Positions 1 to 64,000 of a stretch of DNA of 64,000 bases are shown here, piece after piece. The notes under the pieces are model-generated. The model had not been told where the DNA came from, did not search any database, and worked only from the letters and a program-made list of their open reading frames with translations. Where the stretch lies: assembly GCA_963695545.1 (NCBI GenBank), contig OY968796.1, positions 3,392,001 through 3,456,000 on the forward strand, given 5' to 3'. Made by a program: the position numbers and the translations under genes. Source of the stretch: Terriglobia bacterium (GTDB lineage: Bacteria; Acidobacteriota; Terriglobia; Acidiferrales; UBA7541). Numbering within the stretch: the first letter of the stretch is position 1; each line of letters begins with the position of its first letter.

Positions 1-1382
1 TCGAAGCCGCCATCGAACGAAAGATTTTGCCAGTTCGGCAGCTTGTTGCGCTCGCCCCACCAAAACATGCGGTCGGAATAGGCGATGCCGCCGGCGCATT
101 CGCCGAGCTCGACGAGATTGAAAAGCGGATCGGCGAGCGTGCCGGCGAGCACATCGGAATCGGAAAAATCGACGAACCACGTGGTGGTGACCGTGTCGTT
201 GATTTGCATCCGCGGCGAGCCTTCATCGCCGGTGGTGTAATAAAACGACGCGCCGCCGGACGCGGTGAACATCAAAACGCGCGCCACGATGTTCACGAGA
301 TTCAGCGGCAGCGGAATTCCGGTGACTTGCGCGCGGCAATTTCCTATCGAGGTCCAGGAGATCGGCGGCGAGGGCTGCGTGATGTATCCCTGTCGCGTGA
401 GGAACGCGACGGCCACTTGATGCGCGCCCGCGGCGATCGAGCCGAGCGGATTTGCGGTGCCCGCGTAGCCGGATTCGTTGGCGCCGGCTTGCGCGAAAGT
501 GAATTGCGTGCCGCTGGTGATGGACGCCACGGCGAATGTGCCGTTCAAATCCGATGGCGCGCCGGCGGTGCCGCTGGCGCCGGCTTCGTCGGCGCCGATT
601 TGCACCCAGGTGAAAATCGTGTTCGTGGAATCGACGGTGGCCACGGTGTACGAGCCATTGAAATCGGTGGTGCCGCCGGTGACGCCGGCGATCAGAATTT
701 GCGCGCCGACGGCGATCATCAGCGCCGCGGCGGTGTTCGCCGTGACCACGTCGTCGGAGCGCTGAATCGTGGAAAGCGCGACGGGCGCGGCGACGGTGAC
801 ATTGGAAATTACAATTTGATCGCTGCTATCGAGATTGTGCGGCGTGGCGGTGTTCACGGTGACCACGTTCGAGGTGCGCACGATGCTCGAAATATTCGCG
901 ATCACATCCGCCACGGCCGCGGGCCCCGAGCCGGGACCGACTTGGCTGACGCGATCGAAATACGTGCCGTCATACTGGCGCGGCAGATCGAGGCCGAATT
1001 GGCCATCTCCGAACGCGAGATATTCGCGGCCGAACAATGTGGTGGACGCGGCGCGCGCGCCGGCCACGATGCCCGACGCAATTTCCGTGAGCACGCCGGG
1101 CGCGGAAGAAAATTCTCCCCAGAGCGTGCCGCTTGAATCGAGCGCGAGCAGCGTCTCCGCGAGATTTTGCTGAATGTACGTTTTGAGATAATTCACCGTG
1201 GGATTGCCGGCGATCGGCGTGTACACGGATTGCAGGCCGGGCCGCGTGCGGACGGCGCCGTTCAAGAACGCGACGTCCTGGCAATCCGGCGAGCAGCCGA
1301 ACGGGAGATCGGGCGCAGCCATGTCGGTGACCAGGCCGCCGAAAAGATCGAGAGGAACGTCGGTTGCGCCGGCGATGCTCAT
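1..1382 (-). CDS. Phage-like tail hub/stabilisation protein (P22 gp10-like), 3' end runs off the window
   Basis: Not in ORF track because it has no stop in the window. My translation from ATG 1382 (GAGGA RBS) reads MSIAGATDVPLDLFGGLVTDMAAPDLPFGCSPDCQDVAFLNGAVRTRPG..., open to base 1. An N-terminal FGGL..D...RTRPG pattern and its position after the adaptor fit podoviral tail proteins. Confidence 0.65.
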   Translation of the reverse strand, partial: MSIAGATDVPLDLFGGLVTDMAAPDLPFGCSPDCQDVAFLNGAVRTRPGLQSVYTPIAGNPTVNYLKTYIQQNLAETLLALDSSGTLWGEFSSAPGVLTEIASGIVAGARAASTTLFGREYLAFGDGQFGLDLPRQYDGTYFDRVSQVGPGSGPAAVADVIANISSIVRTSNVVTVNTATPHNLDSSDQIVISNVTVAAPVALSTIQRSDDVVTANTAAALMIAVGAQILIAGVTGGTTDFNGSYTVATVDSTNTIFTWVQIGADEAGASGTAGAPSDLNGTFAVASITSGTQFTFAQAGANESGYAGTANPLGSIAAGAHQVAVAFLTRQGYITQPSPPISWTSIGNCRAQVTGIPLPLNLVNIVARVLMFTASGGASFYYTTGDEGSPRMQINDTVTTTWFVDFSDSDVLAGTLADPLFNLVELGECAGGIAYSDRMFWWGERNKLPNWQNLSFDGGF

Positions 1383-1412
1383 CGTGTTGGGTTCCTCTGC
1401 GCGATGCGCGGA

Positions 1413-1751
1413 TTACAGCAATTTGCGGAACGCGGCCTCGAACTGGATGTTGGCGTCGCCGGAGATGCGCGTGGGATACGTGCCGGCGGCGAGCTCGGTG
1501 GCGGACGCGGTGCTGATTTTCACTTTGCCGTTGTTGAGCGCGGTGCCGGGAATCCACGCGTAGAGATCGGCCGAGGTGCCGCCGGCCCAGAGCTGCGTGG
1601 GCGGGAGGCTCGCGCCGATTTGCGACGCGACGGTGGTGAAATCGAGCGTGTCGCCGCCGGTGGAATAGCTGCCCGACGGCGTGAGCTTGCCGAAAACGTA
1701 GATGTTGCCCGTGCCGGTGTCCACATCGGTGATGGTGATTGCGAGTGCCAT
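1413..1751 (-). CDS. Small virion structural protein (head decoration/cement-like)
   Basis: ATG 1751 with GAGGAG RBS; 112 aa, beta-rich (MALAITITDVDTG...SGSYSTGGDTLDF); located in the structural operon. Confidence 0.55.
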   Translation of the reverse strand: MALAITITDVDTGTGNIYVFGKLTPSGSYSTGGDTLDFTTVASQIGASLPPTQLWAGGTSADLYAWIPGTALNNGKVKISTASATELAAGTYPTRISGDANIQFEAAFRKLL

Positions 1752-1816
1752 GAGATCTCCTCTCGTTTCTCGTTGCGAAGATTGCGATGGTTGCGGCGAT
1801 GTGGTTTTTGAATTAC

Positions 1817-1893
1817 GTAGCGGAGGCCTACAGGCCTCCAGCCTTTGCCGCACAAAATCAAAAGCCAGATGGAGGCCTAAAGGCCTCCGCTAC
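1817..1893. repeat. REP family A inverted pair (GTAGCGGAGGCC-N4-GGCCTCC)
   Basis: GTAG-headed hairpin at 1817-1840 and inverted copy at 1870-1893. Confidence 0.85.
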
Positions 1894-1934
1894 AAAACCA
1901 TTTCGGTTCGCGCGTCCTTCTTCAATCGCGCGCG

Positions 1935-2660
1935 CTAAACAATCGGGCCGTAGGTGGCGCGCCAGGAATAGGGGCGGCGGCGGCGGACCGATTGCTGCTC
2001 GCGCAGGACGGCGCGGGAGACCAAATCTTCGAGCGCGTCGGAGCCGGCGTCGTCCCAGCGCTCGGAAAGCGGTGAACCGCGCGCGGCGGAAGCGAGCGCG
2101 GCGGTGAAATACGCGATGGCTTCTTGCGCGTTGCGAATCAGCACAGGGCTGGTGGAATCCGTGAGATCGGGCAGCGAGGCCTGATAGCGCAGGCGAATCT
2201 GCGTGTCTTGCGTGGCGCCGAGGAACCAGAGGCCGTCGGTGCGCCATTCCCAGAAGCCGAGCGCGGCTCCCTGCTCTTGCGAGGGCAGGCCGCCGTGATC
2301 GGTGAGGTCGATCATCTCGGCGAAATCGTCAGTGGAAAGATTCGGGCGCTCCCACAATTTTTACGGCACGAGCAAATTGAACGGCAATTGATTCGGCGGC
2401 GCGGTGGCGTCGGTGATGGAAACCTGCAACGAGGGATCCACGGCGCTGACGGCCGGGACGACGAGCAGCACATCGTCGGTGATGAAGGAGGCCGAGCCGA
2501 TGTTCGCGAGCGCGCGCTGCACTTTGCGATATGCGGCGTTGGCGTAGGGCATCAGCACCGTGTCGGTGAAAAGATTGCCCGCGGCGTCGTTCAAGAGCGA
2601 ACGCACGAGGCTGGTGATGGTTCCCGCGGTGTTGTAAGCGCTGGTGGCGACGACCGGCAT
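1935..2660 (-). pseudogene. Head-tail adaptor-like protein interrupted by an in-frame TAA
   Basis: ORFs 2361-2660 and 1935-2357 share one frame: ...PFNLLVP*KLWERP... N-terminus (TITSLVRSLLNDAAGNLFTDTVLMPYANAAY) resembles phage adaptor/tail tubular proteins. Confidence 0.7.
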
Positions 2661-2746
2661 GATGTGCTCCTTCTATGCGCGCGTGGCGGAATCGATGGGT
2701 GTGCGGCGGAAATTCAAATGCCGAGCGAACGATCGAATTTGAATTT

Positions 2747-2818
2747 GTAGCGCCGGCCTTCAGGCCGGCATCGCGCTTACGGTGGAATTGAAAATGCCGG
2801 CCTAAAGGCCGGCGCTAC
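2747..2818. repeat. REP family A variant pair (GTAGCGCCGGCC-N4-GGCCGGC)
   Basis: Inverted pair whose stems show compensatory changes relative to the other copies. Confidence 0.8.
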
Positions 2819-2845
2819 ATAAAACAAAACCGCGTGTGCGCGCGA

Positions 2846-3025
2846 TCATTCCCCGCGCAATTTTCGGCCGATGTAGACGGCGGCGGCGCCGCCGACGAGG
2901 CATGCGGCGATGGCGTAGTGATGGATGCTCAGAACTCCTCCGGCGATGAAGGCGGCGAAGCCGGCGATTTCGACGATCTCGCCGATTTTTGCTAGTTCCG
3001 TGGTTGCGGGCGTGATTGCGGTCAT
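2846..3025 (-). CDS. Small two-TM membrane protein (59 aa)
   Basis: ATG 3025 after CAGGAG; two hydrophobic stretches and a basic tail. Confidence 0.55.
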   Translation of the reverse strand: MTAITPATTELAKIGEIVEIAGFAAFIAGGVLSIHHYAIAACLVGGAAAVYIGRKLRGE

Positions 3026-3089
3026 GTTGTTCTCCTGTGATGCGGATTCCGAAATAAAATGTGTCGTGGCGCGCGGCGCTCGGCGCGCG

Positions 3090-3368
3090 TTACACCTGCT
3101 GTTCGCGGTCGGGGCCGGGCATGTCCCAGATGACGGGCTCATCTTCTTCGGCGGCGGGCGTGGCGGGTTCAACGCGCGCTTTGCCGAAACCGAATTCGAT
3201 CAGTTTTTCCCACACGCGGGCTTTCACGCTCGAACCTTTCTTGCCGTCGCTCGAGAGCAATTCGCACGCCATGTCCACCGGGTTGTGGCGCTTGAAGACC
3301 GCGCGGGCGAGCTCGCGTTGTGTCCGCGGCGGGCGAGCGCGCGTGCGAGATTTTGTTTGCTTGGGCAT
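3090..3368 (-). CDS. Small basic helical protein, possibly terminase small subunit-like
   Basis: 92 aa with basic N-terminus, helical core and C-terminal PVIWDMPGPDRE strand; function is inference only. Confidence 0.4.
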   Translation of the reverse strand: MPKQTKSRTRARPPRTQRELARAVFKRHNPVDMACELLSSDGKKGSSVKARVWEKLIEFGFGKARVEPATPAAEEDEPVIWDMPGPDREQQV

Positions 3369-3457
3369 GTGCGTTGCGAGATCAAAGGCGTGACGCCCCT
3401 GCCGGGGCTTGCGCGAGAGACAAAACAACAATTGAGAAAAATATATTAATCGCGATC

Positions 3458-3507
3458 GTACCCAGGGCTTACGCCCTGGGCTAAAATGTGCCGCCCCTAC
3501 GGGGCTG
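3458..3507. repeat. REP family B (ACCCAGGGCTTACGCCCTGGGCT...CGCCCCTACGGGGCT)
   Basis: Double hairpin; related copies at ~9258-9308, 14257-14304, 17353-17457 and 34090-34137. Confidence 0.8.
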
Positions 3508-3573
3508 ATTTTTGAGTGCGCCGCGATTCCGGCCTGGAGCTGGCGACGCCGAGATCGCCGCGCAACAGCAAGG

Positions 3574-3597
3574 TGGAGGCCTGAAGGCCTCCGCTAC
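3574..3597 (-). repeat. REP family A single copy
   Basis: TGGAGGCCTGAAGGCCTCCGCTAC. Confidence 0.85.
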
Positions 3598-3634
3598 ATA
3601 AATCCGAAGCGATCGTGCATTGGTAGGGGCGCGG

Positions 3635-4387
3635 CTATCGATGCGGGCGCGCGGGGGCGGCGGGCGTTGCGGACGGCGCGACCGATGCTGCGGCCGCGGC
3701 CGGAGACGCCATCGGCGCGGCGGATCCGGCGGGCGAATCGCGCAGCAGGCCGAGCGATTGGGCTTTTTCGCGATCGAGGATTGCGCCGCAGGATTTGCAG
3801 ACGGCTACGCCGGGTTTCACGCGTTCGCCGCAGCCGGGACAATCGGAAGTTTCGTGGAGCTGATAATTCCATTCGCGCTCGAGGCCGAGTTCGCGCGCGG
3901 CGCGGCGCTGCAAATCGTCGAGGAAGAGATGCGAATGCGAGCGCGCCCATTCGCGATCGGCTTCGGCGACTTTGCGGCGATAGAACGCGTTCAAGCGGCG
4001 GCGCGCGTCGGCGATTTCTTCGGGCGTGGGCGCATCGCCGGCGCAGACGAACGCGCCGAGAAAAGAATCCTCGCCGGCGTCGCCATTGATTTCGCGGCAG
4101 AGATCGGCGGCGATGTCGCGCGCGGAAATGTTTACGTCGAGCGTGCGCTTATCGCCGAGATCGATCACGGCTTTGCGCGGCGTGACGCGCGTCAGCGAAC
4201 ACGGCGGCCACGCGGCGCTCGCATGGTTCGCGGCGTCGTGCGCAGTGTCGCCCGAAGTGGAGGCCTGAAGGCCTCCGCTACGAAGTTCAACGCCCTCGGA
4301 CGGCGGAATGAAAAACGCGCCGTAGTTGCGGTGCAAATTCCAGCTCTGCGCGGTGAGATTTGCGATCACGGCTGTTTCTTCGGACAT
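3635..4387 (-). CDS. Phage-associated protein with C-terminal zinc ribbon (CPGC...CKSC)
   Basis: ATG 4387 after AAGGAG; two CxxC motifs; contains an in-frame REP at 4258-4281. Confidence 0.7.
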   Translation of the reverse strand: MSEETAVIANLTAQSWNLHRNYGAFFIPPSEGVELRSGGLQASTSGDTAHDAANHASAAWPPCSLTRVTPRKAVIDLGDKRTLDVNISARDIAADLCREINGDAGEDSFLGAFVCAGDAPTPEEIADARRRLNAFYRRKVAEADREWARSHSHLFLDDLQRRAARELGLEREWNYQLHETSDCPGCGERVKPGVAVCKSCGAILDREKAQSLGLLRDSPAGSAAPMASPAAAAASVAPSATPAAPARPHR

Positions 4388-4480
4388 GCGGCGATTCTCC
4401 TTGATTCTGACAGTGCCATCTTGAACCATTGGTTAACGCGGATATTGTCGAGCGTCGCGCCCGGTGCTACATTTGCGGCA

Positions 4481-5059
4481 ATGCGATACGCCGCCGTTTC
4501 GGTCCTGATTCTTTGCGCGCTAGGCGCGCAAGCCGTGCCGCAGGCTTCATCGCCCGTTCAGCCCGCGAAGGCGCAGCGAAAAATCCCATGCAAGACGCCG
4601 GAGAACGCTTCCGAGTGCTACTGGACGCGCGGCAGACTCTCGTTCTACGCTGACAACAGTCCTTGCGAAATCTGGAAGATCGGCACACATCGGATGCTCG
4701 CGGTTTATAACGGGCCTTCGCATTTTCCGCCGCGGACGGACGCTGACAGGACTGACCCGGAGTTTCCAGCGAGTCTCGATAAGGTCTATGACGATTACGA
4801 GCGGCGCAACGGGGTTCAGGATTTTCCGCCGTCCGCGTTTGCAGATTTCGAGGTATGCCCTCTCGATCCGGAGCGGAAGGGTGAGATGCAGGCCGTGTGT
4901 ATCGAATCCGCAAAGAACATTTTCTTGAATACCGCCCACTGGCGCGCTCGATGCCGACTCACTGCTTCTTGTCGGGAAAGTATGTATTCACCCAGGCTGT
5001 CCGGGATGACACGCTCCTGGTCGGAAATGAATTTTGATAGGGGCCGGACTGCGTGCTGA
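4481..5059 (+). CDS. Secreted Cys-containing hypothetical protein (accessory insert)
   Basis: MRYAAVSVLILCALGAQA signal peptide; opposite strand to the operon; 3' end uncertain. Confidence 0.55.
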   Translation: MRYAAVSVLILCALGAQAVPQASSPVQPAKAQRKIPCKTPENASECYWTRGRLSFYADNSPCEIWKIGTHRMLAVYNGPSHFPPRTDADRTDPEFPASLDKVYDDYERRNGVQDFPPSAFADFEVCPLDPERKGEMQAVCIESAKNIFLNTAHWRARCRLTASCRESMYSPRLSGMTRSWSEMNFDRGRTAC

Positions 5060-5299
5060 TCTGGGCGCCTGAGGCTTGGCGACGCCGAGCGCCCGGCCCC
5101 CGAAGGACTCCGACGAGTTTTGCCCATCGTTCGGCATGAATCATCGCTCCCGAAGAAGCGGACGAGAAACGAACGTGAAACGGAAGCGTTCAGGCCTCCA
5201 CCGATTTCGCGTAACGGCAAGTGGGATGCCGATAACCTCCGCAATACGGGGCGATGGTGATAATCTGGCACGGGGTACCATCCGTCCGAGTGGAGCAGC

Positions 5300-5614
5300 T
5301 TGGTGCGCAAGGCTCTGCACGAACTGCGCAAGTATTTGTTGCCGGCAGGTTTCGCCCTCTCGCTGGCGTCAATCCCGCTTCTTATTTATTGGTTCTACCA
5401 GCACGCGTCCACCTCGCAAGGCGTTCCCATGTTCGATGTCCAAATGCCGGACTTAACGACGGCGCTGGGCTTCGGGCTTTCCATAGTTGGACTGGTGATT
5501 ACGATTGCGGCCACAGTGTTTTCCCGGCGTCACCGCTCGATGCACGCGATCGCGCTTCTTTGCTCGGGACTGTGCTTTTTAGTTTGGTTTCTTGTGGCGA
5601 TTCTCAACAGCTGA
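5300..5614 (+). CDS. Small three-TM membrane protein (accessory)
   Basis: Three hydrophobic segments; lower GC than flanks. Confidence 0.45.
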   Translation: MVRKALHELRKYLLPAGFALSLASIPLLIYWFYQHASTSQGVPMFDVQMPDLTTALGFGLSIVGLVITIAATVFSRRHRSMHAIALLCSGLCFLVWFLVAILNS

Positions 5615-6200
5615 CGCTCACAAACGGCGCGCCGTGGAATGCGCGGCCGGTGTCCGAGAGCAGGGCGTCGGCGAAGGAATCGTAATCGCGATCTTCGCGG
5701 GCGTCGCGGCGATCGAGCGCGGCGCGGCGCTCGCCGGCGCGCAAGCCGCGGCTCCATTCGATGGCGCGGGCGACGTGCGCGAGCGCCGCGGGCGTTAGCG
5801 GAATGAAATCTCCGCGCGGAGATTCGAGCGTCAGGCAATGCTCGTATTCGCCGCGCGAAGGATAGGGGCCGAGCGCGGGAATCGCGCGCGCGCCTTCGAT
5901 TTCGATCGTGTTGCGCTGCCAATCGCGCGGAGAGCCGTAAAATTCCGGCGGCGCCCAGCGCTCGATGTGCCAGCGATCGACGGCGGGATATTTCGGTTCG
6001 CGGCGCAGCTCGACGCATTCGCGAATCAGCGTGCCGGCGGCGTCGCGGTCCTCGAATCTGCCGCCGACCCACGCGAGGCGATTCCATCCCCACACCGCGC
6101 GGTAATTTGGTTCTCCGAAACGATTGATGCCGCCGGCGGCGCGCAACACGCGCGCGGCCCACGGCGGCGTTTCGTGCGTTTCGCGCGTGACGCGGATCAT
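5604..6200 (-). CDS. Phage-cluster hypothetical protein downstream of the capsid gene
   Basis: MIRVTRETHETPPW...GPYPSRGEYEH; host-like codon usage; lies in the operon. Confidence 0.7.
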   Translation of the reverse strand: MIRVTRETHETPPWAARVLRAAGGINRFGEPNYRAVWGWNRLAWVGGRFEDRDAAGTLIRECVELRREPKYPAVDRWHIERWAPPEFYGSPRDWQRNTIEIEGARAIPALGPYPSRGEYEHCLTLESPRGDFIPLTPAALAHVARAIEWSRGLRAGERRAALDRRDAREDRDYDSFADALLSDTGRAFHGAPFVSVSC

Positions 6201-6234
6201 GGGGTGGTGTTTTGGTTTGTCGTGTTTGAATAAT

Positions 6235-6305
6235 GTAGCGGAGGCCTTTAGACCTCCAGGGTTTTTCGCGCAAAAGAAAGATGGAGGCCTAAAGGCCTCC
6301 GCTGC
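6235..6305. repeat. REP family A inverted pair
   Basis: 6235-6258 and 6282-6305, each with one mismatch to consensus. Confidence 0.8.
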
Positions 6306-6345
6306 ATAGATCGGGCGCGATCGGGCGTTGCGACGATCGCCGTGC

Positions 6346-6383
6346 AGGAACCCCACACGCAAATGCGGCGTGTGGGGCACCCG
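6346..6383 (-). repeat. REP-like hairpin family D (GGTGCCCCAC...GTGGGGTT), possible capsid-gene terminator
   Basis: CCCCACACGC-N-GCGTGTGGGG hairpin; a related element sits at ~7790-7833 on the other side of the capsid gene. Confidence 0.5.
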
Positions 6384-6413
6384 GGAAAAATCCACCAGAA
6401 AACCAACGGCGCG

Positions 6414-7685
6414 CTAGTAGCCGCTGGGGCGGGCCAGCGTGTCGATGTAGGCGCCGCTGCGCGGAGAATCGGCGAAGAGCTGGAAGCCGGTGTCGAAGTA
6501 GAAGATGAACGCGGCGGAAACGCCGCCGGACGCGCCGTAAATCGGGAACACGGTTTGTCCGCCGACCTCGAAGAAGTCGATGTCCTTCATGACGGCGCGG
6601 CCCCAGTGCGAAAGATCGAGAAAATCGATGCGCGTCTGGTTGGCGTTGATCGAGCTCTTGATCGGCACGCCGGACATGGTCTTGCGTCCGGTGAAAAGCA
6701 GATCGAGATCGCTGGCGCGGCCGCCGCTTCCGCCTTCCTTGATCACCTGGCTGATGGTGATGCCGAGATTCTCCCAGGCATGTTCCTGTTCGACGGAAGT
6801 GTAGGCGATGAGCTTGCCGAGCTGCGCGATGCCCAACGCTTTGCGCACTTTGTTGATCGCCAGACGAACATAGCCGGGCACGAGCGCGGAATTGCCGGCG
6901 TTCACGCGTGGCGTGGCGAGTTGCTGCGGATACGTGGCGCGATTCAGATTCAGCCACGTGCCGGTGGTCGCGTTGTTCTGATGATACGGCACGCCGTAGA
7001 GCGAAACCGGCTGCGCGCCGGAAAGGCCGTCGTGCACGATCACGTCGTTCGCGGTGGTGCCGGTGGGCACGTTGTCGACCACGATGGTTTGCGTGGTGAT
7101 CGGATCGGCTTCGAGCACGGTGGTGGTGACGTTCGCGGCGATGTTGCGATTCGTGGTCAGCGTGGGATCGTAGATCTGAATCACCTGGCCGACGTACACG
7201 AGCGCCGCGCCGGGCGGCACGTTCATGGTGAACGTGGAGCCGGAGAGCGAACCGATCGTGCCGAGCACACCGTTGCCGGCGGTCTGAATCACTTTGTCGA
7301 GGAACGCGCGGAATTGTTTCATTCCGTTGGCGACCTCGCGCTTCACCGCGTTCTCGATGGCTTTTTCCTTGTTGTTCGTGGCGTACTCGACCAGCTTCGA
7401 GATTTCCACCGCGAACCGGAAAAATACCGGCGAGATTTGCGCCACGTCGTAGGTGGTGCCCGAACCGCGGCCCAGATCGCCGCCGTCCGGATTGTAAGCG
7501 CCCGCCGCGCCGCCGGGATTCACTTGCAACGGAATCCGCATGTTGCGCGAGCTGACGCGTTCGACGTCACCGCGCGCCTGGATCATGGTGAGTAGGACGT
7601 CGTCGCGCTCGTAAAGCAGCGGCACTTTGTCCCGCACCTTTTCCAGTTGGATTGCTATGGTCTGCGCATTCTGCATTTGAGCCAT
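6414..7685 (-). CDS. Major capsid protein (HK97-fold, P22-like, inferred)
   Basis: 423 aa, strong GAGGTG RBS, position downstream of the portal, typical coat-protein ending (FADSPRSGAYIDTLARPSGY). Confidence 0.8.
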   Translation of the reverse strand: MAQMQNAQTIAIQLEKVRDKVPLLYERDDVLLTMIQARGDVERVSSRNMRIPLQVNPGGAAGAYNPDGGDLGRGSGTTYDVAQISPVFFRFAVEISKLVEYATNNKEKAIENAVKREVANGMKQFRAFLDKVIQTAGNGVLGTIGSLSGSTFTMNVPPGAALVYVGQVIQIYDPTLTTNRNIAANVTTTVLEADPITTQTIVVDNVPTGTTANDVIVHDGLSGAQPVSLYGVPYHQNNATTGTWLNLNRATYPQQLATPRVNAGNSALVPGYVRLAINKVRKALGIAQLGKLIAYTSVEQEHAWENLGITISQVIKEGGSGGRASDLDLLFTGRKTMSGVPIKSSINANQTRIDFLDLSHWGRAVMKDIDFFEVGGQTVFPIYGASGGVSAAFIFYFDTGFQLFADSPRSGAYIDTLARPSGY

Positions 7686-7859
7686 GATTCACCTCGCCTC
7701 GTTTTTATTTTTGGATTGAAAGATACGCAGCCCCCGAGGCCGCGGTGGAAATGGAAAGTCGTGATTAGCTAAGTCGAACGGAAAATTAAAAACCCCGCCC
7801 GTGTCCGCCGCGGCGGGCACGAATGGGGCGCCGAGAAATCAAGAGCTACGAACGCGGTG

Positions 7860-8007
7860 CTATTTCGAGGAAGGCGGGGACTTCCAATTGGGATCCCATT
7901 CGGGATGAGGATTCGTAATGGAATCGCACAGCGCTGCAGGGCGATGGACGCTGCTGACGGCGACGATCTCGACCGGAGCCGCTCTCAGCTTGGCCAGCCT
8001 ATTTAGG
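7860..8007 (-). pseudogene. 3' remnant of a gene truncated by the IS3 element
   Basis: Open frame from the IS boundary (LNRLAKLRAAPVEIVAVSS...WKSPPSSK*) with no start codon. Confidence 0.4.
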
Positions 8008-8047
8008 TGACCAGCCCGAGTTTTTGTACCACGGTGAATGAGAGAGT

Positions 8048-8890
8048 CTACATCACAGCCGTCGACGGCGAACCGAGAATTGGCGGCACCAAGGGGCTAC
8101 AGGCCACCGGCGCCGGTGGCCTGTAGCCCAGCGCTGAGTGCGGACGCAGCGTGTTGTACACCATCCGCCATTTCTCGATCACGATCTGCGCTTCCTTCAG
8201 CGAGTAAAAAATCTCTCCGTTCAAACATTCATCGCGCAATTTCCCGTTGAAGCTTTCGCAGTAGCCATTCTCCCAAGGGCTTCCCGGTTCGATGTACAGC
8301 GTCCCCGTTCCCACCTTCGCCAGCCAACTCCTCAGCTCCTTGGCCACGAACTCCGGGCCGTTGTCCGAGCGAATATGTTCCGGAATTCCCCGGTAAAGCA
8401 TCACGTCCGCCAGCGCTTCGATCACTTCGTATCTCCCCAGCCTTCTCGCCACGCGGATCGCCAGGCACTCCCGCGTGTATTCGTCGATCAGCGTCAGCAT
8501 TCGCAGTGTTCGGCCGTCGTGGGTCATCGCGCTCACGAAATCGTAGCTCCACACATGGTTGGCTCGTTCCGGCCGGAGACGAACACACGATCCGTCGTTC
8601 AACCACAGCCTTCCTCGCGGCCTTTGTCCCTGCGGCACTTTCAGCCCTTCGCGCCGCCAGATCCGCTGCACCCGATCCTTGCCCACATACCAGCCCCGTG
8701 CTTGCAACAGCGCCGTGATCCTCCGATAGCCGAAGCGCCCGTACTCGCTGGCCAGCGCCACGATGTCTCGCGTCAGCGCGTCTTCATCCGTTCGGTGGAT
8801 CACCTCGTAGCGTTGTGTCCCTCTCCACTGCCCCAGCAACCGGCAGGCATGCCGCTCTGATACTTGGTAGCTCTCGCGTGCATGCTCCAC
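8048..8890 (-). CDS. IS3 transposase OrfB (rve/DDE)
   Basis: WSYDF, SDNGPEF, PWENGYCESFNGKLRDE motifs; probably fused to OrfA by a -1 frameshift at GGGAAAC (8920-8926). Confidence 0.93.
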   Translation of the reverse strand: MEHARESYQVSERHACRLLGQWRGTQRYEVIHRTDEDALTRDIVALASEYGRFGYRRITALLQARGWYVGKDRVQRIWRREGLKVPQGQRPRGRLWLNDGSCVRLRPERANHVWSYDFVSAMTHDGRTLRMLTLIDEYTRECLAIRVARRLGRYEVIEALADVMLYRGIPEHIRSDNGPEFVAKELRSWLAKVGTGTLYIEPGSPWENGYCESFNGKLRDECLNGEIFYSLKEAQIVIEKWRMVYNTLRPHSALGYRPPAPVACSPLVPPILGSPSTAVM

Positions 8891-8913
8891 CGCGCTACGT
8901 CGCCGCTCAGGGC

Positions 8914-9192
8914 TTAGAAGTTTCCCTCTGCCACATCCTTCAGAATTTGCTTCTCCAACGAAAGCTCCGCCACCAACCGTTTCAGCTTGGCGTTTTCCCG
9001 CTCCAACTCTTTGAGGCGTTTCGCTTGATCCAACTTCAGGCCGCCGTATTCCTTCCGCCAGCGGTAGTAGGTCTGCGCGGTGATCTCGGCTTCCTTGCAG
9101 GCTTGTGGGGTGCTCTTTCCGTTGGCGATTTCAACTTCAACTTGCCGCAGCAGCGTGACGATCTGCTCCGGCTTGTATCTCCTCATCGGCAT
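8914..9192 (-). CDS. IS3 transposase OrfA (HTH)
   Basis: TYYRWRKEYGG...LKELERENAKLKRLVAELSL. Confidence 0.92.
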   Translation of the reverse strand: MPMRRYKPEQIVTLLRQVEVEIANGKSTPQACKEAEITAQTYYRWRKEYGGLKLDQAKRLKELERENAKLKRLVAELSLEKQILKDVAEGNF

Positions 9193-9342
9193 ACCAGCTT
9201 CCCTCCAGAGTGAATTCTCTCTCACTCCCGCTGGTACAAAAAACCCCGGTCAGGTCACTACCCCGGGGTTTAACCCGGGGTTAAGCTGTTTCGCCCCTAT
9301 GGGGCTGGCCATCGAGTGACCCCGCAATTTTGGCCCGGACCC

Positions 9343-11720
9343 TTATTCTCGTTTGAGCTCCCCTGCGGAATCGTCTTGCACCTGTGCGCTGGGCCGCGAT
9401 GGCGGCGCGGGCTGCGTTTGCGCTCCGGGTCGGGGCGGCAGCTTCGTCCTAACCGGCACGATTAACGGCGCGGATGTGAGCAGCTGCTGGATCTCGCGCA
9501 TTTGTTTTACGCGGGCGTCTTCGCCGGGGACTACCAGCTCGCTCAGGCCCAGGCAGCTTTTGATGTAGCCGATATTTGCGGGATCCGTGAGCGCGCGCTG
9601 GACCATCGGATCGTTTACGGACATCAATTGTTGCAGCACGGCGCGCTGCTGCGATTTTTGGCGCGGGAACGCTTCGTCGCTTTCGGGATGCGCGAAATAT
9701 TTCCTTTCAGATCGGCCAGGCGAATCCAGCGCGAGCGGAAATTGCCGTCTTCGCCGAGCAGTGGAATTTCGACGTCGTCGGCGCGATTCTTGCGGAAGCA
9801 ATCGACGCCGAGCAGCATCAAATCGGAATAAAAGTTTTTCAGGCGGCGCCACACCAGTCCCAATCGCCCGAGCGCTTGATCGCGCGCCATGGCGTAACCC
9901 GTGGCGGTTTTCTGCGATTCCATTTCGCCGCCGAACACGGCGGGAAAAAGTCCGGAAAGAAATTGAGGAATCGGGCCCATCAATTCTTCCTGATGGCGCA
10001 GCATATCGGGCGGAACTTGCGCGGGCGCGGGCTGGAAAAAACTCGCGGCCAGCGGCTGGCCCGGTCGCGCGCGCGCGGGATAATGCGCGGCGGGCTCGGC
10101 GGTCTGCTGCTGCAGCGCGTCGAAGTCGATCACTTGCGGATCGGCGTAAATCGGCGGAATGCCGTACTCGTAAGTTTCCGCCTGAATGTTCGAGAGCGTG
10201 TTGTAGCGTTCCTGAATTTCGACGAGCGAGCTGCCGACGGCCGGGCGATTCTGGCCGTCGCCGGGCAGCGCGTGCATCACGCGCCAGCGATCGTCCATGG
10301 TTTCGTTGCGCGATTCGCAATAGGTCTCGCCGGCGAACGCGGCGTAGCAGCCGTCGGGAAAAAGTTGCAGCAGCGCTTCGCGCACGGAGACGTCTTCGAT
10401 CGCGTGAAACGCCCACGGGCGAATCCAGGTGCGCGAAAACGTGACGAGATTTACGAGCGCGTCGCCGGGCAGCGTGGTGGGCATGCCCTGCGCGATCGAA
10501 ACGCGCGAGGCGCGCGCGTAAACGTCGTCGGCCTCGATCGGGCCGCCCATTTCGATTTTATCGGCGGCCAGCGGATACGCGGCTTTCAATTTCGCGCGAT
10601 GCACTTCCATCTGCCATTGCAGATAGGGAAATTCGTGCATCTCGTTGGCCCACACGGGAGTGTTGAGCTCGAGTCCGCCCACGATAGAGATCACTTCTTG
10701 TCCATTCGGGACGCGGCGCGTGCCTACCACGCGCGGCACGCACACTTTTTCCGCGGGGCGAAGATCGTCGGGCGTGAGCGCGGTGCCGCAGGCGGAGCAA
10801 ACTGGCTCGGTGCGCGGCGCGACCTGCTTTTTCGATTTCTTCCCTGCTTCGTTCCCTGCTGCTGAAGCCGCTGTAATTTCTCCGGCAGTGGGCGCGGGCG
10901 TTTCCGTGCCGCACTCGGGGCAAACGTAATATTCGGGACCGAGCGCGATTTCGATGGGCTCGATATTCGGTTCATCGTGCCAACCGAAACGCTGCGCGTC
11001 GGCAACGTAGCGCACGTAGCCGCCGACCTTGCCGTCGGTCCACAGAAAAAACGCCAGCGCGGTGAGCAATCGCTCAACGTGATTGTTGCGCTCGACAAGA
11101 TCGGAGACTTCGCTCGCGAGGCGCGCGGCGGATAAATCGAGCAGCGATTGCGCGGACTGCGGATAAAAGCGCGTGGTCGGCACGTCCTGACTGAGCACGG
11201 AAATGAACGAGAGGCCGAAGGCTTGATACAAATTGGTGACGAATTGATAGCGCGGCATGTCCTCGTCGGATTGGCCGTTATGCGAGCCGACTTCCGTGGG
11301 CAAATGCCATTGCTGATCGCCGGGATTCCACCACGCGTATTGCATGCCTTGCCAGAAAAGTCGCGCCTGGCGAATGCGGCGAATTTCGTAGCGGCGCGCG
11401 GTGAGTCCTTCTTCGCGATATTGCACGACGAGTCCGCGCAGCGCGTTGACGATGCGCGGCGCGAGTTCTTCGAGGCGCTCGTTGTTCGGGCCGAGTTCTT
11501 CGGGCGTGGGCAGCGGGATGGCTTGCGCGGCGCCGGGATCGGGCGCGTTTTCCGATGGCGGCACGGGGCCGGGATTGCTGCCGTCGCGCTCGACGATTTC
11601 GCCGGGGCGAGTCGTCGGCGCGACGCCAGCGGCGGGCTGGCCCGCTCCATTCGCGGCGGCGCATGAGGCGGCGCCAGTGAGAGCAGCCCACGCATTTTCG
11701 AGATTGAGAGCAGTCGACAT
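9343..11720 (-). pseudogene. Portal protein (P22-like), frameshifted near 9697 and probably C-terminally truncated
   Basis: 698-aa ORF followed by a continuation in another frame (LKGNI / AHPESDEAFPRQKSQQRAVLQQL). The join ATT TC GCG lacks one base. Lies between TerL and capsid; has a CxxC..CxxC insertion. Confidence 0.8.
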
Positions 11721-11732
11721 TTATTCTCCCCG

Positions 11733-12026
11733 CTAGTTGTGTCGTGTATGCGCGTCGCGAATCGAGGCTTGGCGCGTGGCTTCGCGTTCGCGCATCATCG
11801 CGATTTGTGGCCAGGAGCGGCGGCGCACGACCGGCTCGGTCGGCTTGCGCTCGGCGGTCGAGGCGTCGCCGATCGCAAGCGGCGGGAAGCCGGCGGTGCC
11901 GAGCAGCGAATTCGTGAGGGCGCGATTTTCGGCGCGAAGGCGCGCGACGTCGTCCTCGAGCATGCGCACGTAGCGGCCGCGCAGGGCGTGGGCGATCGCG
12001 CGGAGGAATTCGATTGGGCGTTGCAT
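11733..12026 (-). CDS. Small coiled-coil hypothetical protein between TerL and portal
   Basis: 97 aa; LEDDVARLRAENRALTNSLL heptads. Confidence 0.6.
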   Translation of the reverse strand: MQRPIEFLRAIAHALRGRYVRMLEDDVARLRAENRALTNSLLGTAGFPPLAIGDASTAERKPTEPVVRRRSWPQIAMMREREATRQASIRDAHTRHN

Positions 12027-12049
12027 CGTTTGTGTCGCGAATAGATTTT

Positions 12050-12143
12050 GTAGCGGAGGCCTTTAGGCCTCCAGGTTTTCCGCAGAGAACCAAAAACGAA
12101 ACCAAAAGCAAACGCCAGATGGAGGCCTGAAGGCCCCCGCTAC
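12050..12143. repeat. REP family A inverted pair
   Basis: 12050-12073 and 12120-12143 around an A-rich spacer. Confidence 0.85.
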
Positions 12144-12170
12144 ATCAACCACAATCTTCCGCTCGCGCGA

Positions 12171-13748
12171 TTACCAGCGGCGCGGGAGAGGCGCGGGGGC
12201 GCGGGCGGCGCGGGACTCGCCGACGAATTTGCGGAGCCAGATGGCGCGCGACGTGGGATCATGCGCGGGGATGCGGCCGGCGAGCGCGAGCTCGGCGGGG
12301 ATGCGCGCGGGCTCGATGCGCGATTTCAGGCCGTAGCGCGCGGCGTCGGCGGCGTCGTCGCCATCGACTTTGCGCACGTCCTCGACGTTCACAGTGTCAC
12401 GCGTGAGCGTGGGCAGGCATTCGAGCAACTGATCGCACGCGCTCGAAATTTGCCACTGACCCGTTTCCATCATTTGATACATGAGCATCCAGCCGCCGAC
12501 GCGATCATTGTCGGCGGGCGCGGGGCGCGGGAGGCCGGCGGCGGCCAGGCCTTCGCCGAGTTGCTCGGCGATGGATGCTTCGGCGGTGCGCTCGGCGAAC
12601 GCGTCAGGCGAAAGAAATATTTCGGCGATGCGCTCGAGTTCGCCGTTGCGGCCGACACTGCGTTCGGCGATCGCGGCGGAAAGCATGCGCGGCGACAAAT
12701 GATTCTGCACGAACTCGCGATACGTGAGCGTGACGCCGTCGGGCCGCGCGGTGTGCCAATAGACCGCGCTGGGATGCTCGAAGCCCCAATCAATCGAAAT
12801 CCAGCGCGGCCACCAGCTTTCAAGCTGGATGGTGTGCGAGGCGACGACATGGCGCGCGCGATCGAAGGAATCGAAATATTGGCCGGCGAAAACATTCCAA
12901 TCGCCGTCGAGAAAAGCCTGGCGCAGGGCTCGCGGCAGCGCGCGCAAAGTTTTCAGATACGATTCGTCGTTCGCGTAAATCGGATTGTCGCGCACCGTCG
13001 CGCGAATGAAAGCGTAATCGCGCGGATCGTATTCACCGGCCTGCTCCATGCCGGGCGCGGGACGCTTTTCGATCCACAACGCTTTCACCCAGGCGTGGCC
13101 GGTGTTGCCGGGATTCGTGGCGCCGGCCATGTTGGGCCGGGCGTCGCGCAGGGGGCAGCGATTTCGCGACGTTAGAAATTGCCACTGGCGCAGCGTGAAG
13201 TGCGTTAGCTCGTCGATGCCGATGAAAACGAATTCCGCGCCCTGATATTGATAGACGTCGTTTTCGCTGGCGGAATATCCGAAGCGCGTGGTCGAGCCAT
13301 TTTTCCAGGTGACGATGTGTTTCGAGTCGTTGTAGCGCAAATATAAATTGCGCGGCACGTCGCGCCGGAAATATCCGAGCAGCGAGGCTTCGAGTTCCGG
13401 AAACGTGCGGCGCGGAAGCAGCGTGTCAACGCCGGGATATTGATTCGCCTGGCGGATGGCTTCCCACAGCAGCGCTTTGGTTTTTCCGGGACCAGCCGCG
13501 CCACCGAACAGGCGATACTTCGCGTTCGAGCGATGAAATTCTTCCTGGCGCGGAAACGGGCGATAGTGTTCCGAGATCACGATGCCGCGGCGCGGACGCG
13601 GCGCGCCGGGGACGATGTCGTCGACGAGCGCGTCGTCTTGATCGGCGTCGTCGTCGAGCGGATCGTCGGCGCGTGCCGTCGCGTCAAGAGAAACATCGCC
13701 GCGGCTCTTTTTCTTCGCGCGCGGGTGTTTGCGTTTCTTGGCCGGCAT
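12171..13748 (-). CDS. Terminase large subunit
   Basis: Walker A GGAAGPGKT, Walker B FIGIDE, coupling motif ATNPG, nuclease SIDWG and DDAADAARY. Confidence 0.93.
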   Translation of the reverse strand: MPAKKRKHPRAKKKSRGDVSLDATARADDPLDDDADQDDALVDDIVPGAPRPRRGIVISEHYRPFPRQEEFHRSNAKYRLFGGAAGPGKTKALLWEAIRQANQYPGVDTLLPRRTFPELEASLLGYFRRDVPRNLYLRYNDSKHIVTWKNGSTTRFGYSASENDVYQYQGAEFVFIGIDELTHFTLRQWQFLTSRNRCPLRDARPNMAGATNPGNTGHAWVKALWIEKRPAPGMEQAGEYDPRDYAFIRATVRDNPIYANDESYLKTLRALPRALRQAFLDGDWNVFAGQYFDSFDRARHVVASHTIQLESWWPRWISIDWGFEHPSAVYWHTARPDGVTLTYREFVQNHLSPRMLSAAIAERSVGRNGELERIAEIFLSPDAFAERTAEASIAEQLGEGLAAAGLPRPAPADNDRVGGWMLMYQMMETGQWQISSACDQLLECLPTLTRDTVNVEDVRKVDGDDAADAARYGLKSRIEPARIPAELALAGRIPAHDPTSRAIWLRKFVGESRAARAPAPLPRRW

Positions 13749-13754
13749 TGTGGC

Positions 13755-14153
13755 TCAGCGCGAAATCGGGGTGTCGGCGCCGGCCGCGTGGAGATTGTCG
13801 CGACCGGCGTGCGCGGCGTTGGCGTCATGACGATCGGCGTCGGCGCGCGGATCGTTGGCGTCGCCGGCGTCTTGGCGATCGCGGTCGTAGCCGGCGTCAG
13901 GCGGCAGCGGCGATTGTTTCAGATACGCGGCGACGCCGATGATGCCGCTCATCGCCGCGCTGACCATCGCGATTGCGAGCGTGGCGCGCAGGCCGGCCTG
14001 CAAATTGAAATGTGCCGGGTCGATGCCGACCGCGGCGAAACCGGTGATGATTCCGTTGGCGCAGCCGGCGATGGCCGCGGCCACGATTCCCTTGGCCCAC
14101 GCTTCCCAGACGGAAAACGTTGTGGCGTCAGAGTGTGGAGTGTGGCGCGTCAT
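13755..14153 (-). CDS. Holin-like two-TM protein
   Basis: Two TM helices followed by AYLKQSPLP and a charged tail; adjacent to TerL. Confidence 0.55.
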   Translation of the reverse strand: MTRHTPHSDATTFSVWEAWAKGIVAAAIAGCANGIITGFAAVGIDPAHFNLQAGLRATLAIAMVSAAMSGIIGVAAYLKQSPLPPDAGYDRDRQDAGDANDPRADADRHDANAAHAGRDNLHAAGADTPISR

Positions 14154-14214
14154 CGCGTCGCGTTTCGTTTTCGTGCGCGAAATCGTCGGGCGCAGAACGT
14201 GGGGAAAATGTTAT

Positions 14215-14304
14215 GTAGCGGAGGCCTTCAGGCCTCCAGCCGTTTGCGCGCGAACGCTCAGGGCTCACGCCCTTCGCTGGAATGTGTCGCCCCTACGGGG
14301 CTGG
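14215..14304. repeat. REP family A copy (14215-14238) plus degenerate family B copy
   Basis: GTAGCGGAGGCCTTCAGGCCTCCA; TGTGTCGCCCCTACGGGGCTGG. Confidence 0.75.
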
Positions 14305-14705
14305 TTCTGTGTTGCGCGCTCGATCGCGCGGCGTTGTGTGCACCGTGGATCCGCGTCGCGCACGGACGGCGCTGAATTGCTTCGTGCCCGCGGGAGCTGC
14401 ATCGATGCAGCGCTCTCCGTTCTTCCGTTCTCAAATGCGTGTTGGCGCGCGAGGTCGCGGGCTTCGCGCTTGCGAGATTGCGCTTCGTCGTATTTGCGCC
14501 AGTGGGTGCGATTCGCGGCGGTCATGCGGCGGACGAGAATTCCCTGCGCCATGGCGGCGAAACGCGCGAAGGGGTCGTCGGCGGGAATGTGTTCGCTCTT
14601 CCACCGCTGCTCGCGCGAAACACGGCGCGTCGCAGAAGATGGCGCGGTGCCGCGGCGCTGGCGAGAATTCGCGCGGCGCGTGATCGAGCTAGCACCGCTC
14701 GTCAT
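14265..14705 (-). CDS. Basic hypothetical protein
   Basis: ATGA overlap with the upstream stop suggests coupling; Arg-rich, and the 3' end runs into a REP. Confidence 0.35.
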   Translation of the reverse strand: MTSGASSITRRANSRQRRGTAPSSATRRVSREQRWKSEHIPADDPFARFAAMAQGILVRRMTAANRTHWRKYDEAQSRKREARDLARQHAFENGRTESAASMQLPRARSNSAPSVRDADPRCTQRRAIERATQNQPRRGDTFQRRA

Positions 14706-16885
14706 CGCGTTAGATTCCAGGTGATCGCGAAATAATCGATCAGCATGTTGGCGGCGCCGTTGGCGTTGTCGGTCGTCTCGAACGCGGGGGACATCAGCGC
14801 GCTGGGCACTGTGGCCGAAAGGCTGCTGCACACTGTGGTGCCGTTGATCGCGAAAGAAACCGACGTGGACGACGTGAACGTGATCGAGAGCGCATAAAAA
14901 GTTCCGGTCGCGGCGGTCACGCCGGAACTTGTGGAGTTCGGCGTGCCGGACGTATTCACCACGCAATTCCAATTCGCGGCGCCGGAGACGCCGGTGTTCA
15001 CGGCTTCAAAATAAACGGCGGAGTTCGGCGCTTCCTGATTCGTCGAGGTGGTATCGAAAACGCCAAAGCGCGTGGTGCCGTTCGGAGCGGCGACCGTGGT
15101 GCCGGAGGGCAACAGATCGCCGGTGATCGTGAAACTATTCGCGGTGGGATTCATCAGCGGCGTGGATTGGCCCGAGAGCACCCAATATTCCCAGTCGGTG
15201 CCGCCGCTCGCGCCGCCGGATTCGAGTTCGATCAGGCCGGGATGATTCGCGGCTTGCTGATTCGATCCCGTAGGTTGCGGCGAGACGCTGCCTCCGCCGC
15301 CATTTTTAACGAAGCCGATGGCCGACGTGGAGGAACTGTTCATCAGGAAATCGTCGAAGACCGTGGCGGTGGCCGCGGAAAAACTGCCGCTGCCGCCGGA
15401 AGGCGTGGCGCAATTCGCATTTCCGCTCGCGGCGATGCCGGTGGCGAATTGCGAGCCGGAGCATTGCGTCGGCGTGGACGCGAGCGCCGTGGCTGTCGCG
15501 GCGTTGCCCGTCGTGTTCTGATTCAACGTCGGAATGCTCGAGCAATTCGCGTTGCCGCTGGCGGCGATGCCGGTTGAGAATTGCGAGCCGGAGCATTGCG
15601 ATGGCGTGGACGCTAATGCCGTTGCGGTTGCCGCGTTGCCCGTAGTGTTCGCCGCGTTATTCGGAATGTCGGCGGAGACCAGCGATTCGTAACTGGGCGC
15701 GGCGGCGGAGCCGGTATTGTTGCCGAAATATTTGTGCGCGCCGGCTTGCGCGAGCGTTGCGGTGACGGCGCCGGTGGATGCGCTGTTGTTGAGCAGCGTG
15801 CCGTCGCCGGTGAAGGAGCTAACGCCGCCGCCGCTGCCGCTCGCGGAAATCGTGGGGCCGAATTGGCCGCGCGTGATGGAGATGTTCGTGCCGGCGGTGA
15901 ACGGCAGATCGCCGCAGGTGTCGTCCCAAACGCTGCCGGCGGGATCGACCAGCAGCGAGCACGACTGGCCCTGCGCGACCGTGAGCGTGGCGCTGCCGGT
16001 GGAGCTAAAAGTGTAGGAACCGGCCGCGCTGACGGTGATGGCCGTGGCGGAGCCGGAAGTGTTGTTGATGAGCTTGACGTAAAAGCCGGTGTTGCCGAGC
16101 GTGGCGGGCGCGGGCAGCGACGTGGCCACCGCGACCGAGCCTTGATATTCGACGATTGCGTCGCTCGACAAAATTGTGTCGGTGGCCGTGGTCCCGGTGA
16201 CCGCGCGCGGCGCGAGCGAATTCAGCCAGCACGACGGCGCGACGGCGGCGGACGCCGTCACGTTGTAGCCGCAAAAATATTCGCCGTTGGTCGAAGGCGG
16301 CGTGGGGCCGGAGCTGATCGCCGTGCCTGACGATGAATATTCGCCGAACGCGAATTGCGTTCCGGAATTTACCGTGCCGCTGCCGCCACCGCCTCCGCTG
16401 CCGAACGACGTCCAGGTGTTTGGCGCGGAACAATATTTCGGCGTGGCGCTCGAGAGATTGAATTCGACGCTGCCTTCCGAGCAATGGCTCGGATCGGATT
16501 CGTGCGCGACGAAACTATAGGCTTCGCCGAAACCGACCGTGCCTTGCGCGGGGAAAAGCGCGATCGGGACGAGCGGCGTCGGCGTCGGCGACGCGGCGGC
16601 GACTTCGTGCGCGGATTGCGCGCGCGCGGGGATCGCGGCGAGCGCGAACAACGCGCAGAGCGTTAGCAGCGCCCAGGCTGCGAATTTCGGAACCGTGCGG
16701 TTTCGATTCGCGCGCGCGAACGTGCGATTCGGGAAGCTCGCGGCGGCGGAAAAGGCAGAAGCAAAGGCTGGAGGCCTGAAGGCCTCCGCTACATAAACCG
16801 CCGGAGATTTCGCGAGCGGGATGATTTGGTTTGCGCGCGACGCCGACGAGCGAATGGCGCGCGCACGATTGTGTTGCACGCTCAT
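14702..16885 (-). CDS. Fibre-like protein with signal peptide, tandem GNAATATAL repeats and a C-terminal lectin-like beta domain
   Basis: ATG overlaps the previous stop (ATGA). Hydrophobic segment and A-x-A site (WALLTLCALFALAAIPARA-QS); Gly/Ser/Thr-rich; 132-bp internal duplication. Confidence 0.7.
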   Translation of the reverse strand: MSVQHNRARAIRSSASRANQIIPLAKSPAVYVAEAFRPPAFASAFSAAASFPNRTFARANRNRTVPKFAAWALLTLCALFALAAIPARAQSAHEVAAASPTPTPLVPIALFPAQGTVGFGEAYSFVAHESDPSHCSEGSVEFNLSSATPKYCSAPNTWTSFGSGGGGGSGTVNSGTQFAFGEYSSSGTAISSGPTPPSTNGEYFCGYNVTASAAVAPSCWLNSLAPRAVTGTTATDTILSSDAIVEYQGSVAVATSLPAPATLGNTGFYVKLINNTSGSATAITVSAAGSYTFSSTGSATLTVAQGQSCSLLVDPAGSVWDDTCGDLPFTAGTNISITRGQFGPTISASGSGGGVSSFTGDGTLLNNSASTGAVTATLAQAGAHKYFGNNTGSAAAPSYESLVSADIPNNAANTTGNAATATALASTPSQCSGSQFSTGIAASGNANCSSIPTLNQNTTGNAATATALASTPTQCSGSQFATGIAASGNANCATPSGGSGSFSAATATVFDDFLMNSSSTSAIGFVKNGGGGSVSPQPTGSNQQAANHPGLIELESGGASGGTDWEYWVLSGQSTPLMNPTANSFTITGDLLPSGTTVAAPNGTTRFGVFDTTSTNQEAPNSAVYFEAVNTGVSGAANWNCVVNTSGTPNSTSSGVTAATGTFYALSITFTSSTSVSFAINGTTVCSSLSATVPSALMSPAFETTDNANGAANMLIDYFAITWNLTR
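16769..16792 (-). repeat. REP family A copy in-frame within the 5' end of the fibre gene
   Basis: Translates as YVAEAFRPP. Confidence 0.8.
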
Positions 16886-17274
16886 CGGCTGAAGCTCCCG
16901 GTGATGGTGACGGCGTTTTGCAGCGAGACGAGTTTCAGGCGCACGAATTTCGCGGTGACGAAGGGCGCGTCGAGATGCGCGGCGAATCCGGCGTTCACTT
17001 GCGCGATCGCGCCGTCGTTGGTGGTGCCTTGATCGAGCGTGTAGTAGGCGGAATCCTGATCGACGTTGGCGACTTGCACGTCGACCTCGAACGTGCCGGG
17101 ATTGCCTCCGAATTGAATGTCGGCGGAAAACGGAGTGCCGCCGCGGGAATCGCGTTCGCCGAGCGCGACCTGCTGGCTGGCGGTGCCGGCCGTGGGGCTT
17201 TCGGCGTTCCAAACGGTCTGCAAATCGCCCGGCCAGATGGCGTACGGCGGCGAAATCGTGTTGTATGCGGGCAT
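16882..17274 (-). CDS. Small beta-sandwich virion-like protein, paralog A
   Basis: MPAYNTISPPYAIWPGD...AKFVRLKLVS; GAGGGAG RBS. Confidence 0.7.
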   Translation of the reverse strand: MPAYNTISPPYAIWPGDLQTVWNAESPTAGTASQQVALGERDSRGGTPFSADIQFGGNPGTFEVDVQVANVDQDSAYYTLDQGTTNDGAIAQVNAGFAAHLDAPFVTAKFVRLKLVSLQNAVTITGSFSR

Positions 17275-17352
17275 GCGGATCTCCCTCGTCGAGAATTTCG
17301 GGCGCGAGCGCGTCGGAGTGTTCGGGTGGCACGAGCGGCGCGAAAGAAAAGA

Positions 17353-17551
17353 TGTGTCGCCCCTACGGGGCTTAAAACAAATGGAGAAGAAATATTTTTG
17401 CTGCGCGTACCCAGGGCTTACGCCCTGGGCTAAGCTCTTTCGCCCCTACGGGGCTGGTTTTTCGGCGCCGTCGCGATTGCGCGGCGTGGCGTCAGATGTT
17501 GGTGCGGTTCGCACGTGAAAAGCAAGATGGAGGCCTGAAGGCCTCCGCTAC
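17353..17551. repeat. REP cluster (family B 17353-17457; family A 17528-17551)
   Basis: Matches to the other copies. Confidence 0.8.
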
Positions 17552-17594
17552 ATAAGGCAAAAGACAATTCGCGATCGCGCCGCGCGCCTCGCGG

Positions 17595-20500
17595 CTAATT
17601 CGGATTGCCGATTACGATGTAATCGAAGGCGTCGGAGGCGCCGGTGCAGGCGACGGCGAAGGCGCTTGCGGATTTCGCGCTCAGGCTGGCGCCGCCGTGC
17701 GTGGTTTCATCGAAAATTAAAATTACGGGCGTCGAGGAATAGGCGTTAGCGAACGTGATGGTCTTCGCGCCGGAGGCGCAGGCGGACGCGCCGGCAAAAT
17801 CGCTGTTCGCGGCGGACTGATTCATGTGACCGCCGTTCACGAAGCCAGACTGCGCGCGGATTTGTGCGGTGGCGTCGAGTTGATAGGACGGGCTCGCGGT
17901 GCCCAGGCCAGTGTTGCCTTCGAGAACATAATGATTGCCGGCGGCGGTGAAGCGCACAACCGACGCGTTCCCGGATTCTTCTCCGGGCGGCGGAAGCGCG
18001 CCTGTGGTGAGCGACGCGCCGGTATCCACGATTGGGAAACTTGCGCCCGCAACATATCCGTTGACGCCGGCGACGCCGCCGGTGCGGCCGTAGACTTTGT
18101 AGCTCGCGGCGCCGGCGCTCGCATTGCAACTGACCGAAACTTCGCCGTGTCCGCCGCCGCCGGAAATCGTGGCCGTCGCCGTTTGCGACCACCACGATTC
18201 GTACGGCGTCGAAGTCGTCGGCACATCGAGGCCGTTCAGAGCGGTCACGATGTACGTGTAGGTTCCATCGGCGAGAGAGCCGCCGCTGGTTGCCGGGGTT
18301 GCGGCGCAGCTCTGCGGACGTTGCAATCCAACATTCAGCGAGCCGCCTTGCTGTCCGACAATTGAGCCGGCGCTCACGTTGTCATCCGTCGCGGTGACGC
18401 GATTCGCGGCGAAGCCCGCGTTGCCCAGGCTCGTGGTGAATCCGCAGCTTTCGACGGTGCCCTGAAATGGCGCGCCATTGATCGGTCCGGGCAGAAAATT
18501 CCACGCGTCGATGCAGGGATTCGCGCCGTAGGGAGAAAGCACCGTGGATCCGACCCATCCCGCGAGCGCGGAAGGCGGCGTGGACGGATTCTGAATGGTG
18601 ACATTCTGGATCGGGTTGAGATAGCCGACGATGCCCACCATCGGAAGATTCGCGACGCTCGTGTCGTAAACTCCGCCGGAAATATTCAGCGCGTTGATCG
18701 CGAAGTTTTGCGAATCGAGATCGACGAGCGAAGTGAACAGAGTCTCCGCGGTGACATCGGTGAAATCGAAAGTGTTTGAATTTGGGCCGAGGCTCGAGGT
18801 TTCTCCCGAAATCTTTATGCCGCCGTATTCAAAGACGGTGCCGTTCACGAAAACCACGTCGGACGGCGTGCGCGATCCGTTCGCAAGCTCGAACCACACG
18901 GCATCGTCAATGCCGTTGCCCTGATATTTTCCGTGATCGAGCATGGTCCAGCAGCACGCGTCGCGCACTTTCAGCATCGGGCCGTATCCAGTGGTCGCGC
19001 CGAAGGCTTGAATGTTTTGCAAGGACTCGTTGCTTTGGCTATAGATTTCAATCGCGCTGCCGTTCGCGGAATATCCGCCGACGAAGAGATCCTGAAGTTT
19101 TCCCGCGCCGGCGCTGACGCCGGAGAAAAGCACGGGAAGCACGCCGGCGTCGGCCGAAAGCACGGCGGCCACTGGCCCATATCCGAATTGCGATTCGTCG
19201 TAGCCGCCGAGGCCGTGAATGCTCCAGCCCTGGCCGAGCGTGAGCGTGTTTGAGATGTTGAGCGCGCCGATCAGCCGGAAATCACAAGTGCCCGTCGTGG
19301 CCGGCAGATCGAGCGTGCCGTAGGCGTTGTAAAAACCGTTCGCCGCGGGCGCGTAGAGCACGCCGCCGGTCATTGTTCCGCCGCCGCGCGTGGTGGCGCA
19401 GGCCGAAGCCGCGGCGTTGATCGCGGCGGTGTCGTCGTGATAGATGGTCGCGCCGCTCGCGGCGGTTGTCGCGGATGCGCCGAGCGTGAGACTCGTGGTT
19501 CCGCCGCCGGACGCGATCGTGGCGAGCAGCCATTGCGGCGTGGCCGAAGACGGTGGAGCGGTGGGCACGTTCAGCGGCCAATACGCAACCGCGCCGACGC
19601 CGCGATCGACCCACTTGATCGGCTGCGCGATTGCGCCGGCGGTTTCCGTGGTGTTCGTGCCGCTCGATGTCCAGGTCAGCGTGAAAGACGGCGAAGGCGC
19701 GACGGCCGTGACCGTGAACGTGCCGTTGAAATTCGTCGTGCCGGAAACTGTGATTTGGCTGCCGACAATCGCGTAATTGCACGCGGTGCAAAATTGATTC
19801 ACGGACGCGGTGACCGACGAGCCGCCGGTGCGCGTGATGCTTGTGATGTTGTACGGCGGCGAGAGCTCGGCCGAGAACGTGCCCCACGCGGCGCCGTCTT
19901 TGTAAATCGCGTAGAACGCCGCGCCGGTGACCGGCGTGATCGCGCCCTGGATGAAATCCGTCGCGGTGAGCGTGGCCGGCGCGTTGGTCACCGTGAACGA
20001 CGTTGCCGCTGACGCCCCGCGCAGCGAATCGACGGCGACGACTTTGTAAGTGTGCGACGTCGAGCCGGTGGTTCCCTGCACCACGGCGGCGACTCCCGCC
20101 GGCGCGGCGAGCGAGCTCGCGGGGCCGGCGCCGGGGATCATCACGCCTTCACCGTTGGCAAAATCTTGCGCCGACGCGAGCGTTAGCGATGAAGAGCTCG
20201 CGGCGATTGTGCCGGTCGTCGTGGTGCTCGAACCGGACGCGCTCCACGCGGTGACGTCCCAGTAAGGAATCGGGCCTTTGAAAGAATTGTTGCCGGTCCA
20301 CGCGTTGTTCGCGCTGAGATTTCCTCCGCCACCGCCGCCGGTGATCGGATTTCCGTCAACGGTGAGCGTGCCGGCCACAGTCTCGTTTCCGCTAACGCCC
20401 AGATTTCCCGCGAGCGAAAGTGAAAACGCGGAGATGCCGCTGGTCGTGGTGACCGATGTGAACGTCGGCGACGATGGATCGCTCGGCAAAATCACATCGG

Positions 20501-20840
20501 GTAGCACGCGCGTGGTGATGCCGGGGCCGTAAATCTGAATCGTGTATTTTCCGGGCGCGGCGTAGAAAAAATAATTGCCCAGGCCGTCGGTGGAGACGGG
20601 ATTCGCAAGCGGCGTGGTGAGCGCGGAATTGGAATAGAGCGCGGCGAGCGGCGAGCACGGCGCGGTGGTGGTCGTCGCAGGCTCGGTGCAGATCGCAACG
20701 CTCGCGCCGGCCAGCGGCTGGCCGGTCGGGCCGAGCACGACGTCGTCGTGGCGCGAGCCTTGCGCGGCCGCCGTCGTCGCCATTGCCGCGCTCAACATCG
20801 CGCACAGCAGCACCAGTCCAATCAATTTCGGAAATCTCAA
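17595..20840 (-). CDS. Tailspike-like protein with N-terminal signal peptide
   Basis: MRFPKLIGLVLLCAMLSAAMATTAAA-QG. A tailspike particle-binding-like segment follows (LANPVSTDGLGNYFFYAAPGKYTIQIYG), then a beta-helix entry motif DDTAAINAA and an H-type-lectin-like end (TITFANAYSSTPVI). Confidence 0.75.
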   Translation of the reverse strand: MRFPKLIGLVLLCAMLSAAMATTAAAQGSRHDDVVLGPTGQPLAGASVAICTEPATTTTAPCSPLAALYSNSALTTPLANPVSTDGLGNYFFYAAPGKYTIQIYGPGITTRVLPDVILPSDPSSPTFTSVTTTSGISAFSLSLAGNLGVSGNETVAGTLTVDGNPITGGGGGGNLSANNAWTGNNSFKGPIPYWDVTAWSASGSSTTTTGTIAASSSSLTLASAQDFANGEGVMIPGAGPASSLAAPAGVAAVVQGTTGSTSHTYKVVAVDSLRGASAATSFTVTNAPATLTATDFIQGAITPVTGAAFYAIYKDGAAWGTFSAELSPPYNITSITRTGGSSVTASVNQFCTACNYAIVGSQITVSGTTNFNGTFTVTAVAPSPSFTLTWTSSGTNTTETAGAIAQPIKWVDRGVGAVAYWPLNVPTAPPSSATPQWLLATIASGGGTTSLTLGASATTAASGATIYHDDTAAINAAASACATTRGGGTMTGGVLYAPAANGFYNAYGTLDLPATTGTCDFRLIGALNISNTLTLGQGWSIHGLGGYDESQFGYGPVAAVLSADAGVLPVLFSGVSAGAGKLQDLFVGGYSANGSAIEIYSQSNESLQNIQAFGATTGYGPMLKVRDACCWTMLDHGKYQGNGIDDAVWFELANGSRTPSDVVFVNGTVFEYGGIKISGETSSLGPNSNTFDFTDVTAETLFTSLVDLDSQNFAINALNISGGVYDTSVANLPMVGIVGYLNPIQNVTIQNPSTPPSALAGWVGSTVLSPYGANPCIDAWNFLPGPINGAPFQGTVESCGFTTSLGNAGFAANRVTATDDNVSAGSIVGQQGGSLNVGLQRPQSCAATPATSGGSLADGTYTYIVTALNGLDVPTTSTPYESWWSQTATATISGGGGHGEVSVSCNASAGAASYKVYGRTGGVAGVNGYVAGASFPIVDTGASLTTGALPPPGEESGNASVVRFTAAGNHYVLEGNTGLGTASPSYQLDATAQIRAQSGFVNGGHMNQSAANSDFAGASACASGAKTITFANAYSSTPVILIFDETTHGGASLSAKSASAFAVACTGASDAFDYIVIGNPN

Positions 20841-20904
20841 TGTCTTCTTGCGAAAAGAAAATTCCGGTCAGAGAGGAACGCGAGCCGCGCAAAAGCGGCG
20901 TTGG

Positions 20905-21276
20905 CTACGGCAACATTTTCGCGGTGAATGTGGAACCGCCGGTGGCGCTCGAGACGTTGATGCGCAGGAATTTCGCGCGCACGCCGGTCACGGTGCGCGC
21001 TTCGCCGGCGGTATTCGTGCTGGTGTCGAGCGTCGCGTATTCGGTGGCCACGTCGGCCATCGCGCCTTGCAATTGAATGTTTACGGCCGAGGGCGCGGTG
21101 GCGAAAATAGTTTGCCAGCGCACGGTGCGGTCGTCGCTGGCGAAGCCCGAAGGATTCGTGAGCGCGAATTGCGCGCCGGCGCTCGCCGATGTCGGCAGCG
21201 TCTCGCCGTTGAAGCTGTAGCCCACGTCGCCTGGAAAAAGCGAATACGGCGGCAGCGCATTGTTGTAAGCCGGCAT
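20905..21276 (-). CDS. Small beta-sandwich virion-like protein, paralog B (first gene of the operon)
   Basis: MPAYNNALPPYSLFPGD...AKFLRINVSS; GGAGG RBS. Confidence 0.7.
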   Translation of the reverse strand: MPAYNNALPPYSLFPGDVGYSFNGETLPTSASAGAQFALTNPSGFASDDRTVRWQTIFATAPSAVNIQLQGAMADVATEYATLDTSTNTAGEARTVTGVRAKFLRINVSSATGGSTFTAKMLP

Positions 21277-21441
21277 CGGGACCTCCGTGTGCGATTTGTT
21301 GTGCTGCGCAATCCGGTTCGCAATCGCGCGTCGGCGCGTTCGAGCGCTGACGCGCATTTTTGCGCGCGCGTTCGCACTCGCGCGGTTCGCGATTCTGTCT
21401 GCTGCTTATGCTTCTTGCCCTGCGGCGGGAAAAATCAGTGC

Positions 21442-21471
21442 AAAATAAAAAACCCCGACAGTCTGCCGGGG
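21442..21471 (-). terminator. Intrinsic terminator/attenuator in the operon leader
   Basis: Minus strand CCCCGGCA-GAC-TGTCGGGG followed by TTTTTTATTTT. Confidence 0.75.
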
Positions 21472-21474
21472 CGC

Positions 21475-21504
21475 TTGACACTTTTCTACAGGAAGCAGTA
21501 TAGC
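21475..21504 (+). promoter_or_regulatory. Possible overlapping opposite-strand promoter
   Basis: TTGACA (21475-21480), 18 nt, TATAGC (21499-21504), facing the DUF885 gene. Confidence 0.4.
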
Positions 21505-21525
21505 GCAGGACGATTTTTTTGTCAA
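21497..21525 (-). promoter_or_regulatory. Sigma70-type promoter for the structural operon
   Basis: TTGACA (21525-21520), 17 nt, TATACT (21502-21497). Confidence 0.75.
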
Positions 21526-21698
21526 GGCCCTCGGCGATTTTTAATTTCCATTCTTTGGGAGTGCGATATATCCTCCGCCGCAGTGGGGCGCGAAAAAGAG
21601 ATTCTTGGCGACGCGATGCAGAGCGCGCGCGCAGCGTGGCGAAGAACCGCGTAGAAGAAATGGGGGCGGCGATGCGAACGAGCGGAACTGTGGCGGCG

Positions 21699-23552
21699 AT
21701 GCGGAGATTGGTGCCGCGGCGCTGGAGAACTTCGCTGCGCTCGAGCGCGCTGACGCGGATCGCGCTAACGCCGCTCGTAGCGTTCACTTCGCTTGCGGCG
21801 CTCGCGTTGTGCGCGATTCCGACGGCGAGCGCGCCGCCAGCTACTCCGACGACCACCGAGCGGCTGCAAACGCTGGCGCAATCGATCACGTTCGATTGGG
21901 CGGCGACGCATCCGCTCGTCGCGACGGCGCTTGGCTTGAGCGACGAAGATGGGCAGCTCGACACGCCGTCGGCCGCGGAGAACGCGCGCGATCTGGCGAC
22001 GATTCAAGGTTGGGAGAGCGATCTCGACGCGATTCCGCTCGACGCCGCCTCGATGCGCGATGTGGACGACGCGAAGCTGCTGCGCGCGCAGCTTGTGAAC
22101 TACGAGCGGCAATACACGATTTACAAAACGTATGAGAAGGACCCGTCCGGGCCGGCGGTGGCGATTGTCGGCGCGATCTACACGCAATTTCTGCATTTGC
22201 CGATCGCCGGCACCGACGGCGCGAGCGAGGCCGACGTCGACGCGGCGTGGAAGAAAATTATTTCGCGCGTGGCCGCGGCGCCCGCGTACATCACGGCGGG
22301 CAACGCGCTGGTGACGCATCCGGGACATCTTTATGGCGTGACCGGCTCGGAGGAGCTGGCCGGCGCGCCGGATCTTTTTAATGGTCCGCTGACCGACGCG
22401 GCGAAGGCGCAGCTCTCCGCCGATCGATTCGCGGCGTTCGTGCGCGCGCGCGACGCCACGCTGGCGGTGATCGACGAGACCAAGAAAAATATCGACGCGA
22501 ACGCGGCGTCGTGGCCCGAAAATTACGCCATGGGCCGCGCCGCTTACGACGCGATGCTGCGTGATGAATTGCTGCTGCCATTTAACTCGAGCGAAATCGA
22601 AAGCATGGGGCGCGACGAGCTCGCGCACGGAGCCGCCGTGCAATTCTGGACGGAAGCGCTGGCCGCCGAGCGCGGCACGCCGATTGGCGCCGCGAGCGGC
22701 GGAGGTCTTGCGCCCGGAGGGCCCGCGCTGATCGATTACTATCGCGCGCGCATCGCGCAACTGCGCGATTTCGTCGTCGCGCATCATGTGGTGGACGTGC
22801 CGGCGTGGCTCGGCGAAATCAACGTGATCGAGACGCCGAAGTTTTTGCAACCGGTGTCGCCGGGCGCGTCGATGAATCCGCCACTGCTTTTCAGCAAAAG
22901 CTCCACCGGATTTTATTTCATCACGCCGCCGGTCTCGCTGGCGGACGCGGCGAAGAATCTCGATCCCAACGAGGATTTCGACAGCGATCGCATTCTGCAG
23001 ACCGCCGCGCACGAAGCCATGCCCGGACATTTTCTACAGCTTTCGATCGCGCGGCGCAATCCGGATTTCGTGCGCAAGATTCAGAGCAGCGGCGAGTTCA
23101 TGGAGGGCTGGGCGTATTACGGCGAAGAAATGTTCGTGCAGCTGGGATTGTACGGCGATCATCTCGATGGCCGCTACGACGCGGCGCAGTGGGAGCGCGT
23201 GCGCGGCGCGCGCGCCATCGTCGATCCCGAACTTGCCAGCGGCGATTGGAGCTTCGAGCGCGCCGTGGAATTTTTCGCGCACGAAACCGGCTTCACGCCC
23301 GAGCAGGCCAAAGCCGCCGTCTCCGCAATCGCGCTCGGACCAGGCTACGTGATTTCCTACACCGCCGGCCGCGAGCAGATCGAAACGCTGCTCAGCGATT
23401 ATCGAGCGAAAGTCGGCGCCGCCGCGTCGCTCGAAGATTTCCACGATCGCCTGCTCTGCTACGGCTCGACCCCGCTCTCGATCGTAGGCCCTGAGCTGCT
23501 AGCCGATCTCGCCAAGCCGCTCGACGAGGTCCGCGCTAACGCCGGATATTGA
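21699..23552 (+). CDS. DUF885-family secreted metallopeptidase-like protein
   Basis: HEAMPGHFLQ and EGWAYYGE motifs; signal peptide; start uncertain. Confidence 0.85.
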   Translation: MRRLVPRRWRTSLRSSALTRIALTPLVAFTSLAALALCAIPTASAPPATPTTTERLQTLAQSITFDWAATHPLVATALGLSDEDGQLDTPSAAENARDLATIQGWESDLDAIPLDAASMRDVDDAKLLRAQLVNYERQYTIYKTYEKDPSGPAVAIVGAIYTQFLHLPIAGTDGASEADVDAAWKKIISRVAAAPAYITAGNALVTHPGHLYGVTGSEELAGAPDLFNGPLTDAAKAQLSADRFAAFVRARDATLAVIDETKKNIDANAASWPENYAMGRAAYDAMLRDELLLPFNSSEIESMGRDELAHGAAVQFWTEALAAERGTPIGAASGGGLAPGGPALIDYYRARIAQLRDFVVAHHVVDVPAWLGEINVIETPKFLQPVSPGASMNPPLLFSKSSTGFYFITPPVSLADAAKNLDPNEDFDSDRILQTAAHEAMPGHFLQLSIARRNPDFVRKIQSSGEFMEGWAYYGEEMFVQLGLYGDHLDGRYDAAQWERVRGARAIVDPELASGDWSFERAVEFFAHETGFTPEQAKAAVSAIALGPGYVISYTAGREQIETLLSDYRAKVGAAASLEDFHDRLLCYGSTPLSIVGPELLADLAKPLDEVRANAGY

Positions 23553-23562
23553 AACGATCTCA

Positions 23563-23750
23563 GGGGATTGTGCCTTTGACACAAAGTAGATGCCAAGCGT
23601 CGCCCTGCTTACCTAGACGAAATGTGCTTCCGGTTCAACGACCGTGACAGTCCTTATCTATTCCGCGACCCGCTCACCAAGATGATTCAAGCGCCAGATC
23701 TCGAATTGAAAGAGCTTGTTGCGGAACGGCCTGAGTCTGCGGCTGGGATG
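23563..23750 (+). mobile_element. IS1595-family transposase C-terminal remnant
   Basis: HKVDAKRRPAYLDEMCFRFNDRDSPYLFRD...ELKELVA resembles the H..S.KHL..YLDE..FRFN motif; preceded by a GGGGATT IR-like end. Confidence 0.6.
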
Positions 23751-23756
23751 TTAACT

Positions 23757-24797
23757 CTAATTCAGGTGCAGAGCGCCGTATTCTATGCGGTCAGCGCAGA
23801 GCTTGCGAAGCGAAAGAATGGACGAAGGGTCTCTTGAGAACCCCCCGCCTGCGCATGCGAGAAGGAGTCCTTGGCCCGCATGTAACTGATAGACTAAGGT
23901 CTGGGCATCTTTGAATCTAGCGTTCCACTCCGAGTTTAGTCGATCCCCAAATTGTTCAGAAGCCTTTCGATCCGCATCTTGGACTGCGGGAGTCCATCCT
24001 GCGGGTGAGGCCGCGGTCGGCTTTGGCACATCCTGCGAAACCGAAGCAATCCAATCGTCGATTTCTTTTGCCATTTCTAGCCCCCGTCGCTTCAGATCTT
24101 GTGTTTGGGCAGGGGTCAGAGCAGGGGAAAATGGGGGGCTTGACGAAGGGGGACTTGAAGCCTGCGCAGCATTAGCTTGCTGCTGGCGCGAAATGGCTTC
24201 CGAATCAAGATGCCCCTGAACTCCGAGTGCCCTGATACCCACGTCAACCGTCGCCTCAATTTCTTCGCGCGTAAAATCAATTTCCTTTCGCTCTGCGGAA
24301 AATTCTTGTTCCTGCTGATTGAATAAATCGGATTCCTTTTGCAAGAGGGCCTCGAAACCTTTTTGCTCTTGGTCCTGTGTTGCTTTATTTGCAGCGATCG
24401 TCGCCCTGAATTGTTTGTTGTTCGTCGTAATCTCCGCGTTTGTGCTGTCAATTGTGGCCTGTACACCGGCGACGATCTTATTAAATTGGCACAGACTCGT
24501 TTCATACCTAGATTCTGCGACGTTAGCAGCGGCCTGAGCATCGGCATCAGCTTTAGAATGCTCCCTGTCGGATGCTGTCTTGCCAACTAAACCCATGGCC
24601 ACAATAACGACAATGTAGATTGCCTTTTGCCATGGCCTCATGTCCGCCAACATCATCAGAGCCACGAACACGCCGAATCCGAGCAATAGATAATCGGAGT
24701 TCGGCCGGAAGTAAAGATAAACGCATAACAAAACGCCAAGAACTTGAAGCGGGGTATGAAACCAGAGATTCGTTGGGTTTGGATTTTCCTCGGACAC
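23757..24797 (-). CDS. Membrane-anchored coiled-coil protein (lower GC), paralog of 31632-32514
   Basis: About three N-terminal TMs, coiled coil, Pro/Ser linker, C-terminal IDDWIA...LNSEW...LAC.GG domain; probable GTG start. Confidence 0.65.
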   Translation of the reverse strand: MSEENPNPTNLWFHTPLQVLGVLLCVYLYFRPNSDYLLLGFGVFVALMMLADMRPWQKAIYIVVIVAMGLVGKTASDREHSKADADAQAAANVAESRYETSLCQFNKIVAGVQATIDSTNAEITTNNKQFRATIAANKATQDQEQKGFEALLQKESDLFNQQEQEFSAERKEIDFTREEIEATVDVGIRALGVQGHLDSEAISRQQQANAAQASSPPSSSPPFSPALTPAQTQDLKRRGLEMAKEIDDWIASVSQDVPKPTAASPAGWTPAVQDADRKASEQFGDRLNSEWNARFKDAQTLVYQLHAGQGLLLACAGGGFSRDPSSILSLRKLCADRIEYGALHLN

Positions 24798-24855
24798 GCC
24801 CCCTCCTCCACGCATGACTTAAGTGGAAAAGAGTACCGCCAACGCATACCTTGTG

Positions 24856-25245
24856 TCATCGGGACGACCCTGCCAAGAAATATCTCCCCGGCGGATACAC
24901 GCCGCGGCGCACGAGTTCGCGGCCGACGCTGCGGCGAATCTGGATCGCCCAGTCGGCCCAAGTGTCAGGAGAGATGCCGAGCTCGCGGCGCGCGCGCTCG
25001 TATTCGGCGCCGCCGAGATAGAACATGCGGAACATGATCATGCGGCTGGCCTGACGCCGATCGAGCGCGGCCTCGCCGGCCAGCGCGAAATCGGCGACGT
25101 AATCGCCCAAGCGCGCGCGGCGATCCGGCCGCCAGCGATATTCCGACGAGCGCTCGGCGTGCATGATCGGAATTTTTTCGGCCAGCACATCGCGCGCGGC
25201 GCGGTAGACCTCGTGGCAAACATCAAAGGCCGTTTCTGCTTTCAT
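24856..25245 (-). CDS. Late-gene activator/antiterminator-like protein (C-terminal sigma4-like HTH)
   Basis: MFRMFYLGGAEYERARRELGISPDTW pattern as in RinA/ArpU/Q-type regulators; GGAGG RBS; last early gene before the late operon. Confidence 0.55.
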   Translation of the reverse strand: MKAETAFDVCHEVYRAARDVLAEKIPIMHAERSSEYRWRPDRRARLGDYVADFALAGEAALDRRQASRMIMFRMFYLGGAEYERARRELGISPDTWADWAIQIRRSVGRELVRRGVYPPGRYFLAGSSR

Positions 25246-25346
25246 CGCGTGCCTCCACCGGCCTTTATCAGGATGGCCGCGACTGTCGTTCTGAGCTCGC
25301 CGCGCAGCGCCGCGCGACCCACACTAAGATTTGCTCACCATATTTA

Positions 25347-26396
25347 TCAGCGCCCGTTCGCAGCGCCCTTCGCCCGCGTCGGAGCCGCGTCGCGCGCGCC
25401 GTCGCCAGATTTCTTCGTCGGCGCATCGCCTGGCGCGCGCAGCGGCGGCAATTCCGGGCCGCGGCCGACGTTCAAATCGCGCGCGAGCTGCAGCGCCTTC
25501 GCGTCCTGCCGAGATTGCCACCACGCCGGCGGCGCGGGCGATGATCGTCCTTGATTCGCGGCCGAAGATCCGCCGACGAACGGCCGCGCCGTCGCTCGAT
25601 TCCCTGCCGCCGGCGACGTGCGGCTTGCCCAGGGATCGAGCGATCGCGCCGCCTGCGCAAATGCGCGCTCGGCGGTCCCGCGCACATCGCCGGTGAATGA
25701 ATCTCCCTGCGCGGGTTCGATGAAGTGTGCTTTGGCAGTTCGTTCTGCAGTTCTTTCCAGAGAGGGTTGAGGCAGTGGCAGTCGCCTTTGCGGATTTTTC
25801 TCCCGCCCCAAATCCAAATTCTGATTCCGATACAAATCCGAATCCTGTGGTTGAGCCGGCTCAATCCCCGCCTTGAGTTCGCTCAAGCCCGAGCTTGAGT
25901 GTCTGCAAGATCCCTGCGCGGTTTCCTGCCCGGCATTTTCTTCACGAAGTTGCACCGCGCGGTCCACCGATGATTGCGAAATTTGCGCCGCCTGCTGTTT
26001 CGCGCCGCGCGAAAATCGCGCCACGTACTCCGCCAGCTCTTTGCGCGGCACCGGCGGCGCCAATTTTTCGAGGCGCACCCGCCACGACGGCGCCGGCAAG
26101 CGTCCCGGCACATCGCTGCCGGTCCAATGACCGTAGCGCTTGCCACTCGATTCCCAACGGAACAACAATCCGCGCGCGCCAAATTCATCGAAGACCTGCT
26201 CGAGCCGCTCGATCGTGAAGTTGCGCCGAATCGCGGCCACGCGTCCCCAAATCACGCGCAGATTCGTGAGCTCGAAACTTCCCGACGCGTCGGCCAATCC
26301 GTAGAGCCACGCGTATTCCGCCTGCGCCCACTCCGCGCACGCCGCAAGTTTGTCGGATGACCACATCGCGTCGGCATCAATCACGCGCTTTGGCAC
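25347..26396 (-). CDS. Phage replication initiator/replisome-organiser-like protein
   Basis: N-terminus MPKRVIDADAMWSSDKL...YAWLYGLADASG...GLLFRW fits the wHTH initiator type; low-complexity C-terminal half. Confidence 0.55.
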   Translation of the reverse strand: MPKRVIDADAMWSSDKLAACAEWAQAEYAWLYGLADASGSFELTNLRVIWGRVAAIRRNFTIERLEQVFDEFGARGLLFRWESSGKRYGHWTGSDVPGRLPAPSWRVRLEKLAPPVPRKELAEYVARFSRGAKQQAAQISQSSVDRAVQLREENAGQETAQGSCRHSSSGLSELKAGIEPAQPQDSDLYRNQNLDLGREKNPQRRLPLPQPSLERTAERTAKAHFIEPAQGDSFTGDVRGTAERAFAQAARSLDPWASRTSPAAGNRATARPFVGGSSAANQGRSSPAPPAWWQSRQDAKALQLARDLNVGRGPELPPLRAPGDAPTKKSGDGARDAAPTRAKGAANGR

Positions 26397-26635
26397 AACG
26401 CACCTCCCTGTTCACAATCGTTCACTTGTTTTTCCCGCGTGTTCAGATCGTGCACGTTCGGTGACATGTTCATGCGCGGTCCGACGCGATCGATTCGTGC
26501 ACATTCGATGACACGTTACATCGCGCGCGTAACGCGATCGCGCGCGCCGAGCATCGATCGCCGCGCCGCAAAAGTCCGCGCGCCCGAAATGGAACTCGCG
26601 TCGCAGCGCGATCACCGCCGATTTTTTGCCGCGCC

Positions 26636-26971
26636 TCACGCGCCCGACGCGATCCGGTATTCCCATTTTCCCGGTGGGCAGAGTTTTGTCCTCGCCGCGG
26701 TCTCTTCGCTGTCGCGGCGCCGCTTCGACACGCGGAATCCGCCGAACATCGGCTTGCGCAGATGCCGCAGTTGCGCCGAGATCGAGGCCTCGCCGTAGCC
26801 CGTGATTCGCGAGAGCTCTGTCAACGTCAACCAGGCGCCGCACTCCGCGGCTGACTGCATGACGTCGCGCACGAATTCCAGCTGCGTGCGCGTGCTCTCC
26901 CGATCGTAAAGCCGCCGCCAACTGGGATAACCGGCTATGCGTTGAATAACTTGCAGGCTGATGTGTTGCAT
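26636..26971 (-). CDS. Winged-HTH DNA-binding protein
   Basis: WLTLTELSRITGYGEASISAQLRHLRKPMFGG...WEYRI. Confidence 0.7.
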   Translation of the reverse strand: MQHISLQVIQRIAGYPSWRRLYDRESTRTQLEFVRDVMQSAAECGAWLTLTELSRITGYGEASISAQLRHLRKPMFGGFRVSKRRRDSEETAARTKLCPPGKWEYRIASGA

Positions 26972-27428
26972 GTCGCCCCCTTTTCGATACCCGACCGAAT
27001 ACGGCCGCATTGCGTCCGATAACGTTTCGTGATCCCACCGTACCGTAGCACTCTCGGCGCTTGCGTCCGCTAACGCCCGCACTCATCTCCCATCGTCCAT
27101 TACTCCTTATTTTTCCTAACGTTCACAGTTCCCGCCCGCCCGCGCGAGCCCGCCGCTCCCCGCGTATTTTCCACATCCCTCTCGAATATCTCCGCGCCTC
27201 CGGGTCCCTCGCCGGTCTTCGGATGGTCGTCAGTTTTCGCTTCCCGATCGGGCGCAGTCGTGTCAGGATTCTGGTAGTCGCCGGCACACCCGCTGCAGGC
27301 GTCCAGGACGCGGCTCTCGCCCGGCCTAGTAGTACTAGATCGTATCTTGTAACCCCTGTAATAAATAACTGTACTTCTACTACACGCTTAAGTAATAATT
27401 GGTATACGCTCACAAGGAGCCTAGGCCC

Positions 27429-27758
27429 ATGTCTCTAAAGCCATTCGATCCTCCGTGGGAATATCTTCGGCAAGCTTCCGCGACCTCTCTCCAAAGCTTC
27501 GAACTCTCGCGCTTGAATCACGCCGCCAACCTTCGGCACGAAATCGCCGCGCTGATGGATCAATGGCTCGAGGAGACCTCCCAAGCTATGCTCGCGCGCT
27601 GGCTTCTCGAAAATCGCGACCATGCGCGCGATACCCACACCGTCGAGACCGACGCAGAGACTCCATTGCCCGATTCCCTTCCCCCTGCGGCGATTCCCAA
27701 ATTGGTCCGCAGCGTTCGCGGCAAATCGCACGTCGCTCACGGCGGCGCGCTGCGCTGA
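27429..27758 (+). CDS. Hypothetical protein divergent from the early module
   Basis: AAGGAG RBS; AT-rich promoter-like region at 27325-27410. Confidence 0.55.
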   Translation: MSLKPFDPPWEYLRQASATSLQSFELSRLNHAANLRHEIAALMDQWLEETSQAMLARWLLENRDHARDTHTVETDAETPLPDSLPPAAIPKLVRSVRGKSHVAHGGALR

Positions 27759-27951
27759 AATTGGCCGCGCTTCAATCACGCGGATCGATTTCGTTCCCTT
27801 TTTTCCCGCGCGTTCGCTCCGCGCGTGATTCCCGTTGCCCCCCGCTTCAACCGAAAGAGCCATCGCCCGAATCGCCGCCGCAGTCGTCGCCGTCTCCGCC
27901 CCCGTCGTGGCCTCCGCAGTTGCTTTTGGTTCCTCGGCCGTTGTCATCCCC

Positions 27952-28179
27952 GCCGTCGTAGCCGTCTCTGCCATTGCCCTTGCTCCCTCTGCCGCGGCGT
28001 CCGGCGCATGCGTTTTCTCTCCAGCTGTTGTGACTTCCGCCACCATCGTCGCCTTCCTCGTCACCGCCGTCGTAGTCGTCCCTGCCATTGCCCTTGCTCC
28101 CTCTTCTGCGGCGTCCGGCGCATCCGTTTTCTCTCCAGCCGTTGGGACTTCCGCCATCATCGCCGCCTTCCTCGTCACC
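27952..28179. repeat. 114-bp imperfect tandem duplication in a low-complexity pyrimidine-rich tract
   Basis: GCCATTGCCCTTGCTCCCTCT...CCTCGTCACCG at 27970 and 28084; further partial copies to ~28320. Confidence 0.8.
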
Positions 28180-29484
28180 GGCGTCGCCCTCTCGGCCGTT
28201 GGAGTCCTATCCCGAGGTGCTTTGGCGTCCGCCGTCATCGCCGCCTTCCTCGCCACCGCCGTCGTCGTCTCGGCTCTTGTAGTCCTTGCCGGAGATGCTT
28301 GGCGTCCGCCGTCATCCCCAGTTTCGTCGGCGCTTCGCCTTCGTGGAGGTTTCCACCGTCAGCTCTAATTCCGTGGCCGTCGTTGCTATCGCCACCGCCG
28401 TACTTTTTCCGCGCCGTTGTTTTCTTCCTGCCAATCGACGTCCCGTTTTGTTTTGGCCACTTCGCTTTCGTTGCCGTCTTCGTTGTCATCGCCGTTTGCG
28501 CGACGATCTTTGACGTCCGCGCGTTCTTATATTTCCCGGTCGTCGTTCTCTTCTCGCTGATGGCGCCCCCCCGCCTTCGTTGTCGCCTCACGAGCGCCGC
28601 GATCTCCTCAGGCATCTCACTTTGTGAGCCGTCCGCGCCGATTTCTCGTGGCGTTCTCAATCCTGCCGGCTTCGTGGCCTGTCACCGCCGCGTTAGCTCC
28701 TCCGCCACCCCTATCTCAGCTTGACCTCGCGTCCGCCTTCGTTCACTCCCGCGCGTATGCCGTCGCTTCCGAAATCCGTCTCGCCCGCCGCAAATGCCTC
28801 CCTCCACAATCTTCTTCCCAAGATTCCTCCGATCACGCCCTCACCATTCCTTCCGTCCAGACCACCCTCGTCGCCGCCCCACCTCGAAACCTCAAACACC
28901 GCGTCCATCCGCTGCGTAAACTTCATCTCTTATATCGTCTGGGAGTTCGAGAGCGTGGGTGGGGCGAGTGAAACGTGGGTGTATCATTTGAGGTGACGCA
29001 GGGGATTGCGACAGGAATGAAATCAGTTGGGACGCGAATTGCGTAGCAGCTGAAAGCAACTGGAGAAACGTCCGATCGCGGAGGCAGGCGAGCGAGAACG
29101 AGAAATCGTGGAAGTCGATCGAAAAGCAAGTGAGGCGACTGCGAAATCAGTAAAGACGCTAGATGCGGCGTGAGAGCAAGAAGATCGGAAGCGAATTGCG
29201 TGGAGCGTGTGAGGCGCGGCCCCGGTATGCGATGGGCACGGGCAAAGGCGACGTGAGGTGTGGCGGAGAGCAACGGTGTGATTGGAGCGACGCTGAGCGC
29301 AGAAGAGTGCAAATCATCGGCGCGCCACGCGGTGGAACCAAAAGGAAGTTGTAAGAAATCGAGAAAGAATCTAAAAGAGATTTAACGAGCCCAGGAGAAG
29401 AAGCCGAAAGGGTTTTGGAGAACGTCGCGAAAGAATCGGAAAAGATTCGGACGGAAAATCGGGGATGAGAGGGCGGGACTGATC

Positions 29485-30942
29485 ATGGCGATGCGGAAAG
29501 AAAAAGATTCGCTGGGCGAGCGCGAGGTGCCAGCGGAGGCGTATTACGGGATTCAGACGCAGCGCGCGATCGAGAATTTTCCGATCAGCGGGCTGCGGGC
29601 GCATCCGGTGCTGATCCACGCGATGGGAATGATCAAGCAGGCCGCGGCGGAGGCTAACCGGGAGCTCGGCTTGCTCGACAAAAAGCGGGCGGACGCGATC
29701 ATCAAAGCCGCGCAAGAAGTGCAATCGGGCAAGCTGGACGATCAATTCCGCGTGGACGTTTATCAAGCGGGCGCGGGCGTGTCGTTCCACATGAACGCGA
29801 ACGAAGTGATCGCGAATCGCGCGATTGAAATTCTCGGCGGGAAGCGCGGCGACTACTCGGTGGTGAATCCGAACGATCACGTGAATTTCGGGCAATCGAC
29901 GAACGACGTTTTCCCAACAGCCATGCGGCTCGCAGCGGTGCTGCTGTTTGAGAGCGTGAAGGAATCGCTCGGCTTGCTCGAAGCCGCGTTCAGGCGCAAA
30001 GGCATACAGTTTGACCGCGTTTTGAAATCGGGGCGCACGCACATGATGGACGCGGTCCCCGTGCGGCTGGGCCAGGAATTCGCGGCGTACGCGACGGCGA
30101 TGCTGCGCGCGACGCTTGTACTGACGCAGGCGCAAGACCTGCTGCGCGAAGTCGGACTGGGCGGCTCGGCTGTGGGCACGGGAGTGAACACGCACCCGAG
30201 GTATCAGAAGCTCGCGGTGGCGAATTTGTCGCGCATCTCGGGACAGCCCTTGATGCCGACGGACGATCTGCGCTACGCGATGCAATCGAACCTCGCGATG
30301 TCGGTCGCCTCGTCGGCGCTGCGCAATCTGGCGCTCGAACTGATCCGCATCGCGAACGACCTGCGGCTGCTCTCGAGCGGGCCGAACACCGGCTTGGCCG
30401 AGATTGGCCTGAAGGCGCTGCAGCCCGGCTCGTCGATCATGCCGGGCAAGGTGAATCCGGTGCTTGCCGAACTCACGGCGATGGTCGGCTTCCAAGCGAT
30501 CGGCGCGGACGTCGCCACGGCGCTCGCGGTGCAAGCCGGGCAGCTCGATCTGAACGTGATGATGCCGGCGATGTCGTGGAACGTTTTGCACTCCGCCGAA
30601 ATCCTCAAGAACACCATGCGCGTGTTGGCCGAGCAGTGCGTCGACTCCATCACCGTGAACGAGGCGCGCTGCCGCTTCTACGCCAACGCCACGATCTCGC
30701 TCGCCGCCGCTCTGAATCCCTACATCGGTTACGCCGCTGCGGCCGAAATCGCGAAGGAAAGTGTGAAGACCGGACGCACCGTCACCGAGATCGCGCTCCA
30801 ACGCAATCTGCTCGATGAAGCTACGCTGCGCGAAATTCTCGATCCCATTCGCATGACGGAGCCCACGGCTCCGATTGAAACCGCGAAGAAGAAGACCCCG
30901 GCCGCCGCGCCGAAGGCTGCCCCGAAAAAGCGAAAGCGGTAA
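29485..30942 (+). CDS. aspA: Aspartate ammonia-lyase (fumarase/aspartase superfamily)
   Basis: GSSIMPGKVNP signature; GRTHMMDAVP; GQSTNDVFPT. Confidence 0.8.
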   Translation: MAMRKEKDSLGEREVPAEAYYGIQTQRAIENFPISGLRAHPVLIHAMGMIKQAAAEANRELGLLDKKRADAIIKAAQEVQSGKLDDQFRVDVYQAGAGVSFHMNANEVIANRAIEILGGKRGDYSVVNPNDHVNFGQSTNDVFPTAMRLAAVLLFESVKESLGLLEAAFRRKGIQFDRVLKSGRTHMMDAVPVRLGQEFAAYATAMLRATLVLTQAQDLLREVGLGGSAVGTGVNTHPRYQKLAVANLSRISGQPLMPTDDLRYAMQSNLAMSVASSALRNLALELIRIANDLRLLSSGPNTGLAEIGLKALQPGSSIMPGKVNPVLAELTAMVGFQAIGADVATALAVQAGQLDLNVMMPAMSWNVLHSAEILKNTMRVLAEQCVDSITVNEARCRFYANATISLAAALNPYIGYAAAAEIAKESVKTGRTVTEIALQRNLLDEATLREILDPIRMTEPTAPIETAKKKTPAAAPKAAPKKRKR

Positions 30943-31631
30943 TCGTCCGGTATTCGCTGGCCTCTCGGCACACGACGGCCAGGCTTCAGGCTGGAGCACT
31001 CGTCTTTCTGGTTGGCACCCCCCACCCCCGGTATCCAATTCATAAAATGCAGAAAGAACGGGACTTCCAGGAAAAGTGTGGCGTAGGAGTTTGGAATTGA
31101 TTGAAACGAAGGGGCTTGCGGGATTGTGCTTGTCCTGTGTTTTCAATAAGACGCACACTGCTTTCGAGGAGTGCGGAAAGTAGTGAAAATGTGGGGCTTG
31201 CTGGTGCGATTTTACTGCTGATTTTGGCGTTTGCGGGCAGGTCCTTCGACTCGCTTGACGTGCGGCTCGTGCGCCACGGCGGGCAGGCTCGGGACTCGCA
31301 TGGTTTGAAGCAATGTGCTCCGCGCAGACCGGGACCGGATGCTCGGCTGCGGCGGGCAGGACCGACATGAACGCGAAACTGTGGGGCGCGCGAGCGGTCG
31401 AGGATGGTTCTTCGAGGTTCATGTGCCAGCATACCGCGCATGATTACGCTAAGTCAATAGGTGTCTATGAGTTAGTATTCGAATACTTCTGATGTTGGAG
31501 CGATTCGTGCACAGCCCAACTTTTGCTACACAAAGCATGGGCCGCCCGCCAACTATCTCCTTTGATTCACTTGACAATTCCAGTAGGCTCCTCGTTTATG
31601 AGCCTGAACACTTTGCGCGGAGGTCTGCACT

Positions 31632-32514
31632 ATGGATGAAGCCAAGCGTAGCGCATGGGCGCAACTCTGGGATGCGTCGTGGTTCGGAATCGGGTTCGGT
31701 ATGGCTGTCGGGGCGTTTGGGTCACTTCTGTCTAACAAGTATCTAGCGATTGCCGGGTGGATCTTAATGGCGGTCGAAATATTTAGGCACGATCTGTTTC
31801 GCAAGGGTTTAACGGTCAGAATCATCGCGGGAATTTGTTTGAGCGTGATGATCGGTTTGGTTGGTGTGTTTGTCTGGCATTACTTACCGAAGCCCGAACC
31901 GCCGCTGACATTTCGGGAGGCTAAGGAAGCATTTGGGCAAACGAAATCAACGGAGGCAACTAATAAAAACGCGTCTCCTGCTGTGTCGAGTGACGAAAAA
32001 CCGGTAACCAAAACTGAATTGCAAGCGCTCGTTAAAGAATATCGAAAGGCCCCCGGGCGCTGATGGCTCCGCGCCGCCTTCCACATCGCCGAATGCCGCG
32101 CCGTCGAGTCCCGCAGCTGCCGCCGCTCCATCGGTCCTGCTGGCTCCAGATGTTCAGGCGTTGAAAACGCAAGCATTGTGCGAGGTCAAGTCGATCGACG
32201 ATTGGATTGCGGCGGTGTCGCCGAATCTGCCGGTCATGCCAAGTCCGCCAATCGCGCAACCCGGGTCGGGAGACGATCAGGCGACAATTGACGCGAAAGT
32301 GGTGAAGGCTAAGGCCTACGCGGAGATGCTAAATTCGCAGTGGCAGGCCGGATACTACGCGCAAGCCAACACTTTGGTTCGTGAATTGGGTATACACGGG
32401 CTTATTCTTGCATGCATTACGGGAGGGCCCGACGTCGATAATCCTGACAGTGTTCTGGGTCTGCACAAGACCTGCGCGAAGACCATCGAAGCGTATGCTG
32501 ATCGCCTTAATTGA
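31632..32514 (+). pseudogene. Frameshifted membrane protein, paralog of 23757-24797
   Basis: TM N-half (31632-32063) and C-domain (to 32514) joined by a +1 shift near GGCCCCCGGG at ~32049-32057. Confidence 0.6.
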
Positions 32515-32560
32515 TAAGGGATAGCCCGAGTATGTCATCGTGTCGCGTTGTGAGGGTTTA

Positions 32561-33247
32561 ATGTTTCTGACGGCTCTCGGCGCGTTCCTCGGCGCGCTGC
32601 TCTCGATTCTCGCGAGTGTTGCTATCGAATATCAGAGGAAACCGAAACTCCAATTCGTAATCGAACATCCGCCTCTTGACCGAACATTTTCGGAGGGCCC
32701 ACCAGTTAAGAGCGCGCGGTTTCTACGGGTTTTCGTCTCCAACAAACCGATACCGCAACTTTTCCGATGGTTGGGCCGGTCGGCTGCGTACCAATGCACA
32801 GGCGCTGTGCGGTTTTACCACCTAGATGACGCGGCGGAGGTTTTCTCCAGGCCGATGCCGGTCCGTTGGTCTAATTCTGACGAACCTATTTCAGTTCAGC
32901 TCTTGCCGGACAAGCAGATTGCACAAATCTTCGATCCGGCAAAATATAACGCCGCCTTCCGGCGCGATTGCTTTCCGGGCGCCCCTGAGCTGATCGACAT
33001 CGCTGCGAGATTCGAAAATGACGATGACTGTTATGGATGGTCAAACGAGTCGTACTTGGCAGATAAGGGTTGGCGTAATCCAGAATTTCGGCTCACAGCC
33101 GGTCGATATTTCGTGAAAGTCACAATCAACTCTTCTGGGGACAAGGTCTACGGCTTTTTCAAACTAGAAAATTCCGCCGCTTGGCAACATTTCAGATTGG
33201 TAGCGGCGTCGAAAGAGGAAGCGGCCAAACTGCGCGCACAGGACTAG
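32561..33247 (+). CDS. Hypothetical protein with N-terminal TM anchor
   Basis: MFLTALGAFLGALLSILASVAI; lower GC. Confidence 0.6.
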   Translation: MFLTALGAFLGALLSILASVAIEYQRKPKLQFVIEHPPLDRTFSEGPPVKSARFLRVFVSNKPIPQLFRWLGRSAAYQCTGAVRFYHLDDAAEVFSRPMPVRWSNSDEPISVQLLPDKQIAQIFDPAKYNAAFRRDCFPGAPELIDIAARFENDDDCYGWSNESYLADKGWRNPEFRLTAGRYFVKVTINSSGDKVYGFFKLENSAAWQHFRLVAASKEEAAKLRAQD

Positions 33248-33427
33248 GGGGGTGCCGCGGGATTCGTCCTTCGGGAAAATGGCGGAGTGGCGAGTGACGG
33301 GTGGTCAGTGGCGCGAAATGCAGGAGGGCCCGCCTTTGCTACGGATTCGCGTCACATGAACGCGAGCGAGGAATGCCTCGTGCCGGGACGACGGCGCGAA
33401 GCCTTCGTCTCTCACGCTAAGGCGGCG

Positions 33428-33459
33428 GAGAGGTCCCTCCGCTTCGGTCGGGATGACAG
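33428..33459. repeat. REP family C (...TCCCTC...CGGGATGAC)
   Basis: Related copies at ~34185-34214, 34225-34255, 34342-34393 and 34420-34455. Confidence 0.65.
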
Positions 33460-33538
33460 CGTTAAGGCAAAAGCGAAGACGGCAACGGTTCACCGCTCGA
33501 GAAAGAATGCGAGTAGACTCGCGCCAAGGTGAATTACG

Positions 33539-33937
33539 GTGAAAACAAAGCTGGTGGGGATTGCACTGAGCATCGTGTTCGTTGTGTGTGCGAGAGCGCA
33601 GGAACAGCCGGGAACGGAAACGAAGGAGCCGGATTCCCAGACTCAGAATGTGAACACGAACACAAAAACCAACACAACCGCTACAACTAATCCGCCCGTC
33701 GCGGCGAAGGGTGAGGGGCAGTGTTTGATCGTTGGTTCGGAACACAAGGGCAAGTGGGTCTACCGCGATTCCTACAATCTCGATCCACAGAACGTGGAAG
33801 TGAAATATACGCAGAGCGAGCTTGCGGATCTGATGAAAAGAAATGTTCATGTAATTATCCTGAATAAATTCAATTATGGAAATAAGCAAGAAACTAATGC
33901 GCGCATCGCGTGCCAAGGCCAGGTGCCACAGCGATAG
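33539..33937 (+). CDS. Secreted hypothetical protein
   Basis: Signal peptide MKTKLVGIALSIVFVVCARA. Confidence 0.6.
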   Translation: MKTKLVGIALSIVFVVCARAQEQPGTETKEPDSQTQNVNTNTKTNTTATTNPPVAAKGEGQCLIVGSEHKGKWVYRDSYNLDPQNVEVKYTQSELADLMKRNVHVIILNKFNYGNKQETNARIACQGQVPQR

Positions 33938-34275
33938 TGGAGATCGAAGTCCGGCGTCCGTAGAGTGACAACTTCAAAGCCCCTCGGCGTAAACCAAACG
34001 AAATCGTCGTATCCGCCAGAATGTCGCTCCGGTCTTCGACCTTCGCGACGGCCTTCGGCAGAGCAGTGCTGGCGCGAGTCTGTGTTCGTTACCCAGGGCT
34101 TACGCCCTGGGCTAAGCTGTGTCGCCCCTACGGGGCTCTCGCGGAGCGGGGAGTGCCTTGCGGCGACGGAGGACACCTACAGAGGGCTCCCTCGTCGCAG
34201 ACTCCTCGGGATGAGGGGCGATGGGACGTGCCCCTCAGCTTCGGTCGGGATGACAACGTTAGGGTAAAGGCAAAA

Positions 34276-34340
34276 GCGAACGGCAGAAGCGAACGGCAGA
34301 TGCGAACGGCAGAAGCGAACGGCAGATGCGAACGGCAGAA
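34276..34340. repeat. 13-bp tandem repeat x5 (GCGAACGGCAGA[A/T])
   Basis: Five units with the last base alternating A,T,A,T,A. Confidence 0.9.
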
Positions 34341-34589
34341 GCAGATCCCTCACCAGCGTTCGCCAGAGGCGGGCGACCGGGTTCGGGATGACAGCTTCAA
34401 GGCAAACGCAAAAGCGGCGGAGAGATCCCTCGTCGCTGCGCTCGCTCGGGATGGCGAGATCGGAAACGGGGCCACGGTGGAAACCTAGGACCGGGGCGGC
34501 ACGTCAATTACTGCGGAACTTCGTGGGCGCACTCCGTAGCATCACTTTACTTTGCAACAAAGTTCTTCCACCTCGGAAGGAATCCACCT

Positions 34590-37439
34590 GTGAGCGAAAA
34601 AACGCGGCGGGAATTTTTGAAGGACGCGACGTTGCTGAGTGCGGGAATCACAACTGCTGGAATCGTCGACGCGAAGCTGCTGGGCGCTAACGCGCCGGCG
34701 CGGGGGGCGGGGTCGGCTGACGCTACGCCTGCGGCGCAGGCCGTTGCGCCGGGGAGCGTGGCGCTTTCGTGGGTGGGGGAGAATCCGCCGGCGATGGCGA
34801 CGGGGGTGAGTTGGGGAGTGCCGTGGGCGCAGGGGGCGATGCAGCGCGCGGCGACGTTTCGGTTGAACGCGGCGGGCGGCGAATTGCCGGTGCAAACGTG
34901 GCCGATGGCGTTTTGGCCGGATGGATCGCTGAAGTGGAGCGGATTTGCGAGCGTGGTACCGGCGGGATTTTCGGGAGCGGCGACGTTGTCGCAGGGAGCG
35001 TCAGCAGCGGCGGGCGCGCTGAGCGTGGCTAACGACGGGAAGACGATTGTGGTGGATACGGGCGCAATGAAATGCGCGATCGCGACGAGCGGGGCGAACA
35101 TCATCGAGCGAATGAGTTTTCCTGACGGAAAAAATGTAGTGGGAGCGAGCCAACTGGTGTGCATTCTGCAGAACGGGGCGGAGACGGAGCCGGTGGATGC
35201 GCCGTCGCGCGAGAAATATTTGAGCGCCGTGAAGAAATCGACGGTGGAGCAATCGGGGCCGGTGCGCGCGGTGGTGATGCTTGAGGGCATGCATCGCGGC
35301 GCGACGTCGGGGCGCGAATGGCTGCCGTTTACCGTGCGGCTTTATTTTTACAGCGGGCAGACGGCGGTGCGCGTGGTGCATACGATCGTGTTTGATGGCG
35401 ATCAGGAAAAAGATTTCGTGCGCGGGATGGGATTGCAATTCGCGGTGCCGCTGCGCGAGGAAGCGATGAATCGCACGGTGCGATTTGGGGGGCCGGACGG
35501 CGGGCTATGGTCGGAACCGCTGCAACCGGGCGGCGGAAACGCGCAGCAGGAGGCGGGCGAGCCGTTCACGCCGAGTCCGCTGCTGGCGCAGAACGCGATC
35601 TGGGACGATTTCAAGCTGATGCAGCCGAACGCGGACGGATTCACGATCGTCAAGCGCACGAATCCGAAGAGCACGTGGCTAAGCTCGAATGGGGGAAAGC
35701 GCGCGCCGGGGCTGGTGTATGTGGGCGATTTTGGGGGCGGGCTCGGGGTGAGCGTGAAAAATTTCTGGCAGTCGTATCCGGCGTCGCTCGAGGTGCGGGG
35801 GGCGAGCAGTCCCGCGGCGGAAATTGTGGCGTGGCTGTGGTCGCCGGACGGGCCGGAGATGGATATGCGGCACTACGACATTAAGGCGCACGGACTCGAT
35901 GCGTCGTACGAAGACGTGCAGCCGGGATTGAGCACGGCGTACGGCGTGGCGCGCACGAGCGAGCTAACGCTGTATCCGGGCGCGTCGCTTGCGGCGCGGA
36001 CGGACACGGTGGCGATGGCGGAAGCGGGGAACAGGCTGGCGCTGCTGGCGTGCACGCCGGAGTACGTGCACTCGGCGGGCGCGTTTGGCGTGTGGAGTTT
36101 GCCGGATCGCTCGACGGATTTTCGGAAAGAGATGGAGGACGGGCTCGATTCCGTGCTCGCGTTTTATCAGCAGCAAGTGGACGACCGGCATTGGTACGGA
36201 TTCTGGCAATTCGGCGACTTCATGCATTCGTATTCGCCGCCGCGGCACGTGTGGCACTACGATTGGGGCGGGCACGCGTGGGACAACACGGAGTTGGGCG
36301 CGCCGCTGTGGCTCTGGTACAGCTACGTGCGCTCGGGGCGCGCGGATTTGTTCCGACTGGCGGAGGCGCACGCTCGGAACACGAGCGAGACCGTGGTGTA
36401 TCACCTGGGGCCGATGAAGGGACTGGGCACGCGGCACAACGTGATCAAGTGGGGCGACGGCGCGAAGGAAGCGCGGATTAGTCAGGCGGCGCACTGGCGA
36501 TTTTTGCACTACCTGACGACCGACGAGCGCGCGGGCGACATCATGCACATGGTGGCGGAGTCCGCGGGCGTGGCGGTGGCGAGCTACGATCCGATGCGCG
36601 AAGCCGAGCCGCGGCTGCCGAGCGAGCCGGCGGTGCGCATTCGCATTGGTCCGGATTGGTTCGCGCTGGCGGGAAATTGGATGACGGAATGGGAGCGCAC
36701 GGGAGATACGCGGTGGCGGGATCGGATTCTCGCCGGAGTGAATTCGATTATCACGATGCCGTTCTGGCTCGAGACTGGGAGGAAAAATATCGGCGGGCGC
36801 GGTGGGTCAGCGGCGGTGGTGGGATACGACAATGCGACGGGAAAACTGACGGCGATCCCGGCGCCGGACGGCAGTTTCATTCCGGTGAATTACAATCTCG
36901 CGACGATTCAGGGCGGGGGCGAAGTGATGTTCGAGTTGCTGCGGCTGCTCGGAAACAAAGATTTCGAGATGATGTGGCTGCAATTGTGCAGGCTGGCTAT
37001 CGCGCCGGCGGACGTGATCACGAAAGATCAAACAACGCACGCTGAGGGAGCCGACGCGAGCTACGTGGCGGGGGCGCAGAGCGGGCCGCGGTTGGCGGCG
37101 TATGCTTACTCGAAAACCGGCGATGTGGCGTTCGCGCAAAAGGCAATTACCACGTTGCTCGCGATGGGCGCGGGGATCGCGAACGCGCATATGGTATCGG
37201 GGGCGGATTCGCTTAATCCCGTTCAGGAAGATCCGAGGATGTCTACGAACGAGGCGTCGCAGACGGGACTGCAAGTGATCGAGATACTCGAGTTGTGCAA
37301 AGATCAGTTGCCAACAGCGACGATGGTGCGGCCCGTGCGCGTGTTCGGGCGCCCCGCTGCTCCCGGCGCGCCGGGCGCTCCTGGTGCTGCTCCCGCTGCG
37401 CCTGGAAATCCGGCGCCACCGACGCAGCCGCCCGGTTAA
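34590..37439 (+). CDS. Tat-exported exo-rhamnogalacturonan lyase-like protein (PL26/YetA-like)
   Basis: TRREFLK Tat motif; GVSWGVPW, WPDGSLKW, AWDNTEL and GTRHNV motifs; adjacent to rhaT. Confidence 0.8.
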   Translation: MSEKTRREFLKDATLLSAGITTAGIVDAKLLGANAPARGAGSADATPAAQAVAPGSVALSWVGENPPAMATGVSWGVPWAQGAMQRAATFRLNAAGGELPVQTWPMAFWPDGSLKWSGFASVVPAGFSGAATLSQGASAAAGALSVANDGKTIVVDTGAMKCAIATSGANIIERMSFPDGKNVVGASQLVCILQNGAETEPVDAPSREKYLSAVKKSTVEQSGPVRAVVMLEGMHRGATSGREWLPFTVRLYFYSGQTAVRVVHTIVFDGDQEKDFVRGMGLQFAVPLREEAMNRTVRFGGPDGGLWSEPLQPGGGNAQQEAGEPFTPSPLLAQNAIWDDFKLMQPNADGFTIVKRTNPKSTWLSSNGGKRAPGLVYVGDFGGGLGVSVKNFWQSYPASLEVRGASSPAAEIVAWLWSPDGPEMDMRHYDIKAHGLDASYEDVQPGLSTAYGVARTSELTLYPGASLAARTDTVAMAEAGNRLALLACTPEYVHSAGAFGVWSLPDRSTDFRKEMEDGLDSVLAFYQQQVDDRHWYGFWQFGDFMHSYSPPRHVWHYDWGGHAWDNTELGAPLWLWYSYVRSGRADLFRLAEAHARNTSETVVYHLGPMKGLGTRHNVIKWGDGAKEARISQAAHWRFLHYLTTDERAGDIMHMVAESAGVAVASYDPMREAEPRLPSEPAVRIRIGPDWFALAGNWMTEWERTGDTRWRDRILAGVNSIITMPFWLETGRKNIGGRGGSAAVVGYDNATGKLTAIPAPDGSFIPVNYNLATIQGGGEVMFELLRLLGNKDFEMMWLQLCRLAIAPADVITKDQTTHAEGADASYVAGAQSGPRLAAYAYSKTGDVAFAQKAITTLLAMGAGIANAHMVSGADSLNPVQEDPRMSTNEASQTGLQVIEILELCKDQLPTATMVRPVRVFGRPAAPGAPGAPGAAPAAPGNPAPPTQPPG

Positions 37440-37668
37440 CTCCAGCGCAGCAAACAATGAAATTTTGTGACGGGGAAGTGCGTGACGCTGCAAACTGAGT
37501 CTCGAGCGAGCGGCGTCGCTTCCCTTCTGGCGGGGATTTCGATTTCGCTTTTAGCGGCCCCGTCAGATAGGATGGCTCGCGCGCGGGCGCGTGACACTCT
37601 AGGAAATCACCGCAACTGCTTGCCGGCAGCAAGGGCGATGCACCGGCAGCCCTGAGAGAAGGAAAATA

Positions 37669-38700
37669 ATGCCTTCAATATTGGTGGGGATCGGTTGGCA
37701 CATGGTGGGCGCGGCGATGGCCGCGTCGTTTTATGCGCCGATTGAGACGGTGAAGAAATGGTCGTGGGAGACCACCTGGGCCGTGGCGGGTTTTTTCTCG
37801 TGGATACTGCTGCCGATTTCGGTGAGTCACTACCTGCTTCCAAATTTCCGAGCGTTCTATGCGTCGATTCCGCCGCACGTGCTTTTGATCGTCGCGCTGT
37901 TCGGAGCGATGTGGGGGGTGGGGAATGTGAGCTACGGGCTGACGATGCGCAATCTGGGGATGGCGCTGGGGATTGGAATCGCGATCGGCGTGACGCTGGT
38001 GCTGGGCACGATCTTGCCGCCGATCGTGAACGGACAGGGCGCGGTGTTGTTTGAAACCAAGGGCGGGCTTTTGACCATGGCGGGAGTGCTGGTTGCGCTG
38101 ATCGGGGTGGCGGTAGTCACGTACGCGGGACATCAGAAGGAAATAAAACTTCGGGGGCTGCCGCGAGAATTCAATTTGAAGCTGGGAGTGGCTCTGGCGG
38201 TGATGTGCGGGATTTTTTCGTCCGGATTTTCATTTGCGATCAGCGCCGCGAAGCCGATGGAACAGGTGGCGCTGCATCTGGGAGTGAAGCCGCTGTATGC
38301 GGCGTTGCCGAGCTACGTGATTATTATGGGCGGCGGTGCGATTGTGAACATGGCGTACTGTTTTGTTCGCCTCGCGGCGGTCAAGACGATTTCTCTGCGC
38401 GCCGATCTATCACAGGATGGTGGAACGCTGCTGAAGAATGGGAGTCTGGCGGCGACCGGCGGAATCATGTGGTATCTGCAGTTCTTTTTTTACGTGTGGG
38501 GCGCGGCCAACATCCCGCAACATCTTTCATATGTGAACTGGATGCTGCACATGAGCGGATACGTGCTGTGCGGCGGGCTGGTGGGCCTCGCGCTTGGCGA
38601 GTGGAAGGGCGTGGGGAGCAGGCCGGTGCGACTGCTTTGGGCGGGCATGGCCATTATTATTTTGGCGGCGAATCTGGTCGGGTATGGGCTCGCGTCATAG
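37669..38700 (+). CDS. rhaT: L-rhamnose/H+ symporter
   Basis: [29 protein letters not shown] motifs; about 10 TMs. Confidence 0.88.
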
Positions 38701-38812
38701 TCCGTGGAATTGCGAATCGCCGAGTGGCGCAGCGTTCGGCAGACTACGCGACGCTGCCTGTCGCGTGAATCAGCTCCGCACAACGGGAATTCCGCGAATC
38801 GCCGATCGCGAT

Positions 38813-39931
38813 TCACTTGCCTACTTGCTGGAGAGTTTGAAGATATTTGACGATGTCGCCCGTTGAAAGCAACCCGACAAGTTTGTCTCCCTGCATGACG
38901 GGCATTTGACTGATGGCGTTCCGGCCCATCGTTTCCATGGCTGTCCACAGTTCCGCGTTGGAATCGAGCTTGCTCAGTTTTTCGATGGGTACCATGGCTT
39001 GGGCTGCGCTGGTCGTCGTCCATGCGGGCCGCGGAATCAGCTTCATGTCGTGCAGGGTCAGCAGCCCAACCGCATGATCTCCTCGATCCACCACAAAACA
39101 CTGCCGGCCGTGCGCAAGAACTTCTCGATCGATTAGATTTTGCACCGACGTGTTTTCCGGCACGTGGGAGCAGGCAGTTTCCATGGCCTCCGACACCTTG
39201 TGGCCGACCATCAGGCCTTGGACCATTTGCTGCTGCACCTGAGTACCGGCGGCGCTTTCCAGAAACCATCCGATGAAGGCGGTCCACAATCCGTTGATGA
39301 GATCTCCGCGCAAAGCCATCCATACGCCAGCGAGAATAAAGAGAAAGCCAAAGAATCGCCCGGTGTTTGCGGCGATGACGGTCGCGCGGCGAAAATTCTT
39401 GTCGATTCCCCAAACGATGGCGCGAAAAACGCGGCCTCCATCCAGAGGAAATCCCGGGATCAGATTGAACAGGCCCAGAAGGCCGTTAATGAGGGCCAGA
39501 TACTTGGCGATGGCGAGGGCGGGTTTGACATTAATGAGCATTGGTTCCAGGAGGTAAAAGAGAACTGCCAGGGCAAGGCTGGTAAGCGGCCCGACGATGG
39601 CGATCAAGAACTCGGCCGTGGCGCTCGGGGGCTCGGCGGCGATCTGGGATACGCCGCCAAAAATGAAGAGAGTGATGCGGGTCACAGGAATCTTGTAGCG
39701 AAGAGCTACCCACGAATGGGCCAGCTCGTGGACGACGATACTCGCAAAAAACAGAACTGCAGTTATGGCTCCCATCAACCAGTATTCCGGAACCGTGCCG
39801 CCCTTGAATTCAGCCGGATAATAATTAGAGGCCAGGACCCAAGTGATCAGGGCGGCGATTAAGAACCAGGAATAATCCAGGTCAATTGGTATTCCAAGGA
39901 CACGTCCGATCGGAATTGTGTGCCGAAACAA
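38813..39931 (-). CDS. Site-2 protease (M50) with CBS domains
   Basis: HELAH and FNLIPGFPLDGG motifs; C-terminal CBS pair. Confidence 0.9.
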   Translation of the reverse strand: MFRHTIPIGRVLGIPIDLDYSWFLIAALITWVLASNYYPAEFKGGTVPEYWLMGAITAVLFFASIVVHELAHSWVALRYKIPVTRITLFIFGGVSQIAAEPPSATAEFLIAIVGPLTSLALAVLFYLLEPMLINVKPALAIAKYLALINGLLGLFNLIPGFPLDGGRVFRAIVWGIDKNFRRATVIAANTGRFFGFLFILAGVWMALRGDLINGLWTAFIGWFLESAAGTQVQQQMVQGLMVGHKVSEAMETACSHVPENTSVQNLIDREVLAHGRQCFVVDRGDHAVGLLTLHDMKLIPRPAWTTTSAAQAMVPIEKLSKLDSNAELWTAMETMGRNAISQMPVMQGDKLVGLLSTGDIVKYLQTLQQVGK

Positions 39932-40255
39932 AGCGCACCAACCTTTCGCCGAACACCGGTTCGGAGGCCACGGCAAGCCGTTCGGCCGGCCCGTTAGTTT
40001 GTCAGATTCTATGACTACACATAAGGTTACAAATCGAGATAGATCTCGCAAAGGGATTTGGCCAGTCGGCTCGACGGTCGTCACTGGCGCGATGGCGGCC
40101 TGGGGCGAAAATGCCGCGCGGGATCAATTCTCGTCGAAAACGCCATTCAGCAGTGGGGTACAATTCGGCGGGGCGGCGCTTTTTCGATAGTCGGCGGAAG
40201 ACGGGGCTTACAGTTGCGCGTGCGTTGTAATGGTTTGCGCGGCAACTTGGGACAC

Positions 40256-41227
40256 ATGAGCGAAGAAAACGTTCTGGTGCTGGGCAATCCGAGAGAGCCG
40301 CAGTTTGCGATGCTAAGGCAACGGCTCGCGGGGACAAATATCCTCGTGGGAAATTCGGCCGAGGTGTTCGCGTCTGCGGCGACGAACGCCACGGTGCTGT
40401 TCAATTGGTCGGGCTCGCTCGAACTGTTTAGGACCGTATTTTTGACGTGCCCACAATTGCGATGGGTGCATTCGCGATCTGTGGGGCTCGAGAGAACATT
40501 GTTTCCGGAAATTATCGCGAGTCCGATTCCGCTGACAAACAGCATTGGGATTTACAGCGCTTCGTTAGGGGAGTTCACGCTGGCGGCGATACTTTATTTC
40601 GCGAAAGATTTGCGGCGGATGATTCGGAATCAGATGGCAGGAGTGTGGGAACCGTTTGACGTTACGGTGGTTTCGGGGCAGACGGTTGGCATCATTGGAT
40701 ATGGGGATATCGGGCGCGCGATTGCCGCGAAGGTGCGGCCGATGGGGATGAGCGTGCTCGCGGTGAAGCGGCATACTTCGAGCCCGCGCGGGGCGGATCC
40801 ACTGGTGGAACAAATATACGGTCCGGCGCAGCGCAACGAGATGATTGCGCGCTGCGATTATGTAGTGGTGGCAGCGCCGCTGACGGAGGAGACGCGCGGG
40901 ATGATTGGCGAGGCGGAATTTGCTGCGATGAAAGCTACGGCCGTGGTGATCAACGTAGGGCGCGGGCCGATCATCGATGAGAAGCCGCTGATCAATGCGC
41001 TGCAGACGGGCCGAATCAAGGGCGCCGCTCTCGATGTGTTCGATCAAGAGCCGTTGCCGAGCGGGCACCCGTTTTACAAAATGGAGAACGCCCTGCTATC
41101 GCCGCATTGCGCCGACCATACGGCCGATTGGATCAACGAGGCGGTGGAACTATTCATCGCGCAATACGAGAGGTTCCGGAATGGCGAGCCGCTGATTAAT
41201 TTGGTGAACAAGAAGCTAGGGTACTGA
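40256..41227 (+). CDS. D-2-hydroxyacid dehydrogenase
   Basis: GIIGYGDIG, INVGRG, ALDVFDQEPLP, SPHCA. Confidence 0.9.
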   Translation: MSEENVLVLGNPREPQFAMLRQRLAGTNILVGNSAEVFASAATNATVLFNWSGSLELFRTVFLTCPQLRWVHSRSVGLERTLFPEIIASPIPLTNSIGIYSASLGEFTLAAILYFAKDLRRMIRNQMAGVWEPFDVTVVSGQTVGIIGYGDIGRAIAAKVRPMGMSVLAVKRHTSSPRGADPLVEQIYGPAQRNEMIARCDYVVVAAPLTEETRGMIGEAEFAAMKATAVVINVGRGPIIDEKPLINALQTGRIKGAALDVFDQEPLPSGHPFYKMENALLSPHCADHTADWINEAVELFIAQYERFRNGEPLINLVNKKLGY

Positions 41228-41255
41228 ACGAAGGAATGGCGGCGACGCGAGCGGA

Positions 41256-43784
41256 TTACTGCGCTTCGCGGGATTTGATTTCTTCGTGAGTGAGCAGGCG
41301 GATGGGGACACTCTGGACGCGCCAAATTTCGCGGCAGTATTCGCGGATGGTGCGGTCGGAAGAAAATTTGCCGGAGCGCGCAGAGTTGAGGATGGACATG
41401 CGCGTCCAAGTTTCCTGGTCCTGATAGATGCCGCTGACGCGGGCCTGGCACTCGGCGTAGAACTGAAAATCGGCCATGACCATGAATGGATCGCTCCAGA
41501 CCAGCGTGTCGATCAGGGAGCGAAACAGATCGGTGTCGCCGCGAGAGAAAAATCCGGTGCGAATTAGATCGATGACGCCGCGCAGATCGGGATTGGTGTC
41601 GTAAAATTCCGAGGGACGATAGCCCTGCGATTTCACTTTCGCGACTTCCTGCGTGGTAAGGCCGAACAAAAAGAAATTCTCGGCTCCCACTTCATCCTGG
41701 ATTTCGATGTTGGCGCCATCGAGGGTGCCGATGGTCAGAGCGCCGTTCATGCAGAATTTCATGTTGCCCGTGCCGGAGGCTTCCTTCCCTGCCGTGGAGA
41801 TTTGCTCGGAGAGTTCGGCGGCGGGATAGATGCGCTGGCCGCTGGTTACGTTGAAGTTGGGAAGGAAGACGACCTTCAGGTGGTCGCGCACGGTTTCATC
41901 GCGGATCAGGACGTCGCTCACGGAATTGATGAGCTTGATGATCAGTTTGGCCATGTGATAGCCCGGGGCGGCCTTGCCGCCGAAAATGAACGTGCGCGGA
42001 ACGGGCCTAAACGAAGGGTCCGCCTTCATGCGGTTATACAAGGCGATTACGTGCAGGATGTTGAGGTGCTGGCGCTTGTATTCGTGGATGCGTTTGACCT
42101 GCACGTCGAACATGGAATCGGGATCGACGGGGAGGCCGGTGCGCTTTTCGATAAACGAGGCGAGTTCGCGCTTATTGGCGCGCTTGACTTCGCGCCATTT
42201 CTCGCGGAATCCGGCGTCTTCGGCGAACGGCTCAAGATTGCGGAGCTGGTCGAGATCGGTGATCCAGCTATCGCCGATGGCATCGGAGATGAGTGCGGCG
42301 AGTTTCGGATTGCTGAGCACGATCCAGCGGCGCGGCGTGACGCCGTTGGTTTTGTTGCTGAACTTGGCGGGCCACAGGGCGTTGAAATCCGAGAGCACAT
42401 CTTCCTTCAGTAGCTCGGTATGGAGCGCGGCGACGCCGTTGATATCGTGGCTGCCGACGCAAGCAAGATTGGCCATGCGCACGTGATGGTCGTAGTTTTC
42501 GTCGATGAGCGACATGCGCGCGATGCGCGCGGCATCGCCTGGAAAACGCGCGCGCGCTTCGGCGAGGAACCCGGCGTTGATGTCGTAAATAATTTCGAGA
42601 TGGCGCGGGAGCAGACGGCCGAACATGCTGACGGGCCAGCGCTCGAGAGCCTCGGGCATGATGGTGTGGTTGGTGTAGCTGATGGTTTTTTGGGTGATGT
42701 CCCAGGCTTGTTCCCACTCCATGCCGTGAACGTCCACCAGCAAGCGCATTAGTTCGGGCACGGCGATGGCGGGATGCGTGTCGTTGAGCTGGATGGCGAA
42801 TTTTTCGTGGAAGCGCTCGATGGGAATTTTCTGGCCGCGGAGGATGCGGAACATGTCCTGCAGCGAACAGGACACGAAGAAGAACTGCTGCTCGAGGCGC
42901 AACTCCTTGCCGTGCAGCGATTCGTCGTTGGGGTAAAGAACCTTGGTGATGTTCTCGGAGAAAACTTTGTTGTTGACCGCGCCGAAAAAATCGCCGCGGT
43001 TGAACAGAGCGAAGTCAAACGATTCGGGAGCTTCGGCGCGCCACAAACGCAAGGTATTGGATGTGTTGGTGCGATAGCCGAGGATCGGCGTGTCGTAAGG
43101 AACGCCGATGACGGTGCGCTCGGGGACCCAGCGCACTGGAGCGCGCGGGGATCCGCCGTCGGCGCGCTCCGTGTGGCCGCCAATTGAGACTTCGACAGCC
43201 CATTCAGGGCGCATCAGGTCCCAGGGATTGCCGAAGCGCAGCCATTTGTCGGTGCGTTCGACTTGCCAGCCATCGACGATTTCCTGCTCGAAGATGCCGT
43301 ACTCGTAGCGAATGCCGTATCCGAGCGTGGGGATTTCGAGCGTGGCGAGAGAATCGAGAAAACACGCCGCGAGGCGACCGAGGCCGCCGTTACCGAGGCC
43401 GGGCTCCTCTTCTTCGGCGAGCAGCGCGTCGAAATCGAGATCGAGCTCCGAGACGGCTTGCTTGACTCGATCGTAGATGCCGAGATTGATGAGGTTGTTT
43501 CCGAGGTGCGGCCCCATCAGGAATTCCGCTGAAAAATACGCCACGGTGCGCGAGCCCTCGTTGGTGTAGGCCTCTGCAGTGCTGACCCAGCGGTGGAGAA
43601 GGCGGTCGCGGACGGTGTAAGCCAGCGCGAGGTAGTAATCTTTCTTGGTGGCAAGCGCGGGAAATTTTCCCTGCTCATAAAACAGATTATCGCGGAAGGC
43701 GCGTTTGAGGGCGGCTTTGGTGAGGGCGGTGCGGTCGCTTTCGACCGGGAAAGAATTAGGCGAACTTGGAGCGTCCTTAGGCAA
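41256..43784 (-). CDS. glgP: Glycogen/maltodextrin phosphorylase
   Basis: GLGNGGLGRLAACF, KRIHEYKRQ, EASGTGNMK. Confidence 0.95.
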   Translation of the reverse strand: MPKDAPSSPNSFPVESDRTALTKAALKRAFRDNLFYEQGKFPALATKKDYYLALAYTVRDRLLHRWVSTAEAYTNEGSRTVAYFSAEFLMGPHLGNNLINLGIYDRVKQAVSELDLDFDALLAEEEEPGLGNGGLGRLAACFLDSLATLEIPTLGYGIRYEYGIFEQEIVDGWQVERTDKWLRFGNPWDLMRPEWAVEVSIGGHTERADGGSPRAPVRWVPERTVIGVPYDTPILGYRTNTSNTLRLWRAEAPESFDFALFNRGDFFGAVNNKVFSENITKVLYPNDESLHGKELRLEQQFFFVSCSLQDMFRILRGQKIPIERFHEKFAIQLNDTHPAIAVPELMRLLVDVHGMEWEQAWDITQKTISYTNHTIMPEALERWPVSMFGRLLPRHLEIIYDINAGFLAEARARFPGDAARIARMSLIDENYDHHVRMANLACVGSHDINGVAALHTELLKEDVLSDFNALWPAKFSNKTNGVTPRRWIVLSNPKLAALISDAIGDSWITDLDQLRNLEPFAEDAGFREKWREVKRANKRELASFIEKRTGLPVDPDSMFDVQVKRIHEYKRQHLNILHVIALYNRMKADPSFRPVPRTFIFGGKAAPGYHMAKLIIKLINSVSDVLIRDETVRDHLKVVFLPNFNVTSGQRIYPAAELSEQISTAGKEASGTGNMKFCMNGALTIGTLDGANIEIQDEVGAENFFLFGLTTQEVAKVKSQGYRPSEFYDTNPDLRGVIDLIRTGFFSRGDTDLFRSLIDTLVWSDPFMVMADFQFYAECQARVSGIYQDQETWTRMSILNSARSGKFSSDRTIREYCREIWRVQSVPIRLLTHEEIKSREAQ

Positions 43785-43984
43785 CGGTGACCTCAGTGGC
43801 GCGTAAAACCTTTAGCATCTTGCCCGAAGACACCGCAACGCCCGGATGGGCGCAGTGTGTCCATCGCGAGTGAAGATAGGAAGACGGTGAGCGGAAGTCC
43901 AATCCGAAAAATCTATGGAGTGTAGAAATACTTTGGCCTTTGTCCAAATGGAGTGATTCGCGACGCGCGCGAAACGTGAACTAA

Positions 43985-45370
43985 TTATAACTTGTTGAGG
44001 CCGTTGTGCCCGGCAACTTTGTAGGCTTCGGCGAAAGTCGGGTAGTTGAAGACGGTGTCGCGAAAATAGTCCATGGTGCCGCCGAAACTGAGGACGGCTT
44101 GGCCGATGTGCACGATCTCGGCCGCGTTTTCGCCCATGGCGTGAATGCCCAGGACCTTCCTGGTGTCCGGATCGAAGAGAATTTTCAGAAGGCCGGTGTG
44201 ATCGCCGACGATCTGGGCTTTGGCGAGCTCTTCGTACTTGGCGACGCCGGTCTCGAAAGGAATTTTGGCGTTGGTGAGCGAGAGTTCCGTTTCGCCAACC
44301 ATGGAAATTTCCGGGATGGTGTAAATTCCATACGGCAGCAAGCCCGGCGTGGTGCGTCCCGCCACTCCAAATATGTGGCTGCTTGCGAGGCGACCCTGCT
44401 CCATCGAAGTGGCCGCGAGGGATGGGAAACCGATGACGTCGCCGGCGGCGTAGATATTTGGCTGCGAGGTTTGAAAATGCTCGTTCACGGCGAGCTTGCC
44501 GCGCGCGCCGGCGGAGAGGCCGGCGGCTTCGAGATTGAGGAGATCGGTGTTGGCCTGACGACCGACGGCGTGAAGCAGCGCATTGCCGTGGATGCGCTTA
44601 CCGCTTTCCAAGTGCGCGGTGACGCGGCCGCGATCGTCGCGATCGATGCTGGTGACTTTCTCGCCGAGACGAAAGATGGCGCCCTGGAAACGCATGTGGT
44701 AGCAGAGCGCCTCGACAATTTCGGCGTCAACGAAATCGAGCACGGCGGGGCGCTGTTCGATGAGCGTGATCACGACGCCGAGCGCGGTGAGCATGGAGGC
44801 GAATTCGAGTCCAATGACGCGGCCGCCGACGATGATCATCTCCTTGGGAATTTCGTCCATTTGGAAGAATTGATCGCCGGCGAGGATCTGCTTCCCATCG
44901 AAAGGAATATCGGGATGGCGCGCGGGGCGGGTGCCGCAGGCGATCAGCACGTATTCGGCGTTGATGATTTGAGCTTGATCTTCGCCGTCCACTTGGAGTG
45001 AATGGGGATCGAGGAAGCGGGCGGTGCCGGAAAAAAGATCAATATCGTTGCGGCGCAGTTGATCGCGAACCACTCCGGTCTCGCGGTCGACAACCTGGTT
45101 GACGCGGCTGGCGAGATCTTTTATGGAGACGCGGCTCTTCACGTTGTAGTCGCTGCCGTAGAACGAGCGATGGCGGAAGCCGGTCAAATGCAGAATGGCT
45201 TCGCGCAAAGTTTTACTGGGGACTGTGCCGCCATGGATGCAGACGCCGCCGACCATGTCGCCGCGCTCGACCATGGCAACGCGCTTGCCGAGCTTCGCGG
45301 CGGCGATGGCGCCTTTTTGTCCAGCGGGGCCGCTGCCGATTACCACTAGGTCGTACGATTTGGCGGTCAT
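43985..45370 (-). CDS. sthA: Soluble pyridine nucleotide transhydrogenase
   Basis: GSGPAG, CIHGGTVPSK (single Cys), FNYPTFAEAYKVA. Confidence 0.9.
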   Translation of the reverse strand: MTAKSYDLVVIGSGPAGQKGAIAAAKLGKRVAMVERGDMVGGVCIHGGTVPSKTLREAILHLTGFRHRSFYGSDYNVKSRVSIKDLASRVNQVVDRETGVVRDQLRRNDIDLFSGTARFLDPHSLQVDGEDQAQIINAEYVLIACGTRPARHPDIPFDGKQILAGDQFFQMDEIPKEMIIVGGRVIGLEFASMLTALGVVITLIEQRPAVLDFVDAEIVEALCYHMRFQGAIFRLGEKVTSIDRDDRGRVTAHLESGKRIHGNALLHAVGRQANTDLLNLEAAGLSAGARGKLAVNEHFQTSQPNIYAAGDVIGFPSLAATSMEQGRLASSHIFGVAGRTTPGLLPYGIYTIPEISMVGETELSLTNAKIPFETGVAKYEELAKAQIVGDHTGLLKILFDPDTRKVLGIHAMGENAAEIVHIGQAVLSFGGTMDYFRDTVFNYPTFAEAYKVAGHNGLNKL

Positions 45371-45744
45371 TTAGAGAGCTGCGCTCCGCGCGGTGCGGAG
45401 GCGCTCTCCGCGGCCGCGGGATACGGGATCAAGATCATCGCGTAGACCTTGCCACACAGCGCGGAGCGGTTCAATCGAAACATCGATTCGGCTCGATCAC
45501 TCGCCGCGATAGCTGGAACGTGTTTCACAAATTGCGCGGTGCTCGATTCCGGGGGTATCCGCGTGAAGACCCAAGGTTTGGAGGTTTCTGCTTCAGGTCA
45601 AGCGGAGCCAGAATGCTGGAGGCAAACGGATGTAGAATAAGCGCTCTTTCGAGGAGCGAGAAAGCAGGCCGCAAGCGCGAGGGTACCGGCGCACATCTTC
45701 GCAACGCGCGGGTCGCGTGCTCAATATCATCCAGGAGGATCGAA

Positions 45745-46065
45745 ATGCCGAAATACTTGCTCGAGGTTTCGTACAGTCAGGAGGGAGCCAAAGGAATTTT
45801 GAAGGACGGCGGCACGAAGCGTAGACAGGTGGTGGAGGCGGCCATCGGCGCCAGCGGCGGAAAGCTCGAAGCGTTTTACTTTGCGTTTGGAAAAAACGAC
45901 GCGTATTTGATTGTCGACGTGAAGGACAACGCCAGCGTCGCGGCGGTGAACCTCGTGGTGCAGGCAAGCGGAGCGGCTACAGTGAGAACCACGGTGCTGC
46001 TGACGGCAGAAGAAATCGATCAGGCCTCAAAGAAGAGCGTTTCGTACTCGCCGCCGGGACGATGA
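45745..46065 (+). CDS. GYD domain protein
   Basis: GGKLEAFYFAFGKNDAYLI. Confidence 0.8.
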   Translation: MPKYLLEVSYSQEGAKGILKDGGTKRRQVVEAAIGASGGKLEAFYFAFGKNDAYLIVDVKDNASVAAVNLVVQASGAATVRTTVLLTAEEIDQASKKSVSYSPPGR

Positions 46066-46129
46066 GTCATATTCCGCTCGGGCGTTGCGACGCGGGTCGT
46101 GGGATTCGCGTTGGATGCGCTATGCGCCG

Positions 46130-46606
46130 CTAGCGGAGGCGGCCGACGGGAGCGGCGGGCTGCACGAGGAGCTGCTCTTTGCGGCGAACGAGCGAATTGA
46201 TGTCGTAGGTGGCGAGCTCGAAGCCGTGGCCGTGGGTGATGGCGTCGGTGGGGCAGGCTTCAACGCAGTAGCCGCAGAAAATACAGCGCGAGTAGTCGAT
46301 GTTGTACACCGAGGCGTAGCGATCGCCGGCGGAAATGCGCTTCTCGGCGGTGTTTTCCGCGGCTTCGATGTAGATGCAGCGCGCGGGGCACGCCGCGGCG
46401 CAGAGGAAGCAACCTACGCATTTTTCAAGGCCGTCTTCATCGCGCTGAAGCACGTGAATGCCACGATAGCGCGCCTCAAAATGAACCGGCTCCTCGGGAT
46501 AATTCTCGGTGACGGGCTTGAGAAACAGATTGCGCAGCGTGACGCTGAAGCCCTTGACGAGCGCGCCGATGGATTCGCCAACGTCGGTGATGATGGATGA
46601 CATCAT
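46130..46606 (-). CDS. nuoI: NADH-quinone oxidoreductase subunit I (stand-alone)
   Basis: Two 4Fe-4S motifs, CVGCFLCAAACP and CIFCGYCVEACP. Confidence 0.9.
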   Translation of the reverse strand: MMSSIITDVGESIGALVKGFSVTLRNLFLKPVTENYPEEPVHFEARYRGIHVLQRDEDGLEKCVGCFLCAAACPARCIYIEAAENTAEKRISAGDRYASVYNIDYSRCIFCGYCVEACPTDAITHGHGFELATYDINSLVRRKEQLLVQPAAPVGRLR

Positions 46607-46651
46607 ATGAAGTTTAGCAGGCGCGCAAACGGCGCGCAAATTGGCCGCGGA

Positions 46652-47650
46652 TCAGAATTTTCTAGCCGCGGCGGACTTGCCGGTGATGGCGGCGATGATT
46701 TGCTTCCCGTGGAAGCGGCCGTTTTCGATGAAAATTTCGCTGGTGTGGTTCCCGCCGATCACTACGCCGGCGAGGTAAATTCCGGGGACATTACTTTCAA
46801 GCGTTAGTGGGTCGAGTGCGGGCTTGTTGTTCGCGGGGTCGAGCGCGACACCGAGGCTCCGCAGAAAAGAGAAATCCGGGTGATAGCCAGTGAGGGCGAA
46901 GACCTGCTCTGCGGGAAGCGATAGCTCGCCGGCGGAATTCGAAATGCGCACGCTTTCGGGCTCAAAGCGCACGACTTCCGTATCAAAGAACGCGCGCACC
47001 TGGCCGGCCTTGATGCGATTTTCGATGTCGGGGCGAACCCAATACTTGATCGTCGAGCCGAGTTCGGCGCGGCGATGCACGAGCGTGACGCGGACCCCGG
47101 CGCGATAAAGATCGAGCGCGGCTTCGGCGGCGGAATTTTTGCCGCCGACCACGACGACATCGCGGCGCCAGAATTCATGTGGATCGGTGTAGTAATGCGA
47201 GACGTTCGGCAGATCTTCGCCGGGGACTTCCATCTTATTCGGCAGATCGTAATAGCCCGTGGCCACCACTATTTTCGCGCTGCGGAAGTCGTGGCGCTCG
47301 CCTGAGGCGTCGCGCGTTTCGACGTCAAACTGGCCGTCGCCGCCGGAGACGCGCATGACGCGCTGCCATAGGCTGAGCTCCAGTTGATAGTGCTCGGCGC
47401 ACTTGCGATAATACTTGAGCGCTTCGACGCGCGTGGGCTTCTCGGACGGGCTGGTGAGCGGCAGATCGCCGATTTCGAGCAGTTCCGGCGTCGTGAAAAA
47501 AACCATATTCGTGGGATAGTGGTAGATCGAATTGCAAAGGCTGCCCTTGTCGATCACCAGGGGACGCAGGCCGGCGCGCACGGCTTCGATGGCGGTGGCC
47601 AGGCCAGTTGGTCCGGCGCCGATGCAGATTAGATCGTAGCGTTCAGGCAT
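46652..47650 (-). CDS. ypdA: YpdA-family (bacillithiol disulfide reductase-like) flavoprotein
   Basis: GAGPTG, ATGYYD, GGKNSA, IFIENGRFH. Confidence 0.85.
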   Translation of the reverse strand: MPERYDLICIGAGPTGLATAIEAVRAGLRPLVIDKGSLCNSIYHYPTNMVFFTTPELLEIGDLPLTSPSEKPTRVEALKYYRKCAEHYQLELSLWQRVMRVSGGDGQFDVETRDASGERHDFRSAKIVVATGYYDLPNKMEVPGEDLPNVSHYYTDPHEFWRRDVVVVGGKNSAAEAALDLYRAGVRVTLVHRRAELGSTIKYWVRPDIENRIKAGQVRAFFDTEVVRFEPESVRISNSAGELSLPAEQVFALTGYHPDFSFLRSLGVALDPANNKPALDPLTLESNVPGIYLAGVVIGGNHTSEIFIENGRFHGKQIIAAITGKSAAARKF

Positions 47651-47785
47651 AAAACGAGTTTGCCTTGCGACGCAGTCGATTGCAACATCGGCGCCGTGCG
47701 GCGAATGCGGCCTCGCGAACCGTGATTCACAGAGGCGTAACACGCGCGTAACGCGGCCTTCACCGAATTACACGATGCTCTCCCG

Positions 47786-48580
47786 ATGGCCATAGAAGGA
47801 ATGCCGAATGCAGAAACGCTGCGAGCCACCACTCGCCGGCCTCGCGACCCGCGAGGAGGGCGCGTTTTCGGCGGCGTGGGCGGCTTCGCGGAGGCGCGGC
47901 GAAAATATCCCGGCGCGCTGATCGTGGTGGAAGGAATCGACGGCTCGGGGAAAAGCACGCAGCTTTATTTGTTGAAGCGCTGGCTCGAGATCGGCGGTTA
48001 CCGCATACACTTCACGGAGTGGAATTCCTCGCCGCTCGTGAAATCAACGACCAAGCGCGGCAAGCAGCGGCGTTTGCTGACTCCCACAACTTTCTCTCTG
48101 CTACACGCGGCGGATTTCGCCGATCGATGCGAACGCCAGATTCTGCCGCTGCTGCACGGCGGATATTTAGTGCTGGCGGATCGCTATGTTTATACGGCGT
48201 TCGCGCGCGACGTGGCGCGGGGCTGCTCTCCCGTGTGGCTGCGGAATTTATATCGCTTCGCACCGGTGCCCGATATCACGTTTTATTTTCGCGCGCCGCT
48301 GGACGTTGCGGTGGACCGCATCATCGCCGGCAGGCCGCGCTTGAAATTTTACGAAGCGGGCATGGACCTGAATCTTTCGCTGGACCGCGCGGAAAGTTTC
48401 CGGATGTTTCAAGCGCGCATTCAGGAGCAATACGATTCGATGGTGGAATCGGACAATTTCATCGTGATGGACGGCACGATGACGGTGAATCGTCTGCAAA
48501 AGCAGATGCGCGAATTGGTGCAGAAACGCGTAGACCTCGGGCGGTTTGCGCCGAAGCGGCAGGCGGAGGGGCCGGTATGA
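47786..48580 (+). CDS. Thymidylate kinase-like protein 1
   Basis: P-loop EGIDGSGKST and LADRY. Confidence 0.8.
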   Translation: MAIEGMPNAETLRATTRRPRDPRGGRVFGGVGGFAEARRKYPGALIVVEGIDGSGKSTQLYLLKRWLEIGGYRIHFTEWNSSPLVKSTTKRGKQRRLLTPTTFSLLHAADFADRCERQILPLLHGGYLVLADRYVYTAFARDVARGCSPVWLRNLYRFAPVPDITFYFRAPLDVAVDRIIAGRPRLKFYEAGMDLNLSLDRAESFRMFQARIQEQYDSMVESDNFIVMDGTMTVNRLQKQMRELVQKRVDLGRFAPKRQAEGPV

Positions 48581-49401
48581 AGCGGGCGGCGCATCACGCG
48601 GGGCGCGACGGTGCGAAGCGCGGAAGAAAATCCGCGGCACCGGCGGCTGCGGACGGAGCCGCGGCGCTGGCGGCGCACTTTCACGGAATCCCGTTGCCGG
48701 GTGTGAAGACGGAAGAACTGGGCGGCTCGCTGATTGTAGTCGAAGGCACGGACGGATCAGGGCGGTCGACGCAGATTTCGCTGTTGACGGAGTGGCTGGA
48801 GTCGGAAGGGTTCGCGGTGCAGACGATGGGGCTGCGGCGCTCGTTCCTGGTCGCCAAGGACATCGACACGCTGCTGGAAGAAAACGCCATCACGCGCATG
48901 ACACTCACGCTGATGTACGCAACGGATTTTTTCGATCAACTCGAGCATCGCATCCTTCCGGCGTTGCATTCGGACTTCATCGTGCTGGCCGATCGCTACT
49001 TCTACACGCTGATCGCGCGCGCGGCGGTGCGCGGAATTGAGCGCGGATATTTGCATGGCTTGTACGCGATGGCGCTGCGGCCGGACCTGACGTTTTGGCT
49101 CGACGTGAGTCCAGAGGCGGCGTTCGAGCGCGAGTTCCGGAAATCGCACGCGATCAGTTACTGGGAATCCGGGCGCGATATGTCGCTCTCCAACGATTTG
49201 TTTCAGTCTTTCATCCGCTATCAGGCCCGAGTGCGCAAGGAATTCCGCGGATTTTCCGCGCGGCATAGTTTCATCGAATTGAACGGCGAGAACAGCATCC
49301 CCGCGGTGAACCAGCAACTGCGCAAGCGCATTGCCGCGCACCTGGGTATTTCCCGCACGCGCTATACGCCTTCGGCGGCGTTGGCCCACCTGTGGCGCTG
49401 A
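48577..49401 (+). CDS. Thymidylate kinase-like protein 2 (P-loop K to R)
   Basis: EGTDGSGRST and LADRY; ATGA overlap with the upstream gene. Confidence 0.8.
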   Translation: MKRAAHHAGRDGAKRGRKSAAPAAADGAAALAAHFHGIPLPGVKTEELGGSLIVVEGTDGSGRSTQISLLTEWLESEGFAVQTMGLRRSFLVAKDIDTLLEENAITRMTLTLMYATDFFDQLEHRILPALHSDFIVLADRYFYTLIARAAVRGIERGYLHGLYAMALRPDLTFWLDVSPEAAFEREFRKSHAISYWESGRDMSLSNDLFQSFIRYQARVRKEFRGFSARHSFIELNGENSIPAVNQQLRKRIAAHLGISRTRYTPSAALAHLWR

Positions 49402-50396
49402 GACTCGTCGAACCCCTGCGCATCGCTGCCGTGGACGCGGGCTCAAACGCGATCCGCCTGATCGTGGCGCGGGCTTACGGGGCCGGGCGCTGGGAGACGG
49501 TAGAAACGCTGCGCCTTCCGGTGCGCCTGGGACACCACGCCTTCTCCGGTGGACGCCTCAATCAGAGAACGCTGGCGGAGGCTGTCGCCGGCTTTCGCGA
49601 ATTTCAACTTCACATGGAGCGCAGCGGCGTTGTGGCCTATCGCGCCGTGGCCACGAGCGCGGCGCGCGAAGCGCGGAATCGCGAGCGGTTGCTCGATCTT
49701 GTGCGCAGACGCGCGGGACTCGAGCTTGAAATTATTTCGGGCGACGAAGAAGCGCGGCTGGTTCGCGTGGCTGTGGCGCGGGCGTTCGCGGGCCACGCGA
49801 CGCCGCGCGTGATCCTGGATTTCGGCGGCGGAAGCCTGGAGATCAACTGGATGCGCGGCGCTGAAGTGGAGCGCGTGGCGACGCTGCCTCTCGGAGCTGT
49901 GCGATTGATGGAAGCCTACCGCGCCGCGGGCGCGATTCCCGAGGAGCGCGCGGCGGAACTCGTGCGGCATGTGGAGCACGTGCTCGCGAGCGCGCTGGGC
50001 GACCGGCGTCCTCGCGCCGTGCGGCTGCTCGTGGCGTGCGGCGGAAACGCGGAATTTTTGGCGCGCGTTGCGGCGGGAGCGGCGCACAATGGATTCCCTG
50101 CGCTCAGTCTGCACGTGCTGCGTGCGCGGCTGTGGCAAATTCTTCATTTGGACGCGGACGAGCGCAAACGGACGTTTCACGTGCGGCGCGATCGCGCGGA
50201 AGTGATGGGCGTGGCGGCACTGGTGCTGCTGACGGTGGGGCGCTGGCTGCGGGCGCGGAGTTTTGTGATCCCTGGAGTTGGCGTGCGCGAAGGCTTGCTG
50301 ACGGAAATTACGCAAACGATGTTCGCTCCGCGCGGGCCGCTTACGGCACGAGAAGCGCCCAGCGGGCGCGCGCGGAGACCAGCGCGCTCGAGATGA
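49392..50396 (+). CDS. ppx: Ppx/GppA exopolyphosphatase (short form)
   Basis: DAGSNAIR, ATSAAREA, DFGGGSLE, GVREG. Confidence 0.88.
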   Translation: MALRLVEPLRIAAVDAGSNAIRLIVARAYGAGRWETVETLRLPVRLGHHAFSGGRLNQRTLAEAVAGFREFQLHMERSGVVAYRAVATSAAREARNRERLLDLVRRRAGLELEIISGDEEARLVRVAVARAFAGHATPRVILDFGGGSLEINWMRGAEVERVATLPLGAVRLMEAYRAAGAIPEERAAELVRHVEHVLASALGDRRPRAVRLLVACGGNAEFLARVAAGAAHNGFPALSLHVLRARLWQILHLDADERKRTFHVRRDRAEVMGVAALVLLTVGRWLRARSFVIPGVGVREGLLTEITQTMFAPRGPLTAREAPSGRARRPARSR

Positions 50397-50413
50397 GTGC
50401 GTAGGAGAAAACG

Positions 50414-50953
50414 ATGCTGCTCTATTTAGTCCGACATGGAATTGCCGTGGACCGCGCGCCGAGCGGCGCGGGGCGCGGCGCTTCGCACTCGTTGCATGCG
50501 GGGCACGACATGATGCCCGACGCCGAGCGGCCGCTGACGCTGCGCGGGCGCAAGCGCAGCCGCGCCGCGGCGGAAGGATTGCGCGCGCTGGACGCGAAGC
50601 CCGACGCGATGCTCTCGAGCCCGCTGGTGCGCGCGGAACAAACGGCCAAACTTTTCGCGCAGGTGTTCGACTTCCCTGCCGACGAAATTCGGATTACCGA
50701 CAGCCTTAAATCCAGCGGCGTGCCGGCCGATCTGCTTCGCGAAGTCGGGAAACTCGGGGCGCACGAAGTGATGTGCTTCGGCCACGAGCCGCATTTGAGC
50801 CACGTGATCGCGTACATCCTGCATTCGCGCAACAACGGAACGGAATTGCGGCGCGCGGGCGTGGCGTGTTTTGAGTTGAAAACTTTGTCGCCGCCTTCGG
50901 GAATGCTCGTCGGGCTCTACAGCGCGAAGGCATTGCGGCTGCTGGGCAAGTGA
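50414..50953 (+). CDS. sixA: SixA-like phosphohistidine phosphatase
   Basis: LVRHG, SSPLVRAEQT, GHEP. Confidence 0.85.
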   Translation: MLLYLVRHGIAVDRAPSGAGRGASHSLHAGHDMMPDAERPLTLRGRKRSRAAAEGLRALDAKPDAMLSSPLVRAEQTAKLFAQVFDFPADEIRITDSLKSSGVPADLLREVGKLGAHEVMCFGHEPHLSHVIAYILHSRNNGTELRRAGVACFELKTLSPPSGMLVGLYSAKALRLLGK

Positions 50954-51015
50954 CGCATCTCCCTTCCCAACTCAGCTGACTGACGCTTCGAGCGCGAGTA
51001 ACAAGCACCAATCCC

Positions 51016-51429
51016 CTAAATTTGGCCAGGCACGCCGCCCCATTCTTCGGGATCAACGTCGGCGATCGACTGGGAAAACGTCCAGTGGTGGCCGGCAAAA
51101 TCCTCCGCGTTGTACTGGCGTTCTCCGTAGGGATAATTTTTCGGCGGACGCAGGATGCGCACTCCGAATTTCACGGCGCGGTCATAGTGGCGGTCGACGT
51201 CGTCCACACGCACCATAACGCTGCGGTGGGCGCGATCTGCATCCGCGGCTGATTGCTCTGTCAGCACGACAGCTCCGTCGCCCACGTTGAGCTGTGCGCG
51301 ATGGCTGCCCATTCCGATGCGCGAAGTGAAACCGAAGGCGTTGCAAAGCCACTTCGTCGCCTCGATCACGTCCGCGTAAGGAAGCTCCGGAATAACCGTG
51401 GATCGCGGCATGGAACGATTCGAGAGCAT
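51016..51429 (-). CDS. VOC/glyoxalase-bleomycin resistance family protein
   Basis: PYGERQYNAEDFAGHHWTF. Confidence 0.85.
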   Translation of the reverse strand: MLSNRSMPRSTVIPELPYADVIEATKWLCNAFGFTSRIGMGSHRAQLNVGDGAVVLTEQSAADADRAHRSVMVRVDDVDRHYDRAVKFGVRILRPPKNYPYGERQYNAEDFAGHHWTFSQSIADVDPEEWGGVPGQI

Positions 51430-51458
51430 GTGCAGTCCACGGACGGCGAGAGAATGAG

Positions 51459-52319
51459 CTAGGCGGCGTCGTTGGTGGCGGCGCGCTCGGATTGCTGCTC
51501 CAGCTCGGTGATGACTGAGCGGAGGGCTTGGATCAATTCCTGGCGCGCGACGTGGCTGCGGAGGAATTGAACTCGGAGTTTGAAGGACTGATCTTCAGGC
51601 TCGAAATTGAAAAGATAGGGCTGAGGGCGCGGGCCGGATTGTTTTTCGTCGCGGCGCTCGCGGCGGGCTTCATCGCGCGTGAGGCCGCCTTGGAGGATGC
51701 GCGCCACGGCTTCGGTCATCTTGCGTTCGTTGGGCTGGCGCGCGACCTGGAGAAGGAGCGATTTTGAAACCACGCCGCGCTCGATGCAGCGGCGGCGCAA
51801 GCTTTCGGGGATCGTTCGCAGCGAAAGCGTTTCCGTGACGGACGAGCGGGCGCGGCCGATTTTCTGCGCGATATCGTCGTGCGTGTAATCGAAAACTTCG
51901 GCCAGGCGCTGCAGACCGTCGGCTTCTTCAAACGGCGTCAGATCTTTGCGCTGGAGATTTTCGATCAGCGCGATCTCGAGAGTTTCGGCGTCGTCGGCGA
52001 TTTTTTCGATGCAAGGCAGCTCGGTGAGGCCGGCGGCTTGCGAAGCGTGGAAGCGGCGCTCGCCGGAGATGATGTAGTAGGTATCGTCGCGCGGCATGTA
52101 GCGCACCAGCAGCGGCTCGAGAACGCCCTTTTCACGCACGGAGTCTGTGAGCTCGCGCAAATCGCCCAGGGCTTTGCGGGGCTGATCCGGGTTGGGCTGA
52201 ATCTTATCGATCGGAATCATGCGCCCGATCGCCGCGCCGCTAAAACTGGCTAGCGTTTCGACGTAATGGGCGTCATGCCGCATCTTCAGTGTGACGGGCA
52301 ACCCGATCCGCTTCGACAC
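51459..52319 (-). CDS. parB: ParB/Spo0J partition protein
   Basis: PNPDQPRK, IISGERR, IENLQRKDL; GTG start overlapping parA. Confidence 0.88.
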   Translation of the reverse strand: MSKRIGLPVTLKMRHDAHYVETLASFSGAAIGRMIPIDKIQPNPDQPRKALGDLRELTDSVREKGVLEPLLVRYMPRDDTYYIISGERRFHASQAAGLTELPCIEKIADDAETLEIALIENLQRKDLTPFEEADGLQRLAEVFDYTHDDIAQKIGRARSSVTETLSLRTIPESLRRRCIERGVVSKSLLLQVARQPNERKMTEAVARILQGGLTRDEARRERRDEKQSGPRPQPYLFNFEPEDQSFKLRVQFLRSHVARQELIQALRSVITELEQQSERAATNDAA

Positions 52320-53073
52320 GTTGGATGACCTCCTGAGCAAGCTTGGTGTACTCCTTGGCGCCGGGCGATTTGGGCGCGAAGGTGAGAATCGTTTCTTTGT
52401 ATGCGGGACTCTCTTCGAGGCGCACGTTCTTGCTGATGCGTGTTTTGAAAAGCGCGGGACCGAAGACGTTGCGAATCTGATCGTGCGTGTCGCGGGAGAT
52501 GTTCGTGCGCTTATCGAAAAGCGTGATGACCACGCCGAGGACCTTGAGGCTGGGATTGGGGCGCGCGCGAATGCGCTCGTAGGTTTCGAGCAAATCGTCG
52601 GTGCCTTCGATGGCGAAGTAGGCGGCTTGGATCGGCACCACGAGATGCGTCGAGGCGACGAGAGCATTTACGGTAAGGATGCCGAGAGCGGGCGGCGTGT
52701 CCAGAACGATGTAATCGAAATCTTTCAGGATCGGCGTCAGCACGTCCTTCAACTTGAACGGCGCGTCGAATTGACCGGAGAGCTGCTGTTCGAGCTTGGC
52801 CAGGCCGAGCTTGGCCGGCGCAACCGAGAGGTTCGCGTTCTTGGTGGAGCGAATCGCGGAGGACATCGCGGCGTGATGCTCGCCGAGAACGTCAAACATG
52901 GTGGTTTCGATTTCGGCGAGATCGAAAAAGGCGATGGTGGAGTTGGCTTGCGGGTCGAGATCGATCAGCAGAGTTCGCTTGCCGCTCTTCGCGATGGCCG
53001 CGGCCAAATTAATGGCCGTCGTGGTTTTTCCGACGCCGCCCTTCTGGTTGGCAATCGTGAGGATCGTGGTCAT
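52273..53073 (-). CDS. parA: ParA/Soj ATPase
   Basis: NQKGGVGKTT, DLDPQAN, DTPP. Confidence 0.92.
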   Translation of the reverse strand: MTTILTIANQKGGVGKTTTAINLAAAIAKSGKRTLLIDLDPQANSTIAFFDLAEIETTMFDVLGEHHAAMSSAIRSTKNANLSVAPAKLGLAKLEQQLSGQFDAPFKLKDVLTPILKDFDYIVLDTPPALGILTVNALVASTHLVVPIQAAYFAIEGTDDLLETYERIRARPNPSLKVLGVVITLFDKRTNISRDTHDQIRNVFGPALFKTRISKNVRLEESPAYKETILTFAPKSPGAKEYTKLAQEVIQRVEADRVARHTEDAA

Positions 53074-53244
53074 ATTGTTCAAATAATGGCGACCCGCGCG
53101 GGAGGGTTTGCAACCCCATCCCTACAAATTGTGGTGCTGGAGGCACACGCCACCAGACACGCTCAATCTACCCGCCGTGGCGGGCCAGCGCAAGTGAAAA
53201 TATCCGCGGCTTGGGTAGTGGGAAGCCGCCGGAAACCATGCACG

Positions 53245-53730
53245 CTACATCTTATAGCGGCCGAGGTCCTCGTCGGAGAGATTTTCGAGCCAGCGGCGCA
53301 GTTCTTCGCTGGTGGTCTTCTCATTGACCGGGCTCGCGGCGCGGGAACTCTTCAGGACTTCGTCCTCGACGAAAATCGGGCAATCGACGCGCAGCGCGAG
53401 TGCCAGAGCATCGCTGGGGCGCGAATCGATGGACATGATGCGGCCGTCGCGTTCGATCCAGATCAGGGCATAGAAGGTGTCGTCGCGCAGATCGTTGACC
53501 ACGACTTTTTGCACGCGGACGTTCAGGCCGAGAAGGACGTTGCGCAGAAGATCGTGGGTCATGGGACGCGGCGTTTGAACTTTTTCGATTTCGAGCGCGA
53601 TGGCGTTCGCTTCGTAGATTCCGACCCACACGGGAAGAACGGCGCTGCCGTGCGCGTCCTTCAAGACCACGATGGGCATGTTGGTGACCGGGTCCATCAT
53701 CAGGCCGCGAATCTTCATCTCAACTTCCAT
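53245..53730 (-). CDS. Bifunctional nuclease (DUF151)
   Basis: RPMTHDLL, DSRPSDALALA. Confidence 0.9.
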   Translation of the reverse strand: MEVEMKIRGLMMDPVTNMPIVVLKDAHGSAVLPVWVGIYEANAIALEIEKVQTPRPMTHDLLRNVLLGLNVRVQKVVVNDLRDDTFYALIWIERDGRIMSIDSRPSDALALALRVDCPIFVEDEVLKSSRAASPVNEKTTSEELRRWLENLSDEDLGRYKM

Positions 53731-53751
53731 CGCGCCTCCCTGGGGAAATTG

Positions 53752-55119
53752 CTATCCCGATGTCGCACGGTCTCCGTTAAGATTGCTCGGTCCTGCTCCT
53801 ATGATGCTAATGGAAACGTATTGTCCCAAGAGGTTGGGCTCGGAGGAAGAGAAATTTACCATGCGATTGCTTGAAGTACGACCTAGCCACTGGCCGGGTT
53901 TGCGGGAGGAACCGTCGACAAGGACCTCGACGGTCTGGCCGATGAGCGATTGATTGCGCGCGATTTGAATCTCGCGCTGGTGGTCTTGCAGGATCGCGAG
54001 GCGCTTGGCGCGTTCTTGCTCGGGCACGACCCCGGACATGTGAAGCGCTTCGGTATTCGGGCGCGGAGAGAATTGGAAGGCGAAGACGCTGTCGTACTGC
54101 GCGACGTCGAGCAGGCTGAGCGTGTCGGCAAAATCCTCGCCGGATTCTCCGGGGAAGCCCACGATGATATCGGTTGTGACGCTGATGGGGCGGCGTGCGG
54201 CGCGGATGAGAGCGATCTTTTCCAGATACTCCTCGCGCGTGTAGGTGCGACGCATGGCTTGCAAGATGCGCGATGAGCCGGATTGCACGGGGAGATGAAC
54301 GTGTTCGCAGAGCGCGGGGACGGAATCGATGGCTTCGACGATGTCGCGGCCGAAATCGCGCGGGTGCGAGGTGGTGAAGCGCACGCGGCGAATTCCGGAG
54401 ACTTCCGTTGCGGCCACCAGAAGTTCGGCGAACGTCATTCGGCGGGGCGACGGATCGCGATATGAATTCACGGTCTGGCCGAGAAATTGGATTTCGGAAT
54501 AGCCGGCGTCGGCAAGGCGGCGCACTTCTTCGAGAACAGCGGCGCTTGTGCGGCTTCTCTCCGGGCCGCGCGTAAACGGCACGACGCAATAGGCGCACGC
54601 CTTGCTACAGCCTTCGATGATCGTGATGTAAGCGCGGAACGGATTGTCGCGGCGGGTTAATTCGGTCTCGAAAGTTTCGTCGGTGTCGGTATCGAGGCCC
54701 ATCACGCGGCGATCGCCGTTTTCGAGCTGTGCCAGAAGCTCGGGCAATTTGCGATAACTGGCCGAGCCGCACACGAGACTGACCCACGGGGCGCGCTCGA
54801 AGATTTCTTCGCCTTCCTGTTGGGCGACGCAGCCGAGCACGCCGATGATTTGGCCGTTGCCTTGGCGCTCGCGAAAAAGTCCCAGGCGCGAGAAAACTTT
54901 CTGCGCGGCTTTTTCGCGGATGCTGCAGGTGTTGTAAAAGACGATCTGCGCTTCATCTGGGCGCTCCACGGGTCGGTAGCCGCGGCCGGCAAGCACGCCT
55001 GCGACCTTCTCCGAGTCGTGCGCGTTCATTTGGCAGCCGAAGGTTTCAAGATAGAACGTTCCGGGGCGAATCGGGAGCGCGTCGTCGAGACGCGAATGCG
55101 CGGGCGCGGCCGCGGGCAT
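53752..55119 (-). CDS. miaB: tRNA-2-methylthio-N6-dimethylallyladenosine synthase
   Basis: TFGCQMN, NTCSIREKA, CSKACAYC, C-terminal TRAM domain; start approximate. Confidence 0.93.
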   Translation of the reverse strand: MPAAAPAHSRLDDALPIRPGTFYLETFGCQMNAHDSEKVAGVLAGRGYRPVERPDEAQIVFYNTCSIREKAAQKVFSRLGLFRERQGNGQIIGVLGCVAQQEGEEIFERAPWVSLVCGSASYRKLPELLAQLENGDRRVMGLDTDTDETFETELTRRDNPFRAYITIIEGCSKACAYCVVPFTRGPERSRTSAAVLEEVRRLADAGYSEIQFLGQTVNSYRDPSPRRMTFAELLVAATEVSGIRRVRFTTSHPRDFGRDIVEAIDSVPALCEHVHLPVQSGSSRILQAMRRTYTREEYLEKIALIRAARRPISVTTDIIVGFPGESGEDFADTLSLLDVAQYDSVFAFQFSPRPNTEALHMSGVVPEQERAKRLAILQDHQREIQIARNQSLIGQTVEVLVDGSSRKPGQWLGRTSSNRMVNFSSSEPNLLGQYVSISIIGAGPSNLNGDRATSG

Positions 55120-55475
55120 CTCTGTCGCGGCGGCTAGAGTCTCGAGGCGGACGTCGAAGGAGGACGACACGGTTTTGAAAGCTGATCGTATCACAGGTGA
55201 AGCGACCGAGCGGGCGCGCCGGGACGCCGCGTGGTTACTCGAACGCGACGCACGCTGCGGGATATGGCGCGCCGCGGACGCGTTCTGCGCGTCCGTTGTC
55301 GCCCCGTGCACACGCGCAAAAATATCCAGCCATAAGTATATCGTGTTACGATACGATATGTATCGGATGGGGGAGTGCGGAAAGCACACACGAATCGCTA
55401 AAACTTTGACCGGTCCGAACTCGTATGCTACGGTAGCTTGGTGCGTTGTGGGACGCACATTTTTCAGTGGGGGAC

Positions 55476-56159
55476 ATGATTCGACTTCTTGGAATGACTC
55501 TGCTCGCAGGGCCCCTGGCGAATTTGATCGAACAGACTGGCTGGGTCGCCCGCGTGGTCCTTCTGATGCTCCTGGGGTTTTCGCTTTTCTCCTGGGCGCT
55601 GATCTTTCAAAAATCCAGCCGCTTCAGCCGATTGCGCTCTCAAACGGCGTTGTTTCTTCGCGTTTTTCGCTCCAATCCCGGCTTGCCGGACCCGCGCTCG
55701 ATCGGCAACACCGGCTCTCCTCTCGAAGCGGTGTACGCCGCGGGCTACCGCGAACTCGAACTGCAAGTGAAGGCCGCTGGACCGAACGGAAAAATCATAA
55801 GCCCGAACGCAGTCACTGTGAGCATGCAATTAGCGTCGGCAGAAGAGATCCGCAAACTCGAGCGGTACATGCCCTGGCTTGCGACCACGGGATCGGTGAC
55901 GCCGTTCATCGGATTGTTCGGAACGGTGTGGGGCGTGATGGACGCTTTCACGGGGCTGGGCGCCACGGGCGCGGCGAGTTTGCGGGCGGTTGCGCCGGGA
56001 ATTGCCGAAGCGCTGATCACGACCGCTGCTGGTCTGTTTACCGCCGTACCGGCGGTGATCGCCTACAACCATTTTCTGCACAACATTCGGGATACGGCCA
56101 CGCGGATGGATAATTTTGCGTTGGAAGTCTCGGCGCGAATCGAAAAGTTGAATCCCTGA
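55476..56159 (+). CDS. tolQ: TolQ (MotA/TolQ/ExbB)
   Basis: PFIGLFGTVWG, APGIAEAL. Confidence 0.9.
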   Translation: MIRLLGMTLLAGPLANLIEQTGWVARVVLLMLLGFSLFSWALIFQKSSRFSRLRSQTALFLRVFRSNPGLPDPRSIGNTGSPLEAVYAAGYRELELQVKAAGPNGKIISPNAVTVSMQLASAEEIRKLERYMPWLATTGSVTPFIGLFGTVWGVMDAFTGLGATGAASLRAVAPGIAEALITTAAGLFTAVPAVIAYNHFLHNIRDTATRMDNFALEVSARIEKLNP

Positions 56160-56214
56160 GGATAGGACCCGGCGCGCGGAACGAAACAAGCCGCGCAGCC
56201 GGGGGAGACGCACG

Positions 56215-56637
56215 ATGCCGCAGACGGCGCGAGAAACAGCAACCTCACTCTCCGAAATCAACATCGTCCCTTTCGTGGATGTGATGCTTGTGCTGCTGGT
56301 GATTTTCATGATCACTGCGCCGATTCTGCAGTCAGGGATCGAAGTCGACGTTCCGAAAACCAAGACGGTGCAGGAAATCACCCAGGATCGCCTGGTGGTG
56401 TCAATCGACCGGGCGCAAACGATTTATATCGGAAACGAAGCGGTGAATATTCACGCGCTGGGTGCGAGACTGAAAGCGCAGATGGGCGATCGGCCGAACG
56501 ACGCGATATTCCTGCGCTGCGACGAAAGCGTGCCGTTCGGCAGCTTTGCGACGGTGATGGACGCGCTGCGACAAGCCGGCATATCGAACATCAGCATCGT
56601 GACTGAACCTTTGACGACGCGCTCGACTCCGCAGTGA
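56215..56637 (+). CDS. tolR: TolR/ExbD
   Basis: INIVPFVDVMLVLLVIFMITAP. Confidence 0.9.
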   Translation: MPQTARETATSLSEINIVPFVDVMLVLLVIFMITAPILQSGIEVDVPKTKTVQEITQDRLVVSIDRAQTIYIGNEAVNIHALGARLKAQMGDRPNDAIFLRCDESVPFGSFATVMDALRQAGISNISIVTEPLTTRSTPQ

Positions 56638-57428
56638 ACATGGCTACGCGCGCGCTCCATCTCGGCGACGATGGTTTGAAGCAGCCGCTAGCGTGGTCGG
56701 CCGCGCTTCATGCCGCGCTGTTCGCCGCCGTAATTGCTTCGACCGTATTCACGCATCAGGGCGAATCGTGGGGTGGGCCGGGCGGAGATCAGGGAGTGAC
56801 GGTCGGATTGGTGCGCAATCTACCGGGGATTCCTTTGCCGCGGCCCGACGTGGTGACGACGAGCACCACGGTGGACACGACGAAGGGGCTGTATAAGCAA
56901 GAGCCGAAGCCGAAAGAAGACATGACCATAGCCACGCAGATTCCCCAATTCGAAAAAGAAAAGCCGCCGCATTATATTTCGCGGCCTTCGCGCCCGCTGC
57001 CGGACGAATCGACGCCCCCACCGAACGCGGTGCCGTACGGTCAGGGCGGAGCGCCAAGCGTTCCGTATTCATCCCCTATGCAAATGGCCGGAGCCACACA
57101 GGGGGGCATGCAGTTCGGCGGGCCGGGCGGCGATTTTTCGGGGCGCTTCCCGACCTATGTGGACGGCGTGCGCGCGCGGGTCAGCAGCAATTGGCTGCAA
57201 TCGACGGTGGATCCGACGGTGCGATGGGCGCCGCGTGTTGTGTACACATTTGAGATTTTGCACGACGGCACAATTGTGAATCCGCAACTGATGCAATCGA
57301 GCGGAAACGCGTCCGTGGACAATTCCGCGCTGCGAGCAATTATGGGCTCGAGTCCGCTGGGCCCGCTGCCTTCGGGATATTCGGGCTCGAACGTGACGGT
57401 GCAGTTCTGGTTTGATTTTCGCCGCTAA
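56634..57428 (+). CDS. TolA/TonB-family energy transducer
   Basis: N-terminal TM with SxxxH, Pro-rich linker, TonB-C domain. Confidence 0.82.
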   Translation: MNMATRALHLGDDGLKQPLAWSAALHAALFAAVIASTVFTHQGESWGGPGGDQGVTVGLVRNLPGIPLPRPDVVTTSTTVDTTKGLYKQEPKPKEDMTIATQIPQFEKEKPPHYISRPSRPLPDESTPPPNAVPYGQGGAPSVPYSSPMQMAGATQGGMQFGGPGGDFSGRFPTYVDGVRARVSSNWLQSTVDPTVRWAPRVVYTFEILHDGTIVNPQLMQSSGNASVDNSALRAIMGSSPLGPLPSGYSGSNVTVQFWFDFRR

Positions 57429-57451
57429 TTGGATAGTGCAGGGGGCCTGAG

Positions 57452-58831
57452 TTGACGAATCTGAGACGAGCGATAGGCTGGTGCAGGGAAATCCGTCGCA
57501 CAGCGATTTTCGTGGCGGCTTGTCTCGTCGTTTGTTGTGGCGCGCTCGCGGGGCGCCCCGCAGCGGCGCAAGATTGGTTTCAAACCGGCACCGGGTTGGG
57601 AGTCAGCAAGGCGCGATTGGCCGTGGCGGACTTTGCGGCGCGAAGTCCAGCGGTGGCCCCGCTGGCGACGGAATTCGGCGACGTGGTCCGCGCCGATCTT
57701 GAATACAGCGGCATCGTAGATCTGGTGAGCAAAAGTTATTCGCCCACGCAGTTGCCGTCCGTGCCGTCCGAAGTCCAGGCGCAGGCTTGGACCGACGCTC
57801 CCGCTTCAGCGCAGCTTCTGGCCTACGGCAATCTTTCGGCCTCCGGCAACAACATCGAGGTCGACGCATGGTTGAACGACGTGCGCGACGCTTCCCTGCC
57901 GCCGGCGATCGGAAAAGTTTATCGCGGCCCAGCAACCGATCAGCAGGTGCGCGCGTTCGCGCACGAATTCGCAGACGAAATCGTGGAGCGCCTTTCAGGC
58001 GGCTTGGCGGGGATCGCGTCAACGCAAATCGCCTTCGTCAGCAACCGCACCGGCAACAAGGAGATCTGGGTGATGGATTACGACGGCGCGAATCAGCGGC
58101 AGCTCACTTCGCTGCACTCGATCGCGCTGACGCCGCGATGGTCTCCCGACGCGACGCGCATCGCCTACACGTGCTATCCGCCGGCGGGAATGTATTTGAG
58201 CGCGCAGATTTGCATGTACTCGATGCTCACCGGCAAAGGCATCGCCTGGCCGCGCTATCGCGGCACGAACAGCTCGCCGGCGTGGTCGCCGGATGGCAGC
58301 AAGATTATGTTCATGTCCAGCATGCTGGGAAATCCCGAGTTGTGGGTTGCCAACGCAGACGGCACGCGGCCGAAGCGCTTGACCTACACCTCAGGAGCGA
58401 ACACTTCACCGGCGTGGAATCCGAAAACCGGAGATCAGGTGGCGTTCGTGAGCGATCGCGGCGGGCCACCGCAGCTTTATATGATGGATGCGGACGGCTC
58501 GAACACCTCGAAGGTCGATCTCGTGGACATGGGATACGTGATCGATCCGTCGTGGTCGCCGAACGGCGAGTTGCTGGCATTTTCATGGCGGCGGCCGGAC
58601 GACAACTACGACATCTACGTGATGGACATCGCCACTCATCAGCTTCTGAAATTGACGAGCGGCGACGCGCGCAACGAGCGTCCGTGCTGGGCGCCGGATG
58701 GGCGGCACATCGTTTTTGAATCGACGCGCACCGGCACGCGCCAGATCTGGACAATGCTGGCGGACGGCTCGGACGCGCGGGAACTTACAACGGCCGGGCA
58801 GAACGAATCGCCAAGTTGGTCGTCGAAATGA
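57452..58831 (+). CDS. tolB: TolB
   Basis: PD40 repeats (P.WSPDG); tol operon context. Confidence 0.9.
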   Translation: MTNLRRAIGWCREIRRTAIFVAACLVVCCGALAGRPAAAQDWFQTGTGLGVSKARLAVADFAARSPAVAPLATEFGDVVRADLEYSGIVDLVSKSYSPTQLPSVPSEVQAQAWTDAPASAQLLAYGNLSASGNNIEVDAWLNDVRDASLPPAIGKVYRGPATDQQVRAFAHEFADEIVERLSGGLAGIASTQIAFVSNRTGNKEIWVMDYDGANQRQLTSLHSIALTPRWSPDATRIAYTCYPPAGMYLSAQICMYSMLTGKGIAWPRYRGTNSSPAWSPDGSKIMFMSSMLGNPELWVANADGTRPKRLTYTSGANTSPAWNPKTGDQVAFVSDRGGPPQLYMMDADGSNTSKVDLVDMGYVIDPSWSPNGELLAFSWRRPDDNYDIYVMDIATHQLLKLTSGDARNERPCWAPDGRHIVFESTRTGTRQIWTMLADGSDARELTTAGQNESPSWSSK

Positions 58832-58986
58832 AGGATTTCTTACGCAGGTTCCGCAGTTCGGGCGTCGCGGGCGGAATGCTTTAGGGCTCGCAGCGCTTGC
58901 ATTCTACGGAGGTAGCCCAGCTCAGGAAGCACAGATGTTTGCTCTCTTACTTTCGTTTCTGGCAGACTTTCAAAGGAGGAAGTGAA

Positions 58987-59733
58987 ATGAGAATCCGAAC
59001 TAGCGGCAAAGCAGCGTGGCTTGCCGCCTTGGTCGTGTTGCTCGCGGTTTCCGGTTGCAAACATCCCGTGGCACAGGCTCCCGCGCCACCGCCCGCTCCG
59101 GCCCCGCCGCCGGCGCTGCCGACAGTCACGTTGTCGGCATCTTCGACGATGATTCAACAGGGACAGTCTTCGACGTTGACTTGGTCATCGACCAATGCCA
59201 CGACGCTGGCGATCGCGCCCGGCGTGGGAACGGTTGCGCCGGAAGGCACCTCGAACGTTTCGCCGACCGATTCGACGACATACACGATCACGGCAACTGG
59301 TCCTGGCGGAAGCGCCGATGCCAGCGCCCGCATCACGGTGACTGCGCCACCGCCGCCGCCCGCGCCTGCGCCCACCATGACGATCGAGGAAATGTTCGCG
59401 AACCAGGTGCAGGACGCCTACTTCGACCTCGATAGCGCGGACATCCGAGCGGATGCGCGCGCGGCGCTCGCGAAGACCGCCGACTTCCTCAAGGAGCATC
59501 CGGAAGTCAAAGTCGTCATCGAAGGCCATTGCGACGAGCGCGGTTCGACCGAATATAACCTGGCGCTGGGAGACCGGCGCGCCATGTCGGTGAAGAATTA
59601 CCTGGTATCACTGGGAATTCCCGCCGACCAATTGACGACCGTTAGCTACGGGAAAGAACGGCCGTTCTGTAGCGATCACGACGAAACCTGCTGGCAGCAA
59701 AATCGCCGCGGGCATTTCGTCCTGGCCAAGTAG
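58987..59733 (+). CDS. pal: Peptidoglycan-associated lipoprotein with an extra Ig-like domain
   Basis: Lipobox VSGC; GHCDERGSTEYNLALG; QNRR. Confidence 0.92.
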   Translation: MRIRTSGKAAWLAALVVLLAVSGCKHPVAQAPAPPPAPAPPPALPTVTLSASSTMIQQGQSSTLTWSSTNATTLAIAPGVGTVAPEGTSNVSPTDSTTYTITATGPGGSADASARITVTAPPPPPAPAPTMTIEEMFANQVQDAYFDLDSADIRADARAALAKTADFLKEHPEVKVVIEGHCDERGSTEYNLALGDRRAMSVKNYLVSLGIPADQLTTVSYGKERPFCSDHDETCWQQNRRGHFVLAK

Positions 59734-59751
59734 TTTCGACTGCGCGTTGAC

Positions 59752-59778
59752 GGGGAGGGCGGCGTGGCCGCCCTCCCC
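59752..59778 (+). terminator. GC-rich hairpin after pal
   Basis: GGGGAGGGCGGC-GTG-GCCGCCCTCCCC; weak U tract. Confidence 0.5.
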
Positions 59779-59926
59779 GATTTCAACGCCACTGATGTAC
59801 TGGCGGGCTCCAGGTAGAGGCCGCACCCGACGGGGCGGTTTTGTGGATTTAGTTGCGGACACGATGACGCACAACGCAGGCTGACCGGATTCGATTCCCG
59901 ATCGGCCGCGAAGAAAGGAGATCGCA

Positions 59927-60871
59927 TTGCGCAAACAAACGATTGCATTGCTCGGCGCAGCCATGCTCGCGGGAGCACTGGGCGGTGCGCTGTTTTCGCC
60001 TGCTCCGGCCGAGGCCGTAGCCCGCGAGATCATTGAGCTACAGCAAAGCGTGACTCAGGTGCTGACGAACCAGCAGGCGCTCCAAACGCAGATGACGCAG
60101 AACGCGGCGGTGGAAAAAACGCTGCTCGATCAGGTAACGTCCACGATCAATTCGTTCAATTCCAGCATCGCCACGCTGCAGAAATCGGTGGAGGATTTGC
60201 AGGCCAACTCGGGATCGAGTCTCAGCACGATGGGAACTCAGGTGCAGGGCCTGGCCGATAACGTGGCCGACCTGCAAGCGCGCATCGGGAAACTCGATCA
60301 GAAACTGGCCGACGCGCAAAACACTTTGCAGTCGATCGACGCGCGGCTTGCCGGCGGTGCGCCGCCCACGACGACCGAACCAGGCGCGCCCGGGGCGCCG
60401 CCAGCTGATTCTGCACCGGGATCAGCTCCTCCCACATCAAGCGAGCCGGGAACGGCTCCTCCGGCCGCGATGGCGCCCGGCGCGCCTTCGGCCGACGTGC
60501 TCTATTCCAATGGACTGCGCGACCTGACCGGAAGGCAATACCAGCTGGCGACGCAGGAATTTCAAGACTACCTGAAGTATTACGGCGGGACGGACCTGGC
60601 TTCAAACGCGCAGTTCTATCTGGGCGAGATCGCCTATTCGCAGGGCAAGTTTCAGGACGCGGTGAATGCGTACTCGAAGGTAATTGAAAATTATCCGAAG
60701 AGCTTCAAGCTGGCGCCGGCGCATTTGAAAAAGGGACTCGCGCTGATCGAACTGAACCAGAAAACGAACGCGGAGCGCGAGCTGCGCGCCGTGGTGCGAT
60801 TGTTTCCCGGCACGGACGAAGAGCGCCGCGCCCGCGCCAAGCTGAAGGAACTCGGCGCGCCGGTAGCTTAA
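59927..60871 (+). CDS. cpoB: CpoB/YbgF (coiled coil plus TPR)
   Basis: Signal peptide, coiled coil, NAQFYLGE TPR; follows pal. Confidence 0.85.
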   Translation: MRKQTIALLGAAMLAGALGGALFSPAPAEAVAREIIELQQSVTQVLTNQQALQTQMTQNAAVEKTLLDQVTSTINSFNSSIATLQKSVEDLQANSGSSLSTMGTQVQGLADNVADLQARIGKLDQKLADAQNTLQSIDARLAGGAPPTTTEPGAPGAPPADSAPGSAPPTSSEPGTAPPAAMAPGAPSADVLYSNGLRDLTGRQYQLATQEFQDYLKYYGGTDLASNAQFYLGEIAYSQGKFQDAVNAYSKVIENYPKSFKLAPAHLKKGLALIELNQKTNAERELRAVVRLFPGTDEERRARAKLKELGAPVA

Positions 60872-60921
60872 GCCGGCGGCGCAGACCCGCGACATTTAGT
60901 TGTCTTGCGCCCACATGTTTA

Positions 60922-61749
60922 CTACGCACCTTCCGAAGGCAACCGCGCGCTGACGACAGGAACCATCCACACCGCGTATCCACGCGGATCGCGAATATTT
61001 GCGATCATCTGATTGAAATAGACGAGCGTCTCTTCGCGCGTGAAGGTCGTCAGCTGCGCGATCGATTCGGTGTAGCCATCGCGCCACGCTTCGATGATCG
61101 TCGCGAATGTCTCGCGGGGCACGCGGACTGTGTCCACGACCACAAAGTCGACCTTGATCTCCGCAAGATTCAGCGCGGCCAGTATCCCAAAAGTGTTGCG
61201 CCCGATGAATAGGTCCGTGCCCGTTCCCGAGCTGAAGCTCGGCGGCGCCGCGTGCCAGAAATCGCGCGGATCGAGGGCGCCGCGCTGGAAGTGAAGCATG
61301 CCGTAATCCTCGGGAATCAGGTGCACGTAGCCACCGCGGCGCGTAACGCGCGCGAGTTCGGCGATCACGCGGTCGGCGTAGGGGATCGAGTGGAGAACGT
61401 GGCGGCACACCGTGAGATTGAAGCTGCGATCCGCGGCGTCGAGCTCGAAGATGCTCTGATGCTCGAACGAGAGGCGCGGCGCGAGATTTTGATAGCGTGA
61501 TCGCCCCAAGGTCAGATGGTCGTCGACGATGTCCACTCCAAGCACGGTGGATCGCGGGAAAAGCTCGGCGAGTCGCGACGCTATCTCGCCCGTGCCACAG
61601 CCGGCATCGAGTATTCGAGGTTCCGCTGGGAGCGCATAGCGGCGAAATAGCTCAATTTCCTGCAGCCAAATGGCTCGCGCTTGCGCATCGAGATTGCGCA
61701 CCATGGACTCATCGGCCATCTGTTTTGCCTGCGGATTGAGATCGGTCAA
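60922..61749 (-). CDS. Class I SAM-dependent methyltransferase
   Basis: ILDAGCGTG. Confidence 0.85.
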
Positions 61750-61898
61750 CTTATTCTCCCGGCGCAGCTCGCGCCGATTCTACACCGGACGCAGATTTGC
61801 GCCGTCGGCTGCGGCGTGCTATTTTTCTCTCGCGAACCTGCACGTCCCCCATCGCATCGAGCCGCCGATCGCGTCGAGCCCGAAGAAGGAGATGCACG

Positions 61899-62381
61899 AT
61901 GTCAGTCAACAAAGTGATTCTGGTTGGGCGTTTGGGGAAAGATCCCGAGACGCGCTTCACCTCCGGCGGCCAGGCGGTGTGCAATTTCACCATGGCCACC
62001 GATGAAACATACAAAGACCGCAACGGCGAGCGCCAGAAGCGCACGGAATGGCACCGAATTGTGCTGTGGGGCAAGCTCGCGGAGGTCGCGCAGCAATATC
62101 TGAAGAAGGGCCATCTGGTTTATATCGAAGGGCGCATTCAGCAGCGCCAGTGGGACGATACGAAAACGAACACGAAGCGCACTTCGTTCGACATCGTCGG
62201 CAACGTGATGCGCATGCTGACCTCGCGCGCGGAATCCGTGGCGGCGGGCGCGCGTTCGTCGGGCGGCGGATCGTATGGCGCGCCAAGCGGCGGAGGCGGC
62301 GGATTCGACGCGGAAGGCCCTGCTCCGCCGGTCGATGAGCCGGTCGGACCGGAAGTGACCGACGAAGACATTCCGTTTTAG
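61899..62381 (+). CDS. ssb: Single-stranded DNA-binding protein
   Basis: [21 protein letters not shown]-terminal DEDIPF. Confidence 0.95.
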
Positions 62382-62399
62382 CAGGCCATTTTCCACCGC

Positions 62400-63539
62400 G
62401 TGTTGCGCCGGCTGAATTTCCGGGTAGTGATCCTCATACTGCTGCTGGCAGGAGTGGCCGCGCGAGAAATCGCGGTCGAGCATCGACCGTCGCTTCTGCG
62501 GGCGGGCTCGCACCTCTATGCATATTCTGCGAGCGCGACGGACGGGACCGTGTCCGTGATGGACCTCGCGAGTCTCTCCACAATCGCGACTATTCCGGTC
62601 GGCCCCGCGCCCTCTGGCCTGCGCGCGCATCCAACGCGTGCGGAAATTTGGGGCGTGTCGACTGGGTCGCCTGGATCGCCTGGTTCCGGCGCGGTGTGGG
62701 TGCTCGACGCGCTTGCGAATCGTGTTTCGGCGAGAATTCCAGTCGGAGCCTCGCCATTCGCTTTGGATTTCTCGCCCGATGGGAAACGGGCGTACGTCGC
62801 CGCCTCCGGATCGAATCAACTCGTGGAGATTGACTGCGCGACGCGCGCGATCGTGGCGCGCGCACGAACCGGGGCACGGCCGTGGATGGCGCGCGTCACA
62901 CCGGACGGCCGCGAGGTTCTGGTGCCCAATCGCGACGACGGGACACTCGAGATATTCGACGCCGCGACGCTGGCTCCCGTGGCGACGGTCGGCGTGGCGA
63001 AAGATCCAGAGGAGGTCGCGGTGATGCTCGACAGTTCGGTCGCATTTGTCGCCGCTCCCGCTTCGCACCAAATTTCGGTGGTGGACCTGCGCCATCCGGC
63101 GCTCGATGCGAATCTCGATCTCGACGGCGCGCCATCGAGCCTCACGCTCAAACCCGATGGCGGCGAACTCTACGTCACCGTGCCGGATGCGCATGGCGTG
63201 GAAATCATTTACACCTGGACGATGGATGTGGGCGATTCGATGTTGCTGGGCTCGGCGCCGACGCAGGCCGTGGTTTCTGACGATGGCGGGACGCTGTTCG
63301 TAACCGATGCCTCGGCCGGGCGAGTTGCCGATGTGGCCATCGGAACCCGCGAGACTGCGGCACTAGTGGCCGCGGGGCGCGAGCCCGGCGCCTGCATTTT
63401 GGATCCGAGCGGAGATTTGCTGCTGGTGGCCGACGAGGAATCAAGCGACGTGGCCGTGATCGGCGTGCGCACCGCGAGCTTGCTGACGCTATTGCCCGTC
63501 GGCACGCGGCCGGTATCGCTGGCCGTCAAAATGTTTTGA
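62400..63539 (+). CDS. YncE/YVTN beta-propeller protein
   Basis: Repeated IPVG..P motifs; SPDGKRAYV. Confidence 0.8.
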   Translation: MLRRLNFRVVILILLLAGVAAREIAVEHRPSLLRAGSHLYAYSASATDGTVSVMDLASLSTIATIPVGPAPSGLRAHPTRAEIWGVSTGSPGSPGSGAVWVLDALANRVSARIPVGASPFALDFSPDGKRAYVAASGSNQLVEIDCATRAIVARARTGARPWMARVTPDGREVLVPNRDDGTLEIFDAATLAPVATVGVAKDPEEVAVMLDSSVAFVAAPASHQISVVDLRHPALDANLDLDGAPSSLTLKPDGGELYVTVPDAHGVEIIYTWTMDVGDSMLLGSAPTQAVVSDDGGTLFVTDASAGRVADVAIGTRETAALVAAGREPGACILDPSGDLLLVADEESSDVAVIGVRTASLLTLLPVGTRPVSLAVKMF

Positions 63540-63549
63540 TCACTTCCAC

Positions 63550-64000
63550 CTAATCCCAGCCGAAATTTTCGCGCCCGAGACGTACCTCAAGCGAACCGTC
63601 AGGCGGGAGCACATCGATCGGCAATCCCGCACGCCAAAGGCTGGCACCTATGCGAATGGTGTCGGCCTTGCCGCGAAGCACGAGGCTGCGCGCCACGCCG
63701 ACTTCGAGAATTCGATCGTAGGCTACCTTGACCAAAGGATCGGGGCCGAGCAAACAAAGGTCGCGCGTTTCCGCGCGGTAACCCATCAGCTTTCCTTTCT
63801 CGATAAAGGCGATGATGCGCAGTTCCTGATCGCCTTCGACAGTGACGCGCAGTTCGGCGTCGCGCATTTCGTCGGCCGCCTCGGGAAATGCATCCACGCG
63901 TACGTAAACCATTTGTTCATCGAAGCCATAGCGCAGCTCGTGCAGCACGGGCATGCGGCCGTGCATCGAACCGCCGCGCCGGTCGGCCGAATAGACGCCG
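63550..64000 (-). CDS. C-terminal part of a larger protein (possibly GH57 glycoside hydrolase), starts beyond the window
   Basis: Frame open to the window edge; ...GGSMHG...LRYGFDE...YVRVD resembles the GH57 C-terminal domain (inference). Confidence 0.5.
   Translation of the reverse strand, partial: GVYSADRRGGSMHGRMPVLHELRYGFDEQMVYVRVDAFPEAADEMRDAELRVTVEGDQELRIIAFIEKGKLMGYRAETRDLCLLGPDPLVKVAYDRILEVGVARSLVLRGKADTIRIGASLWRAGLPIDVLPPDGSLEVRLGRENFGWD

Follow-up and report, generated by a model that had tools for sequence, protein, structure and literature searches.

Head, tail and lysis genes of a short-tailed phage kept as a host-inherited locus in an Acidiferrales family, possibly a gene transfer agent

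Introduction

The window analysed here, a stretch of 64,000 nucleotides from an Acidiferrales genome, contains a minus-strand operon of phage head and tail genes and raises the question whether these belong to an ordinary prophage or to a particle system that the host lineage has made its own. Gene transfer agents (GTAs) are defined by caudoviricete-derived proteins, full endogenisation, often in several loci, and mostly vertical inheritance; they package mostly random host DNA in a head too small for their own genes and deliver it to other cells (PMC9662315). The GTA lineages known so far are few, and a podovirus-like example was reported for the first time only lately (PMC12946183). A particle locus under selection throughout a family of soil Acidobacteriota would be a further, independent case of domestication, from a different phylum.

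Results

The initial annotation had proposed that the operon encodes TerL, portal, capsid, adaptor and tail hub of podovirus type, and this gene set was confirmed by profile matches and predicted folds (Table 1), both of which point to caudoviricete-derived proteins. The cluster comprises head, tail, DNA-packaging and lysis genes, extends about 7.6 kb to the left of window base 1, and spans 21–47 kb across 29 loci. In TerL, the Walker A (GK[TS]), Walker B (DE) and nuclease (DWG) motifs are found at all 30 loci having the gene, with divergent motifs in G044, G125 and G025; identity to phage records is 31–34% among the matches listed. No profile matched the portal. Its model, from an intact relative, resembles the podovirus portals of Pan3, DEV, SU10 and N4 (E 1e-12), and the hub model resembles the podovirus nozzles of SU10, A4, T7 (gp12) and P22 (gp10; E 5e-15). 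Portal, adaptor and nozzle make up the virion module of short-tailed phages, and no tail tube or tape measure was matched among the scanned element genes. The capsid gene is present as a single copy in this genome and has no match among 50,697 phage records. A relative of the operon's small first gene showed a weak head–tail joining match (E 0.02), and the candidate terminase small subunit matched no family.

Table 1. Features of the locus (window positions, or contig positions where headed G000:C1)
Feature	Position	Strand	Basis or occurrence
Tail nozzle or hub, 971 aa	1-1382 in window; G000:C1:3390467-3393382 in full	-	predicted fold
Small conserved virion-like protein	1413-1754	-	26/31 loci
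Head-tail adaptor	1935-2660	-	PF24175 SU10_adaptor in two relatives, one above cut-off
Small membrane protein	2846-3172	-	homologue precedes TerL in most relatives
Candidate terminase small subunit	3090-3371	-	position: homologues just before TerL block in G054, G070, G105
Conserved zinc-ribbon protein	3635-4429	-	31/31 loci; weak Zn_ribbon matches
Unknown-function gene after capsid	5604-6233	-	31/31 loci; also in phage-like relatives
Major capsid protein, intact	6414-7685	-	phrog_14242 1e-6; NCBIfam capsid_maj_Podo 1e-8, under family cut-off
IS3-family element at lost scaffold gene's place	8007-9257	-	9 copies in genome
Podovirus-type portal	9343-11720	-	predicted fold of intact relative; C-terminal part absent here
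Small conserved gene lying between TerL and portal	11733-12026	-	28/31 loci
Terminase large subunit (TerL)	12171-13748	-	PHROG terminase 5e-41; Pfam Terminase_6N/6C
Putative holin-like membrane protein	13755-14153	-	22/31 loci; no family match
Putative spike or fibre 2	14702-16780	-	open frame, internal repeat, start uncertain
Paralogue of small first gene	16882-17274	-	30% identity
Putative spike or fibre 1	17595-20840	-	conserved N-terminal 150-300 aa, rest variable
Small conserved virion-like protein, first gene of operon	20905-21276	-	29/31 loci
Intrinsic terminator, ~25 nt after promoter	21443-21472	-	sequence
Near-consensus sigma-70 promoter of structural operon, 11/12	21497-21525	-	sequence
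DUF885 gene	21519-23552	+	PF05960 2e-63
Low-GC cargo ORF, outside conserved system	23757-24815	-	GC3 0.52; not in 12 other loci compared
Putative late-operon regulator, 129 aa, proposed Q-like antiterminator	24856-25245	-	conservation
Replication-initiator-like gene	25347-26396	-	phrog_1408 E 3e-4
HTH-like early gene	26636-27082	-	12/31 loci; weak HTH_36 match in 1/5 relatives, E 0.004
Small conserved gene, candidate regulator, divergent from early genes	27399-27758	+	family F32, equivalent place in relatives
Weakly GNAT/Bbp19-like gene, outside window	G000:C1 3389448-3389936	-	30/31 loci; weak matches
Conserved 173-aa gene, outside window	G000:C1 3388688-3389209	-	21/31 loci
Q/A/N/G-rich 184-aa gene, proposed small ejection (pilot) protein	G000:C1 3387925-3388479	-	29/31 loci
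Holin-like 81-aa gene, outside window	G000:C1 3387514-3387759	-	25/31 loci
SLT endolysin, outside window	G000:C1 3386666-3387109	-	PF01464 2e-13, phrog_669 5e-8; 24/31 loci
Spanin-like last gene, outside window	G000:C1 3384434-3385225	-	25/31 loci

For the earlier labels holin, spike, HTH and sigma4/Q the window's own proteins gave no family match in Pfam, PHROGs or NCBIfam, and they are used here as putative names, as are pilot, holin (81 aa) and spanin, whose proteins likewise matched no family. Putative spike 1 shows only a weak carboxypeptidase-regulatory-like domain, and spike 2 has no Pfam match. In a relative's element there is a different large gene with a beta-helix match. The element does have an endolysin, the SLT protein encoded to the left of the window's edge; its motif EQE[ST] is present at 24 of 24 loci.

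The distance from the 184-aa gene to the SLT gene is 340–1052 bp in 21 of 24 measured loci (7 of 31 were not measurable), and no conserved large gene family occupies this gap among the loci. In the same position the phage-like G374 has genes of 409 aa and more than 624 aa. Two distant G374 proteins used as queries found no large ejection genes elsewhere in G000, a weak search given how fast such genes evolve. With large ejection genes absent at the locus, it is doubtful that DNA could be delivered through an envelope of two membranes.

The capsid was found in 139 of 200 host-family genomes (at least 90% complete), mostly once and clumped by genus, and in 4 of 244 genomes from other families of the class. 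The family belongs to the Acidiferrales, which correspond to subdivision 2. At 25 of 31 loci dsbA or nadE follows the element; nuoI, ypdA or a parB-like gene precedes it at 19 of 31 and in this genome, and the rearranged G125 lacks any recognisable flank. No integrase is near the element, the nearest tyrosine recombinase lying about 55 kb past the last gene and resolvases more than 200 kb away. The element is dispensable, since 61 of the 200 genomes, including 30 of 49 of one genus, have no capsid match. Three of four capsid-less sites examined retain remnants in place, that is, deletion scars. In the closed genome G123, which has neither head nor tail, regulator genes persist together with the 184-aa gene and the lysis cassette, and the 184-aa gene is retained in 12 of 35 capsid-less genomes. 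The constant site, the lack of a recombinase, the deletion scars and the regulator displaced in some genomes all point to endogenisation.

Comparison of the element tree with that of rpoB gave 18 of 28 splits in common (shuffles: mean 0.24, maximum 3) and a patristic rho of 0.84. With 20 taxa, the element shared 13 of 17 splits with rpoB, and nadE shared 14 of 17. These trees, made with FastTree only, indicate mostly vertical co-diversification with the host, 2 of 14 strong rpoB splits being in conflict with the element tree. In the capsid tree alone a phage-like clade sits at an unresolved basal node and G025 elsewhere, so that a single origin is not evident from it. Median dN/dS ranges from 0.08 to 0.30 among element genes (capsid 0.09, TerL 0.15, portal 0.14, adaptor 0.11, nozzle 0.19, SLT 0.14), compared with 0.04 for rpoB and 0.09 for nadE at comparable dS. 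Frame-break flags per 1000 codons number 0.22 in the element and 0.16 in host genes. A vertically inherited, domesticated short-tailed system, as first proposed, is thus upheld by the single locus, the congruent trees, dN/dS far below 1 and the lack of an integrase beyond the window edge. Patchy spread, variable sites and host-discordant trees were not what the distribution and tree data showed.

The host-like composition and the enrichment in REP elements seen by the initial annotation were borne out: GC is 0.625 in the element, 0.601 in the flanks and 0.606 in the genome (element above flanks at 27 of 29 loci), and REP-like repeats of two types have 13 of 53 and 10 of 38 of their genome copies within 35.5 kb. 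The DUF885 gene does lie between regulator and operon; it is cargo rather than part of the system, because it occurs at only 1 of 33 loci.

This genome's copy is damaged, again as first noted. The scaffold gene, of which a homologue is present at 30 of 31 loci, is missing beside the IS3 element, which has no target duplication, and the adaptor is split by an in-frame stop (2361–2363), over which another run's contig (1900–2681) shows no difference. This copy is probably dead. The portal contains a frame shift near 9690. An assembly error is possible at this place, the other run's contig over 9622–10160 having one gap.

Among the early genes, the HTH-like one has no Pfam or PHROG match in this copy. 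The initiator-like gene, a relative of which matches O-like and DnaD-like families, is found at 7 of 31 loci and one more, solely in genera g1, g11, g12 and g18. Family F32 has a median dN/dS of 0.08 (6 pairs), and a relative of its gene gave no Pfam or NCBIfam match. The 129-aa regulator occurs in 149 of 200 family genomes, mostly as a single copy, with a median dN/dS of 0.18 and no match in Pfam, PHROGs, NCBIfam or PDB; in 7 genomes, two of them closed, it shares a contig with the capsid and lies 118–853 kb from it. A promoter motif related to that of the structural operon, defined after inspection of these same loci, is found 160–400 bp before the first structural gene at 12 of 29 loci and was not found at the other 17; a hairpin with U-run accompanies it at 7 of the 12. 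The promoter–terminator pair suggests control of the operon by antitermination. Of the features of lambda Q-type control, a late promoter with a close terminator is seen, and the regulator has no family match.

Discussion

We conclude with high confidence that the locus consists of domesticated, host-inherited particle genes of a short-tailed phage, maintained under selection by most species of this family of uncultured soil Acidobacteria, and is not an ordinary prophage. Genomics shows an old podovirus-type prophage that, judging from the sequences, became fixed with a nuoI-like gene on one side and dsbA–nadE on the other and was then kept as a particle-making operon. Its fixation probably dates back to the common ancestor of most, if not all, members of the family, and the integrase, most early genes and the large ejection genes were lost. 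Members of the family probably build their own virus-like particle, which is possibly a gene transfer agent; that the operon works as one, and hence transfers genes, is the likeliest of the readings, with chances that we see as about even.

In such a scheme the constitutive promoter would be silenced by the adjoining terminator until the regulator, made in few cells, permits the polymerase to read through, even at a distance. Portal, scaffold and capsid, all of them found among the loci, would form the head, into which the intact terminase is expected to load chromosomal DNA, the presumed cargo because no excisable genome exists. Adaptor, nozzle and variable spikes would complete the short tail, and holin-like, SLT and spanin-like proteins would lyse the cell. 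As the weakest step, a single small pilot protein might accompany the DNA into the envelope of a neighbouring cell, where the DNA would cross the inner membrane through host ComEC, the route by which recipients of RcGTA take up DNA. The host carries comEC, dprA and a comM-like gene; comEC and dprA lend weak support, because they were also matched in 10–11 of 14 control genomes.

The domesticated particle might instead be kept for another host job without delivering DNA into cells, such as controlled lysis that sheds DNA and vesicles, nuclease-protected DNA in the biofilm matrix, spike-borne glycan breakdown, or decoys and receptor blockers directed at phages. This is somewhat unlikely in our estimate. 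The absence of large ejection genes speaks for it, as do the variable spikes, the regulator being more widespread than the capsid, and the retention of the 184-aa gene in capsid-less genomes, in G123 with regulator and lysis cassette. These remnants fit stepwise decay equally well, 23 of the 35 capsid-less genomes being without the 184-aa gene, and purifying selection acts on portal, adaptor and nozzle and on the ATPase and nuclease motifs of TerL, which lysis alone would not require.

Selection could also come from the phage side, with no host benefit, if this were a defective prophage sustained by related phages as helper-dependent element or recombining reservoir. A phage-like sister group has equal gene order and 58% capsid identity (G374, L349, L350), gene exchange is suggested by G044, whose TerL is divergent although the element occupies the conserved site, and one clade retains the initiator-like gene. 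We consider this improbable, since the element tree is congruent at the level of host genes, and the element is split by hundreds of kb, has no integrase and is lost via internal deletion. An ordinary temperate phage, active or recently grounded, with a preferred nadE-side site is very improbable and largely refuted. A lambda-like early–late layout with lysis genes would suit it, and the capsid, at 64–95% identity, is found on at least 75 IMG/VR contigs, but these contigs are pieces of 4.8–47.7 kb and the phage records hold no such capsid. Further points against it are that the element co-diverges with rpoB, is mostly single-copy, has no recombinase, and shows host-like GC and REP-filled spacers. 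Neither an integrase nor an excisable unit, as expected of an active temperate prophage, was seen.

If the gene transfer reading is true, an abundant uncultured soil family would have a built-in gene exchange route, and much of what soil catalogues list as "viral" contigs would be fragments of the element; the capsid may inflate soil phage counts, because of the IMG/VR contigs that carry it. The missing ejection genes raise the question how, or whether, particle DNA crosses two membranes. Culture-free handles are offered by the fixed site, by the candidate master regulator with its promoter, and by proteins that can serve as markers in soil proteomes and virome reads.

Comparison with known systems

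The uncultured podovirus-like phages that carry this capsid family (G374, L349, L350 and G425; 1611 representatives) share with the locus the order TerL, portal, scaffold, capsid, two conserved genes, adaptor, nozzle and pilot-like gene. G374 differs by many small phage-type genes and by the large ones that follow its pilot-like gene; in G425 such large genes are likewise missing, and a lysozyme replaces SLT. These relatives are sporadic in their families. Host labels of related records are mostly Acidobacteriota, Acidiferrales or Terriglobia. Solved fold relatives are SU10, N4, Pan3, P22 and T7.

RcGTA is siphovirus-like. The present locus differs from its type (Rhodogtaviriformidae) by podovirus portal, adaptor and nozzle folds, its own lysis cassette, and an Acidobacteriota rather than alphaproteobacterial host. 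Like the RcGTA-type elements of Rhodobacter and Caulobacter, it is endogenised, vertical and without integrase (PMC9662315). CcGTA is described as controlled via antitermination by GafZ (PMC11150451), a likeness that is here only proposed; no homology of the Acidiferrales regulator to GafA, GafY or GafZ emerged. BaGTA of Bartonella, described as possibly short-tailed, is near a phage-derived origin (PMC9662315), to which the initiator-like gene of one clade may be compared; that gene is absent from most Acidiferrales loci, and neither a helicase nor any further gene for replication could be recognised in the element. Common phage regions in Acidobacteria are reported as prophage clusters 140 and 153, from subdivisions 1, 3, 4, 6, 8 and 23, and are read there as prophages (PMC5900883).

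As far as we found, no comparable Acidobacteriota particle locus has been described in print, and a podovirus-derived GTA in Acidobacteriota would be the first that we could find for that phylum in the literature checked. That it is an independently domesticated one, working without large ejection proteins through the recipient's uptake machinery and switched by a new antiterminator family, is a tentative reading to which we give clearly less than even weight. The precedent is FpGTA of Faecalibacterium prausnitzii, in its authors' words the first podovirus-like GTA (PMC12946183). It too is described as chromosomal, with podovirus-like head, packaging and short-tail genes, holin and endolysin, in loci that may be distant. 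FpGTA is reported genus-wide, in a Gram-positive host, as two operons of 10.5 and 5.5 kb, with particles and 9-kb packaged DNA observed, whereas the Acidiferrales system, known from genes alone, is family-wide in Acidobacteriota and occupies one 21–47 kb region with cargo and a spanin-like gene.

Gene content and identification

The source genome (G000) is a single contig of 4.16 Mb (GC 0.606), on which the window occupies C1 positions 3392001-3456000. The early part of the minus-strand run contains an HTH-like gene, an initiator-like gene and a 129-aa gene that is a putative regulator of the late operon, followed by cargo, namely a low-GC ORF and a plus-strand DUF885 gene. The latter was rejected as a component of the system; it is cargo, present in 1 of 33 loci. 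The structural part comprises, in this order, small virion-like genes, two long spike-like genes, a holin-like gene, TerL, portal, an IS3 element, capsid, two conserved genes of unknown function, a candidate TerS, adaptor and nozzle. TerL and capsid were identified by profile matches and the adaptor by a match to PF24175. The portal gave no profile match and the nozzle a generic virion-protein match only, and both were therefore folded. A portal model from a relative (pLDDT 73.5) matched the portals of Pan3, DEV, SU10 and N4 (E ~1e-12), and the nozzle model (pLDDT 71.6) matched the SU10, A4 and T7 tails and P22 gp10 (best E 5e-15). Among the sequences of solved structures, the capsid, nozzle and adaptor profiles found no match and the portal profile retrieved zinc fingers only; a search of the ESM Atlas with the zinc-ribbon protein gave nothing useful.

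Several other features were seen in the window and in related loci (see table). Six of the 31 loci carry, after the first structural gene and ahead of TerL, a member of a family of 400-850 aa genes; the family is absent from the source locus and has no Pfam or NCBIfam match. No shared iteron-like array was seen with the initiator-like genes of the 7 loci examined; that of locus L216 (genome G065) contains ten 54-bp tandem repeats.

Coordinates of features in the window, the source genome and related loci
Feature	Sequence	Position	Remark
REP-dense stretch	window	1-17552	extends 3.5 kb to the left
Adaptor stop	window	2361-2363	
Stretch bridged by contigs	window	6419-8123	
IS3	window	8007-9257	
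Promoter	window	21525-21497	11/12 consensus matches
Low-GC orphan ORF (cargo)	window	23757-24815	
129-aa gene	window	24856-25245 (minus)	
Direct repeats, 114 and 78 bp	window	27937-28329	between aspA and early genes; strong AT skew; within long A/T/K-rich minus-strand open frame
Low-GC orphan ORFs	window	31632-33247	
ORF	window	near 32161-32514	41% identity to C-terminal part of cargo ORF
Nearest tyrosine recombinase	source genome (G000)	3329468	
400-850 aa gene	L017	14805-16511	five more loci
Y1 (RAYT-like) transposase gene	L020 (G016)	11759-12316	within the element
Three cargo genes, one DUF6941	L001	11307-12480	between endolysin and spanin-like gene; resemble a small toxin-antitoxin-type insert

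Left boundary and state of the source copy

Left of the window the element continues with four conserved small genes, including a Q/A/N/G-rich 184-aa gene for a proposed pilot protein, and with genes for an SLT endolysin (2e-13) and a spanin-like protein, and ends ~7.6 kb from window base 1. Beyond the spanin-like gene lie LysR, a TonB-dependent receptor and a toxin-antitoxin-like pair. The initial annotation had seen no endolysin, which holds for the window and not for the element itself. The absence of an integrase that it reported extends to the left flank, where the closest tyrosine recombinase lies ~55 kb past the element and resolvases are >200 kb off. Its description of this copy as damaged was also borne out: the locus carries an IS3 without target duplication, lacks the portal end and the scaffold gene found in 30 other loci, and has a stop in the adaptor. 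The IS3, with nine nearly identical copies in the genome, is recently active; one copy is situated 23 kb left of the window. Contigs from the runs of one study, which may be the source study, cover the adaptor stop without difference and bridge the region at the left edge of IS3. One contig spanning the portal frameshift has a gap whose place is not shown, so that this shift may be an assembly error.

The element has a ~30-fold higher density of REP-like repeats than the genome. As this enrichment is strong in the source genome and uneven in its relatives, the repeats were not counted among the components of the system.

One site, with losses in place

For comparison, 31 loci with long flanks were picked to span 18 genera, a non-random subset of the positives. 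Their gene order is conserved, with shuffles that follow genera and fall within 1413-21357 of the window. In genus g1 (G000, G001 and in part G002) the block of spike and holin-like genes and that of TerS-like and membrane genes are exchanged relative to most other genera, and in genus g11 the capsid is relocated behind adaptor and spike. The last gene is followed by dsbA or nadE in 25 of the 31 loci. Of the other six, two lack downstream sequence and four (G001, G125, G178, G196) have 22-28 kb without either gene; in G196 the next neighbours of the usual flank are visible. Upstream, nuoI-like, ypdA-like or parB-like genes occur in 19/31 loci and, just past the slice, in the source genome.

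Loss of the element is by deletion in place. In three genomes without capsid the flanks lie 3.4-7.5 kb apart: G067 has a clean site, G021 retains a nozzle scrap, and the closed G123 (locus L330) keeps three early genes, the 184-aa gene and the lysis cassette, with head and tail genes all gone. The G123 remnant may serve on its own as a regulated module for lysis. Two early genes remain in G058, and in G022, the fifth capsid-less genome queried, neither flank was found. The 184-aa gene is retained in 12 of 35 capsid-less genomes. Nozzle matches were obtained in 23 of the 35, most spanning only profile positions 145-290; these positions are common to unrelated long proteins and such matches were therefore set aside. 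What is left is three genomes with a near-full nozzle and three with N-terminal scraps. In G092, G050, G100, G115, G153, G174 and G216 the 129-aa gene and the capsid share a contig but are 118-853 kb apart, which argues that the element is not a unit needing excision.

Spread

Searched with the capsid, the species collection yielded 264 related stretches. Of the 80 best, most bear Acidobacteriota, Terriglobia or Candidatus Acidiferrales in their titles, with a few named otherwise; the host was assigned to this group through these relatives. Within the host family the capsid was matched, mostly singly, in 139 of 200 genomes (≥90% complete), or in 134/195 without the five unpublished ones (G013, G041, G051, G132, G164). 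Counts by genus were 17/17, 41/49, 7/7, 17/19, 10/12, 19/49 and 0/3, among others. Across the class, protein and profile searches found it in 38/56 family genomes versus 4/244 others, and in family f3 of the same order in 0/15 and 0/8. The 129-aa gene was matched in 149/200 family genomes, a tally which, like the class-wide and f3 ones, includes some unpublished genomes; no other claim depends on these. The capsid had no match in INPHARED phage records. In RNA runs X17 and X18, short contigs of relatives cover capsid, portal and TerL; as contigs do not reveal transcription and may stem from carried-over DNA, they were not counted. Small-share runs were likewise not taken as evidence of habitat.

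Descent and selection

A vertically inherited, domesticated short-tailed GTA-like system had been proposed in place of an ordinary prophage, with conserved synteny at one locus, congruence with the host tree and dN/dS well below 1 as its expected marks. The shared dsbA/nadE flank agrees with the first of these. For the second, a seven-gene element tree and an RpoB tree (C-terminal 769 aa), both built with FastTree, had 18 of 28 splits in common (shuffles: mean 0.24, maximum 3; rho 0.84); of 14 strong RpoB splits, 11 recur in the element tree and 2 conflict. For the 20 taxa with nadE, the element tree shared 13/17 splits with RpoB and the nadE tree 14/17. Median dN/dS (Nei-Gojobori, at most 12 close pairs, with saturated ones removed) was 0.08-0.30 in 23 element genes versus 0.04-0.11 in six host genes, as anticipated. 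Terminase and SLT motifs are conserved, those of TerL being divergent in G044, G125 and G025. We conclude with high confidence that this podovirus-type particle locus is domesticated and inherited vertically.

In the capsid tree (118 sequences), those of the family and a phage-like clade meet in one unresolved basal node (support 0.19-0.34); G025, placed elsewhere, was used solely as root. A single origin of the family's elements is likely because the site is shared, and the capsid tree does not show it. Some gene replacement within elements is also likely.

Control of the operon

A hairpin with U-run follows 25 nt past the promoter, directly before the first structural gene. Of 29 loci, 12 have the promoter motif, drawn post hoc from these same loci, 160-400 bp ahead of the first structural gene, and 7 of the 12 also have the hairpin and U-run; in the other 17 the motif was not found. 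The whole source genome contains it 7 times. The layout is reminiscent of lambda pR'-tR'. The 129-aa gene, without family match in profile searches, is a natural candidate for the regulator or antiterminator. According to PMC11150451, control of CcGTA is by antitermination.

DNA delivery and relation to known systems

In the phage-like relative G374 the 184-aa gene homologue is followed by genes for 409 and >624 aa, whose place and size suggest ejection proteins; neither had a family match. In the family loci the distance from the 184-aa gene to SLT could be measured in 24 cases and was 340-1052 bp in 21 of them, with no conserved large gene in this interval; a weak test, with the two G374 proteins as queries against the source genome, found nothing. 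The host has comEC, dprA and a comM-like gene, as do most controls. Either DNA would enter by host machinery, or ejection genes are located elsewhere, or the particle delivers no DNA. We regard a domesticated particle of the last kind as rather unlikely, and give function as a gene transfer agent an even chance.

No description of the locus was found in the literature covered, which takes in few subscription journals and the main texts only; lists of GTA-like or cryptic elements in supplements might contain it. PMC5900883 and PMC12142844 discuss acidobacterial prophages of other groups. In G425, from another family of the class, loci L322-L323 have the same gene order, ~26% capsid identity and host-like flanks; large ejection-like genes are absent and a lysozyme replaces SLT. 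This cluster may represent a second domestication, or else a prophage in decay. Of the six features in the GTA definition of PMC9662315, three are found here and the other three would have to be read from particles. The nearest working model is FpGTA (PMC12946183).
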